A stretch of DNA of 64,000 nucleotides from a virus (taxonomy: Duplodnaviria; Heunggongvirae; Uroviricota; Caudoviricetes): positions 1 through 64,000 of IMG/VR virus record IMGVR_UViG_3300033273_000374, one strand, 5' to 3'. The translations under genes were made by a program, and so were the position numbers. How positions within the stretch are numbered: the stretch's first letter is position 1; every line of letters begins with the position of its first letter. This document shows, piece by piece, positions 1-64,000 of the stretch. The notes below the pieces were generated by a model, which worked only from the letters and a program-made list of their open reading frames with translations, made no database searches and was not told where the DNA came from.

Positions 1-49
1 GATTGACAGTATCTCTGTAGGCTCATATCAAGCCGTTAAAGTTTAATAT

Positions 50-141
50 GGACAGGTGGGTGAGTGGCTGAAACCAGTGGATTGCTAATCCGCCGTACCT
101 TTAATTGGGTACCGAGGGTTCGAATCCCTCCCTGTCCGCCA
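50..141 (+). tRNA. tRNA-Ser(GCU), type II with long variable arm and encoded CCA
   Basis: Manual cloverleaf fold. Acceptor stem GGACAGG/CCTGTCC, 3-bp D stem, anticodon stem GTGGA/TCCGC with loop TTGCTAA (anticodon GCT), 5-bp variable-arm stem GTACC/GGTAC, T stem GAGGG/CCCTC with loop TTCGAAT, discriminator G then CCA. Confidence 0.88.
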
Positions 142-204
142 TTTTATCTATAAAAATATAATAAAAATAACTCCTTACATATTTTTTGAAATATACGTCC
201 CTAT

Positions 205-513
205 ATGTGTCCACATATTGGGCATTCTATACCTGTGGTTGGGGCGCTCATTGCCTTCTCGGGTAAATCTAAAAGTCATGGTAACAAAGCAGAGAAGTAC
301 TTCCGTGACGCAATCACTGTACCAAACACTGTTCCAGCGAAAGGTGACGCTGTAGAACAACGACTGATACGACTTGGGAATGCTATCTTCCATTTATCTG
401 CTGGTTTGATTGAATCAAGAAAGCAGATCGGTGCAGGGATTGCTATTGATCTAACGGGTCATCTACTGACATATAAATCACTTAACTCAATGGGTGATAA
501 AAGGCGGTGGTAA
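205..513 (+). CDS. hypothetical protein (102 aa); weak start context
   Basis: ORF track only. No recognisable motif and a poor RBS. Confidence 0.25.
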   Translation: MCPHIGHSIPVVGALIAFSGKSKSHGNKAEKYFRDAITVPNTVPAKGDAVEQRLIRLGNAIFHLSAGLIESRKQIGAGIAIDLTGHLLTYKSLNSMGDKRRW

Positions 514-560
514 GTCGTCATCTCTCATTTTTATATAGAAATGAGCACCCGTTGCTAAGA

Positions 561-590
561 TTGCTTCTAAGGCTCAATAACGACTACAAT
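561..590 (+). promoter_or_regulatory. sigma70-like promoter TTGCTT-N17-TACAAT upstream of the SPFH gene
   Basis: -35 at 561-566 and -10 TACAAT at 585-590 with a 17-nt spacer. An SD-like GGAG lies at 614-618, before the ATG at 628. Confidence 0.45.
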
Positions 591-627
591 CTCCATTATT
601 AATTTGAGAATAACTGGAGCCAATTAG

Positions 628-1551
628 ATGGAAGCATTAATTGGGGCGTCGGCAGTGATTACACTTCTTTTAGTGGCGTTCGGAATTTTACTTGTTTTCA
701 AAGGCATAAAAATCGTGCCTCAGTCTGATGTTTTCGTAATTGAGCGTTTTGGAAAATACACACGAACTCTTCAGGCAGGACTGAATTTTCTAATCCCGCT
801 TCTGGATAACGTGGCTCACAGAATATCAATACTTGAGAGACAACTTCCCGAGTTCACCATATCGGTGATCACAAAAGATAACGTTGAAGTAAAGTTAGAT
901 GCGACTGTCTTTTATCGGGTCGTTGATGCAGCAGCTTCTGTATATCGTATTCGTGACATTGATCAGGCTATCTACACAGCTTCAACATCGATTGTACGAT
1001 CTGCTGCAGGCAAACTTGAACTAGATGAGCTGCAGTCGTCGAGGGAGTCGATGAATGAAGAAATTGCAGCAAATCTCCAGAGTGCTGCATCAGTCTGGGG
1101 AATTGAAATTACTAGAACAGAGATCACCGATGTAATCGTCGATGAGGAAACTAAATCCGCCCAACGACAACAACTGAATGCAGAACGCCAAAGACGAGCG
1201 ATTATTGCAACGTCGGAAGGTGAAAAGCGGTCTGTAGAACTCGCAGCTGAGGCTGAGCTTTTTAAAGCTTCGAAAGAAGCAGAAGCGATCAGAGTAAAAG
1301 CAGATGCAACTGCCTATTCAATCGAGGTTGAAGCAAAAGCGAATGCTGAACAGACCCGTCTCATAGCCTCTGCTATTGCAGAGAACGGTCAGCCTGCAAT
1401 TAATTTTGAAATCATGAAACGACAAATAGAGGCGCTGGGCGATGTTGCTTCAGGAAGCAACACTAAAACAGTAATTGTTCCCACCGACATAACAAAATCT
1501 ATGGGAGTACTTGAAACGTTGTTAGAGCAATTTAGAACCAAAAGCCCCTAA
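628..1551 (+). CDS. SPFH/band-7 (stomatin-prohibitin-HflKC family) membrane protein
   Basis: N-terminal TM segment, then a typical band-7 core (VPQSDVFVIERFGKY...VITKDNVEVKLDATVFYRV...) and a coiled-coil Ala/Glu-rich C-terminus. Confidence 0.85.
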   Translation: MEALIGASAVITLLLVAFGILLVFKGIKIVPQSDVFVIERFGKYTRTLQAGLNFLIPLLDNVAHRISILERQLPEFTISVITKDNVEVKLDATVFYRVVDAAASVYRIRDIDQAIYTASTSIVRSAAGKLELDELQSSRESMNEEIAANLQSAASVWGIEITRTEITDVIVDEETKSAQRQQLNAERQRRAIIATSEGEKRSVELAAEAELFKASKEAEAIRVKADATAYSIEVEAKANAEQTRLIASAIAENGQPAINFEIMKRQIEALGDVASGSNTKTVIVPTDITKSMGVLETLLEQFRTKSP

Positions 1552-1564
1552 CGGAGTAAAGCTT

Positions 1565-1858
1565 TTGACTTTGAATTTTTTAGCGTTTTCAGCTGACTTC
1601 TGGATCATACTTGGTCTTGCTTTAATCATCGTTGATATTTTCCTATCGTCTTTTTTTCTTCTCCCGATAGGAATATCAGCGTTGTTTATTTCTGGTTTAC
1701 TTTACTTCTTTATAGAAGAAGTGCAGGCAAGCGGCTTGATGACGTCTTGGCGGGACATTTTGCTTTGGTTCGCAGCACTTTCAGTCATATCAATTTTTTT
1801 GATGCAACTCTTCGTTCGCATCAGAAAAAAAGATCGGAAAGATATAAATCAGTATTGA
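1565..1858 (+). CDS. NfeD-like small membrane protein (partner of the SPFH protein)
   Basis: 97-aa polytopic membrane protein 14 nt downstream of the SPFH gene. SPFH-NfeD operon architecture is well established. Confidence 0.5.
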   Translation: MTLNFLAFSADFWIILGLALIIVDIFLSSFFLLPIGISALFISGLLYFFIEEVQASGLMTSWRDILLWFAALSVISIFLMQLFVRIRKKDRKDINQY

Positions 1859-2096
1859 TACAATATCGAATAAATCACTCAGTTCGATGGGTGACAAAAG
1901 ACGACGATAACTTGCGTTCTTTCATTTCTACTTAAAAATTACAAACTTATCAGACGTTCTTCAGAACTCGATAAATACTTGTTCTTTCAATGCCCAGTTC
2001 TCTTGCGAGTGCTGTTACTCCCACTCAATAGTTGCGGTGATGTAAAGCATTGATTTATATAGCATTTAATATCACTTTCTAACAAGTTTCTAACTA

Positions 2097-2124
2097 TTCC
2101 CTTCGTTTGTGCGTACGAAGGGAA
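2097..2124. other. perfect 10-bp stem hairpin (TTCCCTTCGT/ACGAAGGGAA, 8-nt loop) in a convergent intergenic region, followed by a second 6-bp palindrome
   Basis: Read directly from the sequence. It lies between the plus-strand SPFH/NfeD pair and the minus-strand R-M genes. No adjacent U-tract. Confidence 0.4.
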
Positions 2125-2244
2125 CTATTGAAACTCAATAGTATCAATGCGTTAGTGAAAAGGCGATTGAAAGGTTTCTTTCTTAATTTTCCCTACCAAT
2201 CACGCAGTTAAGCAGATACAGTCTATAAAGAATACCAAAAATCA

Positions 2245-3351
2245 TTAAATGTCTAAAAGTTGGCGTAGATAATTTTCGGCATTATCTAAATCAAAACTTA
2301 GCGATTTTTTCTTATCAACTAGTGAGTTTATATTGCCGCTCATTTGCGTTACGCCACGTGAATTACGACCAGCCCAATGATGCTGGACTCTAAGCATACA
2401 TATAAACTCATTAGCAAGTATAGGTATAAGTCGACTTTCTATACTTTGCCGCTCAACATCAATAACGAGAATCAAAAAGCAAAATATTTCACTTTTATTT
2501 GAGAGAATCTTAAGAACCTTATCGATGTTGAATGCTTTTGGGTTGGAACTTAAGTGTTTTAACTTAGTTTTTATATCAATTAAGATGCGAACTTGATTTG
2601 ATGCTTCAAATACGATGTCTTCGGTCTTGTGTTCGTTAATGCCTTTTGTAATAATTTGCTCTATCGAAATTCCTCTTGTATTGATATTTTGATCCTCAGA
2701 TGCTTGTAATATTTTATATTTTTGGAGTTCAATTTTTTTATACAAAATAATTTCTAAATTTTTGTATTCATCTGAATTAAAAAAATTTTTGTAACGATTT
2801 GGTGCCGATAAAATTGATGCTATTTCATCTTTATTTGGTTCGTATCGGTTGTTTTTAGCAACAATAGAATTTGTTGAATCAACTAATCTTTGAATATTTT
2901 CAGATAGTGAAATTGATTGATGTATTTCAAAAAGGTTCTTAAAATTGGATACTGTGTTGATCATTCCATTATATTCTTCGCTAATGTCTTGCCCCAAAAA
3001 ACTGCCTTTGATGTTAGTTTCTGACAGCGTATGAGAACTATGGCTTATCTTTTTCAAAAAGGTTGTATTGCTTAATAAAAACTGAAGTGAGTTGTCTCTT
3101 ACTACTATTACAACAAAAGGCTTATCGTCATATTTGAGCAATGCCGATAAACTTAAAACTACGTTCGAAAATCCTTTTTTTCCGCCCCTAACTTCAGAAA
3201 CGCGAAATGAATGGCTTTTGGATGTGAAGACTGAGCGTTGTTTGTCTAAATTAAGTGAATCTGTAATAAAATCCTCTAAATTCTTTTTGCCAAAGGCTTG
3301 GATTGATTGTTGTTTTAAGATTGCGTCTATGTCGCTGAGTAAATGTTCCAT
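2245..3351 (-). CDS. putative Type II restriction endonuclease (368 aa) by context
   Basis: Its start overlaps the methyltransferase stop (3351/3354). It shares the markedly AT-rich composition of the methyltransferase gene. A possible PD-(D/E)xK-like stretch (VIDVERQ). No confident motif. Confidence 0.35.
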   Translation of the reverse strand: MEHLLSDIDAILKQQSIQAFGKKNLEDFITDSLNLDKQRSVFTSKSHSFRVSEVRGGKKGFSNVVLSLSALLKYDDKPFVVIVVRDNSLQFLLSNTTFLKKISHSSHTLSETNIKGSFLGQDISEEYNGMINTVSNFKNLFEIHQSISLSENIQRLVDSTNSIVAKNNRYEPNKDEIASILSAPNRYKNFFNSDEYKNLEIILYKKIELQKYKILQASEDQNINTRGISIEQIITKGINEHKTEDIVFEASNQVRILIDIKTKLKHLSSNPKAFNIDKVLKILSNKSEIFCFLILVIDVERQSIESRLIPILANEFICMLRVQHHWAGRNSRGVTQMSGNINSLVDKKKSLSFDLDNAENYLRQLLDI

Positions 3352-3353
3352 TT

Positions 3354-4349
3354 TTAGACATTTAATGATTTTTGGTATTCTTTAGTGACTTCTTTTGTTT
3401 TTTCACGCTTTTGCTGAAGTGATAATGTATTTCTTTCCCAAAAAACATTATCACTATATCCTTGTATTGTCATATCCTCATCGGCTTGGTTAAGTCTCTT
3501 TTGGGCCCACAAACAATATTCATTTTCTTGCTCAAATGCTAAAAAGTTGCGTTTCAATTTCTTAGAAACGACTGCTGTGGTGCCACTACCTAAAAATGGA
3601 TCACACACTAAATCGCCTTCATTCGAACTTGCTAAAATTAATTTGGCAATCAATTTTTCACTTTTTTGTGTGGGGTGATCGGTATTTTCTGGCATAGACC
3701 AAAAAGGTATTGTTATGTCAGACATTAAGTTTGAAGGTGCTGTGTCTCTGAACTTTCCATTATCAGAATCCATCCAATCTTTTGGTTTTCCATCTTCTTT
3801 ATATGGTGCGATAACGGAACGTCTTAGTTTTACAGAGTCCACATTGAAAATGTATTCATCACCTACGGTACAAAACCAAATGTCTTCGCTACAATTTTTC
3901 CAATTAGTTTTTGCCCCTCTACCTTTTTCGCGTTCCCACGTAATTCGATTTCTGATTTTGAAAAATTTTGAAGCCGCCTCATAAATTGATATGGAACTGT
4001 ACCAATCGCCGCAAATGTAAACAGATGCGTCCACTTTGAGTTTAGGAAGAAATGTAGAGAGAATATCCTCTAAATAAGACGTGTATTGGCCTATAGAAGT
4101 TCTAGAAAAACTTAACGCATTGAACTTTTTATTCAAATTATATGGTGGGTCTAAGATAAGAAGATTGATGCTATTGTCCGTAATTTTGGATATTGCGTCT
4201 TTGTAATTACAATTCACAATTTTATTTTGAAAGTTATCAATAGAACTTAACTGATCTTTTGAGACAATTCGTTTGACCAAATTATCTTTTTCTGAATCTA
4301 AAATCGTTAATGTTCGATTGCGAGGTGCTCGCGTTTTTTGTTTTGTCAT
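3354..4349 (-). CDS. DNA amino-methyltransferase (N6-adenine or N4-cytosine), beta class
   Basis: Motif IV DPPY (LLILDPPYNL) precedes motif I (CDPFLGSGTTA). This order is characteristic of beta-group amino-MTases. Confidence 0.85.
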   Translation of the reverse strand: MTKQKTRAPRNRTLTILDSEKDNLVKRIVSKDQLSSIDNFQNKIVNCNYKDAISKITDNSINLLILDPPYNLNKKFNALSFSRTSIGQYTSYLEDILSTFLPKLKVDASVYICGDWYSSISIYEAASKFFKIRNRITWEREKGRGAKTNWKNCSEDIWFCTVGDEYIFNVDSVKLRRSVIAPYKEDGKPKDWMDSDNGKFRDTAPSNLMSDITIPFWSMPENTDHPTQKSEKLIAKLILASSNEGDLVCDPFLGSGTTAVVSKKLKRNFLAFEQENEYCLWAQKRLNQADEDMTIQGYSDNVFWERNTLSLQQKREKTKEVTKEYQKSLNV

Positions 4350-4363
4350 TTTTCATTCCCAAA

Positions 4364-4432
4364 TCATTTACTAAATGGATTTTGTGTGCGATTTTTAAGA
4401 CCAGCACGTTCGGTCATTTGTATAACAGACAT
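4364..4432 (-). CDS. 22-codon leader ORF (MSVIQMTERAGLKNRTQNPFSK) with a perfect SD AAGGAGG 6 nt upstream
   Basis: ATG at 4432. SD AAGGAGG on the minus strand. TGA stop 15 nt before the methyltransferase ATG (4349). Confidence 0.25.
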   Translation of the reverse strand: MSVIQMTERAGLKNRTQNPFSK

Positions 4433-4472
4433 TTAAGTCCTCCTTTTTTACAAGATTTAACTTGCTACAATT

Positions 4473-4494
4473 AATGTAAGAATTAACTTACATT
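4473..4494. promoter_or_regulatory. inverted repeat AATGTAAG-N6-CTTACATT upstream of the R-M operon (candidate operator)
   Basis: 8-bp perfect arms read directly. It overlaps the -10 region of the putative promoter. Confidence 0.4.
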
Positions 4495-4496
4495 TG

Positions 4497-4525
4497 TATA
4501 ATAACATCTTTACGGTAGATGTCAA
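4497..4525 (-). promoter_or_regulatory. putative promoter TTGACA-N17-ATTATA reading into the leader ORF/MTase/REase
   Basis: Minus-strand -35 TTGACA (4520-4525). The -10 is weak. Confidence 0.3.
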
Positions 4526-4531
4526 CTGTTT

Positions 4532-4783
4532 TTACGCAACTTTTTTGTACTGTTGATACCAGTACAGTGAAGAGTCTCTGAGAGTTTCGTTTGCCTTTCG
4601 TATGTACTCAAGAGTTTCAAGCAGTGTGGCTTTACGAAGCTCATCAACTGAATCATCATACTTGAAATGATCTTCAATGATCTCTTGAACAAAGTTGATG
4701 TAAGGACATGTGTTAGGTGGAACCTTAGGTGCTTTTGCTTTAAGTTCCAAAATGCGCTTGTCTTTTGCAGATGATCTAGGCAT
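4532..4783 (-). CDS. hypothetical protein (83 aa)
   Basis: ORF track; co-oriented with neighbours. Confidence 0.45.
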   Translation of the reverse strand: MPRSSAKDKRILELKAKAPKVPPNTCPYINFVQEIIEDHFKYDDSVDELRKATLLETLEYIRKANETLRDSSLYWYQQYKKVA

Positions 4784-5172
4784 AATAAATCCTTTCTTAG
4801 GTCCAGGCTTGTATTAACATTACAGAATTGTAAACAACAGGTTGCTCAACAATGACGTTCTGCAACCCCATGCCAAAAAACACTATTGTTTCTAACAAGT
4901 TTGCTGACATGTGCATTATCCTCTAGAGACAAAAACTTTCTAAGTCTTGGAGTCTAAACATAAACAAGCTATCTTTAGGATAGCCTGCTATAGTGCAATC
5001 CAAAACTAACTCTCCAGCAATATCCTTGCGGATATTTTTAATTGCAACATACTTCTCGAGCAATGGGCTATAAGCAGTTTTGTACAAATGCATTTTGCTA
5101 AGTGTCAGTTCGGATATCATTGCTTGGTCCCTGTTGTTAACTATACGTACAATAGCACAAAAGAAGCAGGTG

Positions 5173-5436
5173 TCAACCTTTTTTTGTTATATTTTCTGTA
5201 TCAGCAAACTTTACAACAAACGTGCTTTTGGATTTATGATCCTGCACTTCAAACAATTTGGTATTCAAATCACGAGCAACAATATCGCCTGTGCTTGTAT
5301 AATCACCATACCTTCGAATTGGAAGGTCTGCTGTGCTATACATACCACCTGGACGCCCAAAACTATCCAGCGGAATGTTTACGGTAAATGTGCAACTGTA
5401 ACTGTTGCCTGCTTGAATGTCAGTTGGTGTAATCAT
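5173..5436 (-). CDS. hypothetical protein (87 aa)
   Basis: ORF track; minus-strand gene series. Confidence 0.45.
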   Translation of the reverse strand: MITPTDIQAGNSYSCTFTVNIPLDSFGRPGGMYSTADLPIRRYGDYTSTGDIVARDLNTKLFEVQDHKSKSTFVVKFADTENITKKG

Positions 5437-5449
5437 TGATTTCTCCTTG

Positions 5450-5734
5450 TTATTTTGGCATCTCTACAATAGGAAATTCTGCATATTTTTTGCGTCGTGT
5501 GCCGCTTGCTCCTTTGCGATGTACCATACCTACAGCAAAACCATTCTCCAGTTCTACCCAATATTCAACATCACGCTCTGGACCAGGCCAGTTTTTATAA
5601 CTGGCGTTACGTCTAACAATACGCACATCACTGAACTTCTTTGCTTCAATGTCAGTGTTACGGTACTTGGGCAAGTCCCACCAAGCACCAAAATCATCTT
5701 CGAGTGTCATATTTTTGTTGAGGATATTGTACAT
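5450..5734 (-). CDS. hypothetical protein (94 aa), coupled to the upstream AAA+ gene
   Basis: Start is 2 nt after the CobS-like stop. Confidence 0.5.
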   Translation of the reverse strand: MYNILNKNMTLEDDFGAWWDLPKYRNTDIEAKKFSDVRIVRRNASYKNWPGPERDVEYWVELENGFAVGMVHRKGASGTRRKKYAEFPIVEMPK

Positions 5735-5735
5735 C

Positions 5736-6860
5736 TTAGTTCTCCATTGCCTTGACTACATACTTGCCATAACGCTCAAAGAACTCGTTAAAGTGCTTGA
5801 GCTTTTGAGGATTGAACGGTAAGTCGTAGTTTACAACTGCAGTCCTAGCACCCATCACAGTCATCTCTGTAGGGAACTGATCCATCATAAAGCGGAAGAA
5901 GTTGTCTGCTTCGGTGTGCCACTTGTCCTCATCCTTTTTGCCATAGTCATCATATGACTTTTTGAGTTCGTAGCACATGCCAATTGTAAGAGCATACTGA
6001 GCACTGATCTCTTTGATCTTGAGCTCTTTAACTTTGCCGCTGAGGATGTCTGCAGGGTAAGGCATGTCTTTGGCAATCTTGCGATGTGCCATAAACTTGA
6101 GTGCAATACCCTCGCCGACAGTGCCAGCAATGATATCTGTGTCCTCTTGCTCATCGCCGGATGATGTCCAAATAACCTCACTCACAAACGTCCATGTGCG
6201 AGGAGTAGCAAAACTACGCCCGCTTGAGCGTGGATCAAAGTCACTCAAGTCTTGCTTGGCAAAACTGATGTAACCAATTACATCTGGGTGGATATTGTTG
6301 GTAACTGCCCAGTCTAACCAGCTATCAAAGTCTACACGTACCTCAAAGTGTACAAAACGGTTGGCAAGTGGAGTGGGCATACGATATGTAACGCCTTTGT
6401 CGCTTTCTCTGTTACCAGCAGCAACAATAACCACATTGTCAGGCAACACATATTCGCCAATGCGACGATTGAGTGTTAGCTGGTAGGTTGCAGCCTGCGT
6501 TGCCATAGCAGCACTGTTGAGTTCATCTAAGAACAGTATAACACTGTCATATTCTGCACACTCTTCTGCAGTAGGCAGTTCGATGGGAGGAGCCCATTCC
6601 ATCAAGCCACTGTTGCTGTTGAAGTAAGGCATGCCCTTGATGTCTGTGGGCTCGTTGAGTGCAATACGCACATCTTTCAACAGTGTTTTGCCAAGTTCAC
6701 CGCTGTCTGCAATACCTTGCATTAGATCACTTTTGCCAACCCCTGGTTGTCCCCAAAGGAACACAGGACGCTTTAGTTTCATCATACGAATCAAACGTGG
6801 CTTTGCCTCTGCAAGTGTAATGGTACGATTTTCTGTAGACATCAAATTCTCCCGTTTCAA
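5736..6860 (-). CDS. cobS: CobS/MoxR-like AAA+ ATPase (phage cobaltochelatase-subunit-like); probable true start is the ATG at 6842
   Basis: Walker A GQPGVGKS, Walker B ILFLDELN, MoxR/CbbQ-like architecture. The track start is TTG; an in-frame ATG (MSTENR...) with a GGGAGA SD lies 18 nt downstream. Confidence 0.85.
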   Translation of the reverse strand: MKRENLMSTENRTITLAEAKPRLIRMMKLKRPVFLWGQPGVGKSDLMQGIADSGELGKTLLKDVRIALNEPTDIKGMPYFNSNSGLMEWAPPIELPTAEECAEYDSVILFLDELNSAAMATQAATYQLTLNRRIGEYVLPDNVVIVAAGNRESDKGVTYRMPTPLANRFVHFEVRVDFDSWLDWAVTNNIHPDVIGYISFAKQDLSDFDPRSSGRSFATPRTWTFVSEVIWTSSGDEQEDTDIIAGTVGEGIALKFMAHRKIAKDMPYPADILSGKVKELKIKEISAQYALTIGMCYELKKSYDDYGKKDEDKWHTEADNFFRFMMDQFPTEMTVMGARTAVVNYDLPFNPQKLKHFNEFFERYGKYVVKAMEN

Positions 6861-6871
6861 ACTGTACTACT

Positions 6872-6900
6872 GTTATACACTGGTATGTGGTATGTGTCAA
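6872..6900 (-). promoter_or_regulatory. sigma70-like promoter GGTTGACA-N17-TATAAC for the CobS-like gene
   Basis: Minus-strand -35 at 6895-6900 and -10 at 6872-6877. Confidence 0.55.
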
Positions 6901-6911
6901 CCACTAAGTGT

Positions 6912-6941
6912 AAAAAAAATCCCCCGTGTTAACGAGGGATT
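6912..6941 (-). terminator. rho-independent terminator (hairpin AATCCC..GGGATT followed by U8 on the minus strand)
   Basis: Stem 6919-6923/6936-6940 plus 2 inner pairs. A8 run at 6912-6919 on the plus strand equals a U-tract on the minus transcript. Sits between the upstream gene stop (6955) and the next promoter. Confidence 0.55.
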
Positions 6942-6954
6942 GTAATTTTTAGAT

Positions 6955-7236
6955 TTATAAATAGGCAGTAGGTGTATTAGCACAGTTAACTAATTGATGT
7001 GGATTATTACGAAAATTACGAAGCGCGGCTGCTTGCATATACTTTTGGTGACGAGTTTGTTTTGTAGTCATTTTATAATATGCATAAAGCACACGATGCA
7101 AATACATTGATTGGTTGGCTTGATTAAATGCTGGGGTAAGCTTTGGATGATTGGGTATATGCTTACGGATAAGTTTTGCAAGCAAACGAGCAAACTGTGT
7201 AGAGTGGTTATTTGCGAACTGTTGTACGTTTGACAT
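6955..7236 (-). CDS. hypothetical protein (93 aa)
   Basis: ATG at 7236 with AGGAG SD. Bounded by promoter and terminator. Confidence 0.55.
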   Translation of the reverse strand: MSNVQQFANNHSTQFARLLAKLIRKHIPNHPKLTPAFNQANQSMYLHRVLYAYYKMTTKQTRHQKYMQAAALRNFRNNPHQLVNCANTPTAYL

Positions 7237-7267
7237 GTGTAACTCCTCTGTGTTGTTTAACTATGTC

Positions 7268-7295
7268 ATAATAGCACATCACGGGCACATGTCAA
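7268..7295 (-). promoter_or_regulatory. sigma70-like promoter GGTTGACA-N16-TATTAT
   Basis: -35 at 7290-7295, -10 at 7268-7273, 32 nt upstream of the ATG at 7236. Confidence 0.5.
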
Positions 7296-7298
7296 CCG

Positions 7299-7580
7299 TT
7301 ATTTGGTGAAAAACATACCAAAACCTGCTGCATCAGCATCTGTTCTAAAGCGAACATCTGCGCCATAATCAGTCCAACGTATACTCCATCTAGTACCTTC
7401 AGTACCATATTGTTCTGTCATTTCTGAGAAAAACTTACGGCGTTCCTGCTTCATAGCACCAGCAATTGTAGTGTATTCACTTTCATCGTACAGTTCAGCG
7501 ATACAAAAATCCACAGTCACCACATGCTTCCATTCGCCATGTGTCTGTTTGGCATACCAAAATTTATGCTTTGTTAGCAC
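7299..7580 (-). CDS. hypothetical protein (93 aa)
   Basis: ORF track. Confidence 0.45.
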   Translation of the reverse strand: MLTKHKFWYAKQTHGEWKHVVTVDFCIAELYDESEYTTIAGAMKQERRKFFSEMTEQYGTEGTRWSIRWTDYGADVRFRTDADAAGFGMFFTK

Positions 7581-7848
7581 GGAGAAATCTGTCCCATTCT
7601 TTGTTGTTCATAACAAGCCAAAAGTATGTTTTCTCACTGTACAAGTATATCTTGGGCCATCTGCCAGTGAGTATATAATAAGGGCAATCTAGATATTTGT
7701 CAAGCTCTAATAAAAACTTGTGATTTATCCTTTGATCACGTATGTCTATCTCAAAGTTTTCTATGTCCAAGTTTTTACTCAAATAGTGGTGACCACCTTC
7801 AGTGAGCCTCAGACCACCTGATTCTCTTATGTTGTACCAAAAGAACAC
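7564..7848 (-). CDS. hypothetical protein (94 aa)
   Basis: ORF track. Confidence 0.45.
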   Translation of the reverse strand: MFFWYNIRESGGLRLTEGGHHYLSKNLDIENFEIDIRDQRINHKFLLELDKYLDCPYYILTGRWPKIYLYSEKTYFWLVMNNKEWDRFLRANKA

Positions 7849-7919
7849 ATAGATATCGCGTTCAGAACCTTCTATTCTGCCCGCTTTTATGAATGCATCT
7901 GTGTACTGTTTTTTAGTTT

Positions 7920-8207
7920 TTATGGAAATATCTTTTTGCCCTTGTCTAAGAGCACAACACTAAAGTCCTCACAGTTGAACTTGGTGTTTAGTTTCTTAGC
8001 AAGGTTAATGGCATGCCCTGGATTTGAGAAGGATACTTTTTTATACTTTGGACCAGGATAGCTGATCAACATGTTTGAACTTTTTAAATTGATAGGTTGA
8101 TTTTGGTAGTAAACAGCCCAAATACCTTCGCTGGCCAACACTTGTTCGCTTTTATAGGTTTCTCTGTCTACTTTTTCTAATAGCACTGTGGGCTTGGGTC
8201 TACTCAT
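7920..8207 (-). CDS. hypothetical protein (95 aa)
   Basis: ORF track. Confidence 0.45.
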   Translation of the reverse strand: MSRPKPTVLLEKVDRETYKSEQVLASEGIWAVYYQNQPINLKSSNMLISYPGPKYKKVSFSNPGHAINLAKKLNTKFNCEDFSVVLLDKGKKIFP

Positions 8208-8262
8208 ATCATTCTCATAGTATATAACTATTTATGAGTAATATGAGTAGTTTATTAATTTT

Positions 8263-8475
8263 TTACCAATTGGGTGCTACAATTTCAATAGATTCTGCTT
8301 GTCTAGTTTTTTCAGCAATTATCTGATCTTGCAGTTGCACACAATACTCCAGCAGATCTTGATATTCACGTGCAATTTGTTGTGCTTCTGTGCGATTTAC
8401 AGTTAGCACATCAGTTTTTACAGTGGTACATCGCTGCGCAAATCTGCTCAGTGCTGGAGTATTGGGCAATCTCAT
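8263..8475 (-). CDS. hypothetical protein (70 aa)
   Basis: ORF track; 4-nt overlap with the downstream gene. Confidence 0.4.
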   Translation of the reverse strand: MRLPNTPALSRFAQRCTTVKTDVLTVNRTEAQQIAREYQDLLEYCVQLQDQIIAEKTRQAESIEIVAPNW

Positions 8476-8990
8476 CGTGCTAATCTAAGTGCTTCCTGCA
8501 TCTCAAGCCTTGTTTTAAATGGCCCTTTATACTCATTGCGTGTTAGTGATATCAGCTTTGGACTGTATGCAGGACGCCATCCACCATTGTCAAAGTTAAC
8601 AATGTAGTAGCCTGCACAGAAAAAGCAGGTGCTTTTTTCTTGCTTGGTGTATATTGGCAGTTTGCGTTTGAGATCATATATGTCGTTGAATGGTTGTGTT
8701 TTAGCAGGATACCCATGCACTTCGTATTCTTTTTTCTCAACAGCACTGTCAACTTGTGCTTCAGCAAAGCTGATGTTTGTGAGATCACCTTTGTTCTTTA
8801 CACGAATATTCTTGTTTTTTACAGTGAGAATATACTCATCATCATAGCGTAATGTGCCAACTTTTTCGCCATTCTTTTCTACAATCCAAAACTTGTCTTG
8901 TACAATTGGCTTAGCCTCATACTGCATCATACCCTTTACCCAACCATTCTGCGTATTTTGTTGCATCATCTGCGATGCGTTTAAGTTCAT
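8472..8990 (-). CDS. hypothetical protein (172 aa)
   Basis: ORF track. Confidence 0.5.
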   Translation of the reverse strand: MNLNASQMMQQNTQNGWVKGMMQYEAKPIVQDKFWIVEKNGEKVGTLRYDDEYILTVKNKNIRVKNKGDLTNISFAEAQVDSAVEKKEYEVHGYPAKTQPFNDIYDLKRKLPIYTKQEKSTCFFCAGYYIVNFDNGGWRPAYSPKLISLTRNEYKGPFKTRLEMQEALRLAR

Positions 8991-9912
8991 ATTTTCCGCA
9001 GTACTTTAAAAACTTTGCACCTACCATAGGATGCTGTTTGCGTACTGCTTGTTCTGTGATACGTTCGTCAATGTACTGTTTAATTTCTGCAGGCTGTGCT
9101 GTAAGATCTACCAGTGTAACATTGCGATTGTAGTCATCTAACACACGATGTTCTTCACCGTTGTGATCTACCCAACGTTGCAACATCATGTTGTTCCAAT
9201 TGTACCCTTTACTTTCTCTGTCTTCATATGCTTGCAAGAGTCCAATTTTGTTTTTCGTGCCCTTCGTTCTAACACCTGGATAGGCACTAAAGACATTGTC
9301 AGTAGGATCTCCGCGCATGCACTTCTCAAACAACAACCATTTAGGGTCCGGAGCAGGCTTTGGTTCCTTTGTTTTCTTGTCCATGACGGGCCTGTTTTGA
9401 TCATCAAATATTCCTTCAATAGTAATCATGTGGTTAGCAACACCGTTGTACTGTTGCACATTCTCACTGAGTAACTGCACAAAGTCTGTGTCACTGCTGA
9501 CTATAGTATGTTTATCATCGGGGTGTCTATCAATCCAACGTGCAATCAAGTCATCTGCTTCAGCAATATCACACTGTAATACTGTGCAGTTTGTTTGCTC
9601 TGCAAGAAACACCTTAAGCTCGTCAAATGCTTCCCAAAACAGTTTGTCTTCTTCTTGTTCACGTTCAGTAAGAGCTGCACGAGCAACAGCACGATTCTTT
9701 TTGTAAGGCTCGTAGAAGTCTTTGCGCCAACTACGACCTTCTAAACAAAACACCACATGATCTGCGTTTACTTTGCGATAGGCACTGTTTACTGCACTCA
9801 TTGTCACATGAATAGCAAATCCAAGTTTAGTCCACATGTCCATGCCACGTGATGCCACATGCCTTGCTCTAAAAAATGTGTTTGCTGTATCTACTAGTAG
9901 ATAACTTGTCAT
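8917..9912 (-). CDS. rnh: T4-type RNase H / 5'-3' flap endonuclease (FEN/PIN)
   Basis: N-terminal LLVDTANTFFRA and SSDTDFVQL acidic clusters, typical of T4 RNase H and bacterial Pol I 5'-nuclease domains. Confidence 0.85.
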   Translation of the reverse strand: MTSYLLVDTANTFFRARHVASRGMDMWTKLGFAIHVTMSAVNSAYRKVNADHVVFCLEGRSWRKDFYEPYKKNRAVARAALTEREQEEDKLFWEAFDELKVFLAEQTNCTVLQCDIAEADDLIARWIDRHPDDKHTIVSSDTDFVQLLSENVQQYNGVANHMITIEGIFDDQNRPVMDKKTKEPKPAPDPKWLLFEKCMRGDPTDNVFSAYPGVRTKGTKNKIGLLQAYEDRESKGYNWNNMMLQRWVDHNGEEHRVLDDYNRNVTLVDLTAQPAEIKQYIDERITEQAVRKQHPMVGAKFLKYCGKYELKRIADDATKYAEWLGKGYDAV

Positions 9913-10667
9913 TTTATCACTCTTGGTTGTACTACACTTCGAATAGTTTTTATAGTAACATCATTTGTAGTATCTGTCAACCTTGGAAGTAGATGTTTGT
10001 ACCAGCCTATGTGTGCGTCTCTTCCATAATGATAACTGCCGTATCTCACAGGCTTGTAATTGTTTTGTGAACACCATGAATTGTAAGTGCTTGCTTCATT
10101 GTAAGGATCTATGTAACAGTTGTGCCAATCTAGTTTGTCTTGTACATGTGGTCTAAACCAACTGTATGTGTTAAAGAATAAATGGCGTATTCCTGCGCTT
10201 TGTAGCGTTGTGTGTAGGTCATATATCTTTGTGTGCCATTCCAGTTGCTTACGATCCAGTTCCTGCATTGTTTGATTTTGCACCCAGCTCTTGTACTGTT
10301 CTACTAAGTGTTGTGGCACAGAATCTGTACCACCTGCAGTTACTTGATAGTATGTTTCTCCGTCTTGCCACTCTTCTCTGTCCCAACTGGTCCAACCTAT
10401 GAGCACAAACACATCCTGTTTGCGATTGTCTTGCAGAAATTGTTGTGTTGTGCGTAGTATTCTTGCATTGCTACTACCACTTTCAGCATCCAGATAAAAC
10501 CCTGCATTTAAACTTTGTGCAAGTTTATATCCAAATGTGTGAGGTATGCAATCAGGATGTGGGCGACGTCCAAGGTGTTTGTATGTAGGATCGTCATCAG
10601 CAAATGCAAAATTTTGCTCTAGTTCAGCACCAGCAGTATGACTGTCGCCATTGACATACAATATCAT
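9909..10667 (-). CDS. SGNH/GDSL-type hydrolase-like protein
   Basis: N-terminal VNGDSHTAG block, matching the GDS(L/H) catalytic-serine motif. Confidence 0.55.
   Translation of the reverse strand: MILYVNGDSHTAGAELEQNFAFADDDPTYKHLGRRPHPDCIPHTFGYKLAQSLNAGFYLDAESGSSNARILRTTQQFLQDNRKQDVFVLIGWTSWDREEWQDGETYYQVTAGGTDSVPQHLVEQYKSWVQNQTMQELDRKQLEWHTKIYDLHTTLQSAGIRHLFFNTYSWFRPHVQDKLDWHNCYIDPYNEASTYNSWCSQNNYKPVRYGSYHYGRDAHIGWYKHLLPRLTDTTNDVTIKTIRSVVQPRVIK
9952..9980 (-). promoter_or_regulatory. sigma70-like promoter GGTTGACA-N17-TACTAT upstream of rnh
   Basis: -35 at 9975-9980. Lies inside the 3' end of the preceding ORF. Confidence 0.45.
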
Positions 10668-11041
10668 CGATATTCGCTACGCCCGTTGCCTAAATCATTG
10701 CGCTCTACCCTAGCATTAGGATCAGCCATTTCTTTTTCGTATGTTTCCATAACAACATTGCGGCATACATCTTGGAACCAACGATCTACCATGTCCTCTT
10801 CGTTTTCATCTCTGTAGCCTGCTTTGTACAGTTTTTTAATAAAGATTTCATTCCAGTCTAGTTCAAATGCACCGCTGCCCGGATTGTCAGGATCAACTTC
10901 AACACTCAGCACTGCCACATAAGCTTCACCCTTTTCTGTGGCAATTTCTTTGTCTGTTTTCTTTTTGCGTGGCTTAGATTGCGATACTTTTTTAGCAGCA
11001 CCAAGTCCAATTGCTTTTTTAGCATCATCTAGTATGCCCAT
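10664..11041 (-). CDS. hypothetical protein (125 aa)
   Basis: ORF track; overlapping stop/start with neighbour. Confidence 0.5.
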   Translation of the reverse strand: MGILDDAKKAIGLGAAKKVSQSKPRKKKTDKEIATEKGEAYVAVLSVEVDPDNPGSGAFELDWNEIFIKKLYKAGYRDENEEDMVDRWFQDVCRNVVMETYEKEMADPNARVERNDLGNGRSEYR

Positions 11042-11119
11042 TACATACCTGCCTTTCTCATTTTATCAATGTCTATTGGTTCTTTCATGGCCTTCTTGTG
11101 TGCTTCGTTAGCATAGTTT

Positions 11120-12013
11120 TTAGGTTCCCCAGGCATTTCCAAATAGGCTAATGTGGAGTCTTGGAGTAAATCTCCATCCTCTTTCCATACAGGCTTCTGC
11201 CACGTCTTTAACGTTGAGGGAATATTCTTCACTGCGTCCGCCCATTGGCATAAGGTAGACCGGACACTGGACTCCGGCGTCCCTATAAGCGTCCACAGCT
11301 CTTGCAACTTCGTTGAAATCATCCTCACTAGCGACAACAAACTTGAGATACATGTCACTACCGTCAACAAGGCTATACTCACGAGCAACAGCAGGCAAGA
11401 TAGCAGTTTCCCAAGGTTCTCCGCTAACACTAAGTTTTGGGGAACAACTCCAAGTGACTGTAAATCTGTCTTGGTCGTTGAGATAATTGAAGAAATCGTC
11501 GTGTAACTCTTGTGTAGTGTTTGTTTCAAATGTGACATTTTTCAAATCCTTCATACGTGGATGCTCAAATAAATCTATGTAGAGCTTTTGCCAAGCTAAC
11601 AAAGGCTCTCCGCCGGTTAATATTAAATGAATATCTTGACCATTGTCTTGTGTCCATTTACCATTGGGAGCAAGTGATAGCAAATGTTCAACCACTTCAT
11701 CTACTTCTGCAAGTTTATTAAAGTGTTTAAACTCTGGGTAGATACTTGCATATGTATCACACCCTGTGTGAATAATAGGCAAGTCGTTAAATTCTTTTGT
11801 AGTTTCATGTACGCCTGCATCAATAAGTGCTTTTACTTCTGCATTGTATCGCTGACCTTCTTTGTGTTGTTCCCAGCGATCTTTTTTTGTATCAACTCCA
11901 AAGTTCATACAACGGAAGTTACAACCAAATGTGCGTAAAAATACACTAGGTACTCCTACAAACTTGCCTTCGCCTTGTACACTGTAAAATGCTTCGCTGT
12001 ATCTAAGTTTCAT
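11120..12013 (-). CDS. queE: radical SAM 7-carboxy-7-deazaguanine synthase QueE
   Basis: N-terminal YSVQGEG motif and the C-x14-C-x-C cluster (FGCNFRC....) typical of QueE. Confidence 0.85.
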   Translation of the reverse strand: MKLRYSEAFYSVQGEGKFVGVPSVFLRTFGCNFRCMNFGVDTKKDRWEQHKEGQRYNAEVKALIDAGVHETTKEFNDLPIIHTGCDTYASIYPEFKHFNKLAEVDEVVEHLLSLAPNGKWTQDNGQDIHLILTGGEPLLAWQKLYIDLFEHPRMKDLKNVTFETNTTQELHDDFFNYLNDQDRFTVTWSCSPKLSVSGEPWETAILPAVAREYSLVDGSDMYLKFVVASEDDFNEVARAVDAYRDAGVQCPVYLMPMGGRSEEYSLNVKDVAEACMERGWRFTPRLHISLFGNAWGT

Positions 12014-12071
12014 TTGTGGCTTCCTATTAACTGCTTCATACGATGGATAACCTTTTTCATATACTGGTCAT

Positions 12072-12914
12072 TCAAACGTCTGTTTCATAGATTAATTCTC
12101 TTAATTGTGTTGTTGTTTTGGGCCATTCATTTAGTCCATAACATTTTATTTCATAACCTTCAATTCTAAGTCTGCGTTGCATGTCTGCTTCATCTAATAA
12201 AGATAAGTCTTTCATTTCTATGTTAATATTGTTTATTGTAGCATAAACAAGTTCTTTAATCAATCTATCTTTGTACAAATAAGGTTCGTTGGCTAACCAG
12301 TCTTTACCTAATACTTCTATCTCTTCTGTAGATCGAACAACATCTAGATCTAAAAATTTAGCCATAGATCGAAATGAGGTTACAAAATTATCTCTTATCC
12401 AATTGATAGGAAATTTAAAAACACGGTCGTTGTTGTAGTTTACAATTTGTTCATAACCGCCTTCTGAGTTGTGTTGATTGTACCACCACAGACTTAACCA
12501 TTCCCTTTGCTCCCAAATATCGTCACCTTCCCATTGAGACAGAGCATTTTCACGATCTTGTGCAACACCTTGATTTTTAGTGTAAAACCCAATTTTGTAA
12601 AATTTATTACTAGCATTCCATAGGTAATCATTTGGTTCTGGATATAGTAGAACAATTTTATCATATACACCTAGTACTTTTTTTATTTGAACTATTATGT
12701 CATCACTTTGTGTACGCACAGGGTGTACATGTGAATTTGAGATAGGTTGAATTAAAGCCTCATCTACAGTTTCAAATTGAATTAAATCATTGTTGTGACT
12801 AGTATGTCTAGCAGTAAATGGTCTTTGTTCAACTGGATATCTGCCTGTCATCCAATCAATGCACCATCCAGTAAACGATCCGTAACTACCAGCGTTATAT
12901 ACAATTATATGCAT
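12072..12914 (-). CDS. paralog A of a tandem pair; P-loop/sulfotransferase-like N-terminal motif (NAGSYGSFTGW)
   Basis: 280 aa. The last ~25 residues (...GYEIKCYGLNEWPKTTTQLRELIYE..) are nearly identical to paralog B at the nucleotide level. Confidence 0.6.
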   Translation of the reverse strand: MHIIVYNAGSYGSFTGWCIDWMTGRYPVEQRPFTARHTSHNNDLIQFETVDEALIQPISNSHVHPVRTQSDDIIVQIKKVLGVYDKIVLLYPEPNDYLWNASNKFYKIGFYTKNQGVAQDRENALSQWEGDDIWEQREWLSLWWYNQHNSEGGYEQIVNYNNDRVFKFPINWIRDNFVTSFRSMAKFLDLDVVRSTEEIEVLGKDWLANEPYLYKDRLIKELVYATINNINIEMKDLSLLDEADMQRRLRIEGYEIKCYGLNEWPKTTTQLRELIYETDV

Positions 12915-12931
12915 TATTCGTTGCTGAATCT

Positions 12932-13116
12932 TTCTTTGTGTTGTTCCCAGCGATCTTTTTTTGTATCAACTCCAAAGTTCATACAACTGCTTCATACGAT
13001 GGATAACCTTTTTCATATACTTGCCATTCAAATGTTTGCTTCATAAATTAACTCTCTCAGTTGTGTTGTTGTTTTGGGCCATTCATTTAGTCCATAACAT
13101 TTTATTTCATAACCTT
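12932..13116. repeat. 185-bp duplicate of 11858-11913 (queE codons ~35-52) joined to 12032-12160 (paralog 3' end and flank)
   Basis: Direct comparison of the two regions. A 118-bp stretch (queE 5' end and start codon) present at the first locus is absent from this copy. Confidence 0.8.
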
Positions 13117-13882
13117 TGTTCCGTAATTGGCGTTGTATTTGACTTTCGTCAATCAACGATAATCCATCCATAAACAAATTTTTATTATTGATTATAGCAT
13201 CAACTAGATCAGAAATCAATTTATCTTTGTTAACAAATATTTCTCGTTGTAACCAGTCTCTGTAAAGACTGTTGATTTCATCGCTGTTGCGTACTACTTC
13301 TAGTTCTAACCAATTTGCTATGTCGCACACTGTAAATTGAAAATTATCTCTTATGTTACTTATTGGCACAGTTTTAACATATTGTTTGTTAAGATTGTTT
13401 ACCTCATTAATACCTGACCCAACTACAAATATATCATGTAACAAAAAACTAAGTTGTTCTCTTAACTCCCATAAATTGGTGCCTTCCCATTTGTCCTCGT
13501 TTACTTTAAGCATATCTTTTATGTATTGCTTGTTGAACAAACCATTTTTGCTTGCTTTTGAATTACAGTTATTCATAATCCAAATAAAATTATCTAACTT
13601 GGGATACAAATAGAGGACTTTATCGTATACAGTGTGTAAAAGTTCAATTTGTGACTGTAATGATTGTACACCTTCATACATTGGATGCACCAATATTCCG
13701 TTGTGAGCTAATTCACATGCTTTTTCAACAGTTTTAGGATGTATCCTAGTCCATCCATGACTATTGAATACAGTGTTACCTACAAATGGTCTATAATCAA
13801 CAGGATATTTTCCTTGTAACCATTCAAGGGTCCATCCAATAAAATTTCCGTATGCACCAGCTGGGAATGCCACAACGTACAT
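13028..13882 (-). CDS. paralog B of the tandem pair (PAGAYGNFIGW N-terminal motif)
   Basis: 284 aa. Moderate similarity to paralog A through the body; identical C-terminus. Confidence 0.6.
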   Translation of the reverse strand: MYVVAFPAGAYGNFIGWTLEWLQGKYPVDYRPFVGNTVFNSHGWTRIHPKTVEKACELAHNGILVHPMYEGVQSLQSQIELLHTVYDKVLYLYPKLDNFIWIMNNCNSKASKNGLFNKQYIKDMLKVNEDKWEGTNLWELREQLSFLLHDIFVVGSGINEVNNLNKQYVKTVPISNIRDNFQFTVCDIANWLELEVVRNSDEINSLYRDWLQREIFVNKDKLISDLVDAIINNKNLFMDGLSLIDESQIQRQLRNKGYEIKCYGLNEWPKTTTQLRELIYEANI

Positions 13883-14361
13883 TATAATTCAGTAAGTGTT
13901 TCTTTGCGTGTGAACCATGGTGTAAAGATTGCACTGTTTGCACCATGTTCGCTACATTCGCAACTTTCGCAACTTACACGGCCATCTGTTTGTTCACGCA
14001 CCAATTGATCTGCAAATCGCCATGCATGCTCTGCAAACTTCTCCGCACCAACACCATCTAGTATGGTAAGTTGAGCAAGTCCTTTTGCTTCTAGTTCTTT
14101 GAGATCATCTAGTTTAGGATCTGCACTGTCCAGTACAACCTTGTGATCAAATGTATCTTCAAGCCATTGTTTAAGTGGCTTGAGTCCTCCAAAGTCTTGT
14201 ACCCAGTTGCGATGATCAAGATCACTTGCAGCAAATACAAATTTAAATGCTAGACTGTAGCCATGTAAGAACCTGCAGTGTGAATGATCTGCATGTGGTT
14301 GACGAAACACTGCACTGAGTCCAATGTTGTGTCCATATGTTTTTGTTGAATAATGCGGCAT
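13882..14361 (-). CDS. queD: 6-carboxy-5,6,7,8-tetrahydropterin synthase QueD (PTPS family)
   Basis: CxxxHGH-type motif (HSHCRFLHGYS). T-fold size 159 aa. Confidence 0.8.
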   Translation of the reverse strand: MPHYSTKTYGHNIGLSAVFRQPHADHSHCRFLHGYSLAFKFVFAASDLDHRNWVQDFGGLKPLKQWLEDTFDHKVVLDSADPKLDDLKELEAKGLAQLTILDGVGAEKFAEHAWRFADQLVREQTDGRVSCESCECSEHGANSAIFTPWFTRKETLTEL

Positions 14362-14428
14362 AGCGGCCTACTCCTTTTGATGTAGGTCGGAATGTTTAAA
14401 GACGGACGATCCTATGACGTCTATGAGT

Positions 14429-14457
14429 ATTGTACACTTATTTAGACGGTTTTGCAA
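14429..14457 (-). promoter_or_regulatory. sigma70-like promoter TTGCAA-N17-TACAAT upstream of queD
   Basis: -35 at 14452-14457, -10 at 14429-14434. An AAAAGGAG SD precedes the ATG at 14361. Confidence 0.5.
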
Positions 14458-15007
14458 GTTTTTTCTCAAGAATATCTGTTTTTACTGCTTGGAATGCCAT
14501 AACACTACGCATTTCTTTGCATCTACGCTGTGGACCTTTTCCAATGTGTGGAATGCTGCTATCAAACACTACCAACTTGCGAGGAACATACACACTGGCT
14601 CTTACTAAATCGTCAAAGTAGAAAACAGTTTCTCCGCCCCAATTGAGTTCCCAAGTTTTGTCTGTGTACAGCACACCAGTTATGCTTTCTCCTGCACTTG
14701 GCCAATCTGTGTGGATATCACCATCTAACCCAAATGTGTTTGCACTGGCCATGTTACGCACCATGGTGTAACTGTCATCGCAAAACTGCTCCATAAAACG
14801 ATTGCCAAGAGTCTGTACAATGTCAGGGGCACTCTCATGGTAGTCACGTTCTTTAAGATAATAAAAGCCTTGGAACCACTGTGGGTAATTGGGTTCAATT
14901 TTGTTGTCACTGACTTGACCAAACTGCCAGCGGTTTGCATACACTACATGAAAAAACAGTTCTTTTTGTTCTTCTTCTGTTATCCAGTCCATGTGTTCTT
15001 CAAGCAT
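14438..15007 (-). CDS. Fe(II)/2-oxoglutarate-dependent oxygenase-like protein
   Basis: HxD...H arrangement (DIHTDW ... GGETVFY ... IPHIGKG). Confidence 0.5.
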   Translation of the reverse strand: MLEEHMDWITEEEQKELFFHVVYANRWQFGQVSDNKIEPNYPQWFQGFYYLKERDYHESAPDIVQTLGNRFMEQFCDDSYTMVRNMASANTFGLDGDIHTDWPSAGESITGVLYTDKTWELNWGGETVFYFDDLVRASVYVPRKLVVFDSSIPHIGKGPQRRCKEMRSVMAFQAVKTDILEKKLAKPSK

Positions 15008-15752
15008 CTGTTCTTACCCTTTTGTTGTATTCTACTGCTTCTTTGAGTATGCTCAATAGATTGGGATCATACTGTTTGGCTGTATACAATATTGCACTGG
15101 TATCTTTTGGTAAACAGTGTCCACCCCATCCACGCTCTTTGGTAACATAACTGTGGTCATCTAAAATGCGTTTATCAACACACAAGTGGTGCCTTACTTG
15201 ATCAAAATCTACACCTAATGTTTCACACAAGTCGTACATTTGGTTAAAGAAACTGACCTTTAGAGCAAGGAAACTATTTTCCATATACTTGATAACTATT
15301 GCTTCTCGCATGGTTGATTCATACGTTGCTAGAGCAGGCCATTTCTCTTTAAACATGTTGATCCAAAACTTTGTGTCGCCACCTCCCATTATAGCATACT
15401 CTTGATTTTCAAAATCCTCTATTGCTGTTGCGCCACGTAAGAACTCCGGCGAGAACGTTATTTTGTCACGATGCTTGAATTTTTCATAACATTCTAAACT
15501 AAAGGTGCTTTTAATTAGCACCGGAACATCCTCATCAACAGCTTCAAGTACTTCTATCACATTGTCGTAATTACACGATCCGTCTTCGCGTTCAGGTGTG
15601 CTTACTGCAATCACAACTGCGTCATATGCACTTTTGGTTGATGATAACGTGTGTCCTTGATCAGGATCAATTATGTCAAAATGATGCAGATCTTTGAATG
15701 CATGGAAAAATGCTTTACCTACGTACCCATAACCGTATAATCTTATCTTCAA
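15000..15752 (-). CDS. short (250 aa) UDP-glucose/GDP-mannose dehydrogenase-family protein
   Basis: N-terminal Rossmann GYGYVGKAF and catalytic-Cys motif GWGGHCLPKDT. Lacks the C-terminal UDP-binding domain length. Confidence 0.55.
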   Translation of the reverse strand: MKIRLYGYGYVGKAFFHAFKDLHHFDIIDPDQGHTLSSTKSAYDAVVIAVSTPEREDGSCNYDNVIEVLEAVDEDVPVLIKSTFSLECYEKFKHRDKITFSPEFLRGATAIEDFENQEYAIMGGGDTKFWINMFKEKWPALATYESTMREAIVIKYMENSFLALKVSFFNQMYDLCETLGVDFDQVRHHLCVDKRILDDHSYVTKERGWGGHCLPKDTSAILYTAKQYDPNLLSILKEAVEYNKRVRTDA

Positions 15753-15949
15753 GATCGGGCACCTTTCTTAGCACGTTCAAATTGTCTTTCACGCAACATT
15801 TCAATACCATCTAATTGTTCGTCTTCACTTAGATGTCTCCATCCTCGTATCTCTTCAGGTGTTCTACCACAACCTAAACAGTATCCGTCATCGCCTTGTG
15901 TGCATACTTGTATACACGGTGAATATTTTGCTTTGGGCATTACCACCAC
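15749..15949 (-). CDS. DUF1289-like small Cys-rich (putative Fe-S) protein
   Basis: SPCIQVC...GYCLGCGRTPEEIRGW pattern. Confidence 0.5.
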   Translation of the reverse strand: MVVMPKAKYSPCIQVCTQGDDGYCLGCGRTPEEIRGWRHLSEDEQLDGIEMLRERQFERAKKGARS

Positions 15950-16524
15950 TCCTCATATGGAAATACAACCCATGTGTCGTCTTCAGCTTTGTTAATTTCA
16001 ATGCTGGTATAATCTACATCAAATGGGCTTGCAATGTTATTTACTATACTTGCAAACCTTACACTATGATGCCAAACTTTTTTCCATTGTGGATCACTGG
16101 GCAAACAGTGTGCCTGCCAATCATCTTTTATCCACTGGAATGTTGCTCCGGTGTCATTGATATCGTCTAGTAATAAAATGTTTGGAGGGTCCTTTTTAAA
16201 ATGACCCATTGCTGGATCATAGTAATCATTTTGTTCATACCCAAATGCATCTGCTGCCATCCAAAGTGCATGTTCTGGGCTGTTTTCAGAGTCTCGCAAA
16301 CGTACATCAATTGTTTCCATGCGTATGCCTGTGTAATGACTCATCAGCACTGCTGGCACAAGCCCGCCACGTGTGATGCCTACAATGTAGTTGGGCGTCC
16401 AGTTATCCTTATACATTTGGCGCACAATATCATGCACACCTTTTTTGATTTGTTCATCTGTTAGATACAGTTTGTTAGTCATTGATTGTCTTCCCATGTG
16501 GTGCTGGTTTTCCATCTGGACCAA
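15940..16524 (-). CDS. type I purine phosphoribosyltransferase (HGPRT/XGPRT-like); likely start at MTNKLYL (16482)
   Basis: PRPP-binding motif ILLLDDINDTGATF. The upstream thioesterase stop at 16475 favours the internal ATG at 16480-16482. Confidence 0.7.
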   Translation of the reverse strand: MVQMENQHHMGRQSMTNKLYLTDEQIKKGVHDIVRQMYKDNWTPNYIVGITRGGLVPAVLMSHYTGIRMETIDVRLRDSENSPEHALWMAADAFGYEQNDYYDPAMGHFKKDPPNILLLDDINDTGATFQWIKDDWQAHCLPSDPQWKKVWHHSVRFASIVNNIASPFDVDYTSIEINKAEDDTWVVFPYEEWW

Positions 16525-16840
16525 GATTTACAAACGTTATTCTATCAACACTTGTAATGGTTTTTTCTGTGCGTTTGTTTCTTACATCACAACTGATAGT
16601 GATGCTTGTGTTACCAAACTCTACTACTTCCATGCCTATTTCAATAATATCGCCTCTGATAGCACTGTGTGCAAAGTCAATATTACTCATACTGCGTGTT
16701 ACCACCCTGTCATTGTCTAGTTGGCAACTACAATATATGTATGCTTCTTCGTCTATCCAGTCAAGCACACGACCACCAAACAGTGTTCCGTTACTGTTCA
16801 AGTCCTTGTGTGCTATCATTTTTCTTGTAAAGTATTTCAA
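16475..16840 (-). CDS. hotdog-fold acyl-CoA thioesterase (YbgC/YciA-like)
   Basis: HKDLNSNGTLFGGRVLDWIDEEA consensus of 4HBT-type thioesterases. Confidence 0.7.
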   Translation of the reverse strand: MKYFTRKMIAHKDLNSNGTLFGGRVLDWIDEEAYIYCSCQLDNDRVVTRSMSNIDFAHSAIRGDIIEIGMEVVEFGNTSITISCDVRNKRTEKTITSVDRITFVNLGPDGKPAPHGKTIND

Positions 16841-17024
16841 GTTCTTCCCTCAGTTGTTTCACTCTGTGTTCCATCCAATGAATAGAGGTGTGTATGTAAC
16901 CTGTGTCATGTGGACGCAAACAGGTCTTTGCATACTCTATCTCTTCTTGCAATGCAATAATTTTTGCTGGCTTACTAATCACTTTGATTTCTCTATGCTT
17001 ACCATTGGATTCATTTTCATCCAC
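16791..17024 (-). CDS. hypothetical protein (77 aa); its C-terminal half is repeated at 18282-18422
   Basis: ORF track plus the repeat comparison. Confidence 0.4.
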   Translation of the reverse strand: MDENESNGKHREIKVISKPAKIIALQEEIEYAKTCLRPHDTGYIHTSIHWMEHRVKQLREELEILYKKNDSTQGLEQ

Positions 17025-17110
17025 TCTTCATAATCCTCGTGTGGCATATAGTATGCAAGTACGACATGCCAAGCCTTCATGATTTCCTGCTCAAGATCAA
17101 GGCGTTTCAT
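16942..17110. repeat. repeat block copy 1 (R1 16942-17001, R2 17001-17059, R3 17066-17110), matching 18382-18441, 17864-17922 and 18241-18285
   Basis: Near-identical 45-60-bp segments read directly from the sequence. Confidence 0.8.
16979..17110 (-). CDS. 43-aa ORF, a chimera of the N-terminus of the 18043-18285 product and the C-terminus of the 17838-18068 product
   Basis: Hand translation: MKRLDLEQEIMKAWHVVLAYYMPHEDYEEWMKMNPMVSIEKSK. Not in the ORF track (below 60 aa). Confidence 0.3.
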   Translation of the reverse strand: MKRLDLEQEIMKAWHVVLAYYMPHEDYEEWMKMNPMVSIEKSK

Positions 17111-17522
17111 TTTTTTTCTTCACCATTTCTCCATCACGAACAACGTACCTATGAACTGGATGCATTCCAGATTTGATATATGCACGACCGCCGTCAATCA
17201 TATTACCGTTCTCAAACTGTTTATAATCGTGGCGATGAGCACTGTACTGTAGGTTGCCATCGTCATCTTCTACAAGACCAAACTCTGGTTGCTCGATACG
17301 ATCAGCATTAGTAATCATAAGATTGCCAGTAAACGGATTGTTATAGAGTCCAAAATAACGATTACCAAATCTTGGATGCGGAGTCTCTCTGTAAAAGATA
17401 TCCATTGCCTGTGCTTCGTCTCCTAATGCACTGGTACAGACATAGTTAATAGGAACACCATCTTTATTGCTGTAGTGTTCGCAAATCTTATCAGTATCAA
17501 ATTGTGGTTCGTGTTTAATCAT
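17097..17522 (-). CDS. hypothetical protein (141 aa)
   Basis: ORF track. Confidence 0.5.
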   Translation of the reverse strand: MIKHEPQFDTDKICEHYSNKDGVPINYVCTSALGDEAQAMDIFYRETPHPRFGNRYFGLYNNPFTGNLMITNADRIEQPEFGLVEDDDGNLQYSAHRHDYKQFENGNMIDGGRAYIKSGMHPVHRYVVRDGEMVKKKNETP

Positions 17523-17845
17523 TTAATAATCCAATCCATAGACATCCAGTCTGTTTCTTCCGGCATCATTTCAACTAGGTCTCCGTGCTGTTTCTTGAAC
17601 TGATTCCAGACATAAGCATTGTTATTGCGTAGAGTATAACTTTCTTTATGGCAACTGTAACAACTTCCGCTTGATCCATAGAAATTAAAACGGTCACCAG
17701 CATCCTCTACACGAGTAATCCCGCTGTTCATACGCCAACTGTCGCCAGTAGTGTATCCACCACTCCAACCAGCAAGAACACGGTAATGCGGATCATCACT
17801 TTTAATTTTAATAACTACCCAATTATCTGGGTTATAATCAGTCAT
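17519..17845 (-). CDS. hypothetical protein (108 aa)
   Basis: ORF track. Confidence 0.5.
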   Translation of the reverse strand: MTDYNPDNWVVIKIKSDDPHYRVLAGWSGGYTTGDSWRMNSGITRVEDAGDRFNFYGSSGSCYSCHKESYTLRNNNAYVWNQFKKQHGDLVEMMPEETDWMSMDWIIK

Positions 17846-18068
17846 CTTCTTTCACCATTGGATTCATTTTCATCCACTCTTCATAATCCTCATGCGGCAT
17901 ATAGTATGCAAGCACAGTTTGAATTGCCTTGAGCAACTCAAAGTCTGGCTCAAGAACATCATTTGAACAGTTAATCCTATCAAACTGATTATTCATATGA
18001 TAAGCATCTTTCAGCTCATCAATGACAACTTCATCGCAATCTTCAACTCTTAGTGAAATCGTTTTCAT
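17838..18068 (-). CDS. hypothetical acidic protein (76 aa)
   Basis: ORF track. Confidence 0.45.
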   Translation of the reverse strand: MKTISLRVEDCDEVVIDELKDAYHMNNQFDRINCSNDVLEPDFELLKAIQTVLAYYMPHEDYEEWMKMNPMVKEDD

Positions 18069-18285
18069 TTTGTTTCCTCATTGCATGGTATTCCTTGCAT
18101 AAATCTTCAAATATATTAAAGACCTTTTGGAATCTCATATTGTATATACTCTCCAGTCCAAGAAGGGCATTTGCAATATCATCGGTGGACATATCTGTTT
18201 CCATGACATTCTCATTGAGAATTTGAATGTCATCTATAACATGCCAAGCCTTCATAATCTCTTCTCCAAGATCAAGGTGTTTCAT
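18043..18285 (-). CDS. hypothetical protein (80 aa)
   Basis: ORF track. Confidence 0.45.
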   Translation of the reverse strand: MKHLDLGEEIMKAWHVIDDIQILNENVMETDMSTDDIANALLGLESIYNMRFQKVFNIFEDLCKEYHAMRKQNENDFTKS

Positions 18286-18422
18286 TCTTCCACTCCGTTT
18301 TCAATCTCATCCATCCAACTGATAGCAGTATGAATGTGTCCAGTATCGTGCGGTTGCAAACACGAACGAGCGTGTTCAATTTCTTCTTGCAATGCAATAA
18401 TTTTTGCTGGCTTACTAATCAC
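18282..18422 (-). CDS. 46-aa GTG-start ORF, paralogous to the C-terminal half of the 16791-17024 product
   Basis: Hand translation: VISKPAKIIALQEEIEHARSCLQPHDTGHIHTAISWMDEIENGVEE. Its stop overlaps the next ATG. Confidence 0.25.
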   Translation of the reverse strand: MISKPAKIIALQEEIEHARSCLQPHDTGHIHTAISWMDEIENGVEE

Positions 18423-18832
18423 TTTGATTTCTCTATGCTTAAATTGCCCCAAACCCAACATTCGGTGTCATAGTGTTCCCAACCATCTTCTTCCCAACCA
18501 TCGTAGTATTCTTCATCCCACAGGTCATCAAGTCGTTCTTGTTCTTCTTCACTCATGTCGTCTGGGTAGATAACATCATCGTATACGCCATCGTCTAGTG
18601 AATCTATTTCTACGCTTTCTACATTGTCGGGCCATTCATCGTAGATGTTACAAGCATCAGCACCTGGACCACTGTCAAATGAAAACTCTGGAGGCTCATC
18701 GTCTGTAGTGGTTACAGTCCATGCACCCCAACGCCAGCCGGTGATGCGACGGATAACCATGTCATCCTTTTGCCACATTTCGTGTTCTTCAACACTCTTT
18801 TTATTTTCTGTTTCAACAAACCATACAGCCAT
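18419..18832 (-). CDS. hypothetical highly acidic protein (137 aa)
   Basis: ORF track. Asp/Glu/Trp-rich. Confidence 0.5.
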   Translation of the reverse strand: MAVWFVETENKKSVEEHEMWQKDDMVIRRITGWRWGAWTVTTTDDEPPEFSFDSGPGADACNIYDEWPDNVESVEIDSLDDGVYDDVIYPDDMSEEEQERLDDLWDEEYYDGWEEDGWEHYDTECWVWGNLSIEKSK

Positions 18833-18845
18833 TGTCTTCTCCTAA

Positions 18846-21800
18846 CTAGAAGTTTAATTTTACACTAATACCAGCACGTTTTTCAATTTCTTTTTTCACA
18901 CCTGTTATGGTATCTCGTAGTTCTATAAATGCACCTACCTTGCCTTGCAGTCCTAACTTTGTAGCGAACTCGTCTACTTGTTTGATACCTGTTTTTGTAA
19001 TATCAAAATTGTAGTATGTGCCAAAATCAATTTCTCTGTTGCTGTTGCGGAAGTCTACTGTGCGCAATTCTGTGTTTACATTTCCGTCTAGTGTTCTGCC
19101 TGTTGGCACACGATATGTAAATTTTGCACTTTCAACTGTAACAGGTTGCGATATTGCAAAACCCAATGTGTGTCCGTCTGCAGGACCAAGTTCATAGCCA
19201 ACAGTAGCAGTTGAACTGATTACATCTTCTGCGTCAACTAACATGCTGTTGCTTTTATCAAAGTTTACACTGGTATATCCTAATCCAGCCTGTGCATAAA
19301 ACCCACCATAGCGATAGTTGTAGTTTGCATAAACTGTGGTGCTGTCTTTTGTTGTACCTAGTGTGCCTGAAAGACTGTTGCCTAAATAGTGTCCATCGCT
19401 CTTACCAAATCCAATTTCAATGTTGTTGTTTTCGTTGATGGACCACGGAAACGCACCATGCTGATCATGATTCATATAGCCTGCAAAGTAGTTTACTGCA
19501 CCCATTTGCTCTGCAACACTTGCAGTTCGTGTGTCAATGTCAGCACTAACCATGCTGCTCAAGTCAATGTAGAAGTCACGTTCAAAACTGTCAAGCACCA
19601 TTACATTTGTAAGTGCTGTAAGTTGTTGTGCTGCAACCCCAATGACATTAGCACCTCCAGATACAGTGCTTACTCCACCATCAGTACGTCCACTTGTTGG
19701 AATGCCTGTGGCGCCCACTGGGCGTGTAGCAGCATCCATGTCTAGTATGCCATGCCCATGCAAGTTCTCGTCGTACACATTGTCGCCGTAACTGTTAAGC
19801 ACTTCTTCTTTGGCAGTGACCAGCACCAACTGTACCAAGTGCTTGCCTTTCATGTGTGGCCACATTTGATGCAATATTGCAATAGCACCACTCACAACAG
19901 GTGCTGCCATACTGGTGCCTGTCATGTTGGTGTAGCCGCCACCTGACTTTGTGCTGTCTACCATGTAGCCATCTGCTAGTATGAAAAAGTCTTTTATCTG
20001 AGCAGCATCTTTACACACACCATCTACATAGGTTGCACACACTGTGCCTGCTTTGTTGCCATACTGGTTTCCTCTGTCATATGATCCAACAATGATCATT
20101 TGTCCATCAAGTATGAGATTACCGTTAGCATCGGTAGCAGTGGCCATTTGATTCATGCCTGCACTATAACTTGTGCCTGCATTGCCTGCAGCCTTTACCA
20201 ATACCATTTCGTTGCCTAGTGCTGCTTTCCAGTTAACTGCTTCGTTGACTGCACCATTGTAGCCATTGACACCATAGTACCAATGGTCACTGTGCCATAC
20301 ACCGTCACCATCTTGTACAAGACTGTTTTTAAAGTTGGTGTCAAGTCTAGTCTCTGCACTGACATTGATAGCAACTGCACCTAAATTTTTACCCCACTCT
20401 GCTGCTCTTTGTGCATTGAAGAAACTGAATGCATAACCATCAGCAACTTTTGCAATAGCAAGTTTAGCATCAAACGCTGCACCATGCATGCCTATGTCAT
20501 TCTTTTCTGCAGCAACGATACCTGCAACATGAGTGCCGTGATCACTTGCATTGCTAATACCACTACCAGTGTAGTCTATAGTGTGTGCAATGTTGTCATC
20601 TAAATCTATGTGTGATGTATCTGCACCTGTGTCAGCAACTACAACTAGACTGCCTTTACCCGTCCAGCCTCTACTGTAAGCAACATCAAAGTTACTTTGT
20701 AGCAAATGGTTGTTTCCAAGTCCTGTGGTTTTAAATACACTGTATTCATCTGTGCGATAGTGGTTACGATCTTCAACATAACCTGGTGTGCGTGTGCCCA
20801 TGTCAGGATGATCGTTGCCAATTACTTCTGTATCAGTTTCGTTCTCCGCATCAGTGCCAGCACTGAGTTCCTCACGCATTAGTTCAAGTTCTTCGTTGCG
20901 TTGGCTAGCAACTGGATACTTTGTTACAGGCTCTCTGTAACGCAATGATTGGTTTGTCAGTTCTGTTTCGGTAGTGCCGTCGCTGTAGGTTGTTATTGTG
21001 TAAGTATCTGTGGCATACACATGAGTGTGTATTTCGGGTGTAACAAATGTTATAATACGATATGTAACAAGCCAATTGCCTTCTACACGTTCCTCAACTG
21101 CAGAGCTTTGTATCTCTTCTGGCAAGTATTCTTTATCCAAGCGCAACCAATATTCCGCTTCTGTGCGTGTTTCTTGGTTTACAATTGTAATAGCTTCTTC
21201 TGTAGTTTCTTCCGCAACAGGTTCAGAATCAACAACTTCTTCTACTGGTTGGTCAACAACTTCTTCTACTTCTTCTACAACTGGCTCAGTTGTTTCTTCC
21301 TCTTCAACTGGTTCTACATTTTCATCAATTGTTTCATCTACCGGTTGTGGTTCAACTTCTTCAACAATAGGGTCACTTATTTCTACATCAGGATCAGTAG
21401 TTTCTTCTACAACTTCTACTTCAGTATCAGGCAATTCCTCTACAATAGGATCCGTTAATTCTTCTACAACTGGATCAGTTTCTTCTACAACTTCTTCTGG
21501 TTGTTCCTCTACCTCAAGATCTACTGTTTCTGCTGTTGGATCTGTTTCCTCTACTTCGGTTTGGTATAGTTGTACTTGTGTATTCTCATGGAAGTCATCT
21601 ATAGAAAAATTTTCATCTGCGCCAATGTCGGCATGATCAATATACCCATTACTTTCCATAAGAACATATTCTTTTATATAATGATATTCTTCGGATGCAT
21701 CATCGTACTGTCCAGTTTCAACTACTCTAGACCACCATTCTTCTTTGTTATCATAATATAGTTTTTTGTAGCCTTTGAGAATATTGTAAGCACTATCAAG

Positions 21801-22136
21801 GCTCATAGTAGAACCGTTTACTTCAACTGTGTATTGAGATAGTTCAGAAGAATCTATATTATGATTTGCATTCATCCATTCAAAAACATTCACTATTTCT
21901 TGGGCAGTAACCTTTCCGTCTTCACTAACCTGTTGTACCACAGCAGTAAATTCATTTTGGCTCAAATTTGATATATCAAAACCACCAATAGATGTTGGAG
22001 TATTGTCTACCACAGGACTTACATTAATTGGAGTAAAAGTATTAGAGCCGTTGTTATTGCCGCCGCCTCCGCCGCCTTGACAGGCTGCAAGAGCAGTTGT
22101 ACTTGCTAACAAAAATGCTTTGAATGCCCAATTCAT
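18846..22136 (-). CDS. S8 subtilisin-like serine protease (1096 aa): lipoprotein-type signal peptide, acidic PEEV/TDP repeat region, and an autotransporter-like C-terminal beta-domain ending in F
   Basis: Catalytic triad blocks VVADTGAD, HGTHVAGIVAA and GTSMAAPVVSGAIA. N-terminus MNWAFKAFLLASTTALAAC (lipobox). C-terminus ...GISVKLNF. Confidence 0.8.
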   Translation of the reverse strand: MNWAFKAFLLASTTALAACQGGGGGGNNNGSNTFTPINVSPVVDNTPTSIGGFDISNLSQNEFTAVVQQVSEDGKVTAQEIVNVFEWMNANHNIDSSELSQYTVEVNGSTMSLDSAYNILKGYKKLYYDNKEEWWSRVVETGQYDDASEEYHYIKEYVLMESNGYIDHADIGADENFSIDDFHENTQVQLYQTEVEETDPTAETVDLEVEEQPEEVVEETDPVVEELTDPIVEELPDTEVEVVEETTDPDVEISDPIVEEVEPQPVDETIDENVEPVEEEETTEPVVEEVEEVVDQPVEEVVDSEPVAEETTEEAITIVNQETRTEAEYWLRLDKEYLPEEIQSSAVEERVEGNWLVTYRIITFVTPEIHTHVYATDTYTITTYSDGTTETELTNQSLRYREPVTKYPVASQRNEELELMREELSAGTDAENETDTEVIGNDHPDMGTRTPGYVEDRNHYRTDEYSVFKTTGLGNNHLLQSNFDVAYSRGWTGKGSLVVVADTGADTSHIDLDDNIAHTIDYTGSGISNASDHGTHVAGIVAAEKNDIGMHGAAFDAKLAIAKVADGYAFSFFNAQRAAEWGKNLGAVAINVSAETRLDTNFKNSLVQDGDGVWHSDHWYYGVNGYNGAVNEAVNWKAALGNEMVLVKAAGNAGTSYSAGMNQMATATDANGNLILDGQMIIVGSYDRGNQYGNKAGTVCATYVDGVCKDAAQIKDFFILADGYMVDSTKSGGGYTNMTGTSMAAPVVSGAIAILHQMWPHMKGKHLVQLVLVTAKEEVLNSYGDNVYDENLHGHGILDMDAATRPVGATGIPTSGRTDGGVSTVSGGANVIGVAAQQLTALTNVMVLDSFERDFYIDLSSMVSADIDTRTASVAEQMGAVNYFAGYMNHDQHGAFPWSINENNNIEIGFGKSDGHYLGNSLSGTLGTTKDSTTVYANYNYRYGGFYAQAGLGYTSVNFDKSNSMLVDAEDVISSTATVGYELGPADGHTLGFAISQPVTVESAKFTYRVPTGRTLDGNVNTELRTVDFRNSNREIDFGTYYNFDITKTGIKQVDEFATKLGLQGKVGAFIELRDTITGVKKEIEKRAGISVKLNF

Positions 22137-22166
22137 ATGACTCTCCGTAGTCTTACCTACATTACT

Positions 22167-22194
22167 AATGTAGCACGGATATACATGTTGTCAA
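22167..22194 (-). promoter_or_regulatory. sigma70-like promoter GGTTGACA-N16-TACATT upstream of the subtilase gene
   Basis: -35 at 22189-22194, 50 nt upstream of the start at 22136. Confidence 0.4.
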
Positions 22195-22212
22195 CCAATT
22201 TTATTTAGATTG

Positions 22213-22491
22213 TTATGTATTTGTAACTTTATCCCACATACGGTACCTTTCTAACAGTTTTTGATAGTGTTCCCAAGCAGCGAAAAGTTCTGGATATTTG
22301 TCTCTCAACAGTTCGTTTTCAAATTCTTCAACCAAGTCGCTGTTGTATGTTATTTCGTAACTGGCTCTTTGTGATAACGTTATAGGGTCAGACAAAGGAT
22401 CTAACTTGTTATTATACTTGCTTGTGTACTGATAGTCGTCGTCCTCTGTAAAGATGTTTTGTTGCATGGTCCATTTTTTATCGTTGTCCAA
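22213..22491 (-). CDS. hypothetical protein (92 aa)
   Basis: ORF track. Confidence 0.45.
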   Translation of the reverse strand: MDNDKKWTMQQNIFTEDDDYQYTSKYNNKLDPLSDPITLSQRASYEITYNSDLVEEFENELLRDKYPELFAAWEHYQKLLERYRMWDKVTNT

Positions 22492-22795
22492 CTACTTTCT
22501 CCCATGCTTGATATTTTACTTGCAACTCTAAAAATTCCCTATACTTTTCTTGTAGTTCAGGATGCTTGTGCATTAGTGTATAATCTGGATTAACATCTTG
22601 TACATTTGGCCAATTGTCTGGCCTAGGCATTGATGTGTTAGGGTAAAAACTTTCTGGAGCACCACCAACAATCCAGCGTGGTAAAGAATTGTGAGGAGGA
22701 TCTCTGTAACGAGCATAAATTATACCATTCATACCTCGTTCATATATGAGAGCCTCCCCAGGAACCAGTGTCTCTTTGTTTTGAGTCACTGCCAA
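22478..22795 (-). CDS. hypothetical protein (105 aa)
   Basis: ORF track. Confidence 0.45.
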   Translation of the reverse strand: MAVTQNKETLVPGEALIYERGMNGIIYARYRDPPHNSLPRWIVGGAPESFYPNTSMPRPDNWPNVQDVNPDYTLMHKHPELQEKYREFLELQVKYQAWEKVVGQR

Positions 22796-22800
22796 TTCGT

Positions 22801-23586
22801 CTACTCTTTCTTAGCACGTGGCTTGCGTGGTGCACGTGGCTTAGCCGGTGCTTTCTTAGCAGGTGCTTTTTTAGCAGGTTTTTCTGGTTCAGCCTTTGGC
22901 TTAACTTTCTGATTACCTGTTAGATATTGTGGTACTGGTTCAGCAGGAACCTTACTTTGGAGCCATTTGAGCAACACCCCATATGCAGGAAGGAACACTA
23001 CCAATCCTACTACGACCTTAGTAAGGGTATTGTTCTGTGCTACAATGTGCCAGTTTTCACCAATCCATGTTAACTTACCATCTGGTCCTGTTGCACCTGC
23101 AAATGCAACAAAGAAGAATGAATAAGTGTCAATGATATTAGCAGCAATAGTACTAATAGCAGGTGCTGCCCACCATGCTTTTGAATACTTTTCACGAATG
23201 TGTTGGAACACATACACGTCAAGCATTGTGCCAATAGCATAAGCAGTACCACTTGCAAAACCTACGCGATACGCATGTGAATCGCCAAGTGCAAGCAACA
23301 CAAGCACTGAAGCAACAATAGCAGGAATAACTGCCATTGCAACAACTGCTCTACCTGCTTCTTTACCAACCATACGCACTGTAAGGTCTGTGGCAACAAC
23401 TACAATTGGAAATGTAAATGCTGCTGCCGCTAGTGGAAATGATCCAAACAAAGGTAACTCTGCACCTGGGAATAAATCAAATCTAATTGTAACCAAGTAG
23501 TTTGACACAGCAATAACTAGCGTGTGTAAAATAACTAGATTACGAACAAGTGTTTTATCAACACCTTCTAGAAGTTTATTGAACAT
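22801..23586 (-). CDS. yhhQ: YhhQ/DUF165-family queuosine-precursor transporter with a Lys/Ala/Pro-rich basic C-terminal tail
   Basis: Polytopic membrane protein with an FPIVVVATDLTVRMVGKEAGRAVVA block resembling YhhQ. Tail KKAPAKKAPAKPRAPRKPRAKKE. Confidence 0.6.
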   Translation of the reverse strand: MFNKLLEGVDKTLVRNLVILHTLVIAVSNYLVTIRFDLFPGAELPLFGSFPLAAAAFTFPIVVVATDLTVRMVGKEAGRAVVAMAVIPAIVASVLVLLALGDSHAYRVGFASGTAYAIGTMLDVYVFQHIREKYSKAWWAAPAISTIAANIIDTYSFFFVAFAGATGPDGKLTWIGENWHIVAQNNTLTKVVVGLVVFLPAYGVLLKWLQSKVPAEPVPQYLTGNQKVKPKAEPEKPAKKAPAKKAPAKPRAPRKPRAKKE

Positions 23587-23598
23587 AATGTTCTCCTT

Positions 23599-24474
23599 TT
23601 ATTCTCTACTTAAATCAAGTGTACAACAGTGGTGTCCTCCACCAAGTGTACGGCTATGAGCAAATGGCAAAACATAATTGTCAATGCCATTTGCATCAAG
23701 TGCCTCTTTTAATCGAGGCACATCATCTATGACCGCCAGGTTAGGACGAATCATAAAGAAGTTAAGCAGGATATAGTTGCTCGCAAAAGCCTCACCTGCA
23801 TATTGTCTTTGTGGTAAATCTTCGTTACCAAGCCAAATAATCTCCCAATCTTTGAAACAATCTGGTAAATTTATTTTGCTTACTCTATCCTTGTTTACTA
23901 CAACAAGCCCTTCATTTACTGGGACGAAAGTACTGTCAATGTGTACTCCGCCATAGGTTTTAGTTATTTCTACAGTGTGATTTGGGAACTGTTCCTGCAA
24001 CCAGGTAGCACCTGCACGGGTTCCACTGACACTTTGTAGATATAAAAGTGTTTGGCCTAGTCTACAAACGTTGGCTGCATCAAAACGCAGCCTCGGGTTG
24101 CGAGGAACAGTTATTACATTTTTTGCATTTTCAAGTACATAATTGATATATTTTGTTTCTTGAAGTCTGCAATCATATTGCATGTGGCAGTCTACAACAG
24201 TATCGCCTACTATGAGCAATCTATCTCGTGGGCAATAGTTGTACATACCCTGCGTTTGTGCAAAGTTGTTATACTTTGGTCTGTGTACTTCTACACCTTC
24301 TTGTTCTAGTATGCTTACAAATCTATCTAAGTCTGCATCTGCTTGAGTAATAACTTCATTGGGATATTCGCCTGGAACGTCAAAATGACAATCATCAGGC
24401 TTGTTGGCACCAGCAGCACTGCCTACCACTACACTGTGCAATGGCGACCATTCGTTATGAGTACTAATTTGCAT
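23599..24474 (-). CDS. amidinotransferase-superfamily enzyme (glycine amidinotransferase/arginine deiminase fold)
   Basis: C-terminal catalytic-Cys motif GGGHHCCTLD and family-typical length (291 aa). Confidence 0.6.
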   Translation of the reverse strand: MQISTHNEWSPLHSVVVGSAAGANKPDDCHFDVPGEYPNEVITQADADLDRFVSILEQEGVEVHRPKYNNFAQTQGMYNYCPRDRLLIVGDTVVDCHMQYDCRLQETKYINYVLENAKNVITVPRNPRLRFDAANVCRLGQTLLYLQSVSGTRAGATWLQEQFPNHTVEITKTYGGVHIDSTFVPVNEGLVVVNKDRVSKINLPDCFKDWEIIWLGNEDLPQRQYAGEAFASNYILLNFFMIRPNLAVIDDVPRLKEALDANGIDNYVLPFAHSRTLGGGHHCCTLDLSRE

Positions 24475-24504
24475 CTAGCAAGCAAACTCTTTTTTAGAAA
24501 ATAA

Positions 24505-25185
24505 TCATCTTTTACAAGCATTTACAATGTTCATAAACTCGTTGCGAACTGCCGGATCTTCTTTGAAACAACCGCCTAGTTTGCTGGTAACAGTTGATGA
24601 TCCCACATCTTCAACACCGCGACTCTTAACGCAATAGTGTTGTGCGTCAACAACAACTGCAATGTCGTCTGTGCCTAGAATGTATTGTAGTGCGTGATAA
24701 ACTTGTTCTGTTAGGCGCTCTTGGATTTGAGGACGTTTAGAAAAGTATTCTACTACACGGTTTAGTTTAGATAGACCTAGTACTTTGTCTTTAGGAATGT
24801 ATGCGACTGTAGCAATACCATCAATGACAACGAAGTGATGTTCACAGTTTGATTGGACATTGACATTACGCTCAATAACCATCTCATCGTATTTCATCTT
24901 GTTGTCTACGGCTGTACACTTTGGAAATGCTTCGTAATCGAGTCCCCAGAAGATTTCGTTAACATACATCTTTGCAACACGCTTGGGTGTTTCGATCAAA
25001 CTATCGTCAGTTAGATCCAATCCCATAATCTTCATAATCTCGGTAAAATGACTTTCAATTTTCTCAATCTTGTCTTTGCGATTAATACCGTTATCAATAA
25101 CTGGAGTTTCTACACCGCACTTTACTAGGTGTTTGTGAACTTCGAGACCCAAAACAGGGTCAGTCTTTGTTTTATTATATGCCAT
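24505..25185 (-). CDS. folE: GTP cyclohydrolase I FolE
   Basis: CEHHFVVIDG ... KLNRVVEYFSKRPQIQERLT ... VVVDAQHYCVKSRGV conserved blocks. Confidence 0.85.
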   Translation of the reverse strand: MAYNKTKTDPVLGLEVHKHLVKCGVETPVIDNGINRKDKIEKIESHFTEIMKIMGLDLTDDSLIETPKRVAKMYVNEIFWGLDYEAFPKCTAVDNKMKYDEMVIERNVNVQSNCEHHFVVIDGIATVAYIPKDKVLGLSKLNRVVEYFSKRPQIQERLTEQVYHALQYILGTDDIAVVVDAQHYCVKSRGVEDVGSSTVTSKLGGCFKEDPAVRNEFMNIVNACKR

Positions 25186-25269
25186 ATTATTCTCCTTCCT
25201 TACACGGATATGTTATTTGTCAAAGTTTGCTACCTTTGTGTAGCATCTATATTTAACCTTATTGTTTTA

Positions 25270-25298
25270 ATTGTAGACGTATTTAGACCAAATGTCAA
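25270..25298 (-). promoter_or_regulatory. sigma70-like promoter TTGACA-N17-TACAAT upstream of folE
   Basis: -35 at 25293-25298, -10 at 25270-25275. An AGGAG SD precedes the ATG at 25185. Confidence 0.55.
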
Positions 25299-26173
25299 AT
25301 TCTTTTATCCCACAGTCGTGAAAAACACAGCCTGTTGGTAAGTGCACCTCTGTTGTATTCTGACCATTTATCTTGAACGTCAATACCAAAGATAACACAA
25401 TCACTGGCCACTACATCTGTTTGTGCGCACATTTTATCTTGTGCAAATTTGTAACGATAATACAGCCAAAGATTGTTGTATTGTTTAATCAATTGATGTC
25501 CTAGGTGTACACTGGTGCTGTTTACATATGGAACGCTGTTGTTTGTGTATGCACTCAGTGTATCGTCAACACTGTGTCTGTTCATGCGTATGCCAATCCT
25601 GTGAGTTTCTACAGGAAATACTTTGCTCATACTGGTTGTAACAGTTTGAATGCATTTGTAACTGAGATCAATTGTAAAATTTTTTGTAAGGTTGAGATAT
25701 GCCATGTCAATCAACACAGGCACACCGAGATTCTCACACTGTGCTAACACACTATCATATTTGTAAGGCACATTTCCTGTGTCGCTGAAAGGTGCGCTTA
25801 CAACCACAACATCCATGGGACCTACGGGTTCGTCGTCAATCCAGGAAAAGTTGTTGCTGTATATTTCTCTTGCTTGTATTTGATGATAAAAATATTCTCC
25901 ACGCCACAGTCTTAGACGTCTGTCTCTGTGTTTGTGGTAAAACTTGTCAAATGCTTCTGTGGTTCCGTTGCAGTAACTTAGGTCATTGTAGTCATCTATG
26001 CCGCGGAGGTTGTGTCCTGTTGTTGCCCACTGTGCGTAATCATCTAAAAACAATTTTAAGTTTACATCTGGATAGCTTATAGTGTTATTTTTAACAAATT
26101 CAACAGTCTCTGGATCATGAACACTCCATGCACCACCAAAAGGTTTGTCTTTTAGGTTAGGCAATGTTTTCAT
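25295..26173 (-). CDS. PLP-dependent aminotransferase-like protein (short, 292 aa)
   Basis: VVVSAPFSDTGNVPYKYDSV..LIDMAY and a candidate Schiff-base lysine in TTSMSKVFP. Low confidence. Confidence 0.35.
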   Translation of the reverse strand: MKTLPNLKDKPFGGAWSVHDPETVEFVKNNTISYPDVNLKLFLDDYAQWATTGHNLRGIDDYNDLSYCNGTTEAFDKFYHKHRDRRLRLWRGEYFYHQIQAREIYSNNFSWIDDEPVGPMDVVVVSAPFSDTGNVPYKYDSVLAQCENLGVPVLIDMAYLNLTKNFTIDLSYKCIQTVTTSMSKVFPVETHRIGIRMNRHSVDDTLSAYTNNSVPYVNSTSVHLGHQLIKQYNNLWLYYRYKFAQDKMCAQTDVVASDCVIFGIDVQDKWSEYNRGALTNRLCFSRLWDKRI

Positions 26174-26633
26174 TTAGTATTCCTGTTATTTGGCAAGTGT
26201 ACTTGGGTTGTCTACCTGCATTGACACTTCCGTGCAGCATGGTATGGTCAAAAATCAAATAGTCACCTGCAACCCAATTTGTTACAGGAGTATCTTCTAC
26301 ATCCATAAAATGCCCTGGCTTCCAATCCTCTAAAAAAAAATTGTAACGTCGTATTTTACTTATGTCTGTAATGTTGTACTGATCCATAAAGTAAGTGTAA
26401 GTGTCGTAGTGTAGTGGAATAAAGTTTCCAGGCTGTTGTTCAATACAACTGCAACTGTAAATATCAAAATTTGCATCAGCAAATGAACGTATGTAATTTG
26501 GTGCATAGCCAAATATTTGTTTGTGACGTGTATTTGTTTCTGTATAAAAATTATCTAGCGGCGTTCCTACCATGTCTTTCCAGTTTAAGTCCATGATTGG
26601 AATAAATTTTTTTGCTGGTAAATGATAGATCAT
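26157..26633 (-). CDS. cupin/Fe-oxygenase-like protein, paralog 1 (158 aa)
   Basis: HxD...H spacing (PLHYDT ... MLHGS). Tandem with a homolog. Confidence 0.35.
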   Translation of the reverse strand: MIYHLPAKKFIPIMDLNWKDMVGTPLDNFYTETNTRHKQIFGYAPNYIRSFADANFDIYSCSCIEQQPGNFIPLHYDTYTYFMDQYNITDISKIRRYNFFLEDWKPGHFMDVEDTPVTNWVAGDYLIFDHTMLHGSVNAGRQPKYTCQITGILNENIA

Positions 26634-27151
26634 TCGTGTCCTGTTACCTGTAGAGTGTATCTTGGTTCAAGTCCAATGTTAGCAGCCATGTGTTCAACAT
26701 CTCCTCTCCACCAAATGTAATCGCCGCGCTTCCAACTAACAATCGGATTGCCTGCTATTTCAAAATAATGTCCTGATTTCCAATTTTCTAAGAACACTAT
26801 AATACGTTGAATTTGATTTACTTCTACATCAAATAGTTGTCTGTATTTTTTATAAGTGTCTCTGTGTGTGGGTAAAACTACGCCTGTAGGCATTCTATAA
26901 AAACTAGTGCCTGTATTTTTAAGTCCGTATATGTTTTTCAACATTTGCACTAGATCGTTTGTATAACCTGTTTGTGGTTTACGCATATCACATAGATCAC
27001 CTACAAAAGGCGGAGTGTAGCCTTGTACTGTCCACGTATCTATATCTTGGGAATTATTAAAGGGCTCAGACTGATAATCAAGGTCTATGTGACTATCGTC
27101 CCAAAAAGGATCTATATAGCCTATGTGCCAGTTACTATCGTGTGTTGCCAT
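26630..27151 (-). CDS. cupin/Fe-oxygenase-like protein, paralog 2 (173 aa)
   Basis: PTHRDT ... VEHMAANIG. Shares the WK(P/S)GH(F/Y)..(D/E) block with paralog 1. Confidence 0.35.
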   Translation of the reverse strand: MATHDSNWHIGYIDPFWDDSHIDLDYQSEPFNNSQDIDTWTVQGYTPPFVGDLCDMRKPQTGYTNDLVQMLKNIYGLKNTGTSFYRMPTGVVLPTHRDTYKKYRQLFDVEVNQIQRIIVFLENWKSGHYFEIAGNPIVSWKRGDYIWWRGDVEHMAANIGLEPRYTLQVTGHE

Positions 27152-28418
27152 AATGTATTACCTTACTTGCTTCGCTGTTAAATTTACGCCATGGATCTAC
27201 CACAATGCTATCCATTGGTATTGTACAATACAAACTGTCTGTGTTACTGTCTTGGTGCATGTATTTGTAGGTTGTGCTTGCACTATGTGCTAATAACATT
27301 ACACAAGATTGTTTAGGTTCATTATTGTCTCCAGTCAATGGATCAATGTATGTTACACTTTTGCCCATTTCCTCAACATAATGACCGATCAATAAACTAT
27401 AACTTCCATCAATGTATTCTACACCAGGCTTGTATGCTTTGCCATGTATATAAATTTCCATTGCATTTTCGTCTGCAAGTTTTACTAACAGTTTAGCAAG
27501 GTTGTGTGCTTGCTTTTCTCTTGCATTCATTATAGCGTCAAATAAATCATATCCTAAATCTAATTCTTGTGCCATGTAGCGCAAGGCAATATTGTCACGC
27601 GGATGGCAAGCACCACCATCACCCATCCCTGCAGTCATATACTGCGGGCCCATGATCCGTTTGGTTGACTCTGCTAGTGCCTGGGTAACCACATCAACAT
27701 TGATATTGCCCTGCTTTACTGCCACATCCTGTATCATGTTTGCCAGTCCAATTTTGGTACTGATAAATGTGTTGTAAAACACTTTGATACATTCGCATTC
27801 GTCCCAAGTACCAACAACATACCTGGGATCATTTTCAATTACTGTTTTATAAAAGTCTACTAATAGTTGTGCATCACCTGTGGTAGTGCCATCTTCAGTA
27901 CCAACCATTACCATTTCAGGATTTAAAAAGTCCCATGCAACACTGCCCATAGCAATCAAGTATGGGTTGTATGCAAAACGTGTGTTTGTTATCAGTGGAA
28001 CAAATTCTCTGCGAACTGTGCCCGGAAGCACTGTAGAGATAAGCACAATCATTTGTGCATTGTGCATGTGTTCGTTACACTCACGCAATACTTGTTTTAC
28101 AATGTCGTAGTTAAAATCTTTAGGTTCAAGATGTGCAGTAGGCACACGACCATCATAACTTGCTTCATGCGGAGTTGGCACTGCTACAAAAACAATCTTA
28201 GAAAACTCAACTGCTTGTTTGATAGTGTCTACGATGTTTACATATTCACTTGAAACTGGTGCAACATCGTAACCTTTGACACTGTGTCCTTTTTTTGCCA
28301 TTTCCTCTGCACATGGCATTCCAAGTTTTCCGCAACCTATAAAAGCAATATTCATTGTGATGTGTACCATTTGTATGCAGTACGGATTATACTGTCTAAA
28401 TCGTGATTTGCTTTCCAT
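27135..28418 (-). CDS. ugd: UDP-glucose 6-dehydrogenase-family nucleotide-sugar dehydrogenase; probable start at MNIAFIG (28355)
   Basis: Rossmann IAFIGCGKLG and catalytic Cys motif GGACHPRD. Full three-domain length. Confidence 0.8.
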   Translation of the reverse strand: MESKSRFRQYNPYCIQMVHITMNIAFIGCGKLGMPCAEEMAKKGHSVKGYDVAPVSSEYVNIVDTIKQAVEFSKIVFVAVPTPHEASYDGRVPTAHLEPKDFNYDIVKQVLRECNEHMHNAQMIVLISTVLPGTVRREFVPLITNTRFAYNPYLIAMGSVAWDFLNPEMVMVGTEDGTTTGDAQLLVDFYKTVIENDPRYVVGTWDECECIKVFYNTFISTKIGLANMIQDVAVKQGNINVDVVTQALAESTKRIMGPQYMTAGMGDGGACHPRDNIALRYMAQELDLGYDLFDAIMNAREKQAHNLAKLLVKLADENAMEIYIHGKAYKPGVEYIDGSYSLLIGHYVEEMGKSVTYIDPLTGDNNEPKQSCVMLLAHSASTTYKYMHQDSNTDSLYCTIPMDSIVVDPWRKFNSEASKVIHYGNTR

Positions 28419-29299
28419 TTTAGGATGGTGTTGGCTGCAACAGTATCTGCTACAAGTGTACCAGGATCTCCTGGTCTAGGATCACCAAATTTTAGATCTA
28501 CTGAGAGAGGAGTAACACGGTTAATACTGTCAATAATCTCGAGATTGCTGTAGCCTCTTTCGCCACCTAAATTGAAAGTGTGTGCACCATTAGTCGTTTC
28601 TAACAGTTCAATACTATTTAGCACACCACGTGCCACATCCTCAACATGCACATAATCACGCACACAAGTTCCATCTGGCGTATCAAAGTTGTTACCAAAC
28701 AGTGTAAAATCTTTGCCAGCCATGGTGCGCTCTATGGCTTTTGCAATGATGTGAGTTGCATTGGGTTCTTGACCAAACTCGCCCTCAGGATCTGCACCTG
28801 CAACATTAAAGAAACGCAAACTTACACTGTTGAAATTGTATGCATGTGCGTAATCATTGAGTATGATTTCCATCATGCGTTTACTCCAACCATATGGGTT
28901 GCAAGGAGTATGAGGCATGTTTTCTGCACAAACATCTTCTTCTGGTTCACCGTAACAGGCTGCACTACTAGCAAACACAAATTTATCAATGCCTTTGTTG
29001 CGCACACTATCCAAGAGGTCAAGTGTTTGTGCAATGTTGTTTTGATAGTAAGGTGCAGGATCTATCACACTTGGTCCAACAAGACTGGTAGCACCTATGT
29101 GTACAACTGCATCTACACCATTAAACATATCATCACTGATATCACCATATGAGGTAAGTTGTACTTTGTCAAGGTAATTGTGTTTAATGTGTCTACGGTC
29201 AATTGCCACAACTTCGTACAGCAGACTTTTTAACATTTTGCAGACAGCAGAGCCAATGTATCCACCGGCTCCTGTTACCATTACTCTCTGTGCTGTCAT
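28352..29299 (-). CDS. galE: NAD-dependent nucleotide-sugar 4-epimerase (GalE-like SDR)
   Basis: VTGAGGYIGS Rossmann motif, the S...YxxxK triad (YGWSKRMME) and extended-SDR length. Confidence 0.8.
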   Translation of the reverse strand: MTAQRVMVTGAGGYIGSAVCKMLKSLLYEVVAIDRRHIKHNYLDKVQLTSYGDISDDMFNGVDAVVHIGATSLVGPSVIDPAPYYQNNIAQTLDLLDSVRNKGIDKFVFASSAACYGEPEEDVCAENMPHTPCNPYGWSKRMMEIILNDYAHAYNFNSVSLRFFNVAGADPEGEFGQEPNATHIIAKAIERTMAGKDFTLFGNNFDTPDGTCVRDYVHVEDVARGVLNSIELLETTNGAHTFNLGGERGYSNLEIIDSINRVTPLSVDLKFGDPRPGDPGTLVADTVAANTILKWKANHDLDSIIRTAYKWYTSQ

Positions 29300-30489
29300 G
29301 CTGTTGGATCCTTGTTGTATTTTGATTCTGCTACATGGTCTCTGTAACGATTACCACTGCGCTTCCATTTTTCACCTTTGCCTTCCATGATATCAAGCAT
29401 ACGATCAATGGTACCATCAGTCCAGTCACTGATCTTGCCCATGTTGTGACTGGGTGCTTCAAGTGCATTTAACACTTTGTCCATAGCATCACTCTTGTTC
29501 CATGGCACATACAATCTAGTGTAATCGTTTGCAAATGTTTCTGGAAAACTGCGATATGCAGGATATACAACATTACATCCAAGTGCATCTGCTTCGCTAA
29601 CAGTGTTGCTGACCCAGTCTTGTAACGCACAGTTAAACATAACCTTACTGTCGTTTACAATGTTGTAGTAGTCATTTTTCTGCAGATCTTTGTAGATTGT
29701 TAGCAGTCCGTGCTTTTCCATTTCTAAAGCACGATCCAAATAACGTTGATTGTTACTGCGTAATGGACCGCCACTGAGTACTGCACACTCAATGTTTGGA
29801 TTTACATTGCGTATCATCTGGATCAAGTCCATGTAGAAGTCTGGCTGTTTCTCTTGATCAAAACGTGCTGCAAATACAATTCTGTCTGCACGTTCACTCC
29901 AAGGCTTGATGTTGTTTCCAACACGCCCTTGCACTTCTGCCTTGCCAAAACTCAATCCACTGATGTTGTAGATAGGTGCAGTCCAATTTGCAATACGCAT
30001 GTGTGCTACCATTTCTTCGTTAGTAGCAAGAATATTTACATTAGGAATCTCGTTACACATCTGCTCATACAAGCTCATCCACTTGCTCATACCCCATACA
30101 TGCACAAAGTCATCTGGATCAACTGCTTGTGCTAAACAGCGCAAGTAGATTGTAGGACGTTGTGTGTATGGAATCTGACACATGATGTAAGGCAAACTTT
30201 CAATGCCAGGTTGGAACATGTCTTCAAAGAAAACAACATCCTGTCCAGAACATTCACCGTTGCGCATCATTTGTACAAGATTCATAAGTTGACTCATGCC
30301 AAAGTATGAACGTCCATGTGCGTCAAGTACTTGTCCTACGCTGATGCTTTTGGTGTTGTCAATGGTTTCACCAGGCACTACAACATAGTCTATGCCGCGA
30401 CGTTTAAAGACTTCTTCACTCCACTGTTGTAATTGTAGTGTGTAGCGTCCTTCGTACGGCTCAAGCCCCATGTAAAATAGTTTACGCAT
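29296..30489 (-). CDS. GT-B fold glycosyltransferase (GT4-like)
   Basis: 397 aa. C-terminal E-x7-E-like region and FAARFDQEKQP resemble the GT4 donor-binding region. No unique motif. Confidence 0.5.
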   Translation of the reverse strand: MRKLFYMGLEPYEGRYTLQLQQWSEEVFKRRGIDYVVVPGETIDNTKSISVGQVLDAHGRSYFGMSQLMNLVQMMRNGECSGQDVVFFEDMFQPGIESLPYIMCQIPYTQRPTIYLRCLAQAVDPDDFVHVWGMSKWMSLYEQMCNEIPNVNILATNEEMVAHMRIANWTAPIYNISGLSFGKAEVQGRVGNNIKPWSERADRIVFAARFDQEKQPDFYMDLIQMIRNVNPNIECAVLSGGPLRSNNQRYLDRALEMEKHGLLTIYKDLQKNDYYNIVNDSKVMFNCALQDWVSNTVSEADALGCNVVYPAYRSFPETFANDYTRLYVPWNKSDAMDKVLNALEAPSHNMGKISDWTDGTIDRMLDIMEGKGEKWKRSGNRYRDHVAESKYNKDPTA

Positions 30490-30497
30490 ATTGTCTC

Positions 30498-30722
30498 CTA
30501 ACGTACAAAGATGTTGCGTCCGCTACGCTTTGCATCGCGCATCCAATTGTTGCTGATGCGTGTACCGCTTTTAAACGCAACGTAGGTAGCATAGTTTGGA
30601 TCATCTTTGTTGTACAATGCTGCTTCATCGTAAGCATGACCAAACACTTTACAAAAGCGTAGGTAATCGTCAAGATCATCAAACACTTTGCGATAAGCGT
30701 CGCGGTTAAATTTTGTACTCAT
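30498..30722 (-). CDS. hypothetical protein (74 aa)
   Basis: ORF track. Confidence 0.4.
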   Translation of the reverse strand: MSTKFNRDAYRKVFDDLDDYLRFCKVFGHAYDEAALYNKDDPNYATYVAFKSGTRISNNWMRDAKRSGRNIFVR

Positions 30723-30732
30723 TTTCTTTCCT

Positions 30733-31254
30733 TTAGTTTTTTACGTTATAGCGAACAATGCAGCCGTTTTCATTGTCTTCGCTAACTTCAATGTGAATTT
30801 CACGGCTAGGATATTTGTTGTTGATGTGTTCAAACATTTCGTCTGCAATCATTTCACAACTCTTATAGTCCAGTGTCATTACATCTTCACTGAACAATCT
30901 CTGTAACCAACGTGAGAACTGAATAAATTCAATTTCTCTATCGTTGTGGAACACTTCAATTGATACCTTGAAGTGAAACATGTGTCTGTGTGGATAACCG
31001 AGAAAACTTACGTCATCCCAATCACCAGTTGCTAACTTTGGATCATCCAAGGCAGCAGGATACTTGTGTATACCTTCTTTCTGGAATGTGACCCAAATCA
31101 TACGTTTGCTTGTTGACTGTGTGTGCTGTTGTACAGCCGCTTGTCTCATCATGTCTAGTGTTGCATTATCAATATCTTCAGACATATCACCAATCCCATA
31201 TCTGTGCGTAGTAACCTTTACCATTGGTGTCGCCGCCATCGTTATAGACTTCAC
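30733..31254 (-). CDS. hypothetical protein, possibly a second T-fold/PTPS-like protein
   Basis: GYPHRHMFHFKVSIEV resembles the QueD/PTPS H-x-H..F.V motif. Weak. Confidence 0.3.
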   Translation of the reverse strand: MKSITMAATPMVKVTTHRYGIGDMSEDIDNATLDMMRQAAVQQHTQSTSKRMIWVTFQKEGIHKYPAALDDPKLATGDWDDVSFLGYPHRHMFHFKVSIEVFHNDREIEFIQFSRWLQRLFSEDVMTLDYKSCEMIADEMFEHINNKYPSREIHIEVSEDNENGCIVRYNVKN

Positions 31255-31891
31255 CGTCTTTGTAGCCTACTAACTCAAGTACATTGTCACTGTTTGGTAT
31301 TTGTGTAGTATAAAACTCTAATGCAGTGATGTCAAGTTCTTCTCCATCAGTTTCAATTGGGTATACACCAAACGCACCTTTTTCACTGCTACAACCAAAG
31401 AAAACATAAGGAGTTGGAATCTCGCCGTTGTCCATAGGCTTTGGTTCGCCTTCCTCACCTTCGGTGTCATCCTCATCATAGAAACCATTTGGATATAGTA
31501 CTTCGTCAAGATCAAGTACATGTTCGGTAAGTTTTGGATTGTACTTTTGTTTGAACTCATTCCACTCCATGGCGCTTACTAGATCGTTAAGAATTTCTGC
31601 ACCATAATCATAACCAGATACTTCTTCAATGCTGATGTATGCACTGTCTGAATTTGCTCCATACACATGTTCGATATCATCTAATTCGTTCCAATGTCCT
31701 AACCAGCGTGGGTCTTCGTCATCGTAGATAGGATTATCATCATTTTCTTCGTATGGATCCCACATAGCATGTGCAATAATCTGTTCTTCTTCAAAAGGCA
31801 TCCAGAAGTCGTATTGCTCTTCTGTGAGACGTCCTAACACAATTTCACTGCCATAGCCGTGAATTGTTACTTTAAAGAATCTTTTAGACAT
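31187..31891 (-). CDS. hypothetical acidic protein (234 aa)
   Basis: ORF track. Confidence 0.5.
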   Translation of the reverse strand: MSKRFFKVTIHGYGSEIVLGRLTEEQYDFWMPFEEEQIIAHAMWDPYEENDDNPIYDDEDPRWLGHWNELDDIEHVYGANSDSAYISIEEVSGYDYGAEILNDLVSAMEWNEFKQKYNPKLTEHVLDLDEVLYPNGFYDEDDTEGEEGEPKPMDNGEIPTPYVFFGCSSEKGAFGVYPIETDGEELDITALEFYTTQIPNSDNVLELVGYKDGEVYNDGGDTNGKGYYAQIWDW

Positions 31892-32471
31892 TGCTATCTC
31901 TTTTCTGTTTTTCTAGCATATAGTCACTGTAACCTAGTTTTTTGATGCGTTTCTCAAACTGGATATCGCTTTCGATTACCTTGTCTTGTGTGTATTTAGA
32001 CCACGGCGTAAACACCTTAGTATTTTGTAAGTCGTGTAAACGATGTGTCCACACACCTGCATTTGTTGCACTAAAGTCTTTGTCATCTACTTTGATACAG
32101 GCATTGTAGTTGAACAATTTGATGTATGGCACTTTTACACTGATCATGCTGATAAAATTATCATGTTCATCATAACAACCTTCAAGCACCCATTCACTGT
32201 GAATCACATCAAAGTCCAATGTTACCATGAAGCTTCTGTATAACTTGTTATTTAGAACAGCACGAATAAGAATATCCCAGTCATCGCTGGGTTCAAAACT
32301 TTGATTCGCGCCTAAGTAGATATGATCGCATTTGTGTTTTTGTGCAGTGCGCACAATCTCATCTGCGTCTTGTATGCCCACAACAAACAGTGTGCGCATG
32401 CCATATGCAGGAGTATGCTCAATTTCGTTGCCTACAAAGAAAGCAACACCGTCGTGCCCATCACGTTGCAT
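31884..32471 (-). CDS. hypothetical protein (195 aa)
   Basis: ORF track. Confidence 0.5.
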   Translation of the reverse strand: MQRDGHDGVAFFVGNEIEHTPAYGMRTLFVVGIQDADEIVRTAQKHKCDHIYLGANQSFEPSDDWDILIRAVLNNKLYRSFMVTLDFDVIHSEWVLEGCYDEHDNFISMISVKVPYIKLFNYNACIKVDDKDFSATNAGVWTHRLHDLQNTKVFTPWSKYTQDKVIESDIQFEKRIKKLGYSDYMLEKQKRDSNV

Positions 32472-32713
32472 CAGTGAGTCTGCCTGATGTCGTAAATGTT
32501 TTCTTCTTCTGGGCTAGATTCAAATGCTTTGTATGCATTTCTTAAATCTTCTAATTCGTCACGAATGCTAAGTTTAAGTTTTTTTAGTTCTTTGAGCTTT
32601 TGATCTTTTTCTGCATTGTATTGATTTTTGAGTTCGCCCTCAATTTTGTCTGTGCTTTTGCTCAATCGTTTGTGTCTGTCTTCTAGATACAGGATACGAT
32701 CTTCTAAATCCAT
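32471..32713 (-). CDS. hypothetical coiled-coil protein (80 aa)
   Basis: ORF track. Heptad-like charged sequence. Confidence 0.4.
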   Translation of the reverse strand: MDLEDRILYLEDRHKRLSKSTDKIEGELKNQYNAEKDQKLKELKKLKLSIRDELEDLRNAYKAFESSPEEENIYDIRQTH

Positions 32714-32714
32714 T

Positions 32715-34190
32715 TCACACCTCTGTGAATAAGTTGTTAAACTGTGTAGTGGCGTTCTGGGTTTTCTTGCCCTTAAAGCCTCTGGTTCCTATTATGTCCA
32801 TAAAGTATATACTATTACCAGCAATTATGTCAAGTGATTTTTCCTTGGTTGGAGCACTAAAAATATCATTTACAATGTCACGGAAACGTTGTGTGTTTGA
32901 CCATAACATAGCGGGCATAACACCAGCATCATACTGTCTGTTTGCTTCTTGCACTGCGTTGATGTGCGTCCAAACATTATGACCCATTAACAGTGCATAA
33001 CTGAAACTGTCCCATGAAGTTTTACCTTCCTTGCCAATCTTGTTCAGCATGCCTGGACCATAATGACAGATGTCCATCATGCGCATGTGTTCACTGATTG
33101 GACTGTCCTCCCATATGGTGTGTATGCCATCTGCTGTTACACCATCTTTGTACAGTCTTGTATCGTTAAAATACTTTTTGTCATCAGCAGTTGGGTTCAT
33201 GCGATATACCCACTTCTGATCATGTGGTGTAACCACATTGGTGTACACTTGCCCATTTGCCGTAGCAAGGAAAGGACTAGCACAATCAAAACTGATTGTT
33301 AGTGTAGGATTGTAGTTTGCTCTTACTGCACGTTGTACATCTGTGAGCAGTGTTGCCCACTCTAGTTTACTGGTGCCTAAGAAGTGCATCCAGTCATGCT
33401 TGCCGCTTTGTAGCAGTCCATCGTAGTGCAAGTGTACAATGCGTTCCAGTATGAGATGAATGTCACACATGTTCTGACCACCCATGCCCCATCCATCAAA
33501 GTGGTTGGTTGGATACTGTGTATCATCACAGTAGTGTTTTACGTGATCATACCATTCGTGTGCATTTTGATGATTGTCACCTTGTAACACATTGAGGAAT
33601 CGTGTTCCACCATTTTCTTTGCCTTTGCGATTGGCAATAAAATATTCGTTGTTGAACTTGGTTGCTTCTACTGCTTCGTGCACCTGTGTTATGCAACTGT
33701 TGCGACTTGCTTTCTCATCATGCACAACCCAACTTGGTATATCAAGTGCCATGCTGTAATTAAAGTAACTGTCCAGCCAAGTCAACACTTGTTTACGTTT
33801 TTTATTAGCATTAGGACAGCCACTGCCTGCACGCCAGTCACCTTCCCAAACACCCTTAGCAATTTGGAATCCTCCACTGTCACCAACCAAGATGTTGTCT
33901 GGTCTGTTCATGCCTTTGGTGTCACGCACCATGTCTTCTTTTGGACTGTGTCGTGTTGTGTCTAAGTCAGCATGCCCTGCACTGTACAACGACCATTTGT
34001 ATTGAAACACACCTTTGTCACTGAGCCAGTTCATTGCTTCAAGTGCGGTGCCTTGCAAGTGCTTTGGAATACGATTTTGATCTACATACTGATCAAAACG
34101 TTGCTTGCCAACATAGGTGCTGTAAAAACTGCTCAATGCTGGCAGGAATACTGCATAATCAGATTGTGATTTTGTTAGATTCTTGTTCAT
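32715..34190 (-). CDS. tRNA-guanine transglycosylase (TGT)-family protein, DpdA-like candidate DNA 7-deazaguanine transglycosylase
   Basis: NILVGDSGGFQIAKG matches the TGT substrate-binding DSGGFQ motif. 491 aa, so longer than canonical TGT/DpdA. Confidence 0.6.
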   Translation of the reverse strand: MNKNLTKSQSDYAVFLPALSSFYSTYVGKQRFDQYVDQNRIPKHLQGTALEAMNWLSDKGVFQYKWSLYSAGHADLDTTRHSPKEDMVRDTKGMNRPDNILVGDSGGFQIAKGVWEGDWRAGSGCPNANKKRKQVLTWLDSYFNYSMALDIPSWVVHDEKASRNSCITQVHEAVEATKFNNEYFIANRKGKENGGTRFLNVLQGDNHQNAHEWYDHVKHYCDDTQYPTNHFDGWGMGGQNMCDIHLILERIVHLHYDGLLQSGKHDWMHFLGTSKLEWATLLTDVQRAVRANYNPTLTISFDCASPFLATANGQVYTNVVTPHDQKWVYRMNPTADDKKYFNDTRLYKDGVTADGIHTIWEDSPISEHMRMMDICHYGPGMLNKIGKEGKTSWDSFSYALLMGHNVWTHINAVQEANRQYDAGVMPAMLWSNTQRFRDIVNDIFSAPTKEKSLDIIAGNSIYFMDIIGTRGFKGKKTQNATTQFNNLFTEV

Positions 34191-34815
34191 TTATTTGTTG
34201 TAATAACCAATAGGTTTGGTGGTCATAACTTTCATAGTAGTATTTTACATTGTGTAGATCAACATTGTCAATAATCCAGTCTTGCCACTGTTTTCTTATG
34301 TTGTTTACAGGATCTTTGGTGTAGTTGATTGGATCATGTAACCATTTTTCTGTTGGCATGGTTGTGTCTGTCCATCTACATATCTTCTCCCATACACTGT
34401 GTGTATCATCATGTTTGAAGAAAGTAATGCTGTTGTGATCAAACGGGGTATAAAAATACTGTTGTACCTCTGTGTGATCGTCAAATACAACTCTGTCTTG
34501 TATCAGTTTCAGAACTGGTTCACATTTCATATCTTCGTCATGAGTATGATATGTGTTAAAGTATTCACTGATACCTGCTATCCAGCGTTTTATTGGATCT
34601 CGCAGTAAACATATTACATGTACATTCTTTTTAATGTGTTCGTTGTGTATTACAGTCCAACCTCTTTCACCTTCAAGCCAGGAACGCCAGTAACTGCTAC
34701 TACATTTTGGAATACATAGAATTGCAAGCTGACCACAAGGACTTAATATGTGTTGTCCTCGTGGATGCCCTTTGTGTTCCCACCAATTCCAATTCTGGAT
34801 ATCTTCAAAGTTCAT
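34159..34815 (-). CDS. sulfotransferase-fold protein (tentative)
   Basis: 5'-PSB-like IPKCSSSYW and 3'-PB-like LLRDPIKRWIAGIS motifs. Confidence 0.4.
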   Translation of the reverse strand: MNFEDIQNWNWWEHKGHPRGQHILSPCGQLAILCIPKCSSSYWRSWLEGERGWTVIHNEHIKKNVHVICLLRDPIKRWIAGISEYFNTYHTHDEDMKCEPVLKLIQDRVVFDDHTEVQQYFYTPFDHNSITFFKHDDTHSVWEKICRWTDTTMPTEKWLHDPINYTKDPVNNIRKQWQDWIIDNVDLHNVKYYYESYDHQTYWLLQQINEQESNKITI

Positions 34816-35543
34816 TTGCTTTGTGCAGGAAGCAAGTAACGATAAACAGCAAGTCCACTGTCTACAGTGATTTCGCCTACACCGTCATCGCTGAACTTAA
34901 TGCGTGTTTCACCCGATAAGCCAAGGATTTTTGATACTTGTTCAACAGGCCATGCCCAAGCACGTTGTAGTTGTCCACCTACATCATGTTGGAACACAAA
35001 GTTACCAGCGTGTGTGCTTTGATCACCAAAGTAAAACTTGAGATCTGCACCATCTGTTTTAGCGATGAATGTTGTTTCGTCGCTGTTGGCACTGATCATA
35101 AACTTGAAACGTTGTACACTGGCAACACTTGGTTCAAAGTCAACACCCCATGGTACGCTTTTCATTGTAACACTTTTGAGTTTGTCATTGACAATTTCGC
35201 TAGCCATAAAGCGATAGTCGTTTACAAAGTCTCCGTTTGCATTTTCAAAGTGAATACCAACTGGCACAGTTGCACCATTGCGTTCTTGTGTGTTGATAGT
35301 TATGTTTGCATTTTCTTGGTACTCAGGTATCTTGAGGATGATGCTCAATTTGTCTAAGTTGGGCATACCAAACGTACCAATAAAGTCTGCTACAGGAGCA
35401 TGTGTTTCTGCTTGTAGAATAACACTACGATCTTCTGCAAGTCCTTCAATTTTTGTTGATTTGTCGTCACCTGTAACTTTAACTAGGTCAATAAAGCCAA
35501 GGTTGTGCGTGTGCTGAACAATGTCAAGTAAGTAATCTTTCAT
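34812..35543 (-). CDS. hypothetical protein (243 aa); sliding-clamp size and position but no recognisable similarity
   Basis: ORF track; adjacent to the polymerase region. Confidence 0.45.
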   Translation of the reverse strand: MKDYLLDIVQHTHNLGFIDLVKVTGDDKSTKIEGLAEDRSVILQAETHAPVADFIGTFGMPNLDKLSIILKIPEYQENANITINTQERNGATVPVGIHFENANGDFVNDYRFMASEIVNDKLKSVTMKSVPWGVDFEPSVASVQRFKFMISANSDETTFIAKTDGADLKFYFGDQSTHAGNFVFQHDVGGQLQRAWAWPVEQVSKILGLSGETRIKFSDDGVGEITVDSGLAVYRYLLPAQSK

Positions 35544-35605
35544 TGATGAGTCCTTTTATTGAGTTATGTATATTGTATTTAGAAAATGTGTAGAAGTCAA
35601 TAAAA

Positions 35606-36523
35606 TTATTTTACATTCTCTACCATTGGTGCACTGGTTTTGTTGCTGGTCAGTTCACCTTCTTTCTGCAGTATTGCATATTGCCATAGTCCGTTTATTG
35701 TTTCTGTGGTTACAACATTCCAGCCTATGCTGTATGCTTTCCCAACTAACAGTTCTTTGGTACTATAAAATCGCAAACCTTCTAGTGTGTGTTCTAAACT
35801 TGATCTTTGGTCGCAGTCGTTGTATGTTACAAGCATCTTTCCACCTGGCAGTGTTAGTTTGTAAAATTTTTGTAAAATGTCGCCTTGTTCATCAAGTGGA
35901 ATATATTCAAATTGGTTAATACAGACCGTCAATCCTAATGATGGAGGCAATCCTTTAACATTTTTATATAATCTCAATCTATTATTAAAATAAAAATTAT
36001 CTATGTTTGCTTTAATTCTACTAACACTTGTATCGTTATTGGTAATAACGTACAAAGGTTCGCAAGCAATCATAGTTTGTACATACAAGTTGTCTATTGG
36101 ATTTAACACACAACCTGCAAATCTCCAATCACTGTTTCTCTGTATAGCAGATTTTATAAGTTCAATAAATTCTGGATTTATATTGTTGTTTCTTGAGTCA
36201 AGTAAATCTTGATCAACAGTTTGGGCTGAATACCTAATATAATCATGCTGTAGTATATTGCGTTCCTTATTGTATACTACTTTGTTAATCTGTTGTTTTA
36301 CATTGGTAACTGTATCGTAATATTCTACAAGTAAATTTTCAATTTGATTATTGATGTCAACAAGTTTGTCAAAATTGCCACGATTTTTAAACAGTTTTCT
36401 ATAATGATCAACAACTTCTTTTTCATATTGCAATGTTTTGATTACATCTAGTGAATGATCTCCAAGATCTGCAAACTTGGTTTTGATTAGACTGAGTTGA
36501 TTTAGTTTGTCTGCCAAGCTCAT
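35606..36523 (-). CDS. hypothetical protein (305 aa), possibly a SAM-dependent methyltransferase
   Basis: LTLPGGKMLV resembles MTase motif II. Weak. Confidence 0.4.
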   Translation of the reverse strand: MSLADKLNQLSLIKTKFADLGDHSLDVIKTLQYEKEVVDHYRKLFKNRGNFDKLVDINNQIENLLVEYYDTVTNVKQQINKVVYNKERNILQHDYIRYSAQTVDQDLLDSRNNNINPEFIELIKSAIQRNSDWRFAGCVLNPIDNLYVQTMIACEPLYVITNNDTSVSRIKANIDNFYFNNRLRLYKNVKGLPPSLGLTVCINQFEYIPLDEQGDILQKFYKLTLPGGKMLVTYNDCDQRSSLEHTLEGLRFYSTKELLVGKAYSIGWNVVTTETINGLWQYAILQKEGELTSNKTSAPMVENVK

Positions 36524-36552
36524 ATTACTGCTCCTACAGTATTTATGTGCCC

Positions 36553-36581
36553 ATATTACTCAAAACTAAAAAGTGTATCAA
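36553..36581 (-). promoter_or_regulatory. sigma70-like promoter TTGATA-N17-TAATAT inside the 3' end of the polymerase gene
   Basis: -35 at 36576-36581, -10 at 36553-36558, upstream of the ATG at 36523. Confidence 0.45.
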
Positions 36582-39216
36582 ATGTGTTTGTGGTGTTTGT
36601 GTTTGCTTTAAGATCCCATTCTAGCACACCCAACAAGTTGCTGATCTTTTGATCAACAATTGTTTCCTCCATTAGTGCATCATCAAATGGCAGTTCTTTA
36701 AACCAATCTGGCAAGTGTGTAGCATCTGTTGGATATCCAATTGAGGTCCATCCTAGAGGGTTTGACTTGAGTTTACACACAATGGTTTTCATGCCATCAA
36801 TGATAGGTTCGCTGTATTTGTCGCTGTTCATGCGCTTGAGTGTGTTCCAGTTCATACCTGCTCTCACATGTCCTGGCATGTTTGCTTTGCCTTCGCGTTC
36901 TTCACGCTTGGTATACATGGTTAGGTTGTTTACACGTTTGGGCGTGCCTTTTTCCCAACCTGGACGTTCATGAAATTCTATCTTAAACTCTTTGATGCGT
37001 TCAATCACATGTTCAGGACCTGATCCTGTTAGTACATCTAACAACAATGAACTCATAAAGTCTTGCATCACTTTTGGTGTGTCACTGCGCTTTAAGTCCA
37101 AACCCATTGCTTTTACTTTTCCGGGTTTGCCATCTGTGTCTGTGCGGAATCCTTCTGTGTCAATCACTAGACACGCATAGCGTTTCTTTGTGATGTACAG
37201 TCCTTTGGTAGCAACAATCTCTCTAGCACTGGCAATGATCTCACCTAAGTGCCTTGGACAGTGATGCGCACGTTCCATGAATGCAGGATAAGTTTCGTTG
37301 ACTGCTTCGCCCAGTTGATCATACAGTGCAATGCATTCATCCTTGCCCCATTTCATTTTGCCGCTTTCAACTTGATCTTTGATCACAGGCCATGCACTAA
37401 AATACACACTGTCTGTATCACCATAGATTACACACTTGCCCACATGATCATATTCTTCTGTGAGAAGTTCGTTGCACTTGGCACTCATGTGCTTGGCAAT
37501 GCTTCGTCCTGTTAGTGTGGTTGATTGCCCAATACGTTTGTCAAAGAATCTACAACCAGGATTAAGAATAGCACCATACAAACTGTTCAAGTTAATCTTC
37601 TTAACCAGCTGTCGTTTATCCCAGTATACAAATGCATCGTTGTCTACACCTTGTGCTTCTCTGGCATTCTTTTGTAGCACTTTGCGTTCTGCATACCATT
37701 GTTCTAGAAGTCCTGGTATGATACCTTTTTTCTCATATGTAAAGATTGTACCGTTTGCACTCAGTGTCCATGGCTGGTTACTGTCAAACACCAGTCGCCA
37801 AACATCATATGCACTGCACACATCCTCGCCACCGCTTTCCCAATCGATTGTGATCTCTGTGCCGCGTTCCATGTTCATAACAGCAAGGTATTCTTTTGAA
37901 CCAAACTGTCCCTCCCATGCATCAGCAAATGATTTCTTTTGATCCATTAGTTGACGTATGCTGTTCTCAGTCATTGTAGGTCGTAGTTGTCCTACAACAG
38001 TTTCTGGACCCATGTTCAGCGCACGAATCACACTAGGATACAGACTGTTCAAGTCCATTGAACCAATCCAGTCGTGCAGTCCTTTTTTAGGATACGCAAC
38101 ATACGCACCTGCAGCCGCAGTGTCACCTTCGTGCTGTTTTCTGTTTGGAACAATCATGCCTTGTTCATGTGCAAAGTTTATGATTGCTTGTTCGGTGAGT
38201 GCAACTGCGCCCATGGTTGTAGGCAGTAGCACAGTGTTTTCATGTGCTAACACATTAGCCAAGTCAATAAACTTTAGTTTCTCATCTAACTTGTGTAGCA
38301 GTAGTGTGTCTTGTCTGTTGTAGTCTATAAACTTTTCAAAGTCTTGATTGTACAGTTGATCCAGTGTGCCTTCGTATGCTACTTTACGTTCACCAAGTTC
38401 ATGCTCGCCTATGGCATCCAAACTGTAACTGTGACGCTCTTCATATGTGTACTTGCGATACAGTTGCATATAATCTAAATGCTGACGTCCACACAAATCA
38501 AACGTGATGTTTTCTGCACCAAAACGTTCAAATGTGCGTTTGCGTGGAGTCTGTCCAAACAAACAAAATTTACGTGTATCGTCTTTGCTGAGAACTCTTG
38601 TTACACGATTAACAGTGTAAGGAATATCATATCCTTCACTGTTCCAACCACTGAGTATGTCTGCATCCTCAATGATGTCCAAGAACACTTTGAGCATTTC
38701 TGCTTCACTGTCAAACAGGTATGTGTTGTCAAATTTTGAACACAGTTCTTTGGCAGTTTCCATAGTCATACCACTGGGAGGTATTGCAAGTGTTACCAGT
38801 TGATCTACCCAGTCCATGTACAAACTGATTGCTGTGATTGCATTAAATGGATCGTCTGTTGGCGAATATCCTCTGATCTTGTCAAAGTCAACTTCAATAT
38901 CAAAGAACACTGTTTGCAGCACAGGTGCTTCTGCACCCATGTAGTTTTCAGCAAGACAACGGAATACAGGATTGATATCACTTTCCCAGAGTCCGCTTTT
39001 GCCTTGTAACTTTAGTTCTTTTTGAAACTCTTTGCCGTTACGTGTGCTGAATCTACTTACAGGATTTCCATATATGGTTTTGAACTTGCCACGTGGATCG
39101 TCATAGTAGAACACATAGTTTGCAGGATATTCACGATACTCGCGCCGACCTTTTACACGTTCTACAACATGTATTCTGTCGTTGTCTCTGTCAAACCATG
39201 CATCTACATAACTCAT
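36556..39216 (-). CDS. family B DNA polymerase, T4 gp43-like
   Basis: Exo I FDIEV, Pol motif A DxxSLYPS, motif C YGDTDS. 886 aa. Confidence 0.92.
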   Translation of the reverse strand: MSYVDAWFDRDNDRIHVVERVKGRREYREYPANYVFYYDDPRGKFKTIYGNPVSRFSTRNGKEFQKELKLQGKSGLWESDINPVFRCLAENYMGAEAPVLQTVFFDIEVDFDKIRGYSPTDDPFNAITAISLYMDWVDQLVTLAIPPSGMTMETAKELCSKFDNTYLFDSEAEMLKVFLDIIEDADILSGWNSEGYDIPYTVNRVTRVLSKDDTRKFCLFGQTPRKRTFERFGAENITFDLCGRQHLDYMQLYRKYTYEERHSYSLDAIGEHELGERKVAYEGTLDQLYNQDFEKFIDYNRQDTLLLHKLDEKLKFIDLANVLAHENTVLLPTTMGAVALTEQAIINFAHEQGMIVPNRKQHEGDTAAAGAYVAYPKKGLHDWIGSMDLNSLYPSVIRALNMGPETVVGQLRPTMTENSIRQLMDQKKSFADAWEGQFGSKEYLAVMNMERGTEITIDWESGGEDVCSAYDVWRLVFDSNQPWTLSANGTIFTYEKKGIIPGLLEQWYAERKVLQKNAREAQGVDNDAFVYWDKRQLVKKINLNSLYGAILNPGCRFFDKRIGQSTTLTGRSIAKHMSAKCNELLTEEYDHVGKCVIYGDTDSVYFSAWPVIKDQVESGKMKWGKDECIALYDQLGEAVNETYPAFMERAHHCPRHLGEIIASAREIVATKGLYITKKRYACLVIDTEGFRTDTDGKPGKVKAMGLDLKRSDTPKVMQDFMSSLLLDVLTGSGPEHVIERIKEFKIEFHERPGWEKGTPKRVNNLTMYTKREEREGKANMPGHVRAGMNWNTLKRMNSDKYSEPIIDGMKTIVCKLKSNPLGWTSIGYPTDATHLPDWFKELPFDDALMEETIVDQKISNLLGVLEWDLKANTNTTNTFDTLFSFE

Positions 39217-39506
39217 TGAAATAGTCCTATTATGTATATTAATGTTAACAGAATGTTAGTCCAAAGTAAACTACTTTCTCGCCATAGAAATGCAACACTT
39301 ATCCATAGACCATTTGCAACTATAAATGCCCAATGATGCCAATGCCATTCTGGTACAAAACTTGCTAGGCAGGCAGCACCAACAAGTGCTACTGTTGCTA
39401 ACCAAGCAAACCATTGATAGGGTTTTTTGACTACCACCACTGTGCTGCTACTCCATAACCAAATACATTTATGCAAGCAAAGTATGACGTGAGAAGCATG
39501 ATCCAT
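39213..39506 (-). CDS. hypothetical Trp-rich membrane protein (97 aa); overlaps the next ORF by 76 nt
   Basis: ORF track. Possibly the 3' part of a frameshifted membrane-protein gene. Confidence 0.3.
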   Translation of the reverse strand: MDHASHVILCLHKCIWLWSSSTVVVVKKPYQWFAWLATVALVGAACLASFVPEWHWHHWAFIVANGLWISVAFLWRESSLLWTNILLTLIYIIGLFQ

Positions 39507-39712
39507 GCAGCTCCTCTACGCCAACTTGCATACATTTGGGTTATACTTCCGATAAAAAACCCTGGATAAACAATCAACATGTTAGGATTGTCTGCATTTA
39601 TGGCCAATGTGAGACTAGCACCTACAGTGAACACAAAACTAACAAGTTCAAATACAAACGCTATTCTATCACTGGTATAACTGTTTATCCAGAATTGTTT
39701 TACTGAAGACAT
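39431..39712 (-). CDS. hypothetical membrane protein (93 aa)
   Basis: ORF track. Confidence 0.35.
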   Translation of the reverse strand: MSSVKQFWINSYTSDRIAFVFELVSFVFTVGASLTLAINADNPNMLIVYPGFFIGSITQMYASWRRGAAWIMLLTSYFACINVFGYGVAAQWW

Positions 39713-39967
39713 TTAGATTTTGCCAACTGTGCTCAGAATGTTTTCCAATACAGCATAGTCATCTGATGTGCGTTCAAAGTCTGCTTTGTATGCTGTGCGC
39801 ACTGCTTTCTTAAGCACTGCAGGTTTGATTTGCATTTCTTCCGCAATGGCTTTGATTGTGTCGTTGAGTCCTTCGTTTAAGTCATCCACTTCTTGCATCA
39901 CTGTAAGGCCTTCATTGACCAATTGAGTGAGTTTCGCTTTTTCCTCACTGTTGAATACACGATCCAT
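39713..39967 (-). CDS. hypothetical small acidic protein (84 aa)
   Basis: ATG at 39967 with AAAGGAG SD and its own promoter. Confidence 0.5.
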   Translation of the reverse strand: MDRVFNSEEKAKLTQLVNEGLTVMQEVDDLNEGLNDTIKAIAEEMQIKPAVLKKAVRTAYKADFERTSDDYAVLENILSTVGKI

Positions 39968-39993
39968 GTGTGTCTCCTTTTTAATATAGTGCT

Positions 39994-40022
39994 ATTGTAT
40001 ATGGGTTGTAGATTTTTGTCAA
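39994..40022 (-). promoter_or_regulatory. sigma70-like promoter TTGACA-N17-TACAAT
   Basis: -35 at 40017-40022, -10 at 39994-39999. Confidence 0.55.
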
Positions 40023-40024
40023 GC

Positions 40025-40300
40025 CTAAAGATGTTGTATAATTTCAACTTTTAGATCACTGCTACCTTTTATTAGTCTGTGATAAACATGTTTAGGAATA
40101 AAGTATTCTTTGCCTGGTACCAGTGACATAGGCAAACGATTGTCTAATTGTAGACGCCAGCCTGCACCTTCAAGCACTTGTACTGTACGATCTTCAGCAT
40201 CACGATGCCAGCAAAGTTCACTTTCGTCTGCGTCTTTGTTAAATGTTCTATGCTTGATATTAGGTGCGACAGATGTTTCTTGGTAGGGTCTTACCACCAT
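40025..40300 (-). CDS. hypothetical protein (91 aa)
   Basis: ORF track. Confidence 0.45.
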   Translation of the reverse strand: MVVRPYQETSVAPNIKHRTFNKDADESELCWHRDAEDRTVQVLEGAGWRLQLDNRLPMSLVPGKEYFIPKHVYHRLIKGSSDLKVEIIQHL

Positions 40301-41181
40301 TGTCCGCCTTTAACTCCTAGACTTTTGTAACGTGGTGTACGACACGCCCAATAGCCTGCTTTGGTTTTGTCTTTTTTGTTTTTGCAATCATGACGTGCTA
40401 CAAAACTTTTAACTGCACCAGGGTTGTTTGCTTTGGTTTTAAGACCAGTTGTGTCACCCCAAGACACTTTGATTACATTGCCTTTTTTGTTTTTGGTGTA
40501 CACATAATACTTTTTAGGTCCACCGCGCTTGGGTGAGTTTAGTTTTACCTTTTTGCCCTGATACTCTGCTTCGTCAACAACTTGTTCGCCAAGTCCACGT
40601 TTTCTCTTATTGACATAGTAGTTACTACCTTTGCCATATCCATGACGCCATGCTATGGAACGTAATTCATCATCTGGAATGTCCTTGAACTTTGAAGCAA
40701 ACTCTTCGTCACTCATTTCAGCATTGCGTTGCTTGCTTTTAATAACAATAGATGGCATTCCACCTTCAACCAGTCCCATTTCTTTTGCAATTTTGTAACG
40801 CAATTGGTCAGCATCGCCTGGTGACATTTTAGCACTGCCTCTGCGACGTGCTTCGTTATCAATTTTACTTGCGTTTGCTCTGCCTAATTTTTCAAGGTCA
40901 CCAAAGCCTAGTCTACCTTCTGTAAGGTCTTCAATAGGAACATCCAATGGCACTATTTCGCCATCTATCTCGACACATTCGCCAATGTCTGTGTCTAGCA
41001 TTTCTCTGTCAAACCAATCCATGTCAATGTCTTCACGCATTTCACGCACTGCTCTATAGAACATTGTAAATGCTTCACTGCCTGGACGAAACATACATTC
41101 TGTGAAAGGAACACCACGTTTGATGTGTTCTGCAATTGCGTTGTCTACTACTTCACTGATGTTAAATTCACTAAGTCTCAT
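40291..41181 (-). CDS. hypothetical protein (296 aa), Lys/Gly-rich C-terminal half
   Basis: ORF track. Confidence 0.5.
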   Translation of the reverse strand: MRLSEFNISEVVDNAIAEHIKRGVPFTECMFRPGSEAFTMFYRAVREMREDIDMDWFDREMLDTDIGECVEIDGEIVPLDVPIEDLTEGRLGFGDLEKLGRANASKIDNEARRRGSAKMSPGDADQLRYKIAKEMGLVEGGMPSIVIKSKQRNAEMSDEEFASKFKDIPDDELRSIAWRHGYGKGSNYYVNKRKRGLGEQVVDEAEYQGKKVKLNSPKRGGPKKYYVYTKNKKGNVIKVSWGDTTGLKTKANNPGAVKSFVARHDCKNKKDKTKAGYWACRTPRYKSLGVKGGQWW

Positions 41182-41858
41182 TGGTTTGCTCCTATAGTGT
41201 ATTTATTTGTATTATCACTCTCTTCGTCCTTTGTTTTATATGCCCATTCATCAGTGTGTCCTACACTCCATTTAGGAGTATTTTCAACTGTGTAGTTTTG
41301 AGTGCATACTTTAAAGTCAGGTAGTTTACGTTCGGGATGAACAAGGCTTTGGTCTGTAAATATTACTCTATTATTAGGTTGTGCTGCAAATTGACCGTTT
41401 TCTAATTTAATAAAGTTAAATGATTTATGTTCTGGATCGTGTTCTGAGAAGTTTGTATTTAATGTACTGTTATCTCTATGACAAGTATCTAGCGTGAACA
41501 TGTATTCGCCTTTGTGCATATTTTTATCTTTGCCAAAGAATTCACAATCACTTAATATTGGCTTTTTAATTATGGTAATATCATAATCAAAGCAATCCCA
41601 TATTTGTAAATGATCTAATGGTAATTGATTATCCTTATCATAATCTTCTTTCCATACAAATGCACTTAATGGTAATTTATCATACAATGCACCATATTCA
41701 GTTAACAGTGTTTCGATGTATAATGCTTTTGATTGTATGCTTCTAATTGAGATCCAAATACCAGGAGTAAGTTCCCCGTGACCTTTTTGATGGTCATAAA
41801 GATATTCTTTCTTTACATAAACTTCAACGGGTGGTAGATTATGAACTAGAAATGCCAT
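41178..41858 (-). CDS. hypothetical protein (226 aa); its 5' 234 bp are duplicated at 43222-43455
   Basis: ORF track plus the repeat comparison. Confidence 0.55.
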   Translation of the reverse strand: MAFLVHNLPPVEVYVKKEYLYDHQKGHGELTPGIWISIRSIQSKALYIETLLTEYGALYDKLPLSAFVWKEDYDKDNQLPLDHLQIWDCFDYDITIIKKPILSDCEFFGKDKNMHKGEYMFTLDTCHRDNSTLNTNFSEHDPEHKSFNFIKLENGQFAAQPNNRVIFTDQSLVHPERKLPDFKVCTQNYTVENTPKWSVGHTDEWAYKTKDEESDNTNKYTIGANQ

Positions 41859-41881
41859 ACTGCTCCTTGTTAATTATAGTA

Positions 41882-41915
41882 GTATTTATTAAAACCTAGT
41901 AGATATTGTAGGTTT
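41882..41915 (-). terminator. rho-independent terminator after the LamG-like gene (stem AAACCTA/TAGGTTT, 10-nt loop, then UUUUAAUAAAU on the minus transcript)
   Basis: Read directly from the sequence. Confidence 0.45.
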
Positions 41916-42029
41916 CGTTTTCAACGAGTAGGATGTCAAAGTTAGCACCGAACTTGTGTACAAAGGTATGATCGCTGATGTATCCGCCAGCAACCATCAT
42001 AGGTAAGTGTTAGTGTTTTCTATTAGCCA

Positions 42030-43211
42030 TTATACTTGTGTCAATCCATATCTTGCGGCAAAACTATTGTGTAGGCTTGCCATTTCGTCTGCTGTAAGTG
42101 CTCTACGGAATATCAACACCACGCCCATAGCGCCTGTTGAATCACCATCAGATGCCCAGTTTGATTTACCAATGTAGTTTGAGTTTCTGCTCACATTGGT
42201 AGGAACTTCTGTGTAGCCTGTTTCAGTACCTTCTAACTCGCCATTCACATACAATCTACCATCTGTGCCGTTGATGCTAACACCATAACTGGCAAAAGTT
42301 GAGTTTTGAATAGCACTGGCAACTTCAACAAATGTGCCTGGTGTTGATCCATTGTATAGTTGATAAAAGAAAGTATCAGTTGAACTTTTGCGTCCTACAA
42401 TAATATTGTCGTCTGCTTGTCCTTGCCCCAAGTCAATAATGCGTTCGTAATGTGATGCTGTGCCAAAGTTCCAAATAGCAAATAAGCCAAAGCCACTGGC
42501 AAAACTATTAGAGAAGCCTGTGGGCAGTGTTGCGTGGTCGCCACCGGCAAGTGTGAAGTTGGCATCTGCTCCACTATTCCAAGTAGGTGATCCAACCAGT
42601 GTGGCATCAAAGTTGTTGCCGCTCAAGTCACTCCAAGTCGAACCTGTGCCTGGATAACTCGCAGTTGATCCTGCGTCAAGATACACAAACGCATCATCCA
42701 ATATGCTGTCAGCAATGCTAACACTGGCACCCAAGAAAGGACGCCCTGGAACAAGACTGCCTGTGTTTTCATCGTCATCTGCGTTATAGTCATTACCTTC
42801 GTATGGATTTGCCAATAGTGTCTTGTCGTAGGTATTGCCTTGTCTGTAATAGTTGGCTGTAGTATCCCCTGCGGCTAAACCTGATCGCTTGGCTTCTGCG
42901 ATTGCCATCTTTTGATCTGCTCTTACTTCTTTGGTATTAGTAGCAGGATTGCGTCTTGGACGGCATATGATTTTATCACCTGTTGTGATACCGTTGGCGG
43001 CAAAGGTAGTGGTATCTCCTCCGCCACTGTTCTTGCTTGGATCTCTTTCAAGTGTGAGTTGTCCATACATTGATGTAGTAAGATCGCCGCCGCTGTTTAG
43101 TTCCAGTGCGTGAATGTCTGTGCGAAGATTACTCCAAGTCTCACTGTCATCAATTACGATATCGTGTAGTGTGCCTGTGAGTCCTTTAACTGTTAGAGTA
43201 ATGTTAGCCAT
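42030..43211 (-). CDS. concanavalin A-like lectin/LamG-domain protein (393 aa), candidate virion or host-binding accessory protein
   Basis: Gly/Ser/Thr/Asn-rich beta-sandwich-like sequence with a laminin-G-like C-terminal half (..YVNGELEG..). Own RBS AAGGAA. Confidence 0.45.
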   Translation of the reverse strand: MANITLTVKGLTGTLHDIVIDDSETWSNLRTDIHALELNSGGDLTTSMYGQLTLERDPSKNSGGGDTTTFAANGITTGDKIICRPRRNPATNTKEVRADQKMAIAEAKRSGLAAGDTTANYYRQGNTYDKTLLANPYEGNDYNADDDENTGSLVPGRPFLGASVSIADSILDDAFVYLDAGSTASYPGTGSTWSDLSGNNFDATLVGSPTWNSGADANFTLAGGDHATLPTGFSNSFASGFGLFAIWNFGTASHYERIIDLGQGQADDNIIVGRKSSTDTFFYQLYNGSTPGTFVEVASAIQNSTFASYGVSINGTDGRLYVNGELEGTETGYTEVPTNVSRNSNYIGKSNWASDGDSTGAMGVVLIFRRALTADEMASLHNSFAARYGLTQV

Positions 43212-43221
43212 TGTTTATTCC

Positions 43222-43455
43222 TTAACTATCTTTGTCGTAATCTTCTTTCCATACAAATGCACTTATGGGCAGTTTGTCGTAAAGAGCACCATATTCAGTA
43301 AGAAGTGTTTCTATGTATAATGCTTTAGCTTGTATGCTTCTAATTGAGATCCAAATACCAGGAGTGAGTTCGCCATGGCCTTTCTGATGATCATAAAGAT
43401 ATTCCTTCTTTACATAAACTTCAATTGGTGGTAAATTGTGAACTAAAAAGGCCAT
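43222..43455 (-). pseudogene. truncated 77-codon duplicate of the 5' end of the 41178-41858 gene
   Basis: Roughly 85-90% nt identity to 41625-41858. The reading frame ends exactly where the LamG-like gene RBS begins. Confidence 0.5.
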
Positions 43456-44303
43456 TATTTTGTTTCAACCTTATCCCAATGTGTATAAAAGGGTTGATCT
43501 TCAAATGTAGGGCACATTCTGCATATACTGTGTGGCTTTGCATAGTTGTCTATCCAAGCCTGTATGTCACTGTCGCTGTCTTCTATGCCAACGCCATTGT
43601 AATCCAAGTATGGTTTCCAATCTGGATCATTTATCAGAAAGTGATCACCTAACACCTGTTCTAACAGTGCAACACTGCTACACTTGTATAACCTACCTTT
43701 ATACAACAATGGACAGTAGGTTTGTGAACATTGCTTGTGTGCTTCAACAGGATCATTATCATAGGGCTTCATATCATAATAACTAGTGCCACGCCAAGAA
43801 CGTGTGAATCTATTGCAGCGATCTATTGTAAACACCAATTGATAATCATTGTTGCGATACTGTTCAAAGTCATCTTCTATTTGCACAGGTTCCCATGCAA
43901 CATTATCCATTACATCTTTTATAGCATTGTGTATGTATTCTTCATTGGGCTGATGCACACTAAACTTTAAATGAACACTGCCCATGTCTTTGATAAAATC
44001 TATAAAGTTAGGCCAGCGATGCCACTGTGTTGCGTTGGTTACTAGCATCACACTCTTTTGTAGTTTGACTTGTGTTTCACGCATGAATGTTTTTAGTTCA
44101 GGATTGATCATGGGTTCGCCACCAATGAAACCCATACAGTCTATTTCTATGCGTTCATTCCAAGCATCAAATACAGGTGCAAAGTCTGCATAGCGCAAAC
44201 TGCCCTTCATGTGATAGTCACTGTAGTTGGTACAGTTTTGGCACGCCAATGTGCATGCATTAGAGATCATGGTCTCTAAGTAAGGTAGAAATGGTTTTGT
44301 CAT
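43455..44303 (-). CDS. radical SAM protein of unknown specificity
   Basis: CTLACQNC matches the CxxxCxxC motif near the N-terminus. Additional C-terminal Cys pairs (CPLLYKGRLYKC, CRMCP). Confidence 0.7.
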   Translation of the reverse strand: MTKPFLPYLETMISNACTLACQNCTNYSDYHMKGSLRYADFAPVFDAWNERIEIDCMGFIGGEPMINPELKTFMRETQVKLQKSVMLVTNATQWHRWPNFIDFIKDMGSVHLKFSVHQPNEEYIHNAIKDVMDNVAWEPVQIEDDFEQYRNNDYQLVFTIDRCNRFTRSWRGTSYYDMKPYDNDPVEAHKQCSQTYCPLLYKGRLYKCSSVALLEQVLGDHFLINDPDWKPYLDYNGVGIEDSDSDIQAWIDNYAKPHSICRMCPTFEDQPFYTHWDKVETK

Positions 44304-44305
44304 AC

Positions 44306-44935
44306 TTACTTGTATTTACGAGTTGTGTTTGATACGTTTTTTGCTTTGCCCTTACGATCTTTGTTAGGGTCTTCTCTACGCTTTTTGTTAACTGCAGCCG
44401 CTATAGCCTTCTTGCCACCTTTGGCACGAAGTGCTGCTGCTCTTGCTTTTGATAAACATTTGGGTTTACCCTCGCCGGGCTTTGAATCTCCGCATTTACC
44501 AATGCGTTCGCCTTTGGTGTTGTAACGATCCCAGCCGCCACCTCCGGCTCCGCCTTTTTTGCCTTTGCCGAACCATGCACGGAGATCTTCATTTAGATCT
44601 GTATCGTAGTAGTCTGTTAGTCCTTCGAGCCTATTTGTAACAATGTCGTCAATCATGCTTTGACTTACGTCATTCTCTAGGTCAATACCAACACCATGTT
44701 GTTTTGCTAGTTGTTGTATTTTTGCAGGCGCATTTTTATCATCTTCATCTTTGATAATTGCTGCCATACTGTTATGAACATCAAAGTCTTGCTTGTATAC
44801 AATAATACCAGGTACACTCTTTAATGCATCAAAAAGTGCATCTTGATTCTTTTGTTCGGTTGCATCACAAAAATTAGGATTAACACATACAAATTCTATT
44901 TCATATGCTTCACATATGAGGTCTTTGATACGCAT
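44306..44935 (-). CDS. hypothetical protein with Gly/Lys-rich basic C-terminus (209 aa)
   Basis: ORF track. Confidence 0.5.
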   Translation of the reverse strand: MRIKDLICEAYEIEFVCVNPNFCDATEQKNQDALFDALKSVPGIIVYKQDFDVHNSMAAIIKDEDDKNAPAKIQQLAKQHGVGIDLENDVSQSMIDDIVTNRLEGLTDYYDTDLNEDLRAWFGKGKKGGAGGGGWDRYNTKGERIGKCGDSKPGEGKPKCLSKARAAALRAKGGKKAIAAAVNKKRREDPNKDRKGKAKNVSNTTRKYK

Positions 44936-45126
44936 TATTTTTTACTCTTGTTGCCCCAGTTTTTAGCACCAACTTTGCGACACTGCACTAGTGCGCCACT
45001 GGCATACGCACTGGGCCATACTTTGTAACGGCTTTTTACTTTGTGATAGCAGGCATCTTTCTCACCTGCTGCTTCGTCAAATTCTGCTTCAGTGATTGCC
45101 TTGGTTGTAATTTCCTTGGCTTTCAT
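44935..45126 (-). CDS. hypothetical protein (63 aa)
   Basis: ORF track. Confidence 0.4.
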   Translation of the reverse strand: MKAKEITTKAITEAEFDEAAGEKDACYHKVKSRYKVWPSAYASGALVQCRKVGAKNWGNKSKK

Positions 45127-45129
45127 TGA

Positions 45130-45711
45130 TCAGTCCTCAGTTTGTTCTACTGCAATACCTAGTGCATCACTGTGCGCACGGGTTAATGCTTCACGAGCAA
45201 CATCCAGTGCTTGCTTCATTTCTTCTAGTGCTGTAGCATCGCCACCTGCTTCGTTGATTTTGCGTCCTAACATTCCACCGTCTGCAACCATTGTTTGCAT
45301 GGTTTCAATCAGTTCGCCCATTTTAGTAAATGCACGGTCAGCATACTCATATTCTGCAGTGCCTTCGTCAATCATTGACTTCATTGCATCAATGTCTGAT
45401 CCTGCAGCACGTTCTGCTTTCATAAACTTTGCAAAGCGATTTTGCATTGTTTCTTCAACGTCTATTTCTTCTGATTTTTTACCTTCAAAAATGTTGTCTG
45501 TTTTTACTTCACCAACTGACTTTGGGGTGACTTCAATTGCATCAAGCTCACGTAGTATGTTTGCTGTAGCAACAACATCCGCAGGACGACCATCAACAGC
45601 AGGATCTGCCTGCTCAGATAGGTGTTTGCGTTCTACATGTTCTTCATCACGTGAAATTTCGTGAAGTCTTTGTACCATGCTAAAAAAGTCTGACATTATT
45701 TTCTTCCCCAA
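45130..45711 (-). CDS. hypothetical acidic protein (193 aa)
   Basis: ORF track. Confidence 0.5.
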   Translation of the reverse strand: MGKKIMSDFFSMVQRLHEISRDEEHVERKHLSEQADPAVDGRPADVVATANILRELDAIEVTPKSVGEVKTDNIFEGKKSEEIDVEETMQNRFAKFMKAERAAGSDIDAMKSMIDEGTAEYEYADRAFTKMGELIETMQTMVADGGMLGRKINEAGGDATALEEMKQALDVAREALTRAHSDALGIAVEQTED

Positions 45712-46118
45712 AAGTCAAATGATGTTTGTACTACTGATTCTTTTACTTGTTCTTGGTCTACTTGTTCTACGCTTTCTTCAGGCATATCCATCTGCAAAGG
45801 TTGTGGATCTGCAGGTGCATTTGTTACTGCAAGGGCAAGTTCAGCATTTTTCATTGCTTCACCTTCCATGTAGTGTTTAACACTGCCTAGGTAATCTGCT
45901 GCTTTGGTAATCTTTGCTGCTATCCAACCGTCAATGCCTTCCATTTCACTTACATCTTTTAGCATCTTGTGGATAGCAATTGCGTATGATGCACTTTTGA
46001 AGCAATCTGAACGTGCCATTTGCACTTCATGATCCTTCTCAGCTTCATGCGCCATGTCTCCTAGATGTCCTTCTGAGATTTGGTCCAGTTTTTTAATTGT
46101 ATCGTGAATGTTACTCAT
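45696..46118 (-). CDS. hypothetical protein (140 aa)
   Basis: ORF track. Confidence 0.5.
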   Translation of the reverse strand: MSNIHDTIKKLDQISEGHLGDMAHEAEKDHEVQMARSDCFKSASYAIAIHKMLKDVSEMEGIDGWIAAKITKAADYLGSVKHYMEGEAMKNAELALAVTNAPADPQPLQMDMPEESVEQVDQEQVKESVVQTSFDFWGRK

Positions 46119-46152
46119 GTAAAAGATTCCTCAGCATATAATGTATGTTTAT

Positions 46153-46740
46153 TTATCGTTTTATAGCTGGTCCGCCAAAGATGCTAGTACCCTTCATATC
46201 AAGAGCATTGTCTGTTGGCTTTTGTTTCTTTGGTTTTTTCTTTGCACTGCTATATGCATAAGGATTGGTTGTATGTGGATTGGCAACTGTTGCAATATTA
46301 CCACTTGATGTTGCACCTGCACTTGCTGATTCTGCTACACCAAATGCTTTGCCTTGCCATTCTGCACTTTCACTTTCTTTTTCTATTGGACCACCTTTGG
46401 CCCAAGTGTGACAACTACGAGCACTGTGACACTTGAAGTGATGCATCCAACAATAACCTAATTCACCGTCTTCGTCAAATGTGTCGCCTGGCATGCAGTC
46501 TTTCATTCGCTTGCTGATGTCAAATGCTACACAATTTCCACAGTTACTGGCTTTGGCTGCTTCTTCTGTGGTATTCCAATATTCAGCAATGTCTTTCCAG
46601 TAATTACCAGGTACATCAACATTCAATGGTCCGTAGTTGAACTGTTTGATGGTTCTATCTCTATTTTCTGTGTTGATTTCTAGGTCTTGTGTAGCAACAG
46701 GACAAGCTAACTTTTGTTCTCGTATTTCACGCCATCTCAT
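46153..46740 (-). CDS. hypothetical Cys/His-rich protein (195 aa)
   Basis: ORF track. Confidence 0.5.
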   Translation of the reverse strand: MRWREIREQKLACPVATQDLEINTENRDRTIKQFNYGPLNVDVPGNYWKDIAEYWNTTEEAAKASNCGNCVAFDISKRMKDCMPGDTFDEDGELGYCWMHHFKCHSARSCHTWAKGGPIEKESESAEWQGKAFGVAESASAGATSSGNIATVANPHTTNPYAYSSAKKKPKKQKPTDNALDMKGTSIFGGPAIKR

Positions 46741-47006
46741 AATTCAAAATACCCTTTTGTGTGTTGTATTTCTTTATCGTCTATATTTATTTTACCTAAC
46801 TCTAAGTTACCGTTGAGGTTTTGTAACTGAACAGCATTACCACCTTTATCTAGATTACAGGTGAGATGTACAACTTGATATTGGGATCCTTGCGGCAAAT
46901 TCCATGGACGTTCCAACATCAATTCATCATTGAGAAAAAGTCTATAATCATTTTCTTTATGATTACTCACTTGATGCAATTCTACGTCTATTTTATATTC
47001 TTTCAT
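46737..47006 (-). CDS. hypothetical protein (89 aa)
   Basis: ORF track. Confidence 0.45.
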   Translation of the reverse strand: MKEYKIDVELHQVSNHKENDYRLFLNDELMLERPWNLPQGSQYQVVHLTCNLDKGGNAVQLQNLNGNLELGKINIDDKEIQHTKGYFEL

Positions 47007-47007
47007 A

Positions 47008-47325
47008 TCACTTGTTCATATTAAATGCAAAACTTACCTGTCTTGCAAGTTGTATGCCTCTGTCACGTTCTGCTTTTTTACTGCTCTTTTTCATTTTGTT
47101 TGCTTTGGCTCGCAAACGTTTGAGATCTGTTTGACTTAATTTTTCGCCTGCACCTTTGCCAAGATACTGTGCTGCTTTGCGTTTTAAACTGCCGGGCCTA
47201 CTACCAGGTTTAGGTGCTTGCGTAAAGTCTTCAACGATGTGTTCCAACTCTTGTAGTTTACTTTGCAATAGTTCATCATAGTTCTCCTCAGTTATTACGC
47301 TTTCTGTTATCCTTTGGCTGTTCAT
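47008..47325 (-). CDS. hypothetical basic protein (105 aa)
   Basis: ORF track. Confidence 0.45.
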   Translation of the reverse strand: MNSQRITESVITEENYDELLQSKLQELEHIVEDFTQAPKPGSRPGSLKRKAAQYLGKGAGEKLSQTDLKRLRAKANKMKKSSKKAERDRGIQLARQVSFAFNMNK

Positions 47326-50300
47326 AACTCAACCTCCCTGGTGTGGGTTTTTTTACTTTTAGGGCACGATGCGGTACAATGCTTGCAAAGTTTCCACTTG
47401 CAAATGGCACTACTATACCGCCTCTCTCCACAGCAAATTCTCTCTCGCTGGTATTTAAATCTTCTTTTGCAAGTTCAGCAACTTCGTCTGGAACTTCAAA
47501 CTGCCATACAGTTGCTTTACCGTCTTTTGCCATCATAGCAGTAAGTCTTGTGTTATCGCCAATAAGTTCTTTATATCCATCGCTGTATACAGCAACGATA
47601 GGCATTTCAACATCGCCTTTTTCTAGTTGTGCTAGAGCACGTTTTTGCTTGTTAGGATCTAGTGATTTGAAACTATCTGGATCAGCAGCATCTGTGTTTT
47701 CAATATCACTTGCATCTGTGATCTCTACTGCCTTGCCTTTTTTAGCAAGTTTGATCCATTCTTCTTTACCAATTTTTTCAAATTCTGGATAGCGTTCTGC
47801 TTCTTCCCATTCTACATCAAATTGTGGCTCTACAAATTCTTCATTAAATGCTTTTTTAGCATGTGCTTTAGCACTTGGACCTTGTGGATGAGTAGGGTTA
47901 ATGGTAACTGGTTCACCATTCATTAGATCACTTATGCTGGCTGCTTTGCCAACTTTGTCTAGCAATTGATGCAGTTTGTCTTCAGCATCATATCCATCAC
48001 CTTCGTAGTCTTTCTTGCCACGCACTTCTGTGCGCTTGCCTGTTCTTGTGTCTGTGATGTGCAATACATCCATATCATCATCACGCTCTAATCGTAGCTG
48101 CCATGCTTCTTTAATCTTGTCTGCAATTTTAATACCAGCACGATCTGCAAACTTCTTGACAGCGTATGCACCCTTTGCAGTTTTCCACATTGCTTTGATT
48201 GCTAGTGGTGTCATTTTTGCTGCGGCTGCAATGGCTACTATGGTTTGCCAGTCTGGCATGCTGATGTCTTCGTTAAAGACATGATCATCTTTTCTTTTTA
48301 AAACAAATCTTACATTACCAATTCGGTCTAATACTTCTAGATCAAATCCAATTTGATCCGCAAACTGTTTAGCAAACCTTGTGTATAGAACATGTCTGCG
48401 AGCACTATCCTCGGGATTTTTACTGGCACTGAAATATATTTGAGTTACTGAGTCCTGGTCAACTTTGTTCCACCACTGTTTAATTGCTTCTATAACTGTA
48501 GCAAAGATTCTAAACTCATCTCCTTTACCTGTTGCTTTGGTTCTTTCGTTTCTTGTAAAGCCAATTTCAAAAATACCGGTGCCCATTCCATCAAATTGTA
48601 CATCTAAGTAATCAACATCGTCATTTGGTAAAGGGATTTCAGCAATAGCAGAGGATTGGTCATTTGGGTCACCTTCCCATTTTAGTGGATAAGGATTATC
48701 AAGTGCTTCGTTTATGTCTTGTTGTGGATAACGAACCAATGTTTCTCTAAAGTCAAAAGTCTTGTTGCGTCCTTTATTAGGCACAAAACCAAAACGCTTA
48801 TAAAAATCAATCAGTCTACCTTTGCTACCGCCAAATGCAGTATCGGGCGTTAGTGCAATACGTTTACCTTCCTGATCAGCCATGTCAACAATTCGTTGCA
48901 TTACTTCGGTGCCAATACCAGCGTTCTGTTGTTCTTTGGGTAATGCTATTTTGCTGAGTATGTAACCTGATTTTGTATCATACAGGTCTAAATCTAAACC
49001 AGGAAACTCTGCTTCTAGTTTTTGAGCAAATGATTCATTTATGTTATCAAATTCTGGAAGACTGTTTCCGCCTTCCATAATAGCAATTGCTAGTGGAGTG
49101 TATATTTCACTAAGGCCTAAATTAAACAATTTGTTTGGTGTGCTGTTACTTGCTGCAGACTTGTGTAAAGGTTTAGGTTTACCATCACCTCCAAAGAATT
49201 TTTTGGCTTGGCGTTCTGTTTCTCCAGGCTTGACATCTTGTGTGGTGTTTTGTTTGTCAATGATACCAACACCTGCTTCGTCTATGCTTTCAGCTTTGGT
49301 CTTTTCCAGTTTGTCAACGCGAGCATCTGTATTATCTATTTCAACATCCTGCTCGTCGTTTTCTCTGTCCAAACGCTTTAGTTCTTTTTCTTGTTTGCGA
49401 TTGCGTTCATGTTCCTGTTTGAGCATTTGCACAACTGCAGCCAATTCACTGTCAGCCATTGGATATTTCATAAGTGCAGTTCGCACCATGGGTCTTAGAC
49501 TAGGGTGCAAATGGCTAAGTGTCATATCTTGTTTTGACTGTGCTTCTTCAATGCTTTCTTTTTTCTTACGTCCTTGACAGTGCGCACGTTGTGAGAAACC
49601 TTTTGGATTGCTGCAGTCTATGCTGCGCTTGTATTTTGCACTCCATGCTTCGTGCATGTGCATCACACTGTCAAACACATCCTTTGGAATATTGTTGCTT
49701 TCTCCGCCGCCTGTGCGTCTAATGTTTTCTATGTCATCAAATGCATTAACCAGTGCATCCATCATAACACCAATGATGTTTGAATCCATTCTGTATTTGA
49801 TGTTGCGGAATGCTGTAGGTTCATTTGTGTCAGCCATCATACTCAGTTCTTTCATTTTGGCTGCGATGTTTTCCATCAATCCACGCACACTCATTGTGCC
49901 TACGCCTGGTATGATGACTATGCTGTCCATGGGATCATCTGGATCCAAGTAGTCTAGTGTTTCTACCACTGGTATGCTGTTGATGCGATCAATAATCTTG
50001 TTTGCATATTCTAACACTCGTGCAGTGTCAAACTGCTTGTGTTCATATAGTGTGTTCAAATCAGCAAACACGCTTTCTGCAGCAACAATGTATTGTGCAT
50101 ATTTATCAACATGTTCTTTGATTTTGTTGCGCATTATGTTGTGTATGTTTTCGTCGTATGCGCCATATAGGTCAGTGATCATTTGTTTTTGTGTTTCGTC
50201 ATCTGCATTGGCAAAATTTTGACGTAGTTCTGTTGCACTGCGCATGGGTTTGTCCAACACAGTAAAGTCTAGTGTAGGCACAGTTGCGATGTAACCGTGT

Positions 50301-50716
50301 GTGCTAAATCCTTGCATTGCTGCCGCATCTTTGGGCATGGGTTGGAAATAACTTGGTGAACCATCTTTCTTTGGCTTGAAACTGAACCTTGGATCCTCTT
50401 CCATGTCTTTGCCACTGACTGCAAAAACCACTGAAGTTGTAGCAGGATCAAAGTTGCGCAGTATTTCTTCTGCTCTGTAAGGTTGTGCGCTTTGCACAAT
50501 TGCCCCTGCAGGAATACCAGCAAACACCATCATTGCACGTTTTTCTGCAAAACTAAAAGGGCTTTTGGGTGGATCTATTTTGTTGCTGGTAGCAATATAA
50601 ACTGTGTCGTATTTGTTGTTAAGATAGTTATACACACTGGCATGCCCTTTGTGGAAGGGATGAAACCTGCCAGGATAAATTACAACAGTCTTTTTAATGG
50701 CTTCAAAAATACGCAT
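47288..50716 (-). CDS. 1142-aa multidomain protein: N-terminal NMNAT-type nucleotidyltransferase (HxGH), central GNAT-like acetyltransferase fold, long uncharacterised regions
   Basis: VVIYPGRFHPFHKGH matches the cytidylyltransferase/NMNAT signature. QNAGIGTEVMQRIVDMADQEGKRIAL...LIDFYKRFGF is GNAT-like. Confidence 0.6.
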   Translation of the reverse strand: MRIFEAIKKTVVIYPGRFHPFHKGHASVYNYLNNKYDTVYIATSNKIDPPKSPFSFAEKRAMMVFAGIPAGAIVQSAQPYRAEEILRNFDPATTSVVFAVSGKDMEEDPRFSFKPKKDGSPSYFQPMPKDAAAMQGFSTHGYIATVPTLDFTVLDKPMRSATELRQNFANADDETQKQMITDLYGAYDENIHNIMRNKIKEHVDKYAQYIVAAESVFADLNTLYEHKQFDTARVLEYANKIIDRINSIPVVETLDYLDPDDPMDSIVIIPGVGTMSVRGLMENIAAKMKELSMMADTNEPTAFRNIKYRMDSNIIGVMMDALVNAFDDIENIRRTGGGESNNIPKDVFDSVMHMHEAWSAKYKRSIDCSNPKGFSQRAHCQGRKKKESIEEAQSKQDMTLSHLHPSLRPMVRTALMKYPMADSELAAVVQMLKQEHERNRKQEKELKRLDRENDEQDVEIDNTDARVDKLEKTKAESIDEAGVGIIDKQNTTQDVKPGETERQAKKFFGGDGKPKPLHKSAASNSTPNKLFNLGLSEIYTPLAIAIMEGGNSLPEFDNINESFAQKLEAEFPGLDLDLYDTKSGYILSKIALPKEQQNAGIGTEVMQRIVDMADQEGKRIALTPDTAFGGSKGRLIDFYKRFGFVPNKGRNKTFDFRETLVRYPQQDINEALDNPYPLKWEGDPNDQSSAIAEIPLPNDDVDYLDVQFDGMGTGIFEIGFTRNERTKATGKGDEFRIFATVIEAIKQWWNKVDQDSVTQIYFSASKNPEDSARRHVLYTRFAKQFADQIGFDLEVLDRIGNVRFVLKRKDDHVFNEDISMPDWQTIVAIAAAAKMTPLAIKAMWKTAKGAYAVKKFADRAGIKIADKIKEAWQLRLERDDDMDVLHITDTRTGKRTEVRGKKDYEGDGYDAEDKLHQLLDKVGKAASISDLMNGEPVTINPTHPQGPSAKAHAKKAFNEEFVEPQFDVEWEEAERYPEFEKIGKEEWIKLAKKGKAVEITDASDIENTDAADPDSFKSLDPNKQKRALAQLEKGDVEMPIVAVYSDGYKELIGDNTRLTAMMAKDGKATVWQFEVPDEVAELAKEDLNTSEREFAVERGGIVVPFASGNFASIVPHRALKVKKPTPGRLSYEQPKDNRKRNN

Positions 50717-50753
50717 AAACTATTTATGCTAACCTAAATTCTAAACATAAGTG

Positions 50754-51227
50754 TTAGAAATTTTCAAGCAACCACATGTAAACTGGACTTTTAAATTCTA
50801 ATGTATATTTTCCTTCTGCACCTAAAAAAGTATTACGATTAAACTCCAATGGGTATTGTTCCGGATATTGTTTGTGCAACTGAACATAATCAGGATCTGT
50901 GTAACTTGTAGTTCCTAAGCTGAATACAATATTGTGTTGTTCTAGTTCAATGTCATCAATTGATATACTGTCAATGTTGATGCCTTTGCTTTGTGTGATA
51001 TTTCCGTCACTGTCTCTCTTAACATCACGATGGCTGTCACGGTTTATGTAATGCACACTCAAAGAGTGTTGTTTGTCCTCATCTAGTTCAACATCAAATT
51101 CAAAACAAGTGTTAGGTTTAACTGCTCCGTGGGCAAACCGTATATCATCTACATAAACAGCACAGTTAGGATATTCGTCATCCCATCCTATACCTGTTAA
51201 ATTAATTTTGAAGTTTACTATTTCCAT
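50754..51227 (-). CDS. hypothetical protein (157 aa)
   Basis: ORF track. Confidence 0.5.
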   Translation of the reverse strand: MEIVNFKINLTGIGWDDEYPNCAVYVDDIRFAHGAVKPNTCFEFDVELDEDKQHSLSVHYINRDSHRDVKRDSDGNITQSKGINIDSISIDDIELEQHNIVFSLGTTSYTDPDYVQLHKQYPEQYPLEFNRNTFLGAEGKYTLEFKSPVYMWLLENF

Positions 51228-51918
51228 TTATCTGCTCCAGATCTGGCTGAAATCTATAATATCCAACATGTACCAATGGTATGGTTGTGTCTGCCCATAT
51301 TGTTCCACCTAGTTCACGCCACTTGCGACAAAAACTCCAATCTTCTGTGAGATAACGTCCTTGACTGTCTATTGTACAGTTAAAAAAGTCATACTGGTAA
51401 TTGTTTGCAGACTCTTCTAAACCAATTGCATCTGTGTATTTTTGTGTACCTGCAGCAATCATACGTTCAAATACACCACGTTTGATCAGCATAAAGCCTG
51501 TGCCAAGTGTGCCAACTTCTACTAGATCGCCTTCACGTTTTCCATTTTCAAGTGTGTTTACAACCATTTTAGAAGGCAGTGTTTTCTGTGGATATATACC
51601 TCCCACAATGTCTTTGTCGTGTGCTACAAGTTTAACAATGTCTTCTGGTCTAAACTGTATGTCTGCATCCACAAACATGAGATGTGTTGCATCACCTGCC
51701 AAGAATTTAGCAGCACAACTGTTACGAGCTCTGTTGACATTGCTTTCATTGCTGAGTGTGTCTACCATAAAGTCTAGGTTGTTTTGCAGTGCCAGTATTG
51801 TCCATTGCAAGTAACTGCTGAAACACACTTCTGTGATCTGTCCGCCGTAGCACGGAGTGCAAAAATGTACTTTCATATGTGTACAACTCCAAAATGATTG
51901 TAGCACTTTTGTACACAC
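51202..51918 (-). CDS. GT-A fold glycosyltransferase (GT2-like); likely internal start at MKVHFCTPCYGG
   Basis: CTPCYGG N-terminal block and DxD motif FVDADIQF. Confidence 0.5.
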   Translation of the reverse strand: MCTKVLQSFWSCTHMKVHFCTPCYGGQITEVCFSSYLQWTILALQNNLDFMVDTLSNESNVNRARNSCAAKFLAGDATHLMFVDADIQFRPEDIVKLVAHDKDIVGGIYPQKTLPSKMVVNTLENGKREGDLVEVGTLGTGFMLIKRGVFERMIAAGTQKYTDAIGLEESANNYQYDFFNCTIDSQGRYLTEDWSFCRKWRELGGTIWADTTIPLVHVGYYRFQPDLEQINGNSKLQN

Positions 51919-52415
51919 TTGGCTTGAAAGTAACTGTCTGCTAGTGCGTTATGTAACTGTGTTTGAACTTCTTTTCTTGGATCCGTGGGCATGAGACTAA
52001 ACAGTGTTCTGCTGTCACGTATTTGCCAATATGCCCACGGACTTGGCTGCCCAACCATTCTGTAAAAGTCTTCTAGTATAACAAAATCAAATGTAGGACC
52101 TTGACACCAAAGCACATCCAGTCCCACACACCAGCGATTGAGTTGCTGCACAAAGGCATCTACACTGGTGCGATCATGATCACCAAATGCTTCGTCTTGT
52201 ATTTCTTGCGGCTGACTTGCCCACCATGCTAGAGTGTCGTCGTTGATTGAGCGTGAATATGACTCTGTTTGTTCTTCAACATCCAATCGTAGGTACAGTT
52301 CACTGTGTGGTTCTGCATCACTGTAGGGATCAAACTTGACTGCACCCAGTGTCATAACCACTGTGTCTGGAAGCACACCCAGTGTTTCCAAATCAATCAT
52401 GCCGTGAATTGCCAT
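51873..52415 (-). CDS. DEDDh 3'-5' exonuclease (DnaQ-like)
   Basis: Exo I MIDLETLG, Exo III HNALADSY. Confidence 0.7.
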   Translation of the reverse strand: MAIHGMIDLETLGVLPDTVVMTLGAVKFDPYSDAEPHSELYLRLDVEEQTESYSRSINDDTLAWWASQPQEIQDEAFGDHDRTSVDAFVQQLNRWCVGLDVLWCQGPTFDFVILEDFYRMVGQPSPWAYWQIRDSRTLFSLMPTDPRKEVQTQLHNALADSYFQAKCVQKCYNHFGVVHI

Positions 52416-52418
52416 TGG

Positions 52419-52745
52419 TTACCTTTTGGACTTGCCATCAAACACACACATGAAATAGCACCCTGTTGGGCCAGCATGTACACGATGAAATACACCATCT
52501 TCAATCAGTACAACATCACCAGGACCCACTGGAAAACTATTGTCATCCAGTTCCATTGTGCCCCATCCTTTAATAAAGTAGTAGACTTCTTCTTGTCCAC
52601 TGTGACTGTGTCCGCGTGTGCTCTTGTTTGATTTGAGATCAGTTGTGCTAACCACAAGGTTATTCAAATGGGTGTTGTCTCTTAGGAGATAGGTGTCGTT
52701 GTCTTTTACAACTTCGCCACCAATATCTTCAACCCTCAGTTTCAT
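52419..52745 (-). CDS. small cupin-domain protein
   Basis: GHSHSGQEEVYYFIKG...PGDVVLIEDGVFHRV, a two-motif cupin signature. Confidence 0.6.
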   Translation of the reverse strand: MKLRVEDIGGEVVKDNDTYLLRDNTHLNNLVVSTTDLKSNKSTRGHSHSGQEEVYYFIKGWGTMELDDNSFPVGPGDVVLIEDGVFHRVHAGPTGCYFMCVFDGKSKR

Positions 52746-52760
52746 TCTGTGTTACTCCAT

Positions 52761-52958
52761 CTATATCCTATCGTTGTATTGCACAACTTCTTCTTCGCCG
52801 TTGGGCAGTGTTTTCAACTTTACTACCTTCATGGCTATGAGTGCTTCCAAGCACATAACTATGCCGCGGCGTTCTCCAGAACTGCGACCCATAAAGTATC
52901 CTACAAGGGTAAAAATCAATGCAGTTCCTAGTAGCCATAATTCAGGAAAATAAAACAT
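52761..52958 (-). CDS. small membrane protein (65 aa)
   Basis: ORF track; one hydrophobic helix. Confidence 0.35.
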   Translation of the reverse strand: MFYFPELWLLGTALIFTLVGYFMGRSSGERRGIVMCLEALIAMKVVKLKTLPNGEEEVVQYNDRI

Positions 52959-53247
52959 TTATGTATCCTTACAGGTAAGGCTGAGATATCACAGCAACCA
53001 CAAAACCAGCAGCCGCTAAACCGCACAATGTTTGCACAACAACAGTTAGGGCTAATTTAATCTTTTCCATTAGTCTAACTCCACTTCTTCAACAGTGTAA
53101 CAAACAATGCTAGGATCACGGAGTAGTTCTCTGCAGGCGTCATCCATGCCCTTTACAGTACCACGTGAAGTTACAGAATATGGACCTTGCTTGTTGTAGG
53201 CTGTAATTACAAACTTTTTCATTTCTCTCTCTCCTTGTTATACATTT

Positions 53248-53275
53248 AATATAGCACAATTTATGGAGATGTCAA
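53248..53275 (-). promoter_or_regulatory. sigma70-like promoter GGTTGACA-N16-TATATT in a 327-bp gene-poor gap
   Basis: -35 at 53270-53275, -10 at 53248-53253. Only a 29-codon ORF lies immediately downstream. Confidence 0.35.
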
Positions 53276-53285
53276 CCTTTTTTAG

Positions 53286-53513
53286 TTAACTTTTATCCCA
53301 TTCCCACAAATTTTCTAATTGATCATATGGAGAATGATAGCCAATTGGCCTAGGGCAGTGTGTGCATCTAAAACATCTAAATTTATTATAGATTCCTTGA
53401 TGTAAACAATTTGAACAGTTTCTATCTGCCTCATCAGGCAAACGTAGTGCGTTCCAAAAAGATTCTCGAGAGTTCTCCATATTATGCCAGTTGTTCAAAA
53501 CCAAACTGGGCAA
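53286..53513 (-). CDS. hypothetical Cys-rich (zinc-ribbon-like) protein (75 aa)
   Basis: CSNCLHQGIYNKFRCFRCTHC. Confidence 0.4.
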   Translation of the reverse strand: MPSLVLNNWHNMENSRESFWNALRLPDEADRNCSNCLHQGIYNKFRCFRCTHCPRPIGYHSPYDQLENLWEWDKS

Positions 53514-53823
53514 CTACATGCTTGACACCGTTGGGATCTTCAACAATGTCACCAACGCTAACACTGTGGTATTGATCGTGTTTCGTGATACGATCTTCAG
53601 GACCAACATTGCCTACTTCAAACACATGTTCCAAATCATCTGCGATAATGTCTGCAACATGTGTGTAACATCCATGCATAACACCTATACTGGCGTCGCC
53701 ATTGTGTCTAGCTTCGATGTGGGCAAGAGCCTTAACATGGCACTTCCAACCTTCTTTGTTGATAAGATCACAAAGATCTTTGTCTAGCACAATTTGGTGG
53801 ACTTTGTAAATGCCTGTCATCAT
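53482..53823 (-). CDS. hypothetical protein (113 aa)
   Basis: ORF track; own promoter. Confidence 0.45.
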   Translation of the reverse strand: MMTGIYKVHQIVLDKDLCDLINKEGWKCHVKALAHIEARHNGDASIGVMHGCYTHVADIIADDLEHVFEVGNVGPEDRITKHDQYHSVSVGDIVEDPNGVKHVVAQFGFEQLA

Positions 53824-53847
53824 CTGCTCCTCAATGTCTATATATAC

Positions 53848-53875
53848 ATATTACTACATATATACATGCTGTCAA
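53848..53875 (-). promoter_or_regulatory. sigma70-like promoter GGTTGACA-N16-TAATAT
   Basis: -35 at 53870-53875, -10 at 53848-53853, upstream of the ATG at 53823. Confidence 0.45.
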
Positions 53876-53890
53876 CCAGAAAAATGCCTT

Positions 53891-54154
53891 TTATGCCTCT
53901 GATATTACAAATATGTTATCTTGCCATGCACCTATACCATCGCATGCTAGGTAAAACCTACATTTTATAATGTTCCCGCCTGCCTCTTCGCGATATTCTT
54001 CTTCGAGATCCTCTTCTGTATATGACGGCACATTTATTTTAACGTATGGTGCACGTTTTTCGAGAACTGTGTCATTCTCAATAATTTGCCATCTTTCTTC
54101 CTTAGGACTAGGTTGCCTACTTACCCTTATTCTATAATGATTCATCTTTTGCAA
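53891..54154 (-). CDS. hypothetical protein (87 aa)
   Basis: ORF track. Confidence 0.4.
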   Translation of the reverse strand: MQKMNHYRIRVSRQPSPKEERWQIIENDTVLEKRAPYVKINVPSYTEEDLEEEYREEAGGNIIKCRFYLACDGIGAWQDNIFVISEA

Positions 54155-55244
54155 AATCCTTGATATATATCTGCTTACCTAGCACAGTAGGAAATCCTGC
54201 ACCCGGGGACCAAACATCTTTGTAAGTTTGGTTTATGTACTGTAACCCATTTTTCCATATCTTAAAAATATCTTCGTTATCTTTGTAAGCATAATCTTTC
54301 AACCAATAAGACTCGTGTGTTTCGGATGATGAGTTAAAATACTTTTTAATATACGCTACTTTTTCAAACCTGCTCTGAGACATTTTCCTTCCAAATCCAA
54401 GATTCCAAGATTGATATGTTAAATCGTCGTATTGGTGAGATTGAATCTTATGTACAAACTCGTGACTACACTGAGGGTGTTTTTCAAACCATTTAATGGC
54501 TAACCACACTTGTTTGATATAAATTTTAGTTGCTTCTGGTGAGACATAAAACAATTCCCTATCAACATCCATGTGCCAATTGAAACTTCTATCATTGACT
54601 GCTGCATACCATTTGCCATCTCTTAGGTCAACATAAGGTTTATCAGACCCTTCTATGTCGCGCCGTCCAATGATTTCTGTTAGGCTTTTGAAGTTATCTT
54701 GAAATCTATCCATAGTTTGTCTGCTGGTTTTACTAAACCACGGATAATGTCCTACATCATGGTATATCCAATCAGTACCATGTTTTTTATAGAATTTTAA
54801 CGCTGTATCTGCTTCCATGTTTATTATAGTAATTTTAAGCCATGGCTGAAAGTTTTTCTTTACAAACAGAGCATAGTTCTTTGGATCTTCTTGCTCTATG
54901 TTTATTCCATTTACAGGTTTAATCCATGGTCTGCCAAATATTAAAATCTCATCTAGTCTTGTACCTGTTCTTACAAAACTGTCTAGTATGGTTTGACTAT
55001 CGTAACCACCGCTATACCATAAACACAAGTAACCATGGCTGTCTCGTAATTCTCTTACACGCTGATCTACTAATTCATCAAATGTTTCAGTGGGCTCTTT
55101 TGTCCAATCGTATTTTTGATGTTCGTTATCTGCCCAATAAAAATGTATTTTATCACGATCACCCTTAGCCCATTCCCATGCCTGTAGTGTGTTAGACGTT
55201 TTTTGTCCATTGACTTCATAGTACATGTATTCGCTAGATCTCAT
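54132..55244 (-). CDS. PP-loop ATP pyrophosphatase-superfamily protein (SGGxDS)
   Basis: LWYSGGYDSQTILD matches the PP-loop motif shared by QueC, NAD synthetase, TilS and CysD. Motif position and length (370 aa) do not fit canonical QueC. Confidence 0.5.
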   Translation of the reverse strand: MRSSEYMYYEVNGQKTSNTLQAWEWAKGDRDKIHFYWADNEHQKYDWTKEPTETFDELVDQRVRELRDSHGYLCLWYSGGYDSQTILDSFVRTGTRLDEILIFGRPWIKPVNGINIEQEDPKNYALFVKKNFQPWLKITIINMEADTALKFYKKHGTDWIYHDVGHYPWFSKTSRQTMDRFQDNFKSLTEIIGRRDIEGSDKPYVDLRDGKWYAAVNDRSFNWHMDVDRELFYVSPEATKIYIKQVWLAIKWFEKHPQCSHEFVHKIQSHQYDDLTYQSWNLGFGRKMSQSRFEKVAYIKKYFNSSSETHESYWLKDYAYKDNEDIFKIWKNGLQYINQTYKDVWSPGAGFPTVLGKQIYIKDFAKDESL

Positions 55245-55254
55245 GTTTCAACCT

Positions 55255-56460
55255 CTAATACTCTAATTGTGATAAAAAGTTCTTTATGCGTCCTGCTTTT
55301 GGAGCAAGAAAATGTCTTTGGTTGTATTCCAGTATGCTTTTGAGTTGCTTTTGTATGTTGATATGTTTGTTGTGAGTGTTACTGTGTAGAGTATAACAAG
55401 CCTTTAACACTGCTTCCATACGTTCCTGAGGGTCTTTAATTTCATCATAGTCTTCACTTATAACACTATCAAACGTTTTGTACCCAAGGTATTTAAGCAA
55501 TTTTAAACTGCCAGGATTCCCTACTATAATAAAAGGCTGTAGATTTAATATAGGTTTGAATGTTTTTTCTGTTAAAAATGTGGTGTACTGATCAAAGTGT
55601 GTTTCTACCACAATGTTCCAGTAGGCATTGTTGTGATGTTCGGTTACAATTATGCCATGATTGTTATGGTCGGCGTCACTTGCATCATCACATTTGTAAG
55701 GTAACTGCAATTGAAAAGCTGCTAATTTTTCCTCTAGCCCTTTTATTTTATCTGTCCACGGTTTAACTTCGTCTTGATCAATGGCATACATTTCATATTG
55801 ATAATTGTTGTAACTGTAGTAACTGTGTTCATGCATGCCTAAACTTGTAAACACACTACCAAACACACGCCGCCAAGTTTTATCAGCTCTTGACAAACAA
55901 GTGCTTATTTTGTCTCTGCGTTCTAGATTTACTTCTTGCACCCACTTTGGAGATTGCATCAGGTGCAAGTATCTATAGTACAATTCATCGTCTGCAATGT
56001 AAACAAAAGGTGGCTTTCCGTCTGTGTTAAAATTTTGTGTAGCAACACGAATGTTGTTGATGCTTATGCCATGTTTTTGTACCATGCTTCGCAAATGTGG
56101 CAGTAGATCAATTGTAGGATCATCGCCCTCGTCGTAATAAAACAATACTTTGAACAACCCTTGTTTGAGTTTGTTCAATGTTTCTTTGGGCATGAATTCA
56201 AAGTAGTCTAGTTCTGGTGCCCAAAAATTGAGCTTTACTGGATAATATGCAGGTCCACTCCAAATTTCGTCATTGATAAGTTTTGCCTGCCAACGTACTC
56301 CCTCCATACCACAATAGCGTAAAAAACGAAATTCGTAACTGAAAGGGGGTACTAGTGCTAGATCCCACCACTCTTGTGAGCCCGGTTTTATGTCTGTGCG
56401 TTCTACTAAATTAGGAACGTAACCCCAGCGGTTACGCCTATCAAATAACCATGTAATCAT
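55255..56460 (-). CDS. hypothetical protein (401 aa)
   Basis: ORF track. Confidence 0.5.
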   Translation of the reverse strand: MITWLFDRRNRWGYVPNLVERTDIKPGSQEWWDLALVPPFSYEFRFLRYCGMEGVRWQAKLINDEIWSGPAYYPVKLNFWAPELDYFEFMPKETLNKLKQGLFKVLFYYDEGDDPTIDLLPHLRSMVQKHGISINNIRVATQNFNTDGKPPFVYIADDELYYRYLHLMQSPKWVQEVNLERRDKISTCLSRADKTWRRVFGSVFTSLGMHEHSYYSYNNYQYEMYAIDQDEVKPWTDKIKGLEEKLAAFQLQLPYKCDDASDADHNNHGIIVTEHHNNAYWNIVVETHFDQYTTFLTEKTFKPILNLQPFIIVGNPGSLKLLKYLGYKTFDSVISEDYDEIKDPQERMEAVLKACYTLHSNTHNKHINIQKQLKSILEYNQRHFLAPKAGRIKNFLSQLEY

Positions 56461-56472
56461 TGAGTCCTGCTT

Positions 56473-56904
56473 TTATTGAGCAAGTTGTACTGTGTTTATG
56501 GTGCCTGCTGTGAAACTGCTGATATTAGCACGAATCCAAACAAAGTTTCCTTTGAGATTATAGACTCTGCTTTCTGTGGTAGCAGTTGTGTATGCTTGTG
56601 ATGTTGTAGTAACTTCACTTATTAGTCCATCTGCAGTTGCACTGTAGTTGCCATCTGCTTCACGTAGATCAATGTCTACCCAGTCTGTGCTTGCTGGATC
56701 TTGTGCTAGACTGCCTTGTATTTTTACTGTGCCTACAAAACTTGTAACACGCCATTGAATGGTGTGCAGTCCATCACTGAAACCATAGTAGCCATCACCC
56801 TTAACTTTGTCACTGCTAAAACTGGCACTACTTCCATCGTAGTTGCCTGTAGCCGTACCGTATGTTGTGGTTGGTAATAGTGTTACTGTGGTTGTGGTTG
56901 CCAT
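56473..56904 (-). CDS. hypothetical Thr/Ser-rich protein (143 aa), possibly structural
   Basis: ORF track. Confidence 0.5.
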   Translation of the reverse strand: MATTTTVTLLPTTTYGTATGNYDGSSASFSSDKVKGDGYYGFSDGLHTIQWRVTSFVGTVKIQGSLAQDPASTDWVDIDLREADGNYSATADGLISEVTTTSQAYTTATTESRVYNLKGNFVWIRANISSFTAGTINTVQLAQ

Positions 56905-57074
56905 TACTGTGCGTCTCTGATTAATTCTACTAATTTGCCTGCGCCTGCAAGTTCTTGAATCACTGCTTCAAGACTGGCACACATTTCAGCATCTAGTATT
57001 TGACGACTTTCGTCGCTGTCTTTTAAGAGTTCACTGATCTTGATCACAATCATTTCTTCATTGAGCTTTGCCAT
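56904..57074 (-). CDS. 56-aa ORF translationally coupled (TAATG) to the downstream gene
   Basis: Hand translation MAKLNEEMIVIKISELLKD...LIRDAQ. AGGAG SD 7 nt upstream. Below the ORF-track cutoff. Confidence 0.35.
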   Translation of the reverse strand: MAKLNEEMIVIKISELLKDSDESRQILDAEMCASLEAVIQELAGAGKLVELIRDAQ

Positions 57075-57102
57075 AGATGTACTCCTTACAACGTATTTAT
57101 GC

Positions 57103-57948
57103 CTATGCTTGGTTAGTCATAATTATGATACTTAGCTTTGTTTTGATGCCTCTTGCAAGGAAATTGTCTGCACAGTGCAATTGTGTCTGTTCCCAAACCA
57201 CTGCACTTCTTGGTTCCCATTTGTAGATAGTTTCAATTTCTAGTCCTTCTGCACATTCATATGGCATGTGTGACATATAGGTATTCCAAGTTTTTTTGTC
57301 TATGCTATAACCATCAATACAGCCTTCAACGTTCTTATCTTCAATAGGACGCGGCCACTTAGATTGGTCATTATTACCTTTCTTGCCTTGATTGTTGTTT
57401 TGATTATTACGCAAATAACTTCTTTGAGTAAAAGTAAGACTATAAGTATCTTCCCATTCTGTTTTATCACTTATAACATCCAAAGGAATCAATACGACTT
57501 TGTGTGGAATTTTGTCTTCATACCATCTTAGGTCCGCATGAATTTTCCATGGTATAATTGCTTCTTGCCAGGCAAAGAAATCTAGTATGTGATCGCCAAT
57601 TGCATCAGTTAGTTTGTCATGAAATATTTCTTTTATAACTGGCCCATACGGCGGATACTCATATGCACTACCAGCATACTTACTTGTTTTACCGTGTTCT
57701 GGATACTCTACAGTATTGATCAGTTCACGTAGATGTTCTAGCTCTGAGTCACTTATGAAATCTTTTATGATCCACGACCCAGAATCCAATTGCTGCATTT
57801 TAGCAATTTGTTCATCTGTGTAACTATTGTTTAGATAAACATGCTGACCCATTCTTAGGCTTGCGTCCTCTTTTTTTATAAATTTTCGCTGTGCCATCGG
57901 GTTTAATGTTATATGCCTGTGCAAAACGTTCTGGAGACATGCCTTCAA
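57103..57948 (-). CDS. hypothetical protein (up to 281 aa; start uncertain, possibly internal Met)
   Basis: ORF track. 5' part overlaps the next ORF. Confidence 0.4.
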   Translation of the reverse strand: MKACLQNVLHRHITLNPMAQRKFIKKEDASLRMGQHVYLNNSYTDEQIAKMQQLDSGSWIIKDFISDSELEHLRELINTVEYPEHGKTSKYAGSAYEYPPYGPVIKEIFHDKLTDAIGDHILDFFAWQEAIIPWKIHADLRWYEDKIPHKVVLIPLDVISDKTEWEDTYSLTFTQRSYLRNNQNNNQGKKGNNDQSKWPRPIEDKNVEGCIDGYSIDKKTWNTYMSHMPYECAEGLEIETIYKWEPRSAVVWEQTQLHCADNFLARGIKTKLSIIIMTNQA

Positions 57949-58111
57949 TGTCTAGTATAGCACCTGCAGGCATACCCTCATACCAATAAACATCTTTTTT
58001 TACAATAGTTGGATCACCACCTAGACCCATTGTTTTAACATTTGCGTATACCAGTGTGTTGTTAGTAACCAGTCCGCGTTCTACCAATGTGTTCAAAAGT
58101 TCTTGTTTCAT
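57824..58111 (-). CDS. hypothetical basic protein (95 aa)
   Basis: ORF track. Confidence 0.35.
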   Translation of the reverse strand: MKQELLNTLVERGLVTNNTLVYANVKTMGLGGDPTIVKKDVYWYEGMPAGAILDIEGMSPERFAQAYNIKPDGTAKIYKKRGRKPKNGSACLSKQ

Positions 58112-58788
58112 AATTCTATTTCTGCTTCTAGTTTATAGGTTAATACTTTTTGTACCGCTTGACCAAACACAAGATAAACCACCGGTACCAATGATTCATC
58201 TTCTAACCACAGACTGGTGTAGTACCATCTACACACACCATTGTCTGCTTCTAGCTCACGATTCCAGACTTGTCCTTTGTAAGTTGCATAAAACTTTCTC
58301 ACCTCTTCATCTTTTGCAGTGGCCTTTACACCAAAATTCCAGGTGCGTAGCAAAATTTCATTTCTAAACCGTCCGTAAGGAAGTGTTTTGCGTACACGCA
58401 CATTTTTGTCATCAATAGGAGGGCTGCAGTTTAGTTCTGCAACTTCTACTTCCTCGTCATAGATTCCATCAACACTGTCAATGTAACGATCCAACAATTC
58501 AAGATCATTTGCGTAAAGATGTAACATCTTACCTTCACGACGCAATCTGATGTCATGATCAAGTTCTTTGATTGTAGCACGAAGGTCGCTAATTTCTCTG
58601 TTTGTACGATACCAATCATTCATTACTGAAATATCTCGTTCTGCTGTATACAGAGAGTAACTGAACCTTAATAGATCGTTGATAGGCAAAACAATCCTTT
58701 GACTGTATGCATATAGGCCGTAAAACAGTCTGTCGTGATGCCTAACCTGCTGGTTACGCTTCTGCAAAAACTGTTGTAACGTCAGCAT
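58108..58788 (-). CDS. hypothetical protein (226 aa)
   Basis: ORF track. Confidence 0.5.
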   Translation of the reverse strand: MLTLQQFLQKRNQQVRHHDRLFYGLYAYSQRIVLPINDLLRFSYSLYTAERDISVMNDWYRTNREISDLRATIKELDHDIRLRREGKMLHLYANDLELLDRYIDSVDGIYDEEVEVAELNCSPPIDDKNVRVRKTLPYGRFRNEILLRTWNFGVKATAKDEEVRKFYATYKGQVWNRELEADNGVCRWYYTSLWLEDESLVPVVYLVFGQAVQKVLTYKLEAEIEL

Positions 58789-61009
58789 CTTGGCTTCCTT
58801 GAATAAACTTGAGTGCTAGTTTGTTATCTATGATTCTTATTTTTATTTTACAACCTGCTAAGTCTTTGTCAACCAGTAATTTCTTACTGATTGGAATACG
58901 CAACAGTGTATCAATTGTGCGATCCAACGGTCTTGCGCCCATTTTAGCATCATATCCTTTTTTCAGTATGTAATCAACACTTGGCTCATCAATGTGCAAG
59001 CCGATACCCTTTGCTCGTAGCTGATCTGTTAGTTCCTGCATAATTTTAACAACAATCTTACGCTGGCTTAAATTGTCTAGTTTGTTGAACTTGCAAACAG
59101 CATTGATACGGTTTCTAAACTCCGGACGGAAGAATTCTTGCATTGCACGATCATCTTCGCCTTTGCGTTCTGAGCTACCAAAACCAATGGCATTCTTTTC
59201 CATTTCAGTTGCACCCAGATTGGATGTCATAATGATTATGGTGTTTCTTGCATCTGCACGTTTACCATTGCTGCTGGTCACAAAACCTTCATCCAACATC
59301 TGAAGTAGAACATTGGTCACATCAGGATGTGCTTTTTCAATTTCATCAAACAGCACCACACTGTATGGATTGCGTTGTAGATCTTTTATGAGCAATCCTC
59401 CACCTAGGTTGGTGTCTTCATATCCTACATAACCTGGAGGTGCTCCAATGAAACGTGCCACAGTGTGACGTTCTTGATATTCACTCATGTCATAGCGTAA
59501 CAATGGCATGTGCAAATATTCACTGAGCAGTTTGGCAAGTTCTGTTTTACCAACACCCGTTGGTCCTAGGAATACGAAACTGCCCATGGGCTTGTTTGCT
59601 TTACCCAGTCCTGCTTTGCTCATATACACATGTTCAAGCACTTTTTCTACAGCATCATCTTGTCCATACAGTCTGCTCTTGATTTGATCTTCCCAATCAA
59701 GCACATGTTCGTCTTGCTTCTTGTCATCAAATTGATCCACAGGTATGCCTGTGTGTCTGCTAAGTTCCGCTAACACTTCTGGTTTGTTTACATGCGGATT
59801 GGCAACATCTTTGAGGCGTTGTCTTGCACAGGCACTGTCAATCAAATCAAATGCTTTGTCAGGCAATCGCTTGTCTGGTTGATGTCTTACACTGTAATCA
59901 ACTGCTGCTTCAATTGCTTCTGTGCTTATTTTTGCATTGTGGAACTGTTCGTAGTAGCGCACTGTGCCTTTGAGAATCTTTTTAGCAACACTTGGTGTAG
60001 GTTCTGTGATATCCAATCTCAAAAACCTACGCATCAGTGCTCTATCTTTTTCAAAACTTTCTGTGTATTCCTCCCATGTGGTGCTGGCTATAACTTTAAG
60101 TTCGCCCTTTGCTAGGTGAGGTTTCAACATGTTGCTCATGTCAGTGCCACCAGCTGATCCAGAACCTGCACCATTCATTGTGTGTGCTTCGTCAATAAAC
60201 ACTATAGCACGTTCTTGTGCTTTTAATGCTTCAATGATGTCTTTTAAACGTTCTTCAAACTGTCCTCTGTATGAAGTACCAGCAACTATAGCGCCTATTT
60301 CTAAGTTGTACACTGTATGGTCTTTGAGATAACCTGGCACTTCGTCGTTGACAATACGCAGTGCAAGTCCTTCTGCAATAGCGGTTTTACCCACACCTGG
60401 ATCACCTACCATGAGAACATTGTTTTTGTTGCGACGTCCTAACACTTGACAAAGATCTTCTAATTCAACTGAACGTCCTATCACAGGATCAATTTTTCCT
60501 GCTTCCGCAAGTGCATTTAGGTTGGTTGTAAATTCTTCAAGTGTTTGTTGGTGACGTTCACCATTTTCTTTGTCCATCATGCGCTTGTAATGATAACGCT
60601 TAACATAGTCTTGGAATTCGTCTTTGTTGATTCCATACTTCAAACACAAGTAACTAACAAACGTTTTTGTTTCACTCATCATGCTTATAAAAATGTCTAC
60701 ATTGGTGATACGTTCTCTGCCGTTAAACAAAACCATTGTCAATGTTCTGTTGAACACACGCTCTACACTTTGTGTTTTTACCATTGGTCGTGGACTTTTG
60801 GTTAGAGCAGGTATTTTTTCTTGCAAATAGTCTTTAGCGTCAGTTCGCATTTCGTCAACGTCAACGCTGTATTCAATTAGTATGCTTACAAATTCTTCGC
60901 TTTTCAACATTGCTAAAAACACATGTTCAGTCAACAGGTATTGATGTTTGTATTCTCTTGCAATGTCTTCTGCAGCTCTTAGCAGTTTGTCTACATTCTT
61001 TTTGCTCAT
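58754..61009 (-). CDS. clpA: ClpA-type Hsp100 AAA+ chaperone ATPase (two nucleotide-binding domains, no middle domain)
   Basis: NBD1 Walker [12 protein letters not shown]2 GPTGVGKTE with LLQMLDEG and a C-terminal sensor. 751 aa. Confidence 0.85.
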
Positions 61010-61801
61010 CTATTGATCCATTATTGTCTTTATAGTATTTAACTGGTCTGTGGTTAGGTTCTGCGGTATTTTAATTAACACTTCTATAAGCAGACGCCCA
61101 TAACTATCGTCTGTTCTGTGTTTTGGTATACCATGACCAGGTATGTTAAGTACTGTACCGTGTTGTGTTCCTGGTGGTACAGTCATTTGTACCATTTTAC
61201 CATTAAGTGTTTGTATTCTCACACTGGTTCCTAGTATTGCCTCCCACACACTGATTGTGATTGACTGTTTGACATCAACACCATCTACAGTAAAATCTGC
61301 ATGAGGCCTAGTAACAATTTTTACTAGCAAGTCACCTGGCGGTAAATCATCAAAACTGTGATCGCCTAGTCCTCTGTATTTTAAACTGCCTGTGATAGTG
61401 CCTTTGGGTATGGTAACTTTAACAAATTTCCTTTTGCCGTTTACATGTTTAATACTAACAGTCTTTGATGTATCTGTCAACGTTTCTTCTAGGTCTATTT
61501 CAACTTCTATGCTTAAATTTTTGTTTCTACGCTGGTGTGCGCTTCTTTGTCTAAAAGTAAATGCACTATTTAAATCATTGAACACGTCTTCAGTACGGAT
61601 GTGTATGCGTGTGGTTCTATTGTTGTATTCTGCCCGCTTGGGAGGATCCTTAAGGACCTCGTAAGCCTCTGCAACTTGTTTGAACTTTTCAGCATCTCCG
61701 CCTGAATCAGGATGATGCTGTATTGCAAGTTTTCTATATGCTGTTTTAATTTCTTGTGGGGTTGCAGTAGGGCTTACCCCCAGTACATCATAGTAGTTCA
61801 T
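61010..61801 (-). CDS. dnaJ: DnaJ-family co-chaperone (J domain plus C-terminal substrate-binding domains, no Zn finger)
   Basis: YYDVLGV ... HPD motif, then a CbpA/DnaJ-type CTD. Confidence 0.85.
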
Positions 61802-61808
61802 ATGTATA

Positions 61809-61837
61809 ATTATACATTATGTGTACTGGGGTGTAAA
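61809..61837 (-). promoter_or_regulatory. candidate promoter TTTACA-N17-TATAAT ending 7 nt before the dnaJ ATG (would give a leaderless or near-leaderless transcript)
   Basis: -35 at 61832-61837, -10 at 61809-61814. Confidence 0.3.
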
Positions 61838-61838
61838 C

Positions 61839-62174
61839 TTATTTCTTTTTATCAGAGTATGCGTTTGCACCAAAGTATGCTGCTACTAAACCAGCAATAG
61901 CAACAAAATAAGTTGGAGCAATGTCTCCAATTATGGTTGCTGCTTTATCGAATCCAAACAAACTGCATGCCAATATAGTAAATGGATACAGCAACATGCC
62001 GCCTAGTGCAAACCAAGTCATTGTACGCATTGCATCTCGGCGTGCATCTGCATCTTCAAGTTCTTTACGCTTGAACTCCATATACATCTTGTGCTCTTCG
62101 TCGCTGACCTTTCCGTCACCGTTGGTATCTGCTGGGTGAAAACCCGCTTCTTTTTTAATCTCCTCCTCAGCCAT
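61839..62174 (-). CDS. hypothetical membrane protein (111 aa)
   Basis: ORF track; two TM helices. Confidence 0.5.
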   Translation of the reverse strand: MAEEEIKKEAGFHPADTNGDGKVSDEEHKMYMEFKRKELEDADARRDAMRTMTWFALGGMLLYPFTILACSLFGFDKAATIIGDIAPTYFVAIAGLVAAYFGANAYSDKKK

Positions 62175-62340
62175 TATTCTCTCCTTGATTAAATTTTACT
62201 TATTTTGTTACATCTTCATTAAGATAACCAAAGTCTGGTACACCATACATTGCTGCATAAACTACAAATGCTACAATAGCGACACCAATAACAATCTTAA
62301 CTGATTTTGGTAAATTTTTCATCTCATAAACTCCTTCTCT

Positions 62341-62721
62341 TTATTTTGTTACGGCTACTGGTTTTTCCTTGGCCGCTTCTAGAAGAAGCAATGCTGCAGC
62401 CTTTTTAGCTGCTTCGGCTTCTGCTGCTTTTCTCTTTTGTTCTTCTTTTTCAGCAATCACTTTGGCGTTTAGTGCTTTGATATCTTCTGCTTCTGTGCTT
62501 GAACCAAGAATTCCAAGACGTGCTAGTACTGCTTGTGGCAATAAACCATTTGCTGCACATGCTCTTGCATCCTCCATTGCACCGTGTGCATATACTTGTC
62601 CACCACTGCGGAACTGTCCTTTATCGTCGTAGCTGCAATCGCTGCTTATCGTTGCATAGCCAACACTGCATGTTGAAACAACTGCTGCGGCTACAAAACC
62701 AATTATTACTTTCTTTTTCAT
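62341..62721 (-). CDS. secreted or lipoprotein-like protein with Ala/Lys/Glu-rich C-terminus (126 aa)
   Basis: Signal peptide MKKKVIIGFVAAAVVSTC. Confidence 0.5.
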   Translation of the reverse strand: MKKKVIIGFVAAAVVSTCSVGYATISSDCSYDDKGQFRSGGQVYAHGAMEDARACAANGLLPQAVLARLGILGSSTEAEDIKALNAKVIAEKEEQKRKAAEAEAAKKAAALLLLEAAKEKPVAVTK

Positions 62722-62737
62722 ATCTTATTCCTTTCTA

Positions 62738-63541
62738 CTAGGATGGTAGTTTACCTGTGCAACATAGACTTGCTGTGACATAGCCAACAAGTCCTGCTAC
62801 AACCAAACTTGCTGTTTGTGGACTTACATACGCCCAAGGTGCTTCACTAATTGCTAGTCCTAAGAGTGTAGCAAGTGCGCCAATAAGTGCGTCCTTTTCT
62901 CCGCCTACACCTTCTCTTACATCTGGAATAGCCCAAAGTATTTCAACAAAGTAAGCACAAACTGCATGACATTCTGTGGCAATAGCTGCTTGATCAACTG
63001 CACCTGCTGCTGCTGCGGCTGCTGTTTCAGCACATAGCGGAGCAAACATTGCTGTTGTTTCTTCTTCTGTTGCTGGGTTGTTAAGTGTGGCAGCAAACGC
63101 ACCTGAGATAGCAGCACTAACAGTAATAGTACAAATGTTAGCTTCCAAATACTCGCCCATTTCTACAAGATCTTTGCCTACAGTTTTGGCACCTGCTTCA
63201 AATGCTAGTCCTGCTGTAACACAACCTGCTGTGAATTCATCACAGCCAATCTGTGCACCTTGTGCTGCTTTGTTCCAACTGTCTACTGTGCTTTGTGTTG
63301 CTGGACGTAACACTTGACTGTTAATTGTGTTAATAGCATCTGTGGTTGCTTGGGCGGTTGCATTGTATGCATCAGTTGCTGTTTTTGCTACTGTGTTAGC
63401 GGCATCAACTGTACCATCTGCTACTGTATTTGCTACATCTGTTGCAGTTTTTCCCACAGTGTTTGTTACTGTTGATGTTCCTTTGGCAATATCGTTGCCT
63501 ACTTTTTTCCAACTCGACTTTTTGAACGGATTCCAACCCAT
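62738..63541 (-). CDS. hypothetical Ala/Thr-rich protein (267 aa)
   Basis: ORF track. Confidence 0.5.
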   Translation of the reverse strand: MGWNPFKKSSWKKVGNDIAKGTSTVTNTVGKTATDVANTVADGTVDAANTVAKTATDAYNATAQATTDAINTINSQVLRPATQSTVDSWNKAAQGAQIGCDEFTAGCVTAGLAFEAGAKTVGKDLVEMGEYLEANICTITVSAAISGAFAATLNNPATEEETTAMFAPLCAETAAAAAAGAVDQAAIATECHAVCAYFVEILWAIPDVREGVGGEKDALIGALATLLGLAISEAPWAYVSPQTASLVVAGLVGYVTASLCCTGKLPS

Positions 63542-63621
63542 TATTTTATTCCTTTAGATTGCAAGTATTTAGTCAGAAAAATAGACAGCGGTTAGACTGC
63601 CTATCAAAGTCTATCTTAGAT

Positions 63622-63924
63622 TTAAGCTGCCTTAAGTTTATTTGCTGGGTCTAGGGATGGGTCTAGTCTATATGCTTGTGCAGTAAGTTTTTCTGCTTGT
63701 TCTAGTAGTTCACGAGCAAGTGTTTTATCATCTTTGTCACCTGCCTCTACACCGTTTTCTTGAGCTTCAATTTTTGCCAGTGTCTTGGTTAGACTTTGAT
63801 GATCTTTGATGTCTTCATCGTCTGCAGTGCCTGCTTGTATACGTTCTTCAATACGCTTTAGTTTTGCTAAAAATACTGTGTAAAATGCGGTGATGTATCT
63901 GGTTTTGACTTTGTCTGAGCTCAT
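63622..63924 (-). CDS. hypothetical protein (100 aa)
   Basis: ORF track. Confidence 0.45.
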   Translation of the reverse strand: MSSDKVKTRYITAFYTVFLAKLKRIEERIQAGTADDEDIKDHQSLTKTLAKIEAQENGVEAGDKDDKTLARELLEQAEKLTAQAYRLDPSLDPANKLKAA

Positions 63925-64000
63925 TGAACGTTTCTCTAAAAAAATAGGGAGGAATATTCCTCCCTATTCTGTATATATCAATGTAACACAAATTTTACAT

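Follow-up and report, generated by a model that had tools for sequence, protein, structure and literature searches.

A bacterial restriction-modification cassette, probably captured very recently by a jumbo phage and rearranged into a methylase-nuclease operon

Two adjacent minus-strand genes, here called M and R, are found in the window, which is the whole 64,000-nucleotide stretch of viral DNA analysed and to which all coordinates refer. M (3354-4349) encodes a 331 aa predicted beta-class N6-adenine-type DNA methyltransferase and R (2245-3351) a 368 aa predicted PD-(D/E)xK Type II restriction endonuclease. Two nucleotides, AA, separate the M termination codon TAA (3356-3354) from the R start codon ATG at 3351; the junction reads TAA-AA-ATG, without the stop/start overlap that the first-pass annotation had described.

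The assignment of M draws on Pfam, PADLOC and structure matches. It matches PF01555 (N6_N4_Mtase) with an E value of 4e-35 and a score of 122 bits, where the Pfam gathering threshold is 26.7, and the PADLOC MTase_II model with an E value of 2e-58. The DPPY motif near residue 67 precedes FLGSG near residue 243, which places motif IV before motif I and agrees with the beta-class assignment made earlier from the motif order alone. The nearest solved structures are M.BceJIV (8urk/9c3u) and M.MboIIA, and DPPY together with the best adenine-enzyme matches (M.BceJIV, M.MboIIA and PRK11524) favours m6A as the product, with NCBIfam scores below their cutoffs. No enzyme name is given among the M homologues listed.

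R has a restriction-endonuclease fold with a topology nearest to EcoRV, SwaI, HincII, PvuII or NlaIV, its best fold matches are blunt-cutting enzymes, it is itself predicted to cut blunt, and its catalytic core is E...D...DxK; we class it as a putative EcoRV-branch PD-(D/E)xK endonuclease. Like the SwaI, EcoRV, HincII and NlaIV systems, the pair consists of two separate genes, with motif IV before motif I in the methylase and the E...D...DxK core in the nuclease. R differs from those enzymes in its length, which exceeds theirs by about 140 aa, in its conserved N-terminal domain, and in having neither a sequence-level match to solved endonucleases nor a matching Pfam or NCBIfam model for its family. 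It has no tblastn match among phages (INPHARED) or plasmids, an exact look-up found it absent from the record, and there is no enzyme name among the members of its cluster. Candidate-site counts and word statistics indicated no target site.

R is full length, with D...DxK and every invariant residue intact, and carries the substitution N228I in the motif R-G-N-x-I-E-Q, with the putative catalytic E231 three residues further on. Position 228 is asparagine in 121 of 125 relatives and isoleucine also in one other family member (P0012). Since the position is near-invariant, the nuclease may be attenuated. The dN/dS ratios relative to the closest contig, L001, are 0.25 for R (family background 0.215) and 0.42 for M, but are weakly informative and of low power because just 14 substitutions in R and eight in M separate the genes from that contig.

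The pairing of R with M is kept in every relative whose neighbourhood was inspected. In the bacterial family members (L001, L002, L003, L093 and the P0003 contig) R is 57-98% and M 73-98% identical and the two genes are always adjacent, and a 61%-GC phage contig (L098) has a pair of the same family between its terminase and portal genes. The 368 aa product has a nuclease fold and its gene is no unrelated neighbour, so that the earlier proposal of a complete Type II-like gene pair, as opposed to an orphan methylase, is upheld. Judged from its genes, this is predicted to be a complete two-gene Type II R-M system.

Both genes lie within a 2,354 bp cassette (2015-4368) that is shared with the bacterial or metagenomic contigs L001 and L002 and whose borders are the points at which blastn homology ends. 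Nucleotide identity is 98.3-99.1% to L001, a metagenomic contig, and 88-94% to L002, and the M product is 98.5% identical to the L001 methylase. The GC content of the cassette is 33.0% (R 31.7%, M 34.2%, both genes combined 32.9%), whereas the window averages 39.7%, and R and M form the lowest-GC 2.1-kb stretch of the window (z -3.2). The low GC content of the two genes had been recognised beforehand; the accompanying statement that their neighbours are in the mid-40s does not hold throughout, since the small ORFs adjoining the cassette are at 35-38% and a second low-GC stretch (33.4%) lies at about 11.5-13.8 kb. Horizontal acquisition, also proposed in that annotation, is supported.

A minus-strand remnant (2015-2050) marks the left end of the cassette and is found in L002 as well; its translation, MLYITATIEWE followed by a stop, resembles the 3' end of guaA, the usual C-terminus of GuaA being ATIEWE. 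The R-M pair of P0003, 84% identical and on a bacterial chromosome, adjoins the GMP synthase gene guaA, and a 58%-identical pair sits in a 1.85-Mb contig. The remnant points to a bacterial chromosome as the source, and together these observations point to a low-GC chromosomal donor and to very recent capture by the phage. Between R and the remnant is a strong hairpin (2090-2125; -23.1 kcal/mol, z -6.7) that is conserved in L002, but its role as an intrinsic terminator is unsupported, because no T-run follows it. No ORF for a controller (C) protein is present in 2015-4368.

The order of the two genes departs from that of the bacterial relatives. In the closest of these R and M are convergent, with a 12-18-nt 3' overlap and a separate upstream region for each gene, whereas in the window R is inverted relative to this tail-to-tail order, the overlap is duplicated, and M and R are codirectional, with R starting 2 nt past the M stop. 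The duplication is a 39-bp inverted copy of the M 3' end found by repeat search, with arms that are 95% complementary: the right arm (3352-3390) contains the functional M 3' end and the M-R junction, and the left arm (2220-2258), the reverse-complement copy, lies downstream of R and is a relic of the 3' overlap of the once convergent genes. The inversion is thus predicted to have made M and R one operon, an arrangement that is new relative to all closest relatives; a 20-mer spanning the collinear junction has a single, chance AT-rich match in IMG/VR (L087). The native upstream regions of both genes have been replaced or disconnected, with homology on the M side ending 19 nt before the M start, and we regard both native promoters as lost. 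The 39-bp inverted repeat might also let R flip between two orientations. The first-pass annotation makes no mention of the inversion.

Upstream of M, several features had been taken for regulatory parts of the R-M system: a promoter, a palindrome, and a small ORF with a strong Shine-Dalgarno site. This interpretation is not sustained, because homology to the bacterial cassette stops at 4368 and all of these are phage sequence. The promoter-like TTGACA was correctly noticed. It belongs to a sigma-70-type promoter on the minus strand (4498-4525) that matches 11 of 12 consensus positions, with TTGACA at 4525-4520, a 16-nt spacer and TATTAT preceded by TG, and it is the top site within 1500-5500. 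Thirteen such sites occur on the coding strand, and a near-copy differing at two of 28 positions precedes an unrelated gene in the relative L007 (6887-6914). We assign it, as a predicted promoter, to the phage's own early class, now driving M and R.

Directly downstream of the -10 hexamer is an inverted repeat (4473-4494) with perfect 8-bp arms (4473-4480 and 4487-4494). The repeat exists as described earlier, but it is statistically unremarkable (17 8-bp inverted repeats in the window against about eight in shuffled sequence, or about twice expectation), and it was rejected as an R-M operator on the grounds that it lies outside the cassette, is absent from L001 and L002, has no accompanying C gene and occurs at a frequency near chance. 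As RNA it would fold into a hairpin of -8.5 kcal/mol (z -4), and it may represent a hairpin at the 5' end of the RNA or have arisen by chance. C-protein R-M operons likewise have a palindrome near the promoter and a methylase-before-nuclease logic; the window differs from them in having no C gene, in that the palindrome is in phage DNA, and in that the nearby HTH fragment is truncated and flanks the opposite end of the cassette.

The small ORF (4364-4445 with its AAGGAGG, minus strand) has 22 codons at 4432-4367 and a stop at 4366-4364, which is 14 nt upstream of the M ATG; AAGGAGG (4445-4439) sits 6 nt upstream of the ORF. Both were rightly reported, but the ORF is not a regulatory leader: 21 of its 22 codons lie beyond the cassette in phage sequence, cassette homology stopping inside the last codon and the cassette supplying the stop. 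The region is not conserved in L001 and L002, whose M upstream regions are unrelated past 19 nt, and the ORF has no homologue. It is better explained as the 5' portion of a truncated phage ORF, of which the putative 3' stump lies beyond the other end of the cassette (1950-2014, minus strand) and encodes an HTH fragment, ALARELGIERTSIYRVLKNV followed by a stop, with sub-threshold matches to HTH_7, TrmB and HTH_8. This segment joins 4432-4369 in frame to give a 42 aa ORF, and because of the join and the sub-threshold HTH matches a small phage gene looks to have been split by the cassette. Neither a degenerate DNA pattern nor a protein search found an intact version of the 42 aa phage ORF. Without the cassette, the empty site would read …CCATTTAGTACAGCACTCGC…. 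The junctions between cassette and phage show just 1-3 nt of microhomology.

The carrier had been called T4-like. Its polymerase is of the T4 type (phrog_262, E 2e-194), but the label is loose, as the phages closest to it, with only 42-51% identity, are jumbo phages (Phosso 51%, Atu_ph07 48%), with the ATPase nearest to PA5oct (48%), and we place it in the jumbo Phosso/Atu_ph07 group. No structural genes are present in the window, megablast of 1800-25000 against INPHARED gave no match, and an Rfam scan of 1-5600 returned tRNA only. To the left of the cassette only 2 kb are visible, with SPFH and NfeD genes that are rare in phages; the SPFH protein was absent from the record by exact look-up. 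R and M are missing from each of 80 related phage contigs in IMG/VR, and the cassette is therefore no lineage trait. The phage strongly avoids short palindromes, a sign that it meets host Type II restriction.

A plausible scenario, to which we give a probability of roughly 60%, is that a jumbo phage very recently captured a bacterial R-M cassette, in which R was inverted so that an M-R operon now stands behind a phage early promoter. Host RNA polymerase would transcribe the stump, M and R as a single early mRNA that would start at about 4497 and continue through to 2245, and ribosomes loaded at the strong Shine-Dalgarno site would finish the stump 14 nt short of M and reinitiate at the M start. 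Lacking its own Shine-Dalgarno site, R would be translated only through coupling to M, so that M is made first and in excess of R. Progeny phage DNA would be methylated and immune to R, which would cut unmethylated host DNA and that of co-infecting phages, leading to host shut-off, a supply of nucleotides and superinfection exclusion, while M would also shield the phage in hosts with the same R-M system. Tentatively, the capture may have gone further: a virulent jumbo phage may have domesticated the host cassette, its landing behind the early promoter and the inversion of R having produced a coupled operon with which the phage would destroy the DNA of host and rival phages early in infection, its own genome being immune through methylation.

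Selection may instead act on M alone, which would protect the phage DNA from hosts with the same endonuclease, leaving R as an attenuated or decaying passenger. Orphan methylases are common in phages and complete R-M systems rare, with nine in 831 phage genomes (Oliveira et al. 2014, PMC4176335); a donor-type cassette of 98-99% identity makes it plausible that hosts of this phage carry the same enzyme, and the avoidance of palindromes, N228I and the missing Shine-Dalgarno site of R are in keeping with such a role. We nonetheless consider this somewhat unlikely, as R is full length with its catalytic residues intact, has a dN/dS equal to the family background and shares Ile 228 with another family member, and the inversion left R undisrupted, downstream of M and reading in the same direction.

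The guaA-like remnant and the second copy of the M end are leftovers of the kind expected from an insertion that is very young and may be transient. That the cassette is nothing more, a selfish or accidental product of illegitimate recombination that is without a role and not yet purged, is quite improbable. Its absence from the 80 related contigs, the lack of a tblastn match to R in INPHARED, the minimal microhomology, the possible destruction of a small phage gene and the retained bacterial leftovers would all agree with it, but two separate rearrangements have left both ORFs intact, and the placement at an early promoter and the M-to-R polarity look ordered, not random, although this is an argument from plausibility. 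Moreover, an active R would kill the phage unless a matching M were present, and hence at least M has to function if R is active. A chimeric assembly, with bacterial reads misjoined into a phage contig, might be suspected from the absence of the window from the INPHARED and IMG/VR collections and from the left flank, which is atypical for phages, but it is scarcely credible given novel junctions whose microhomology does not exceed 3 nt and which do not arise from a k-mer graph, phage-side stumps that rejoin in frame, flanks unlike every bacterial context seen, and an internal inversion and 39-bp duplication of a biological type.

Chloroviruses carry R-M systems of their own. As in other phage and virus systems, the window encodes a modification enzyme and a cognate nuclease, an arrangement in which viral DNA is immune and host or rival DNA is attacked; what sets it apart is a carrier from the jumbo Phosso/Atu_ph07 group, a very recent capture and rewiring steps that can still be seen. 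Jumbo phages carry modification-plus-nuclease pairs (Iyer et al. 2021, PMC7824862), and a complete R-M system in a phage is rare yet of a known kind. Because the capture is so recent, each step of the rewiring can be read from the sequence, from the 98-99% donor-type cassette and the leftover that resembles the end of a bacterial housekeeping gene to the loss of the native promoters and the conversion of a convergent pair into an operon. With this locus, an endonuclease family that has no Pfam model and comprises thousands of uncharacterised proteins gains a phage-borne representative. The locus is also a concrete and testable case of how a host defence may be turned into a tool of the phage.

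The methylase gene M (331 aa; 3354-4349, minus strand) and the endonuclease gene R (368 aa; 2245-3351, minus strand) lie within a block, 2015-4368, that is 98.3-99.1% identical at the nucleotide level to L001, a 2.3-kb metagenomic contig, and 88-94% identical to a second contig, L002. Those relatives with larger contexts are chromosomal: an 84%-identical pair (P0003) is located among genes for flagellin, Der, a BamB-like protein, GMP synthase (guaA) and IMPDH, and a 58%-identical pair is surrounded by TRAP-transporter and glutamine-synthetase genes on a 1.85-Mb contig. The left edge of the cassette (2050-2015, minus strand) encodes ...MLYITATIEWE followed by a stop, as does L002, and GMP synthase usually has ATIEWE-stop as its C-terminus. 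This remnant, together with the guaA gene adjoining the P0003 pair, suggests that the block derived from a chromosomal site beside guaA. The guaA-like remnant and the chromosomal relatives thus indicate transfer from bacterium to phage and, with the close match to L001, bear out the horizontal acquisition proposed in the first-pass annotation. A hairpin inside the cassette (2090-2125; -23.1 kcal/mol, z -6.7) is kept in L002 and lacks a T-run.

The low GC content of the pair also stands, at 34.2% for M and 31.7% for R in a window of 39.7%; jointly they are at 32.9% (z -3.2), the sixth lowest among 1,238 2.1-kb stretches of the window, the lowest of which (32.3%) is in the same region. The nearest neighbouring genes, however, are at 35-38% and not in the mid-40s as had been supposed. 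A second low-GC stretch at 11.5-13.8 kb (window 11500-13900; about 33.4%) nearly matches M and R; it carries ORFs 12072-12914 and 13028-13882, both without a match in a PHROG search, and may be another acquired block.

M and L001 are aligned forwards (window 3352-4368 with L001 1194-2210), as is the segment beyond R (window 2129-2226 with L001 1-98), whereas window 2220-3359 aligns in reverse with L001 1232-93, and R has therefore been flipped in situ. The inverted segment runs exactly from the R ATG to about 20 nt beyond the R stop, the junctions have just 1-3 nt of microhomology, and approximately the last 33-39 bp of M are duplicated because the 3' ends of R and M overlapped in the ancestor. 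The M-end copy downstream of R is a noncoding fossil and establishes that the event proceeded from a convergent to a collinear arrangement. A repeat search finds the inverted repeat (pair I1) as 39-bp arms, with 33 bp identical, at 2220-2258 and 3352-3390, flanking the entire R gene; recombination between these arms could return R to the convergent orientation with both ORFs intact, and so act as an orientation switch. The expected stop/start overlap of M and R is absent, the minus-strand junction reading ...AAT GTC TAA AA ATG GAA... with two bases between the M stop and the R start. A terminator-like hairpin with its trailing T-run (4319-4333, plus strand) lies antisense inside the 5' end of M, and in the ancestral convergent layout could have served as a stop for R read-through.

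M matches PF01555 (N6_N4_Mtase; E 4e-35) and PADLOC MTase_II (E 2e-58), has DPPY upstream of FLGSG in the beta-class motif order, and has M.BceJIV (target GTWWAC, m6A) and M.MboIIA as its nearest solved relatives. R has no match in Pfam, NCBIfam or PHROG, and no meaningful match to PDB sequences. It matches the PADLOC Type II restriction-enzyme model PDLC03461 (E 7e-59) and falls in a family with 2,420 or more members, about 366 aa long and mostly unnamed, with almost all of the remainder called 'hypothetical protein'. In the fold comparison NaeI, ThaI, SfiI and BglI rank after the closest matches, in agreement with Foldseek. D245 and K261 are invariant in the R alignment, and E231 and D259 are kept in 47 of 48 sequences; the four make up a PD-(D/E)xK signature, and the window R retains them all. 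R thus has a nuclease fold, contrary to the refuting case named in the first-pass annotation of an ORF that lacks one.

A homologous methylase adjoins R in every relative with a visible neighbourhood, and M is therefore the cognate partner of R and not an orphan beside an unrelated gene. The two genes are convergent with a 3' overlap in L001, L002, L003, L088-L090, L093-L101 and the P0003 contig, and collinear (M then R) in the more distant L004-L006, L091, L092 and L102-L105. Ten other IMG/VR contigs carry the R-M family at 35-43% identity; in L098, a phage contig of 61% GC, a convergent pair (7893-10024; R 43%, M 60% identity) is flanked by the genes for the large terminase subunit and the portal protein. 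L088 (1-755; 92-96% identical) apparently has just R residues 202-368 left, with the contig end truncating the adjoining M to residues 163-331 and 254 bp of unrelated sequence upstream, and may have decayed from a complete R-M pair.

The elements described upstream of M are all present: a minus-strand promoter with TTGACA (4525-4520), a 16-nt spacer and TATTAT after TG (11 of 12 consensus positions), an inverted repeat with perfect 8-bp arms (4473-4480 and 4487-4494), AAGGAGG (4445-4439, minus strand) and a 22-codon ORF (4432-4367, stop 4366-4364, minus strand). The role in R-M regulation assigned to them in the first-pass annotation does not hold, as they are phage sequence; homology with L001 and L002 ends at 4368, 19 nt ahead of the M start and within the final codon of the 22-codon ORF, and beyond the equivalent point these contigs share another flank with each other. 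In L007, the closest related phage contig (ATPase 94% identity), the promoter differs at 2 of 28 positions and stands before an unrelated gene. Promoters of this class (TTGACA, 15-18 nt, TAnnnT) occur at 13 sites on the coding (minus) strand (58872, 53875, 53275, 40022, 35600, 34271, 25298, 22194, 19594, 9980, 7703, 7295 and 4525) versus one on the opposite strand; several are just 5' of ORFs with strong Shine-Dalgarno sites, and together the 13 resemble host-type early promoters. The palindrome is poorly placed to be an operator, being in phage sequence with no controller-protein gene in the cassette. Inverted repeats with 8-bp arms are also fairly common, numbering 17 in the window versus about 8 in shuffled sequence, and that at 4473-4494 is predicted to be at best a 5' RNA hairpin (-8.5 kcal/mol). 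Joining phage parts 4432-4369 and 2014-1950 gives an in-frame 42-codon ORF, MSVIQMTERAGLKNRTQNPFSTALARELGIERTSIYRVLKNV, whose C-terminus has sub-threshold matches to HTH families and for which no intact homologue was found. We hypothesize that the cassette split a small phage gene, although an in-frame join would be expected by chance one time in three.

Nearly all of the window genes are on one strand, and include those for a T4-type DNA polymerase (phrog_262, E 2e-194), an ATPase (phrog_1297), a Lon-like protease and an exonuclease. The T4-like label is loose: the polymerase is of this type, but its best matches are in the jumbo phages Sinorhizobium phage Phosso (51%) and Agrobacterium phage Atu_ph07 (48%), with those of Rak2-like jumbo phages next; the ATPase is nearest that of PA5oct (48%). 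Eighty IMG/VR contigs share the ATPase, most of them also the adjoining 94-aa ORF, and none contains R or M. Gene content 3' of this ORF is variable even in the closest relative, and the cassette is therefore in a variable accessory region. A tRNA-Ser(GCT) gene (50-141, plus strand) and an SPFH/Band-7 and NfeD-like gene pair (628-1858, plus strand) are oriented opposite to the remainder of the window; just five phage records have SPFH homologues, and the IMG/VR relatives have none. Genes for a UDP-glucose dehydrogenase-like protein (27135-28418), an 1142-aa multidomain protein with cytidylyltransferase and acetyltransferase-like parts (47288-50716) and the Lon-like ATP-dependent protease (58754-61009) represent accessory functions of a kind usual in jumbo phages. 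Short palindromes are strongly avoided in the window outside 2015-4368, with observed/expected ratios of 0.39 for AGCT (z -11.6), 0.43 for TCGA, 0.47 for GGCC, 0.32 for GTGCAC and 0.33 for ACTAGT, which suggests that unmodified phage DNA has been under host Type II restriction pressure.

The native upstream regions of M and R are both lost or disconnected, and the sole strong promoter for the pair is that of the phage. The transcript order is promoter, Shine-Dalgarno site, 22-codon stump, M and R, with M starting 14 nt after the stump stop and R 2 nt past the M stop without a Shine-Dalgarno site. A plausible scenario is that host RNA polymerase would transcribe the genes early and that translational coupling would yield M ahead of R and in larger amount. 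Phage DNA would then be methylated and immune to R, R would cut unmethylated host and rival DNA, and M would shield the phage against hosts with the same enzyme. The main rival is that just M matters and that R is merely carried along, perhaps impaired by N228I: position 228 (motif R-G-N-x-I-E-Q) is Ile in the window protein and in one other relative (P0012), and Asn in 121 of 125 relatives. dN/dS against L001, from few substitutions, is 0.25 for R, near the family background, and 0.42 for M. A transient neutral insertion of the cassette or an assembly chimera is less likely. Oliveira et al. (PMC4176335) counted nine R-M systems among 831 phage genomes, with Type II accounting for seven, and jumbo phages pair DNA modification with nucleases against host or rival DNA (PMC7824862). 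The interest of this cassette lies in a very recent capture and rewiring that are clearly readable from the sequence.

Follow-up and report, generated by a model that had tools for sequence, protein, structure and literature searches.

Among the closest described systems is that of the Cellulophaga phage phiST, which encodes FolE, QueD, QueE, DpdL and DpdA3 with no QueC, and in which 2'-deoxy-7-deazaguanosine (dDG) fully replaces G (PMC10516641). Among DpdL phages, dDG has been measured in phiST alone; in the 2023 survey DpdL marks the DG branch and DpdL phages lack QueC, and co-expression of DpdL and DpdA in E. coli, for both phiST and ACP17, gave no dDG (PMC10516641). The phages ACP17 (Acidovorax), BUCT-ZZ01 (Synechococcus) and X1/BUDD (Xanthomonas) carry genes for FolE, QueD, QueE, DpdL, a GT4 glycosyltransferase and DpdA side by side. 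The Pseudomonas jumbo phage PA5oct (Wroclawvirus), for which a "deazaguanine synthesis/incorporation system" was listed by Iyer et al. 2021, has DNA resistant to several restriction enzymes whose recognition sites contain G; the pattern was interpreted as modification specific to GA/GG (PMC12191111).

Here, a 64-kb stretch of viral DNA (the window), probably part of a much larger genome as judged from related contigs of 320–362 kb, was compared with these systems and with 80 related loci, 29 of which extend 8 kb or more downstream from the DpdA-like gene (hereafter the flanked loci). Because the 80 loci are close relatives, the gene order common to them is partly inherited and not independently kept. 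Our preferred reading, to which we assign a probability of about 0.5, is that the window encodes a QueC-independent, DpdL-type 7-deazaguanine DNA-modification module giving dDG. The combination of FolE, QueD, QueE, DpdL and DpdA without QueC is the type published in 2023 for dDG phages. What looks new is how tightly DpdA and DpdL are linked to genes for a GT4 glycosyltransferase, a GalE epimerase, a xanthine/guanine-type purine phosphoribosyltransferase (PRTase) and a conserved protein of 195 aa; this linkage hints at absent pathway steps or at a further decorated base.

CDG synthesis, DpdL and QueC

The six open reading frames named in an earlier note on this DNA (FolE, QueD, QueE, YhhQ, a 491-aa and a 370-aa protein) all exist as given on the minus strand, which also carries every other feature described below, including five that the note overlooked within its own interval of 11120–34815 (DpdL, GT4, GalE, the PRTase and the 195-aa protein). 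The proposal that FolE, QueD and QueE make 7-carboxy-7-deazaguanine (CDG) agrees with their Pfam, NCBIfam and PHROG family matches. FolE (24505–25185), a GTP cyclohydrolase I found in 27 of the 29 flanked loci, matches Pfam GTP_cyclohydroI (3e-62) and NCBIfam NF006824 (9e-98, above cut-off). QueD (13882–14361), a 6-carboxytetrahydropterin synthase of the phage type, matches Pfam PTPS (1e-13) and phrog_2389 "QueD-like" (1e-41), and resembles the phiST enzyme (2e-36), with which it shares the motif CxxxHGY rather than CxxxHGH. QueE (11120–12013), the radical-SAM CDG synthase, is matched over its full length by phrog_2076 "QueE-like" (4e-53), partially by the NCBIfam QueE models (1e-11 to 1e-12) and weakly by Pfam Radical_SAM, and is 40% and 35% identical to the QueE proteins of BUCT-ZZ01 and Moby, respectively. 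By homology, these three enzymes would convert GTP into CDG.

The next enzyme is a DpdL homolog (30733–31254), a T-fold protein and predicted CDG decarboxylase detected by phmmer against phiST CGPG_00067 (8e-11) and by phrog_17812 (4e-31). Start-codon analysis indicates that translation likely begins at the ATG at 31185, giving a protein of 150 aa. Its motif LGYPHRHMF matches the LxxxHRHxF signature also present in phiST DpdL, to which overall identity is only 29%; identity is 60% to PA5oct EST35_0318, 54% to ACP17 and 64% to Phosso. The gene occurs in all 29 flanked loci. By the phiST precedent, DpdL would strip the carboxyl group from CDG to yield the free base 7-deazaguanine.

The absence of QueC, reported in the earlier note, was confirmed within the window by a PHROGs scan of every ORF of at least 200 aa and by comparison of six-frame ORFs of at least 50 aa with QueC from E. 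coli and Moby (best E-value 0.09); QueC was likewise not found in the 80 related loci or in the complete PA5oct genome. The note had treated this absence as a puzzle that might call for a non-canonical nitrile step, but it is no open puzzle, since the window encodes DpdL, which marks the QueC-less branch reported in 2023 (PMC10516641). The further suggestion that the final base is something other than preQ0 is probably right. The 370-aa PP-loop protein (54132–55244), which has an SGGYDS motif and the ATP-pyrophosphatase fold, was rejected as QueC-like: it is AsnB-like, has relatives in unrelated contexts and lies outside the conserved system. The putative transporter YhhQ (COG1738; 22801–23586) is a genuine member of the 7-deazapurine precursor transporter family (Vut_1, 4e-20; TIGR00697 "queuosine precursor transporter", 6e-27, above cut-off), but its assignment to the system did not stand, as it was found in none of the 80 related loci nor in PA5oct and is thus an accessory of this genome.

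The 491-aa DpdA-family protein

The 491-aa protein (32715–34190) is a divergent member of the DpdA family of DNA-guanine transglycosylases. No sequence-family match was obtained in Pfam (including PF01702), PHROGs or NCBIfam, and no TGT sequence model matches it. However, the structural test proposed in the earlier note was run and the protein has the TGT/DpdA fold, with the DNA enzyme DpdA as best structural match. The motif GDSGGFQ lies at residues 103–109, and the three TGT aspartates align and are invariant across 93 diverse members of the family, which upholds the DpdA-type assignment. Fold and catalytic aspartates are shared with bacterial Dpd (DpdA/DpdB/DpdC) and with tRNA-guanine transglycosylase, but the conserved CxCxxC...H zinc motif of TGT was not found in the 491-aa family, the window has no DpdB or DpdC, and preQ0 is not the expected substrate. 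TGT enzymes exchange bases through a covalent Asp-ribosyl intermediate, and the same is presumed for the window enzyme.

The closest cultured homolog is PA5oct EST35_0316, at 33% identity. A profile of the 491-aa family reaches the DpdA proteins of ACP17 (1e-10) and Moby (8e-9), and the window enzyme groups with the ACP17-type enzymes, which are co-encoded with DpdL. Those of ACP17, BUCT-ZZ01 and X1/BUDD differ in being 416–424 aa long and of the Vibrio phage nt-1 (DpdA2) type; they are detectable by BLAST from nt-1 DpdA2, whereas the ACP17 type reaches the 491-aa family by profile only. phiST shares with the window CDG synthesis and a TGT-superfamily transglycosylase, but its DpdA3 has 259 aa and is barely reached by the family profile (hhalign 73%, 82 columns); its cluster also differs in holding a MazG/dUTPase-like protein and a P-loop protein. 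By analogy with phiST, the window enzyme would swap guanine for 7-deazaguanine in double-stranded phage DNA after replication, giving dDG that would shield the DNA against restriction enzymes that recognize G-containing sites. The GA/GG-specific restriction pattern of PA5oct fits such post-replicative insertion.

Genes linked to DpdA and DpdL

The GT4-family (GT-B) glycosyltransferase (29296–30489) matches Pfam Glycos_transf_1 (5.7e-7, above cut-off), and its profile matches the PDB GT4 enzymes WlaC, WbaZ and CapJ at about 1e-3. Its gene overlaps by 4 bases that of GalE, a UDP-glucose 4-epimerase (28352–29299; TIGR01179, 6e-89, 298 bits, cut-off 262; Pfam Epimerase, 2e-52). The 195-aa protein (31884–32471), which accompanies the DpdA-like gene in 77 of the 80 related loci, has no match in Pfam, PHROG, NCBIfam or PDB. 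GT4 and the 195-aa protein occur in 29/29 flanked loci and GalE in 27/29, and all three are conserved partners of the module. The order in the window is DpdA-195aa-234aa-DpdL-GT4, compared with DpdA-GT4-DpdL in ACP17 and PA5oct, GT4-DpdA-DpdL in X1 and DpdA-DpdL-GT4 in BUCT-ZZ01; GT4 homologs adjoin DpdA or DpdL in PA5oct, ACP17, X1/BUDD and BUCT-ZZ01, the last with 70% identity to that of the window. Homologs of the 195-aa protein adjoin DpdA in ACP17 (5e-22) and in contigs L005 and L016, and the PA5oct homolog is gp121 (6e-47). In PA5oct, the GT4 homolog and DpdL come after EST35_0316, a PRTase homolog adjoins QueE 2 kb further, and FolE, QueD and the 195-aa homolog are encoded elsewhere; this phage differs from the window in its low sequence identity, in GalE being only a weak 172-aa match and in lacking YhhQ. 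No homolog of GT4 (phage-wide tblastn; local search of the first 50 kb of the 79-kb genome) or of the 195-aa protein (same local search) was found in phiST.

The purine PRTase (15940–16524) is of the xanthine/guanine type, with matches to Pfam Pribosyltran (5e-10, above cut-off), the NCBIfam xanthine PRT model (9e-12, below cut-off) and, in PDB, the purine PRTase 1vdm (5.7e-8) and XGPRT (7e-4). Among 50,697 phage records its homologs are essentially restricted to the phiST group (n = 3; in phiST, away from the cluster), BUCT-ZZ01, in which it sits between QueE and QueD, and two Brevundimonas phages, in which it adjoins FolE and a dNMP kinase. It would most likely return the released guanine to GMP, convertible to GTP, the pathway precursor.

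Two sugar dehydrogenase-like genes are also present. The NDP-sugar (UDP-glucose-type, UGDH) 6-dehydrogenase (27135–28418; phrog_9148, 3e-97; TIGR03026, 3e-48, below cut-off), found in only 1 of the 80 related loci, is a lineage-specific extra member of the sugar operon. A shorter protein (15000–15752; Pfam UDPG_MGDP_dh, 1e-24) is without the C-terminal UDP-binding domain; it also occurs in the marine contigs L016 and L017, and its homolog CPT_0019 (5e-12) lies two genes from QueE in the Campylobacter phage CP220.

Identity of the final base

Plain dDG leaves unexplained why GT4 and GalE are linked to DpdA as tightly as DpdL is, and the CDG decarboxylase activity of DpdL, on which it depends, is predicted only. 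It is possible, although doubtful, that the base is a 7-deazaguanine derivative with an additional decoration, probably a sugar; GalE would then supply UDP-galactose or a related sugar for GT4 to transfer to the deazaguanine in DNA or before insertion. In the flanked loci, GT4 and GalE are as frequent as DpdL and FolE, five distant lineages have GT4 beside DpdA or DpdL in differing gene orders, and all 16 phage records with GT4 also hold DpdL. Moreover, the GT4, GalE and UGDH genes mutually overlap in the window, GT4 is 82–91% identical over thousands of metagenomic copies with its (D/E)x7E motif kept, and DpdL and DpdA alone failed in reconstitution. However, 7-deazaguanine offers no obvious C7 hydroxyl or amine handle for O- or N-glycosylation, dDG is made in phiST without this GT4, a glycosylated deazapurine was not found in the literature searched, and the gene order common to the 80 loci partly reflects their close kinship. 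The α- and β-glucosyltransferases of T4 glucosylate hydroxymethylcytosine in DNA. This parallel of a phage GT-B enzyme, a UDP-sugar and a non-canonical DNA base is an analogy without claimed sequence kinship, and the acceptor of the window GT4 could instead be a protein or polysaccharide.

Many hosts encode QueC, and a host enzyme could convert phage-made CDG to preQ0, which would count against dDG. Insertion of another known 7-deazaguanine, whether preQ0 made in this way or imported by YhhQ, a true member of the preQ0/preQ1 transporter family, or dCDG or dADG, is nevertheless unlikely: DpdL, the DG-branch marker, is strictly conserved, none of the relatives has YhhQ, the module has no linked amidotransferase (the AsnB-like 370-aa protein being unlinked), and the window DpdA groups with DpdL-associated enzymes. 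In its favor, the QueC-less CP220 carries dADG and STSV-2 dCDG (PMC10516641), and CP220 shares with the window the short dehydrogenase-like gene near QueE. More improbable still is a nucleotide-level route in which the PRTase, with PRPP, would turn 7-deazaguanine (or CDG) into a monophosphate, reduced and phosphorylated to 7-deaza-dGTP for use by the DNA polymerase of the phage, with a secondary role in proofreading or top-up left to the DpdA-like protein. The near-restriction of this PRTase to phages with deazaguanine genes, its xanthine/guanine PRTase affinities, its place beside QueE in PA5oct and the complete dDG replacement of the three phiST-group phages that have it are consistent with such a route, and a nucleotide pool more easily explains that replacement and the ADG nucleoside in CP220-infected cells. 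Yet guanine recycling accounts for the PRTase equally well, it lies within 10 kb in only 10 of the 29 flanked loci, no dedicated dGTPase or kinase was identified within the window, retention of a DpdA homolog with its catalytic aspartates intact is universal, and the PA5oct pattern was read as motif-specific, not total. Genes for FolE, a PTPS-family protein and a glycosyltransferase resemble cyanobacterial pteridine-glycoside synthesis, and the BUCT-ZZ01 host is Synechococcus elongatus. We consider it very improbable, though, that the module makes a pterin glycoside with FolE, the PTPS-like enzyme, the epimerase and the glycosyltransferase, or boosts host queuosine/tRNA modification as auxiliary metabolism, with no DNA modification at all. 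The substrate of the 491-aa protein is predicted only, but its best structural match is a DNA enzyme, QueE and DpdL belong specifically to deazapurine chemistry, in all tested phages DpdA has been described as a DNA-modification signature, PA5oct DNA is restriction-resistant, and the module adjoins DNA polymerase in 79 of the 80 related loci.

DpdL and the QueC-less synthesis genes

An ORF overlooked in the earlier note (30733-31254, with a likely start at ATG 31185) encodes a DpdL homolog; the DpdA-like gene is 1.5 kb upstream of it. When the window ORFs are searched, it is matched by the DpdL of Cellulophaga phage phiST (CGPG_00067; 8e-11, E-values of local searches being relative to small databases throughout), and the two proteins align. 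Its motif LGYPHRHMF fits LxxxHRHxF, the signature of a T-fold QueD paralog that replaces CxxxHGH, and closer homologs occur in Sinorhizobium phage Phosso (64%), in PA5oct-like Pseudomonas jumbo phages (60%) and in Acidovorax phage ACP17 (54%). Phage phiST encodes FolE, QueD, QueE, DpdL and DpdA3 but not QueC, and its G is wholly replaced by 2'-deoxy-7-deazaguanosine (dDG; Cui, Hutinet and colleagues 2023, PMC10516641). DpdL is likewise encoded together with FolE, QueD, QueE and DpdA, and without QueC, in the window and in the Pseudomonas phage PA5oct genome; of the related IMG/VR loci around DpdA-like relatives, 29/29 of those with at least 8 kb downstream carry DpdL, and none carries QueC. 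Because a DpdL homolog is present in the window, the missing QueC, which had been taken for an unexplained gap, has a published explanation in the QueC-less route to which this ORF belongs. In kind, the module is the already described DpdL branch of phage 7-deazaguanine DNA modification, and the base specifically predicted from its genes is dDG, with a probability of about 0.5 for plain dDG inserted after replication. This route to 7-deazaguanine DNA is published, not solved: decarboxylation of 7-carboxy-7-deazaguanine (CDG) to 7-deazaguanine is the predicted activity of DpdL, heterologous expression failed, and DpdL plus DpdA alone gave no reconstituted dDG, for which the authors suggest that unknown enzymes may be missing (PMC10516641).

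As far as the searches reach, the absence of QueC itself stands. No window ORF of at least 200 aa matches a QueC PHROG, no six-frame ORF matches QueC of E. coli or of Stenotrophomonas phage Moby, and none of the 80 related loci (DpdA-like genes 58-67% identical, flanked by up to 10 kb on each side) contains QueC; nor does PA5oct, whose genome was searched up to the final ~780 bases, part of the terminal repeat. PA5oct gp064, annotated as TilS, was considered as a hidden QueC and rejected (E 0.04), and Moby was discarded as a QueC-less model, as its QueC adjoins its DpdA. The earlier note had also considered the 370-aa PP-loop protein (54132-55244, minus strand) as a non-canonical enzyme for the nitrile step, and fold, distribution and gene context all argue against this. 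The protein has no QueC match in Pfam, NCBIfam or PHROG (phmmer against Moby QueC, E 0.63), and the test of QueC as its closest PP-loop ATPase fold came out against. Only ~50 homologs exist in a collection of 5.8 billion proteins, with none among isolated phages (50,697 phage records), in the 80 related loci or in PA5oct, and the homologs in other contigs (L010-L013) adjoin a TctC-like gene and have no deazaguanine genes nearby. The 370-aa protein is not part of the deazaguanine system.

All the ORFs named in the earlier note are present where it placed them. FolE (24505-25185) exceeds the cut-offs of both Pfam (3e-62) and NCBIfam (9e-98), QueD (13882-14361) matches PTPS (1e-13), the phage QueD PHROG (1e-41) and phiST QueD (2e-36), and QueE (11120-12013, minus strand) is matched along its whole length by the phage QueE PHROG (4e-53). 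By homology, the three enzymes convert GTP to CDG. The QueD motif is CxxxHGY instead of the textbook CxxxHGH, a variant also carried by phiST QueD. In QueE, a regular-expression search found neither a CxxxCxxC nor a Cx14CxxC pattern; near the N-terminus there is just C31-x3-C35, and the third cluster ligand must be located elsewhere. By eye, the QueE proteins of Moby and PA5oct present a similar cysteine picture. A truncated NDP-sugar-dehydrogenase-like protein that lacks the UDP-binding domain is encoded at 15000-15752 (minus strand), and proteins of this type recur near QueE in the dADG-carrying Campylobacter phage CP220 (CPT_0019; locus L003, 13011-13781) and in the marine contigs L016 and L017.

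For the putative YhhQ transporter (COG1738; 22801-23586, minus strand), only half of the earlier proposal survives. Family membership is clear, with scores above curated cut-offs (TIGR00697, 94.7 bits against 50.95; Pfam Vut_1, 73 against 27.2), but the role in the module is not sustained: the gene occurs in 0/80 related loci and not in PA5oct, and it lies outside the deazaguanine system. The C-terminus of the YhhQ homolog is a ~45-residue basic tail rich in Lys, Pro and Ala (KPKAEPEKPAKKAPAKKAPAKPRAPRKPRAKKE), unusual for a membrane transporter.

The DpdA-like protein

The 491-aa protein (32715-34190, minus strand) finds no match in Pfam (including PF01702, TGT), NCBIfam, PHROGs or, by phmmer and a 20-sequence profile, the PDB; more than 7,395 clusters at 90% identity match it, all unnamed, and an exhaustive profile search among 50%-identity representatives gives 1,084 clusters at E <=1e-3. 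It takes a diverse family profile, here built from 93 sequences, to reveal the homology to TGT and DpdA; run on alignment A1, which is of low diversity (Neff 1.5), hhalign gave nothing significant, and the comparison is informative only with the 93-sequence alignment. This profile matches ACP17 DpdA (HMM 1e-10; hhalign 97%), the TGT-like DpdA of Moby (HMM 8e-9; hhalign 96%) and E. coli TGT (hhalign 86%). The match to phiST DpdA3 (CGPG_00065), which has 259 aa against 491 aa here, is weak (HMM E 0.003 in a small database; hhalign 73% over 82 columns, the HFLG motif among them).

In the hhalign alignment, D89, D143 and D264 of E. coli TGT correspond to D104 (in GDSGGFQ), D150 and D302 (in FDCASP) of the 491-aa protein, and these aspartates, together with H269-x-L-G, are kept in 92-93 of the 93 family members. 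All three catalytic aspartates are thus in place: the nucleophile, the substrate-binding residue and the general acid/base of DSGGxQ. The alignment contains no conserved cysteine cluster of the TGT zinc-site type (CxCxxC...H), and in the C-terminal part of the family just H404 and N405 are conserved across the 93 sequences. The model has a TGT-type (beta/alpha)8 barrel, the fold whose absence would have spoken against the DpdA-type reading of the earlier note, and that reading is retained with moderate confidence in the model: the protein is a predicted DpdA-family transglycosylase. Its tblastn matches are confined to PA5oct-like phages, Vibrio phage 2.275.O and Phosso; those of ACP17 DpdA, in turn, comprise Vibrio phage nt-1 and relatives of nt-1, with PA5oct not among them. 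ACP17 DpdA is of the nt-1 type, that is, DpdA2 (a label given by similarity), and the nt-1 DpdA2 gene lies away from the QueE region of that genome. Judged by sequence, the window family is best regarded as a clade of its own, with longer proteins (490-540 aa) and with the ACP17/nt-1 (DpdA2) type as its nearest named neighbour.

A 218-aa ORF (34159-34815, minus strand) overlaps the start of the DpdA-like gene and is present in 29/80 related loci. By eye it carries sulfotransferase-like motifs, IPKCSSS and LLRDPIKRWIAGISEY, an idea to which Pfam, PHROG and NCBIfam lend no support.

Linked genes and the predicted base

Co-occurrence was counted in those 29 of the 80 related loci that extend at least 8 kb downstream of the DpdA-like gene. 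DpdL, a GT4 glycosyltransferase (29296-30489) and a 195-aa protein (31884-32471, minus strand; 77/80 overall) are present in all 29, GalE (28352-29299) and FolE each in 27, QueD in 20 and a purine phosphoribosyltransferase (PRTase; 15940-16524, minus strand) in 10. Since these loci are close relatives, inheritance could account for the gene order they share. Distant phages show the association too, with the order rearranged: 195-aa homolog, DpdA, GT4, DpdL and QueE in ACP17; DpdA-like, GT4 and DpdL, then further on PRTase and QueE, in PA5oct; GT4, DpdA, DpdL and QueE in Xanthomonas phage X1; and QueE, PRTase, another gene, QueD, FolE, another gene, DpdA, DpdL and GT4 in Synechococcus phage BUCT-ZZ01. 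DpdL also accompanies the GT4 in 16/16 phage records that carry the latter. Besides its DpdA-like, DpdL, GT4, 195-aa, QueE and PRTase genes, PA5oct encodes FolE and two QueD-like proteins; window QueD is better matched by gp226 (L102, 21501-21971; 5e-32) than by gp230 (L102, 19206-19724; 4e-8). PA5oct has been credited with a deazaguanine synthesis and incorporation system (Iyer et al. 2021, PMC7824862). The same gene combination is carried by three cultured phages, PA5oct, ACP17 and BUCT-ZZ01.

The GT4 (397 aa) has a GT-B C-terminal domain (PF00534, Glycos_transf_1, 29.7 bits against a cut-off of 26.4) and matches GT4 enzymes of the PDB at ~1e-3; the window clade carries its motif as Dx7E, PA5oct and ACP17 as Ex7E. 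Among thousands of copies from metagenomes, many of which are marine, its identity is 82-91%, far above that of DpdA (63-65%). GalE (315 aa) exceeds the equivalog cut-off of TIGR01179 (298.1 against 262.3 bits). Across 28352-30489 (minus strand) and in loci L001, L005, L008, L015 and L016-L018, the linkage of GT4 plus GalE to the DpdA-like gene equals that of DpdL and FolE. The 195-aa protein has no detectable family, adjoins DpdA in ACP17, corresponds to gp121 in PA5oct and is a candidate pathway component. PDB searches with the GT4 single sequence, the 195-aa protein and a 234-aa protein gave nothing useful, and matches of the 195-aa profile to 'Cake' designed repeats were rejected as spurious. 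The PRTase is most like xanthine/guanine PRTases, and tblastn among the 50,697 phage records finds it only in BUCT-ZZ01, in two Brevundimonas phages, in both of which it adjoins FolE, and in the three phages of the phiST group for which dDG has been measured; within that collection the gene is thus almost confined to phages that have deazaguanine genes. The gene often adjoins QueE or FolE; its positions include L001 (15949-16383), L004 (28218-28646), L014 (6989-7474) and L015 (8007-8468).

In the pathway as homology shows it, FolE converts GTP to H2NTP, QueD forms CPH4 and QueE CDG. On the phiST precedent, DpdL would then decarboxylate CDG to 7-deazaguanine, which the DpdA-family enzyme would exchange for guanine in duplex DNA by TGT-type aspartate chemistry. 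The PRTase could recycle the released guanine or make a deazaguanine nucleotide; its family and phage association suggest the former, with freed guanine turned into GMP and then GTP, the pathway's own precursor. Plain dDG is the reading that follows from phiST, and, given the linkage of the GT4, the 195-aa protein and the PRTase, it may be asked if that base is indeed plain. A further decorated, probably glycosylated, derivative is the alternative to which the GT4 and GalE point, and we hold it possible though doubtful. Another known deazaguanine, either preQ0 obtained through host QueC or YhhQ, or dCDG or dADG, is unlikely; YhhQ is present in the window and dADG is carried by CP220, while the YhhQ gene is missing from all related loci and DpdL is found in every one of the 29. 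A nucleotide-level route through the PRTase would suit the second of its conceivable activities, and with the gene in 10 of 29 loci and a predicted transglycosylase at hand it seems quite improbable. That the genes serve a function other than DNA modification is very unlikely.

The described DpdL branch differs from the module presented here in several respects. The DpdA of the window belongs to a divergent 490-540-aa clade missed by every curated model, the coupling to the GT4 glycosyltransferase and GalE is strict, a 195-aa protein of no assigned family is conserved, and a purine PRTase is associated with QueC-less deazaguanine phages. None of these four features was found discussed in the literature examined, in which nothing on DpdL, DpdA3 or glycosylated deazaguanine was found beyond the 2023 paper (PMC10516641). 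Because DpdL and DpdA failed to reconstitute dDG, the genes that travel with this divergent, unannotated clade and DpdL, namely those of the GT4, the 195-aa protein and, often, the PRTase, bear on the open point and are concrete candidates for missing steps. A bolder and rather speculative proposal is that GT4 and GalE act on the deazaguanine pathway, that virion DNA bears a sugar-carrying 7-deazaguanine in this very abundant aquatic and jumbo-phage clade and in PA5oct, ACP17, X1 and BUCT-ZZ01, and that what the failed 2023 reconstitution lacked, its 'unknown enzymes', was the GT4, the 195-aa protein and/or the PRTase. If real, such a base would to our knowledge be the first case of a glycosylated purine in DNA. 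The modification is of practical weight because PA5oct-like phages are phage-therapy candidates and targets of modification-sensing nucleases.

Other genes of the window

All functional statements made here are based on homology, fold prediction and gene neighbourhood, and 64 kb of the genome are visible. The window is phage-like, with almost all genes on the minus strand, a GC content of ~0.40 and a T4-type family-B DNA polymerase (36556-39216). Megablast with 13 kb of the window gave no nucleotide-level match among the 50,697 phage records; contigs with close relatives of window proteins reach 320-362 kb, so the window probably comes from a large or jumbo phage genome.

Between the NDP-sugar 6-dehydrogenase gene and FolE (25295-27151, minus strand) lie genes for two small cupin / Asp-Arg-hydroxylase-like proteins and a weak aminotransferase-like protein; their stop and start codons overlap, they are present in only 2-3 of the 80 related loci, and they may be lineage-specific sugar tailoring genes. 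The stretch between QueD and the PRTase encodes a 189-aa protein (14438-15007, minus strand), endonuclease V according to PHROGs and with a weak Pfam match to 2OG-Fe(II) oxygenases, and a 4HBT thioesterase (16475-16840, minus strand). A second radical-SAM protein (43455-44303, minus strand; Pfam 2e-10) is encoded in the 41178-44303 region near a ferredoxin-like protein (41178-41858, minus strand), which strongly matches phrog_3704 'ferredoxin' (9e-103); no link was made between either of them and the deazaguanine genes. In the 54132-56460 region (minus strand), the AsnB-like 370-aa PP-loop protein represents a small phage-only family of ~50 members, usually preceded by a TctC-like substrate-binding protein, and the 401-aa protein upstream of it has a homolog beside FolE in locus L005. 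The sole tRNA of the window is a tRNA-Ser (GCT; 50-141, plus strand). A DNA methyltransferase (3354-4349, minus strand; phrog_67, 5e-47) may represent a second DNA modification of the same genome.

Follow-up and report, generated by a model that had tools for sequence, protein, structure and literature searches.

We identified, between two head-to-tail genes in a phage queD-queE operon, a 113-nt stretch (12915-13027) that is probably the scar of an illegitimate, microhomology-mediated recombination, in which two alleles of a cassette gene were stacked, and not the relic of an old duplication. The stretch lies in a 64-kb window from an uncultured large marine phage. The genes, the pieces of the scar and its two junctions are as follows (loci of related phages carry L numbers throughout):

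13882..14361, minus strand: resident queD, PTPS family (Pfam PF01242, E 1.2e-13), 159 aa, ending ...RKETLTEL and stop
13028..13882, minus strand: gene B, B-type cassette allele, 284 aa, predicted sulfotransferase-like fold, 90% aa identity to the L004 gene
12985..13116, minus strand: the conserved 29 codons that end B, with the stop, followed by a 43-nt remnant of a QueE leader; copy of 12029-12160 with 9 mismatches
12985..12987, minus strand: junction J2, a 3-nt microhomology (GTT) where, by alignment, 118 nt are absent
12932..12987, minus strand: stranded queE fragment, codons 34-52; copy of 11858-11913
12932..12938, minus strand: junction J1, a 7-nt microhomology (CAAAGAA) fusing queE codons 50-52 in frame to the queD tail
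12914..12938, minus strand: 3' end of a foreign (A-type) queD, ...(K E) R F S N E and stop, the stop overlapping the start of A (TAATG)
12072..12914, minus strand: gene A, A-type cassette allele, 280 aa
12014..12088, minus strand: QueE leader remnant on the A side, MKQTFE, a stop, then PVYEKGYPSYEAVNRKPQ-MKLRY, in frame with queE
11120..12013, minus strand: resident queE, a QueE-like radical SAM gene (phrog_2076, E 4e-53), 297 aa, source of the 56-nt fragment

Anatomy of the scar

The scar has three parts. The queE piece (12932-12987) is identical to 11858-11913 at 56 of 56 positions; by position it spans the last two bases of codon 34 through codon 52, and in a tblastn search QueE residues 35-52 matched it at 100%. 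A perfect direct repeat of this length within 1.1 kb is not a chance occurrence. The fragment is joined at J2 to 132 nt (12985-13116) that repeat 12029-12160 at 93% identity, which takes in the final 29 codons of gene A, its stop codon and approximately 43 nt beyond. All 9 mismatches are confined to 12066-12104; on either side the two copies agree at every position, over 37 nt (12029-12065) and 56 nt (12105-12160). Absent from the copy are 118 nt of A-side sequence (one GTT plus 11914-12028), which hold the end of the leader, the queE ribosome-binding site AGGAAG, the ATG (12013) and codons 1-33, and this loss shifts the reading frame at J2. The initial annotation had described 12932-13116 as a queE piece fused to a copy of the end of A, from which the 118 nt with the queE start were missing; our alignments agree with it on both points and in every coordinate. 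It had read the sequence beyond the stop codon as 3' flank. This is instead what remains of an N-terminal QueE leader, whose frame is open and in frame with queE in L006, L014 and L032 and differs between loci at third codon positions. The A-side leader starts at an ATG within the Y-E codons of A and is broken by a TGG to TGA change at 12068-12070.

The third piece, which the initial annotation had not noticed, fills the 17-25 nt that separate the queE fragment from gene A; it is recognizable as the end of a queD gene. At J1, queE CAC-AAA-GAA meets queD CGC-AAA-GAA. The tail before A (...RKERFSNE) is different from that of the resident queD, the stop of which overlaps the start of B, also as TAATG. 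Over the stretch from CAAAGAA to nucleotide 25 of gene A, the window and the A-type locus L013 agree at 49 of 49 nt, and L005, also A-type, has the same queD tail. Thus, the piece before A is not a plain duplication of resident sequence and, judged by its letters, is of foreign origin.

Among approximately 40 syntenic loci, the queE fragment repeat was present in the window only. Exact searches gave 0 matches to J1 in metagenome contigs and IMG/VR and 0 matches to J2 in IMG/VR and 83 fetched loci, and the same searches found no intermediate still holding the 118 nt. The window's own contig is absent from these collections, so the arrangement rests on one assembly. At position 38 of the fragment the scar and the resident queE share a C (G in L001, L002 and L004; A in L029), and the 37-nt leader run that is identical in both window copies differs in L001 and L004. 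These shared features fit copying within a genome at least as well as they fit two parents.

An exchangeable cassette between queD and queE

The approximately 40 syntenic loci have the order oxygenase, queD, family gene, queE, p125 and DUF6071, with one family gene each. Relatives came to light only in alignment-based scans, single-protein scans of IMG/VR having found nothing; megablast of the 5.2-kb region and tblastn of gene A against GenBank phages gave no match, and a look-up of the exact proteins of A and B retrieved neither. Allele and backbone are discordant in the slot. L005 and L053 share 92% identity in the oxygenase, 80% in queD, 92% in queE, 94% in p125 and 88% in DUF6071 but only 44% in the family gene; the family genes of L014 and L053 are 43% identical and their queE genes 96%, and L043 and L052 match at 41% in the family gene versus 85-94% in the flanks. 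In the window the downstream edge of the exchanged segment falls at codon ~251, and a comparison of L012 (A-type) with L001 (B-type) puts it at the same codon; the upstream edge lies inside queD, where it can be placed only roughly. With this synteny, this discordance and a sharp breakpoint shared between genomes, the slot between queD and queE is an exchangeable allelic cassette.

The start of the family gene overlaps queD as TAATG in most single-copy loci. At the other end, the junction with queE is demonstrably plastic: the family stop overlaps the queE start in fused forms (L005, L013, L029, L030, L048 and L053), long leaders occur in the three loci where the leader frame is open, and small genes (MazG-like, ClpP or a 54-aa ORF) are inserted in some relatives. 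The 54-aa ORF of L001 and L004 has no counterpart in the window. A second tandem pair is present in L004 in reversed order, an A-like gene and then a B-like gene. One sample, Ga0181592, yields both L029 (A-type) and L004 (B-type).

Genes A and B share 42% aa identity (E 9e-76). Their nucleotide identity is 33-72% per 20-codon block in the body and 95% in the tail, with a jump from ~50% to 93-100% at codon ~251; the contrast between moderately similar bodies and near-identical tails had been noted in the initial annotation. Each gene has close relatives elsewhere. Those of A, at 89% and 74% identity, and those of B, at 90% and 82%, stand alone between queD and queE in other phages; for B they are the genes of L004 (90% aa identity) and L001 (81-82%). 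Further, dS between A and B is 1.43, versus 0 changes in the non-coding 56-nt queE remnant. Neither copy is broken, and each evolves under purifying selection, at dN/dS values of 0.30 and 0.44 (the latter for B versus the L004 gene); all residues invariant in the family are present in the alignment of both.

The jump in identity at the tail recurs between genomes. L012 and L001, which are separate single-copy genomes, are 97-100% identical over the last 29 codons, third positions included, and 33-82% identical in the body. Over the last 9 codons they match at 100%, but A and B at 81%, the preceding tail block of A and B being 95% identical. Because tail identity between separate genomes equals or exceeds that within the window, it can be explained without invoking gene conversion between A and B. 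The tail carries the ribosome-binding site and start codon of the next gene and thus belongs to the shared backbone. Exact identity of tail DNA is limited to the close sub-population of the window. An embedded DNA or RNA element behind the family-wide conservation of the tail was considered and rejected, as same-residue codon identity across 31 family genes was 0.62 in the tail and 0.65 in the body.

Routes to the stacked arrangement

In this phage lineage, one variable gene of ~280 aa occupies a fixed place in the operon, between queD and queE. It is anchored at one end by a start that overlaps the queD stop (TAATG) and at the other by its last ~29 codons, which contain the start codon of queE, or of its leader, together with the ribosome-binding site. 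With the flanks conserved, related phages swap very different alleles via homologous recombination. In the recombination that we favor, an ancestral strand running through a B-type cassette and 52 codons of queE would have been joined to the last queD codons before an A-type cassette. The join would have used CAAAGAA, present in both genes in the same codon phase, and its product would have been an intermediate of the form queD-B-leader-queE(1-52) followed directly by queD tail-A-leader-queE. The second copy of the queE start would have been lost at another junction, at GTT, whether simultaneously or afterwards. We infer either an unequal crossover between phages and then a deletion, or one double template switch in recombination-dependent replication. 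Among the relatives sampled, even the nearest of each type, A or B, reach only ~89-93% nucleotide identity, so the parental genomes are not identifiable. The initial annotation had proposed a tandem duplication of a unit running from the start of the paralog, followed by a small deletion. The head-to-tail join and the 118-nt loss in that proposal stand; its boundary does not, since at J1 the unit starts inside queD.

The same product could have arisen within one genome, a route that we regard as possible and clearly less probable than the crossover or template switch described above. An A-type genome would have undergone an A-A tandem duplication at CAAAGAA and the 118-nt deletion, after which a B-type allele took the place of the upstream copy and of the queD end. 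This last step would have been ordinary homologous recombination with another phage, with one crossover within queD and the other within the conserved tail or the leader. The C at position 38, found in no sampled relative, and the leader piece that both copies share and the B-type relatives L001 and L004 do not, speak for this route, as does the clearly frequent replacement of alleles in the slot. The route takes one event more than a heteroallelic crossover, however, and the evidence in its favor amounts to one nucleotide and 37 nt, with three distinct relatives sampled. The end products of the two routes are identical, and the 56-mer and the leader hold too few informative sites to separate them.

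The scar also contains a chain of short overlapping reading frames:

13044-12979, minus strand: leader ORF after B, MKQTFEWQVYEKGYPSYEAVV and stop, 21 codons, an open frame
12914..12982, minus strand: putative 22-codon mini-ORF, MNFGVDTKKDRWEQHKERFSNE and stop, made of the queE fragment and the queD tail and ending in the TAATG that starts A

The TGA that ends the leader frame (12981-12979) shares two bases with an ATG at 12982-12980, giving ATGA. Both genes may be expressed, possibly by a relay from the leader ORF through ATGA to the 22-codon ORF and through TAATG to A. That this chain was selected for translational coupling, replacing the coupling to queD that A had lost, seems unlikely to us. 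It would account for the overlapping frames, which are present in exactly this order, with the tail of B supplying the ribosome-binding site and ATG of the leader. It would also fit the TAATG overlap with queD that is usual in single-copy loci and the lack of an obvious Shine-Dalgarno sequence directly before the ATG of A. On the other hand, about one-third of random deletions would keep frame and coupling anyway, ATGA and TAATG overlaps are common in AT-rich DNA, and the arrangement occurs in a single genome. Scans of 11000-15200 gave promoter and terminator counts equal to the shuffled expectation, nothing above chance. The scar probably has no function.

We consider it highly improbable that the arrangement is an assembly artifact, a chimeric contig that merges A-type and B-type phages of a mixed population and crosses the variable slot twice. 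The two types do co-occur in one sample series (L029 and L004, Ga0181592), and J1 and J2 were in no other contig of the collections scanned, the arrangement being known from the assembly alone. Graph assemblers join sequences via shared k-mers. The two junctions offer only 7 and 3 shared bases, with a piece internal to queE between the leader and the queD tail, and such a join would presumably need spanning reads. Furthermore, a single read is longer than either exact repeat (56 and 37 nt), neither gene is disrupted, and J1 preserves the reading frame.

Least of all do we credit the model of the initial annotation, an old tandem duplication whose bodies diverged as continuing gene conversion kept the tails, flanks and queE fragment alike: it fits two homologous genes in head-to-tail order and the sharp rise in identity at codon ~251, but A and B are each far closer to genes of single-copy genomes than to each other, their dS is 1.43 although the non-coding 56-mer is unchanged, the queD tail before A differs from that of the resident gene, and the tail identity is matched or exceeded between L012 and L001. 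The recent mosaic recombination that the same annotation had offered as an alternative for the tails comes close to what the data show.

The gene family and likeness to known systems

The family of A and B comprises 616 clusters at 50% identity and is uncharacterized, with a predicted sulfotransferase-like fold; the TM-scores to sulfotransferases are only 0.3-0.4. Searches of Pfam, PHROG, NCBIfam, PADLOC and PDB sequences returned no match to either gene. PAPS-dependent sulfotransferases (SULT, StaL/Teg and tyrosylprotein sulfotransferase) in particular had no sequence-level match to A or B in Pfam, NCBIfam, PHROG or PDB. Neither the Pfam Sulfotransfer families nor the 5'-PSB/3'-PB motifs, the latter judged by eye only, place the two genes among these enzymes. 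On visual inspection, the loop that follows strand 1 has the sequence P/N-A-G-x-Y-G-x-F, without the conserved Lys and Thr that the PAPS-dependent enzymes have in their PKxGTTW phosphosulfate loop.

The window encodes FolE (24505-25185), QueD, the QueE-like radical SAM enzyme and a Vut_1/YhhQ-type transporter. The resident queE product is 99% identical in aa to that of L001 and matches phrog_2076 ('QueE-like radical SAM domain'); it scores 33-48 bits against the NCBIfam QueE equivalogs, which have cut-offs of 200-300, and is below the cut-off for Pfam Radical_SAM. Phage clusters for 7-deazaguanine DNA modification contain FolE, QueD, QueE, QueC and DpdA (Hutinet et al. 2019, PMC6884629; Cui et al. 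2023, PMC10516641). The window has FolE, QueD and a QueE-like protein in common with them, but neither QueC nor DpdA was found among the ORFs scanned in its 64 kb. Cui et al. 2023 (PMC10516641) make no mention of a sulfotransferase-like gene in this position. As a speculation to which we attach little probability, the cassette gene could be a new enzyme of the phage 7-deazaguanine pathway, a sulfotransferase-fold protein locked by translation between queD and queE. It would decorate either the modified DNA or a deazaguanine intermediate, and its hypervariable regions, facing the substrate, would have been diversified by an arms race with host restriction or defense; stacked alleles would then be adaptive. 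If so, two alleles, as here and in the opposite order in L004, would mean two modification specificities carried at once, and the scar would record how phages build multi-allele arrays. In this lineage the family is wired into the queD-queE operon as a hypervariable cassette, which may outweigh the scar in value.

Scars that keep both breakpoints of an illegitimate recombination are rarely so legible in uncultured phage genomes. This one gives a base-by-base view of how a phage gains a second, divergent copy of a gene that is otherwise only swapped among relatives. An apparent diverged tandem duplicate can in fact be two stacked alleles, and, for genome scans, near-identical tails beside divergent bodies need not signal gene conversion.

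The mechanism itself is ordinary, caught unusually clearly. Microhomology-mediated template switching of the FoSTeS/MMBIR type has been described mainly in eukaryotes and bacteria. The scar resembles its products in having two close microhomology junctions around a short templated segment, the 56 nt of queE, so that template switching is one possible single-event reading, not separable from duplication and then deletion. Mosaic phage genomes reportedly arise, in the Hendrix-type model, by illegitimate recombination followed by selection, together with homologous exchange at conserved linkers. The lineage of the window is alike in its near-identical backbones with very different alleles and in exchange boundaries that lie in conserved flanks, at the end of queD and in the last 29 codons of the cassette; unlike the linkers of that model, those found here are coding and regulatory overlaps, with the queD stop on one side and with the ribosome-binding site and start of queE on the other, rather than intergenic boundary sequences or dedicated stem-loop cassettes. 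In T4-type phages, tandem duplications and deletions form by illegitimate recombination at short homologies, the classic rII duplications among them. The phage studied here has a T4-type family B DNA polymerase, and its scar shares with the rII-type duplications a novel head-to-tail junction with few bases of homology, here 7 and 3 nt. In contrast to those duplications, the units are alleles only 42% identical and the upstream edge of the second carries a foreign queD tail; either the event joined two different allelic contexts or an allele replacement came afterwards.

Gene order and the queD-queE slot

The minus strand is the coding strand for every gene of the region, which in transcription order comprises:

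14438-15007, minus strand: 2OG-Fe(II) oxygenase, first gene of the region
13882-14361, minus strand: queD (PTPS family), between the oxygenase and paralog B
13028-13882, minus strand: paralog B (284 amino acids), between queD and the gap
12915-13027: 113-nt gap between paralogs B and A, hereafter the scar
12072-12914, minus strand: paralog A (280 amino acids), between the gap and queE
11120-12013, minus strand: QueE-like radical SAM gene, after paralog A
Downstream of queE, minus strand, in this order: 125-aa ORF (p125), DUF6071 protein, 5'-3' exonuclease

Genes for a Vut_1/YhhQ-type transporter (22801-23586; PF02592, E = 4e-20) and FolE, GTP cyclohydrolase I (24505-25185; PF01227, E = 3e-62), are located some 10 kb away from queD and queE; neither QueC nor DpdA/TGT was seen among the roughly 40 window ORFs scanned. 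No GenBank phage has a family B DNA polymerase more than 51% identical to the window's (best matches, Sinorhizobium phage Phosso and Agrobacterium phage Atu_ph07), and paralog A has an exact protein database match on a 203-kb JGI contig. Together with the gene content, these matches indicate that the source is a large uncultured phage carrying a 7-deazaguanine precursor pathway. The window also holds a sugar-nucleotide gene cluster (UDP-glucose dehydrogenase-like, NAD-dependent epimerase/dehydratase and group 1 glycosyltransferase), a second UDP-glucose dehydrogenase-like gene adjoining the oxygenase and a second radical SAM protein (jointly, 27135-30489, 15000-15752 and 43455-44303). A 165-aa ORF (11041-11538, minus strand) that overlaps queE in a different frame is probably spurious.

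Neither paralog matched any model in Pfam, PHROGs, NCBIfam or PADLOC, and the family profile matched none of the PDB sequences. A confident AlphaFold model (pLDDT 92.3) predicts a sulfotransferase-like fold; membership in the sulfotransferase enzyme family and a link to deazaguanine chemistry are putative. At E ≤ 1e-3, the family comprises 616 clusters at 50% identity.

Profile-guided scans recovered 83 relative loci, about 40 of which keep the order oxygenase-queD-family gene-queE-p125-DUF6071 with one family gene each; compared with these loci, an internal queE repeat is unique to the window. The closest relatives of A (L012 and L029 at 89%, L013 at 74%) each stand alone behind queD, as do the B relatives at 81-82% (L001-L003), and the B-only genome L001 encodes QueE, p125 and DUF6071 proteins 98-99% identical to the window's. 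Loci L005 and L053 share 92, 80, 92, 94 and 88% identity in oxygenase, queD, queE, p125 and DUF6071 versus 44% in the family gene; the family gene is likewise 43% identical between L014 and L053 (queE, 96%) and 41% between L043 and L052 (flanks, 85-94%). This pattern argues that a single slot can be occupied by either A or B. Their divergence is saturated (dS = 1.43), both carry the complete set of family-invariant residues, and dN/dS to the nearest relative (0.30 and 0.44 for the two copies) denotes purifying selection.

Other arrangements were also seen. L004 (same contig as L050; positions 1-1199) carries an independent tandem pair of reversed order, in which a partial A-like gene (71% to A, ending LIYKEA and a stop) abuts a B-like gene (90% to B) through an ATGATG overlap, without a queE or queD scar; a 54-aa ORF and then queE follow. 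Distant family members (22-31% identity) occur without queD or queE on phage contigs (L055, L062, L064, L082, L060 and L018), several as tandem or nearby pairs, and carrying more than one copy may be a common trait of the family. The window's queE (11120-12013) is mosaic, being 73-74% identical to L005, L014 and L053 while the flanking p125 is 88-94% identical; the divergent stretch takes in the VDTKKDRWEQHKE segment, the one copied into the scar.

Anatomy of the scar

The queE fragment that the initial annotation described between the paralogs is real and was precisely described. Positions 12932-12987 repeat 11858-11913 (56/56 nt; QueE codons 34-52) and abut a tail and flank copy (12985-13116, matching 12029-12160) whose 9 mismatches in 132 nt all fall between 12066 and 12104, with identical runs of 37 and 56 nt on either side. 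Compared with the A side, 118 nt are missing from the copy, namely the spacer end, the ribosome-binding site AGGAAG and the start of queE (ATG and codons 1-33). The junction (J2) is a 3-nt GTT microhomology. A third piece, the queD 3' end before A, had been overlooked. From CAAAGAA on, 12938 down to 12890 is identical (49/49) to L013, where it spans the queD end (RKERFSNE and a stop) and the beginning of an A-like gene; the queD tail of L005 is the same. Paralog A is, then, preceded by a queD tail typical of A-like loci and unlike the resident one (RKETLTEL and a stop). The second junction (J1) therefore joins queE CAC-AAA-GAA to queD CGC-AAA-GAA, in frame, at a 7-nt microhomology.

Shared tail and QueE leader

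As first noted, the paralog bodies are only moderately similar (proteins 42% identical; 33-72% of nucleotides per 20-codon block) and the tails nearly identical (95% from codon ~251). The C-terminal motif GYEIKCYGLNEWPKTTTQLRELIYE is almost invariant across the family, and family-wide synonymous-site conservation is not unusual in the tail (0.62, versus 0.65 in the body). Within the window's close sub-population, tail DNA is identical regardless of the preceding allele. L012 (A-type) and L001 (B-type), separate single-copy genomes, share 97-100% of their last 29 codons, third positions included, versus mostly 35-70% of the body; this is at least the tail identity between the window's two copies. 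Such identity between genomes places the tail in the shared backbone and removes the need for intragenomic gene conversion, one of the two options originally proposed. The tail may be constrained because the QLRELIYE codons hold a purine-rich AGAGAR stretch and an ATG (in TATGAA). That ATG is the actual queE start, overlapped by the family stop, in L005, L013, L029, L030, L048 and L053, and opens a 25-codon N-terminal QueE leader in L006, L014 and L032; in the window, it lies in the Y-E codons, 75 nt upstream of the queE start.

The "3' flank" of the initial annotation is this leader. Between loci, the spacer varies at third positions of EKGYPSYEAVNRK, a frame in phase with queE. L006, L014 and L032 keep the leader uninterrupted and in frame, but on the window's A side (within 12014-12088) a TGG to TGA change at 12068-12070 breaks it, so that the "intergenic spacer" is decaying coding sequence; queE there uses a ribosome-binding site and ATG of its own. 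The B-side leader reads through to J2 (MKQTFEWQVYEKGYPSYEAVV and a stop, 13044-12979), where an ATGA overlap joins its stop to Met36, an internal codon of the queE fragment. From this ATG, a 22-codon ORF (12982-12914) extends to the TAATG at the start of A. The overlapping ORFs could form a translational relay toward A or, equally, be coincidence; most likely, the scar serves no function.

The recurrence of TATGAA(A/G)C motifs where the family gene ends and queE starts points to repeated small-scale duplication and deletion at this junction. In relatives, it is an insertion hotspot (L001 1039-1203; gaps of L035, L038, L040, L043 and L052; 934 nt in L015/L034) that contains a 54-aa ORF with a weak MazE/AbrB-like match (E = 0.009), a small protein bearing a MazG domain (E = 1.7e-5), or the MazG-like ORF plus a ClpP protease (E = 4e-64). 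Sigma-70-like promoter matches on the minus strand, at 13191-13219 (TTGATT-17-TATAAT with TG, 10/12) and 12235-12263 (TTGATT-17-TACAAT, 9/12), occupy equivalent positions in both paralogs and fall in a stretch where synonymous conservation is raised (codons 211-230); the total match count was not above chance.

Probable origin of the stacked alleles

What the sequence shows, then, is a 56-nt queE piece enclosed by 7- and 3-nt microhomology junctions, a queD tail of foreign origin and both alleles intact. We consider it probable that two alleles of an exchangeable cassette were stacked by microhomology-mediated recombination. A B-type and an A-type genome could have undergone unequal, illegitimate crossing-over at CAAAGAA, followed by the 118-nt deletion at GTT (larger if the B parent had the 54-aa ORF of L001 and L004); alternatively, one event would suffice if recombination-dependent replication switched templates twice. 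Either is more economical than a third route, an intragenomic A-A duplication and deletion after which a B allele replaced the upstream copy and the queD end. We regard this third route as less likely, though a C at fragment position 38, common to the scar and the resident queE and present in no sampled relative, speaks for it, as does the 37-nt leader piece identical in both copies. Of the tandem duplication and small deletion first proposed, the head-to-tail joining at queE codon 52 and the 118-nt loss hold; the simple duplication conflicts with the foreign queD tail and with a dS of 1.43 beside a non-coding remnant with 0/56 nt changed, a disparity that also ruled out a long-diverged in-place duplicate.

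The arrangement rests on one assembly, and J1 and J2 had zero matches in any other contig of the collections searched, which do not include the source contig. Yet a chimeric assembly is very unlikely: assemblers join at shared k-mers, not at overlaps of 3-7 nt, the exact repeats are shorter than the read length, both paralogs are intact and J1 is in frame. Old duplication of one gene with gene conversion is more improbable still, as A and B each have close single-copy relatives and the tail identity also holds between genomes.

The lead from these results is an uncharacterised, hypervariable gene family set inside the queD-queE operon. The scar is a clean worked example of allele stacking by recombination, and microhomology-mediated recombination of this kind is well known in phage evolution.
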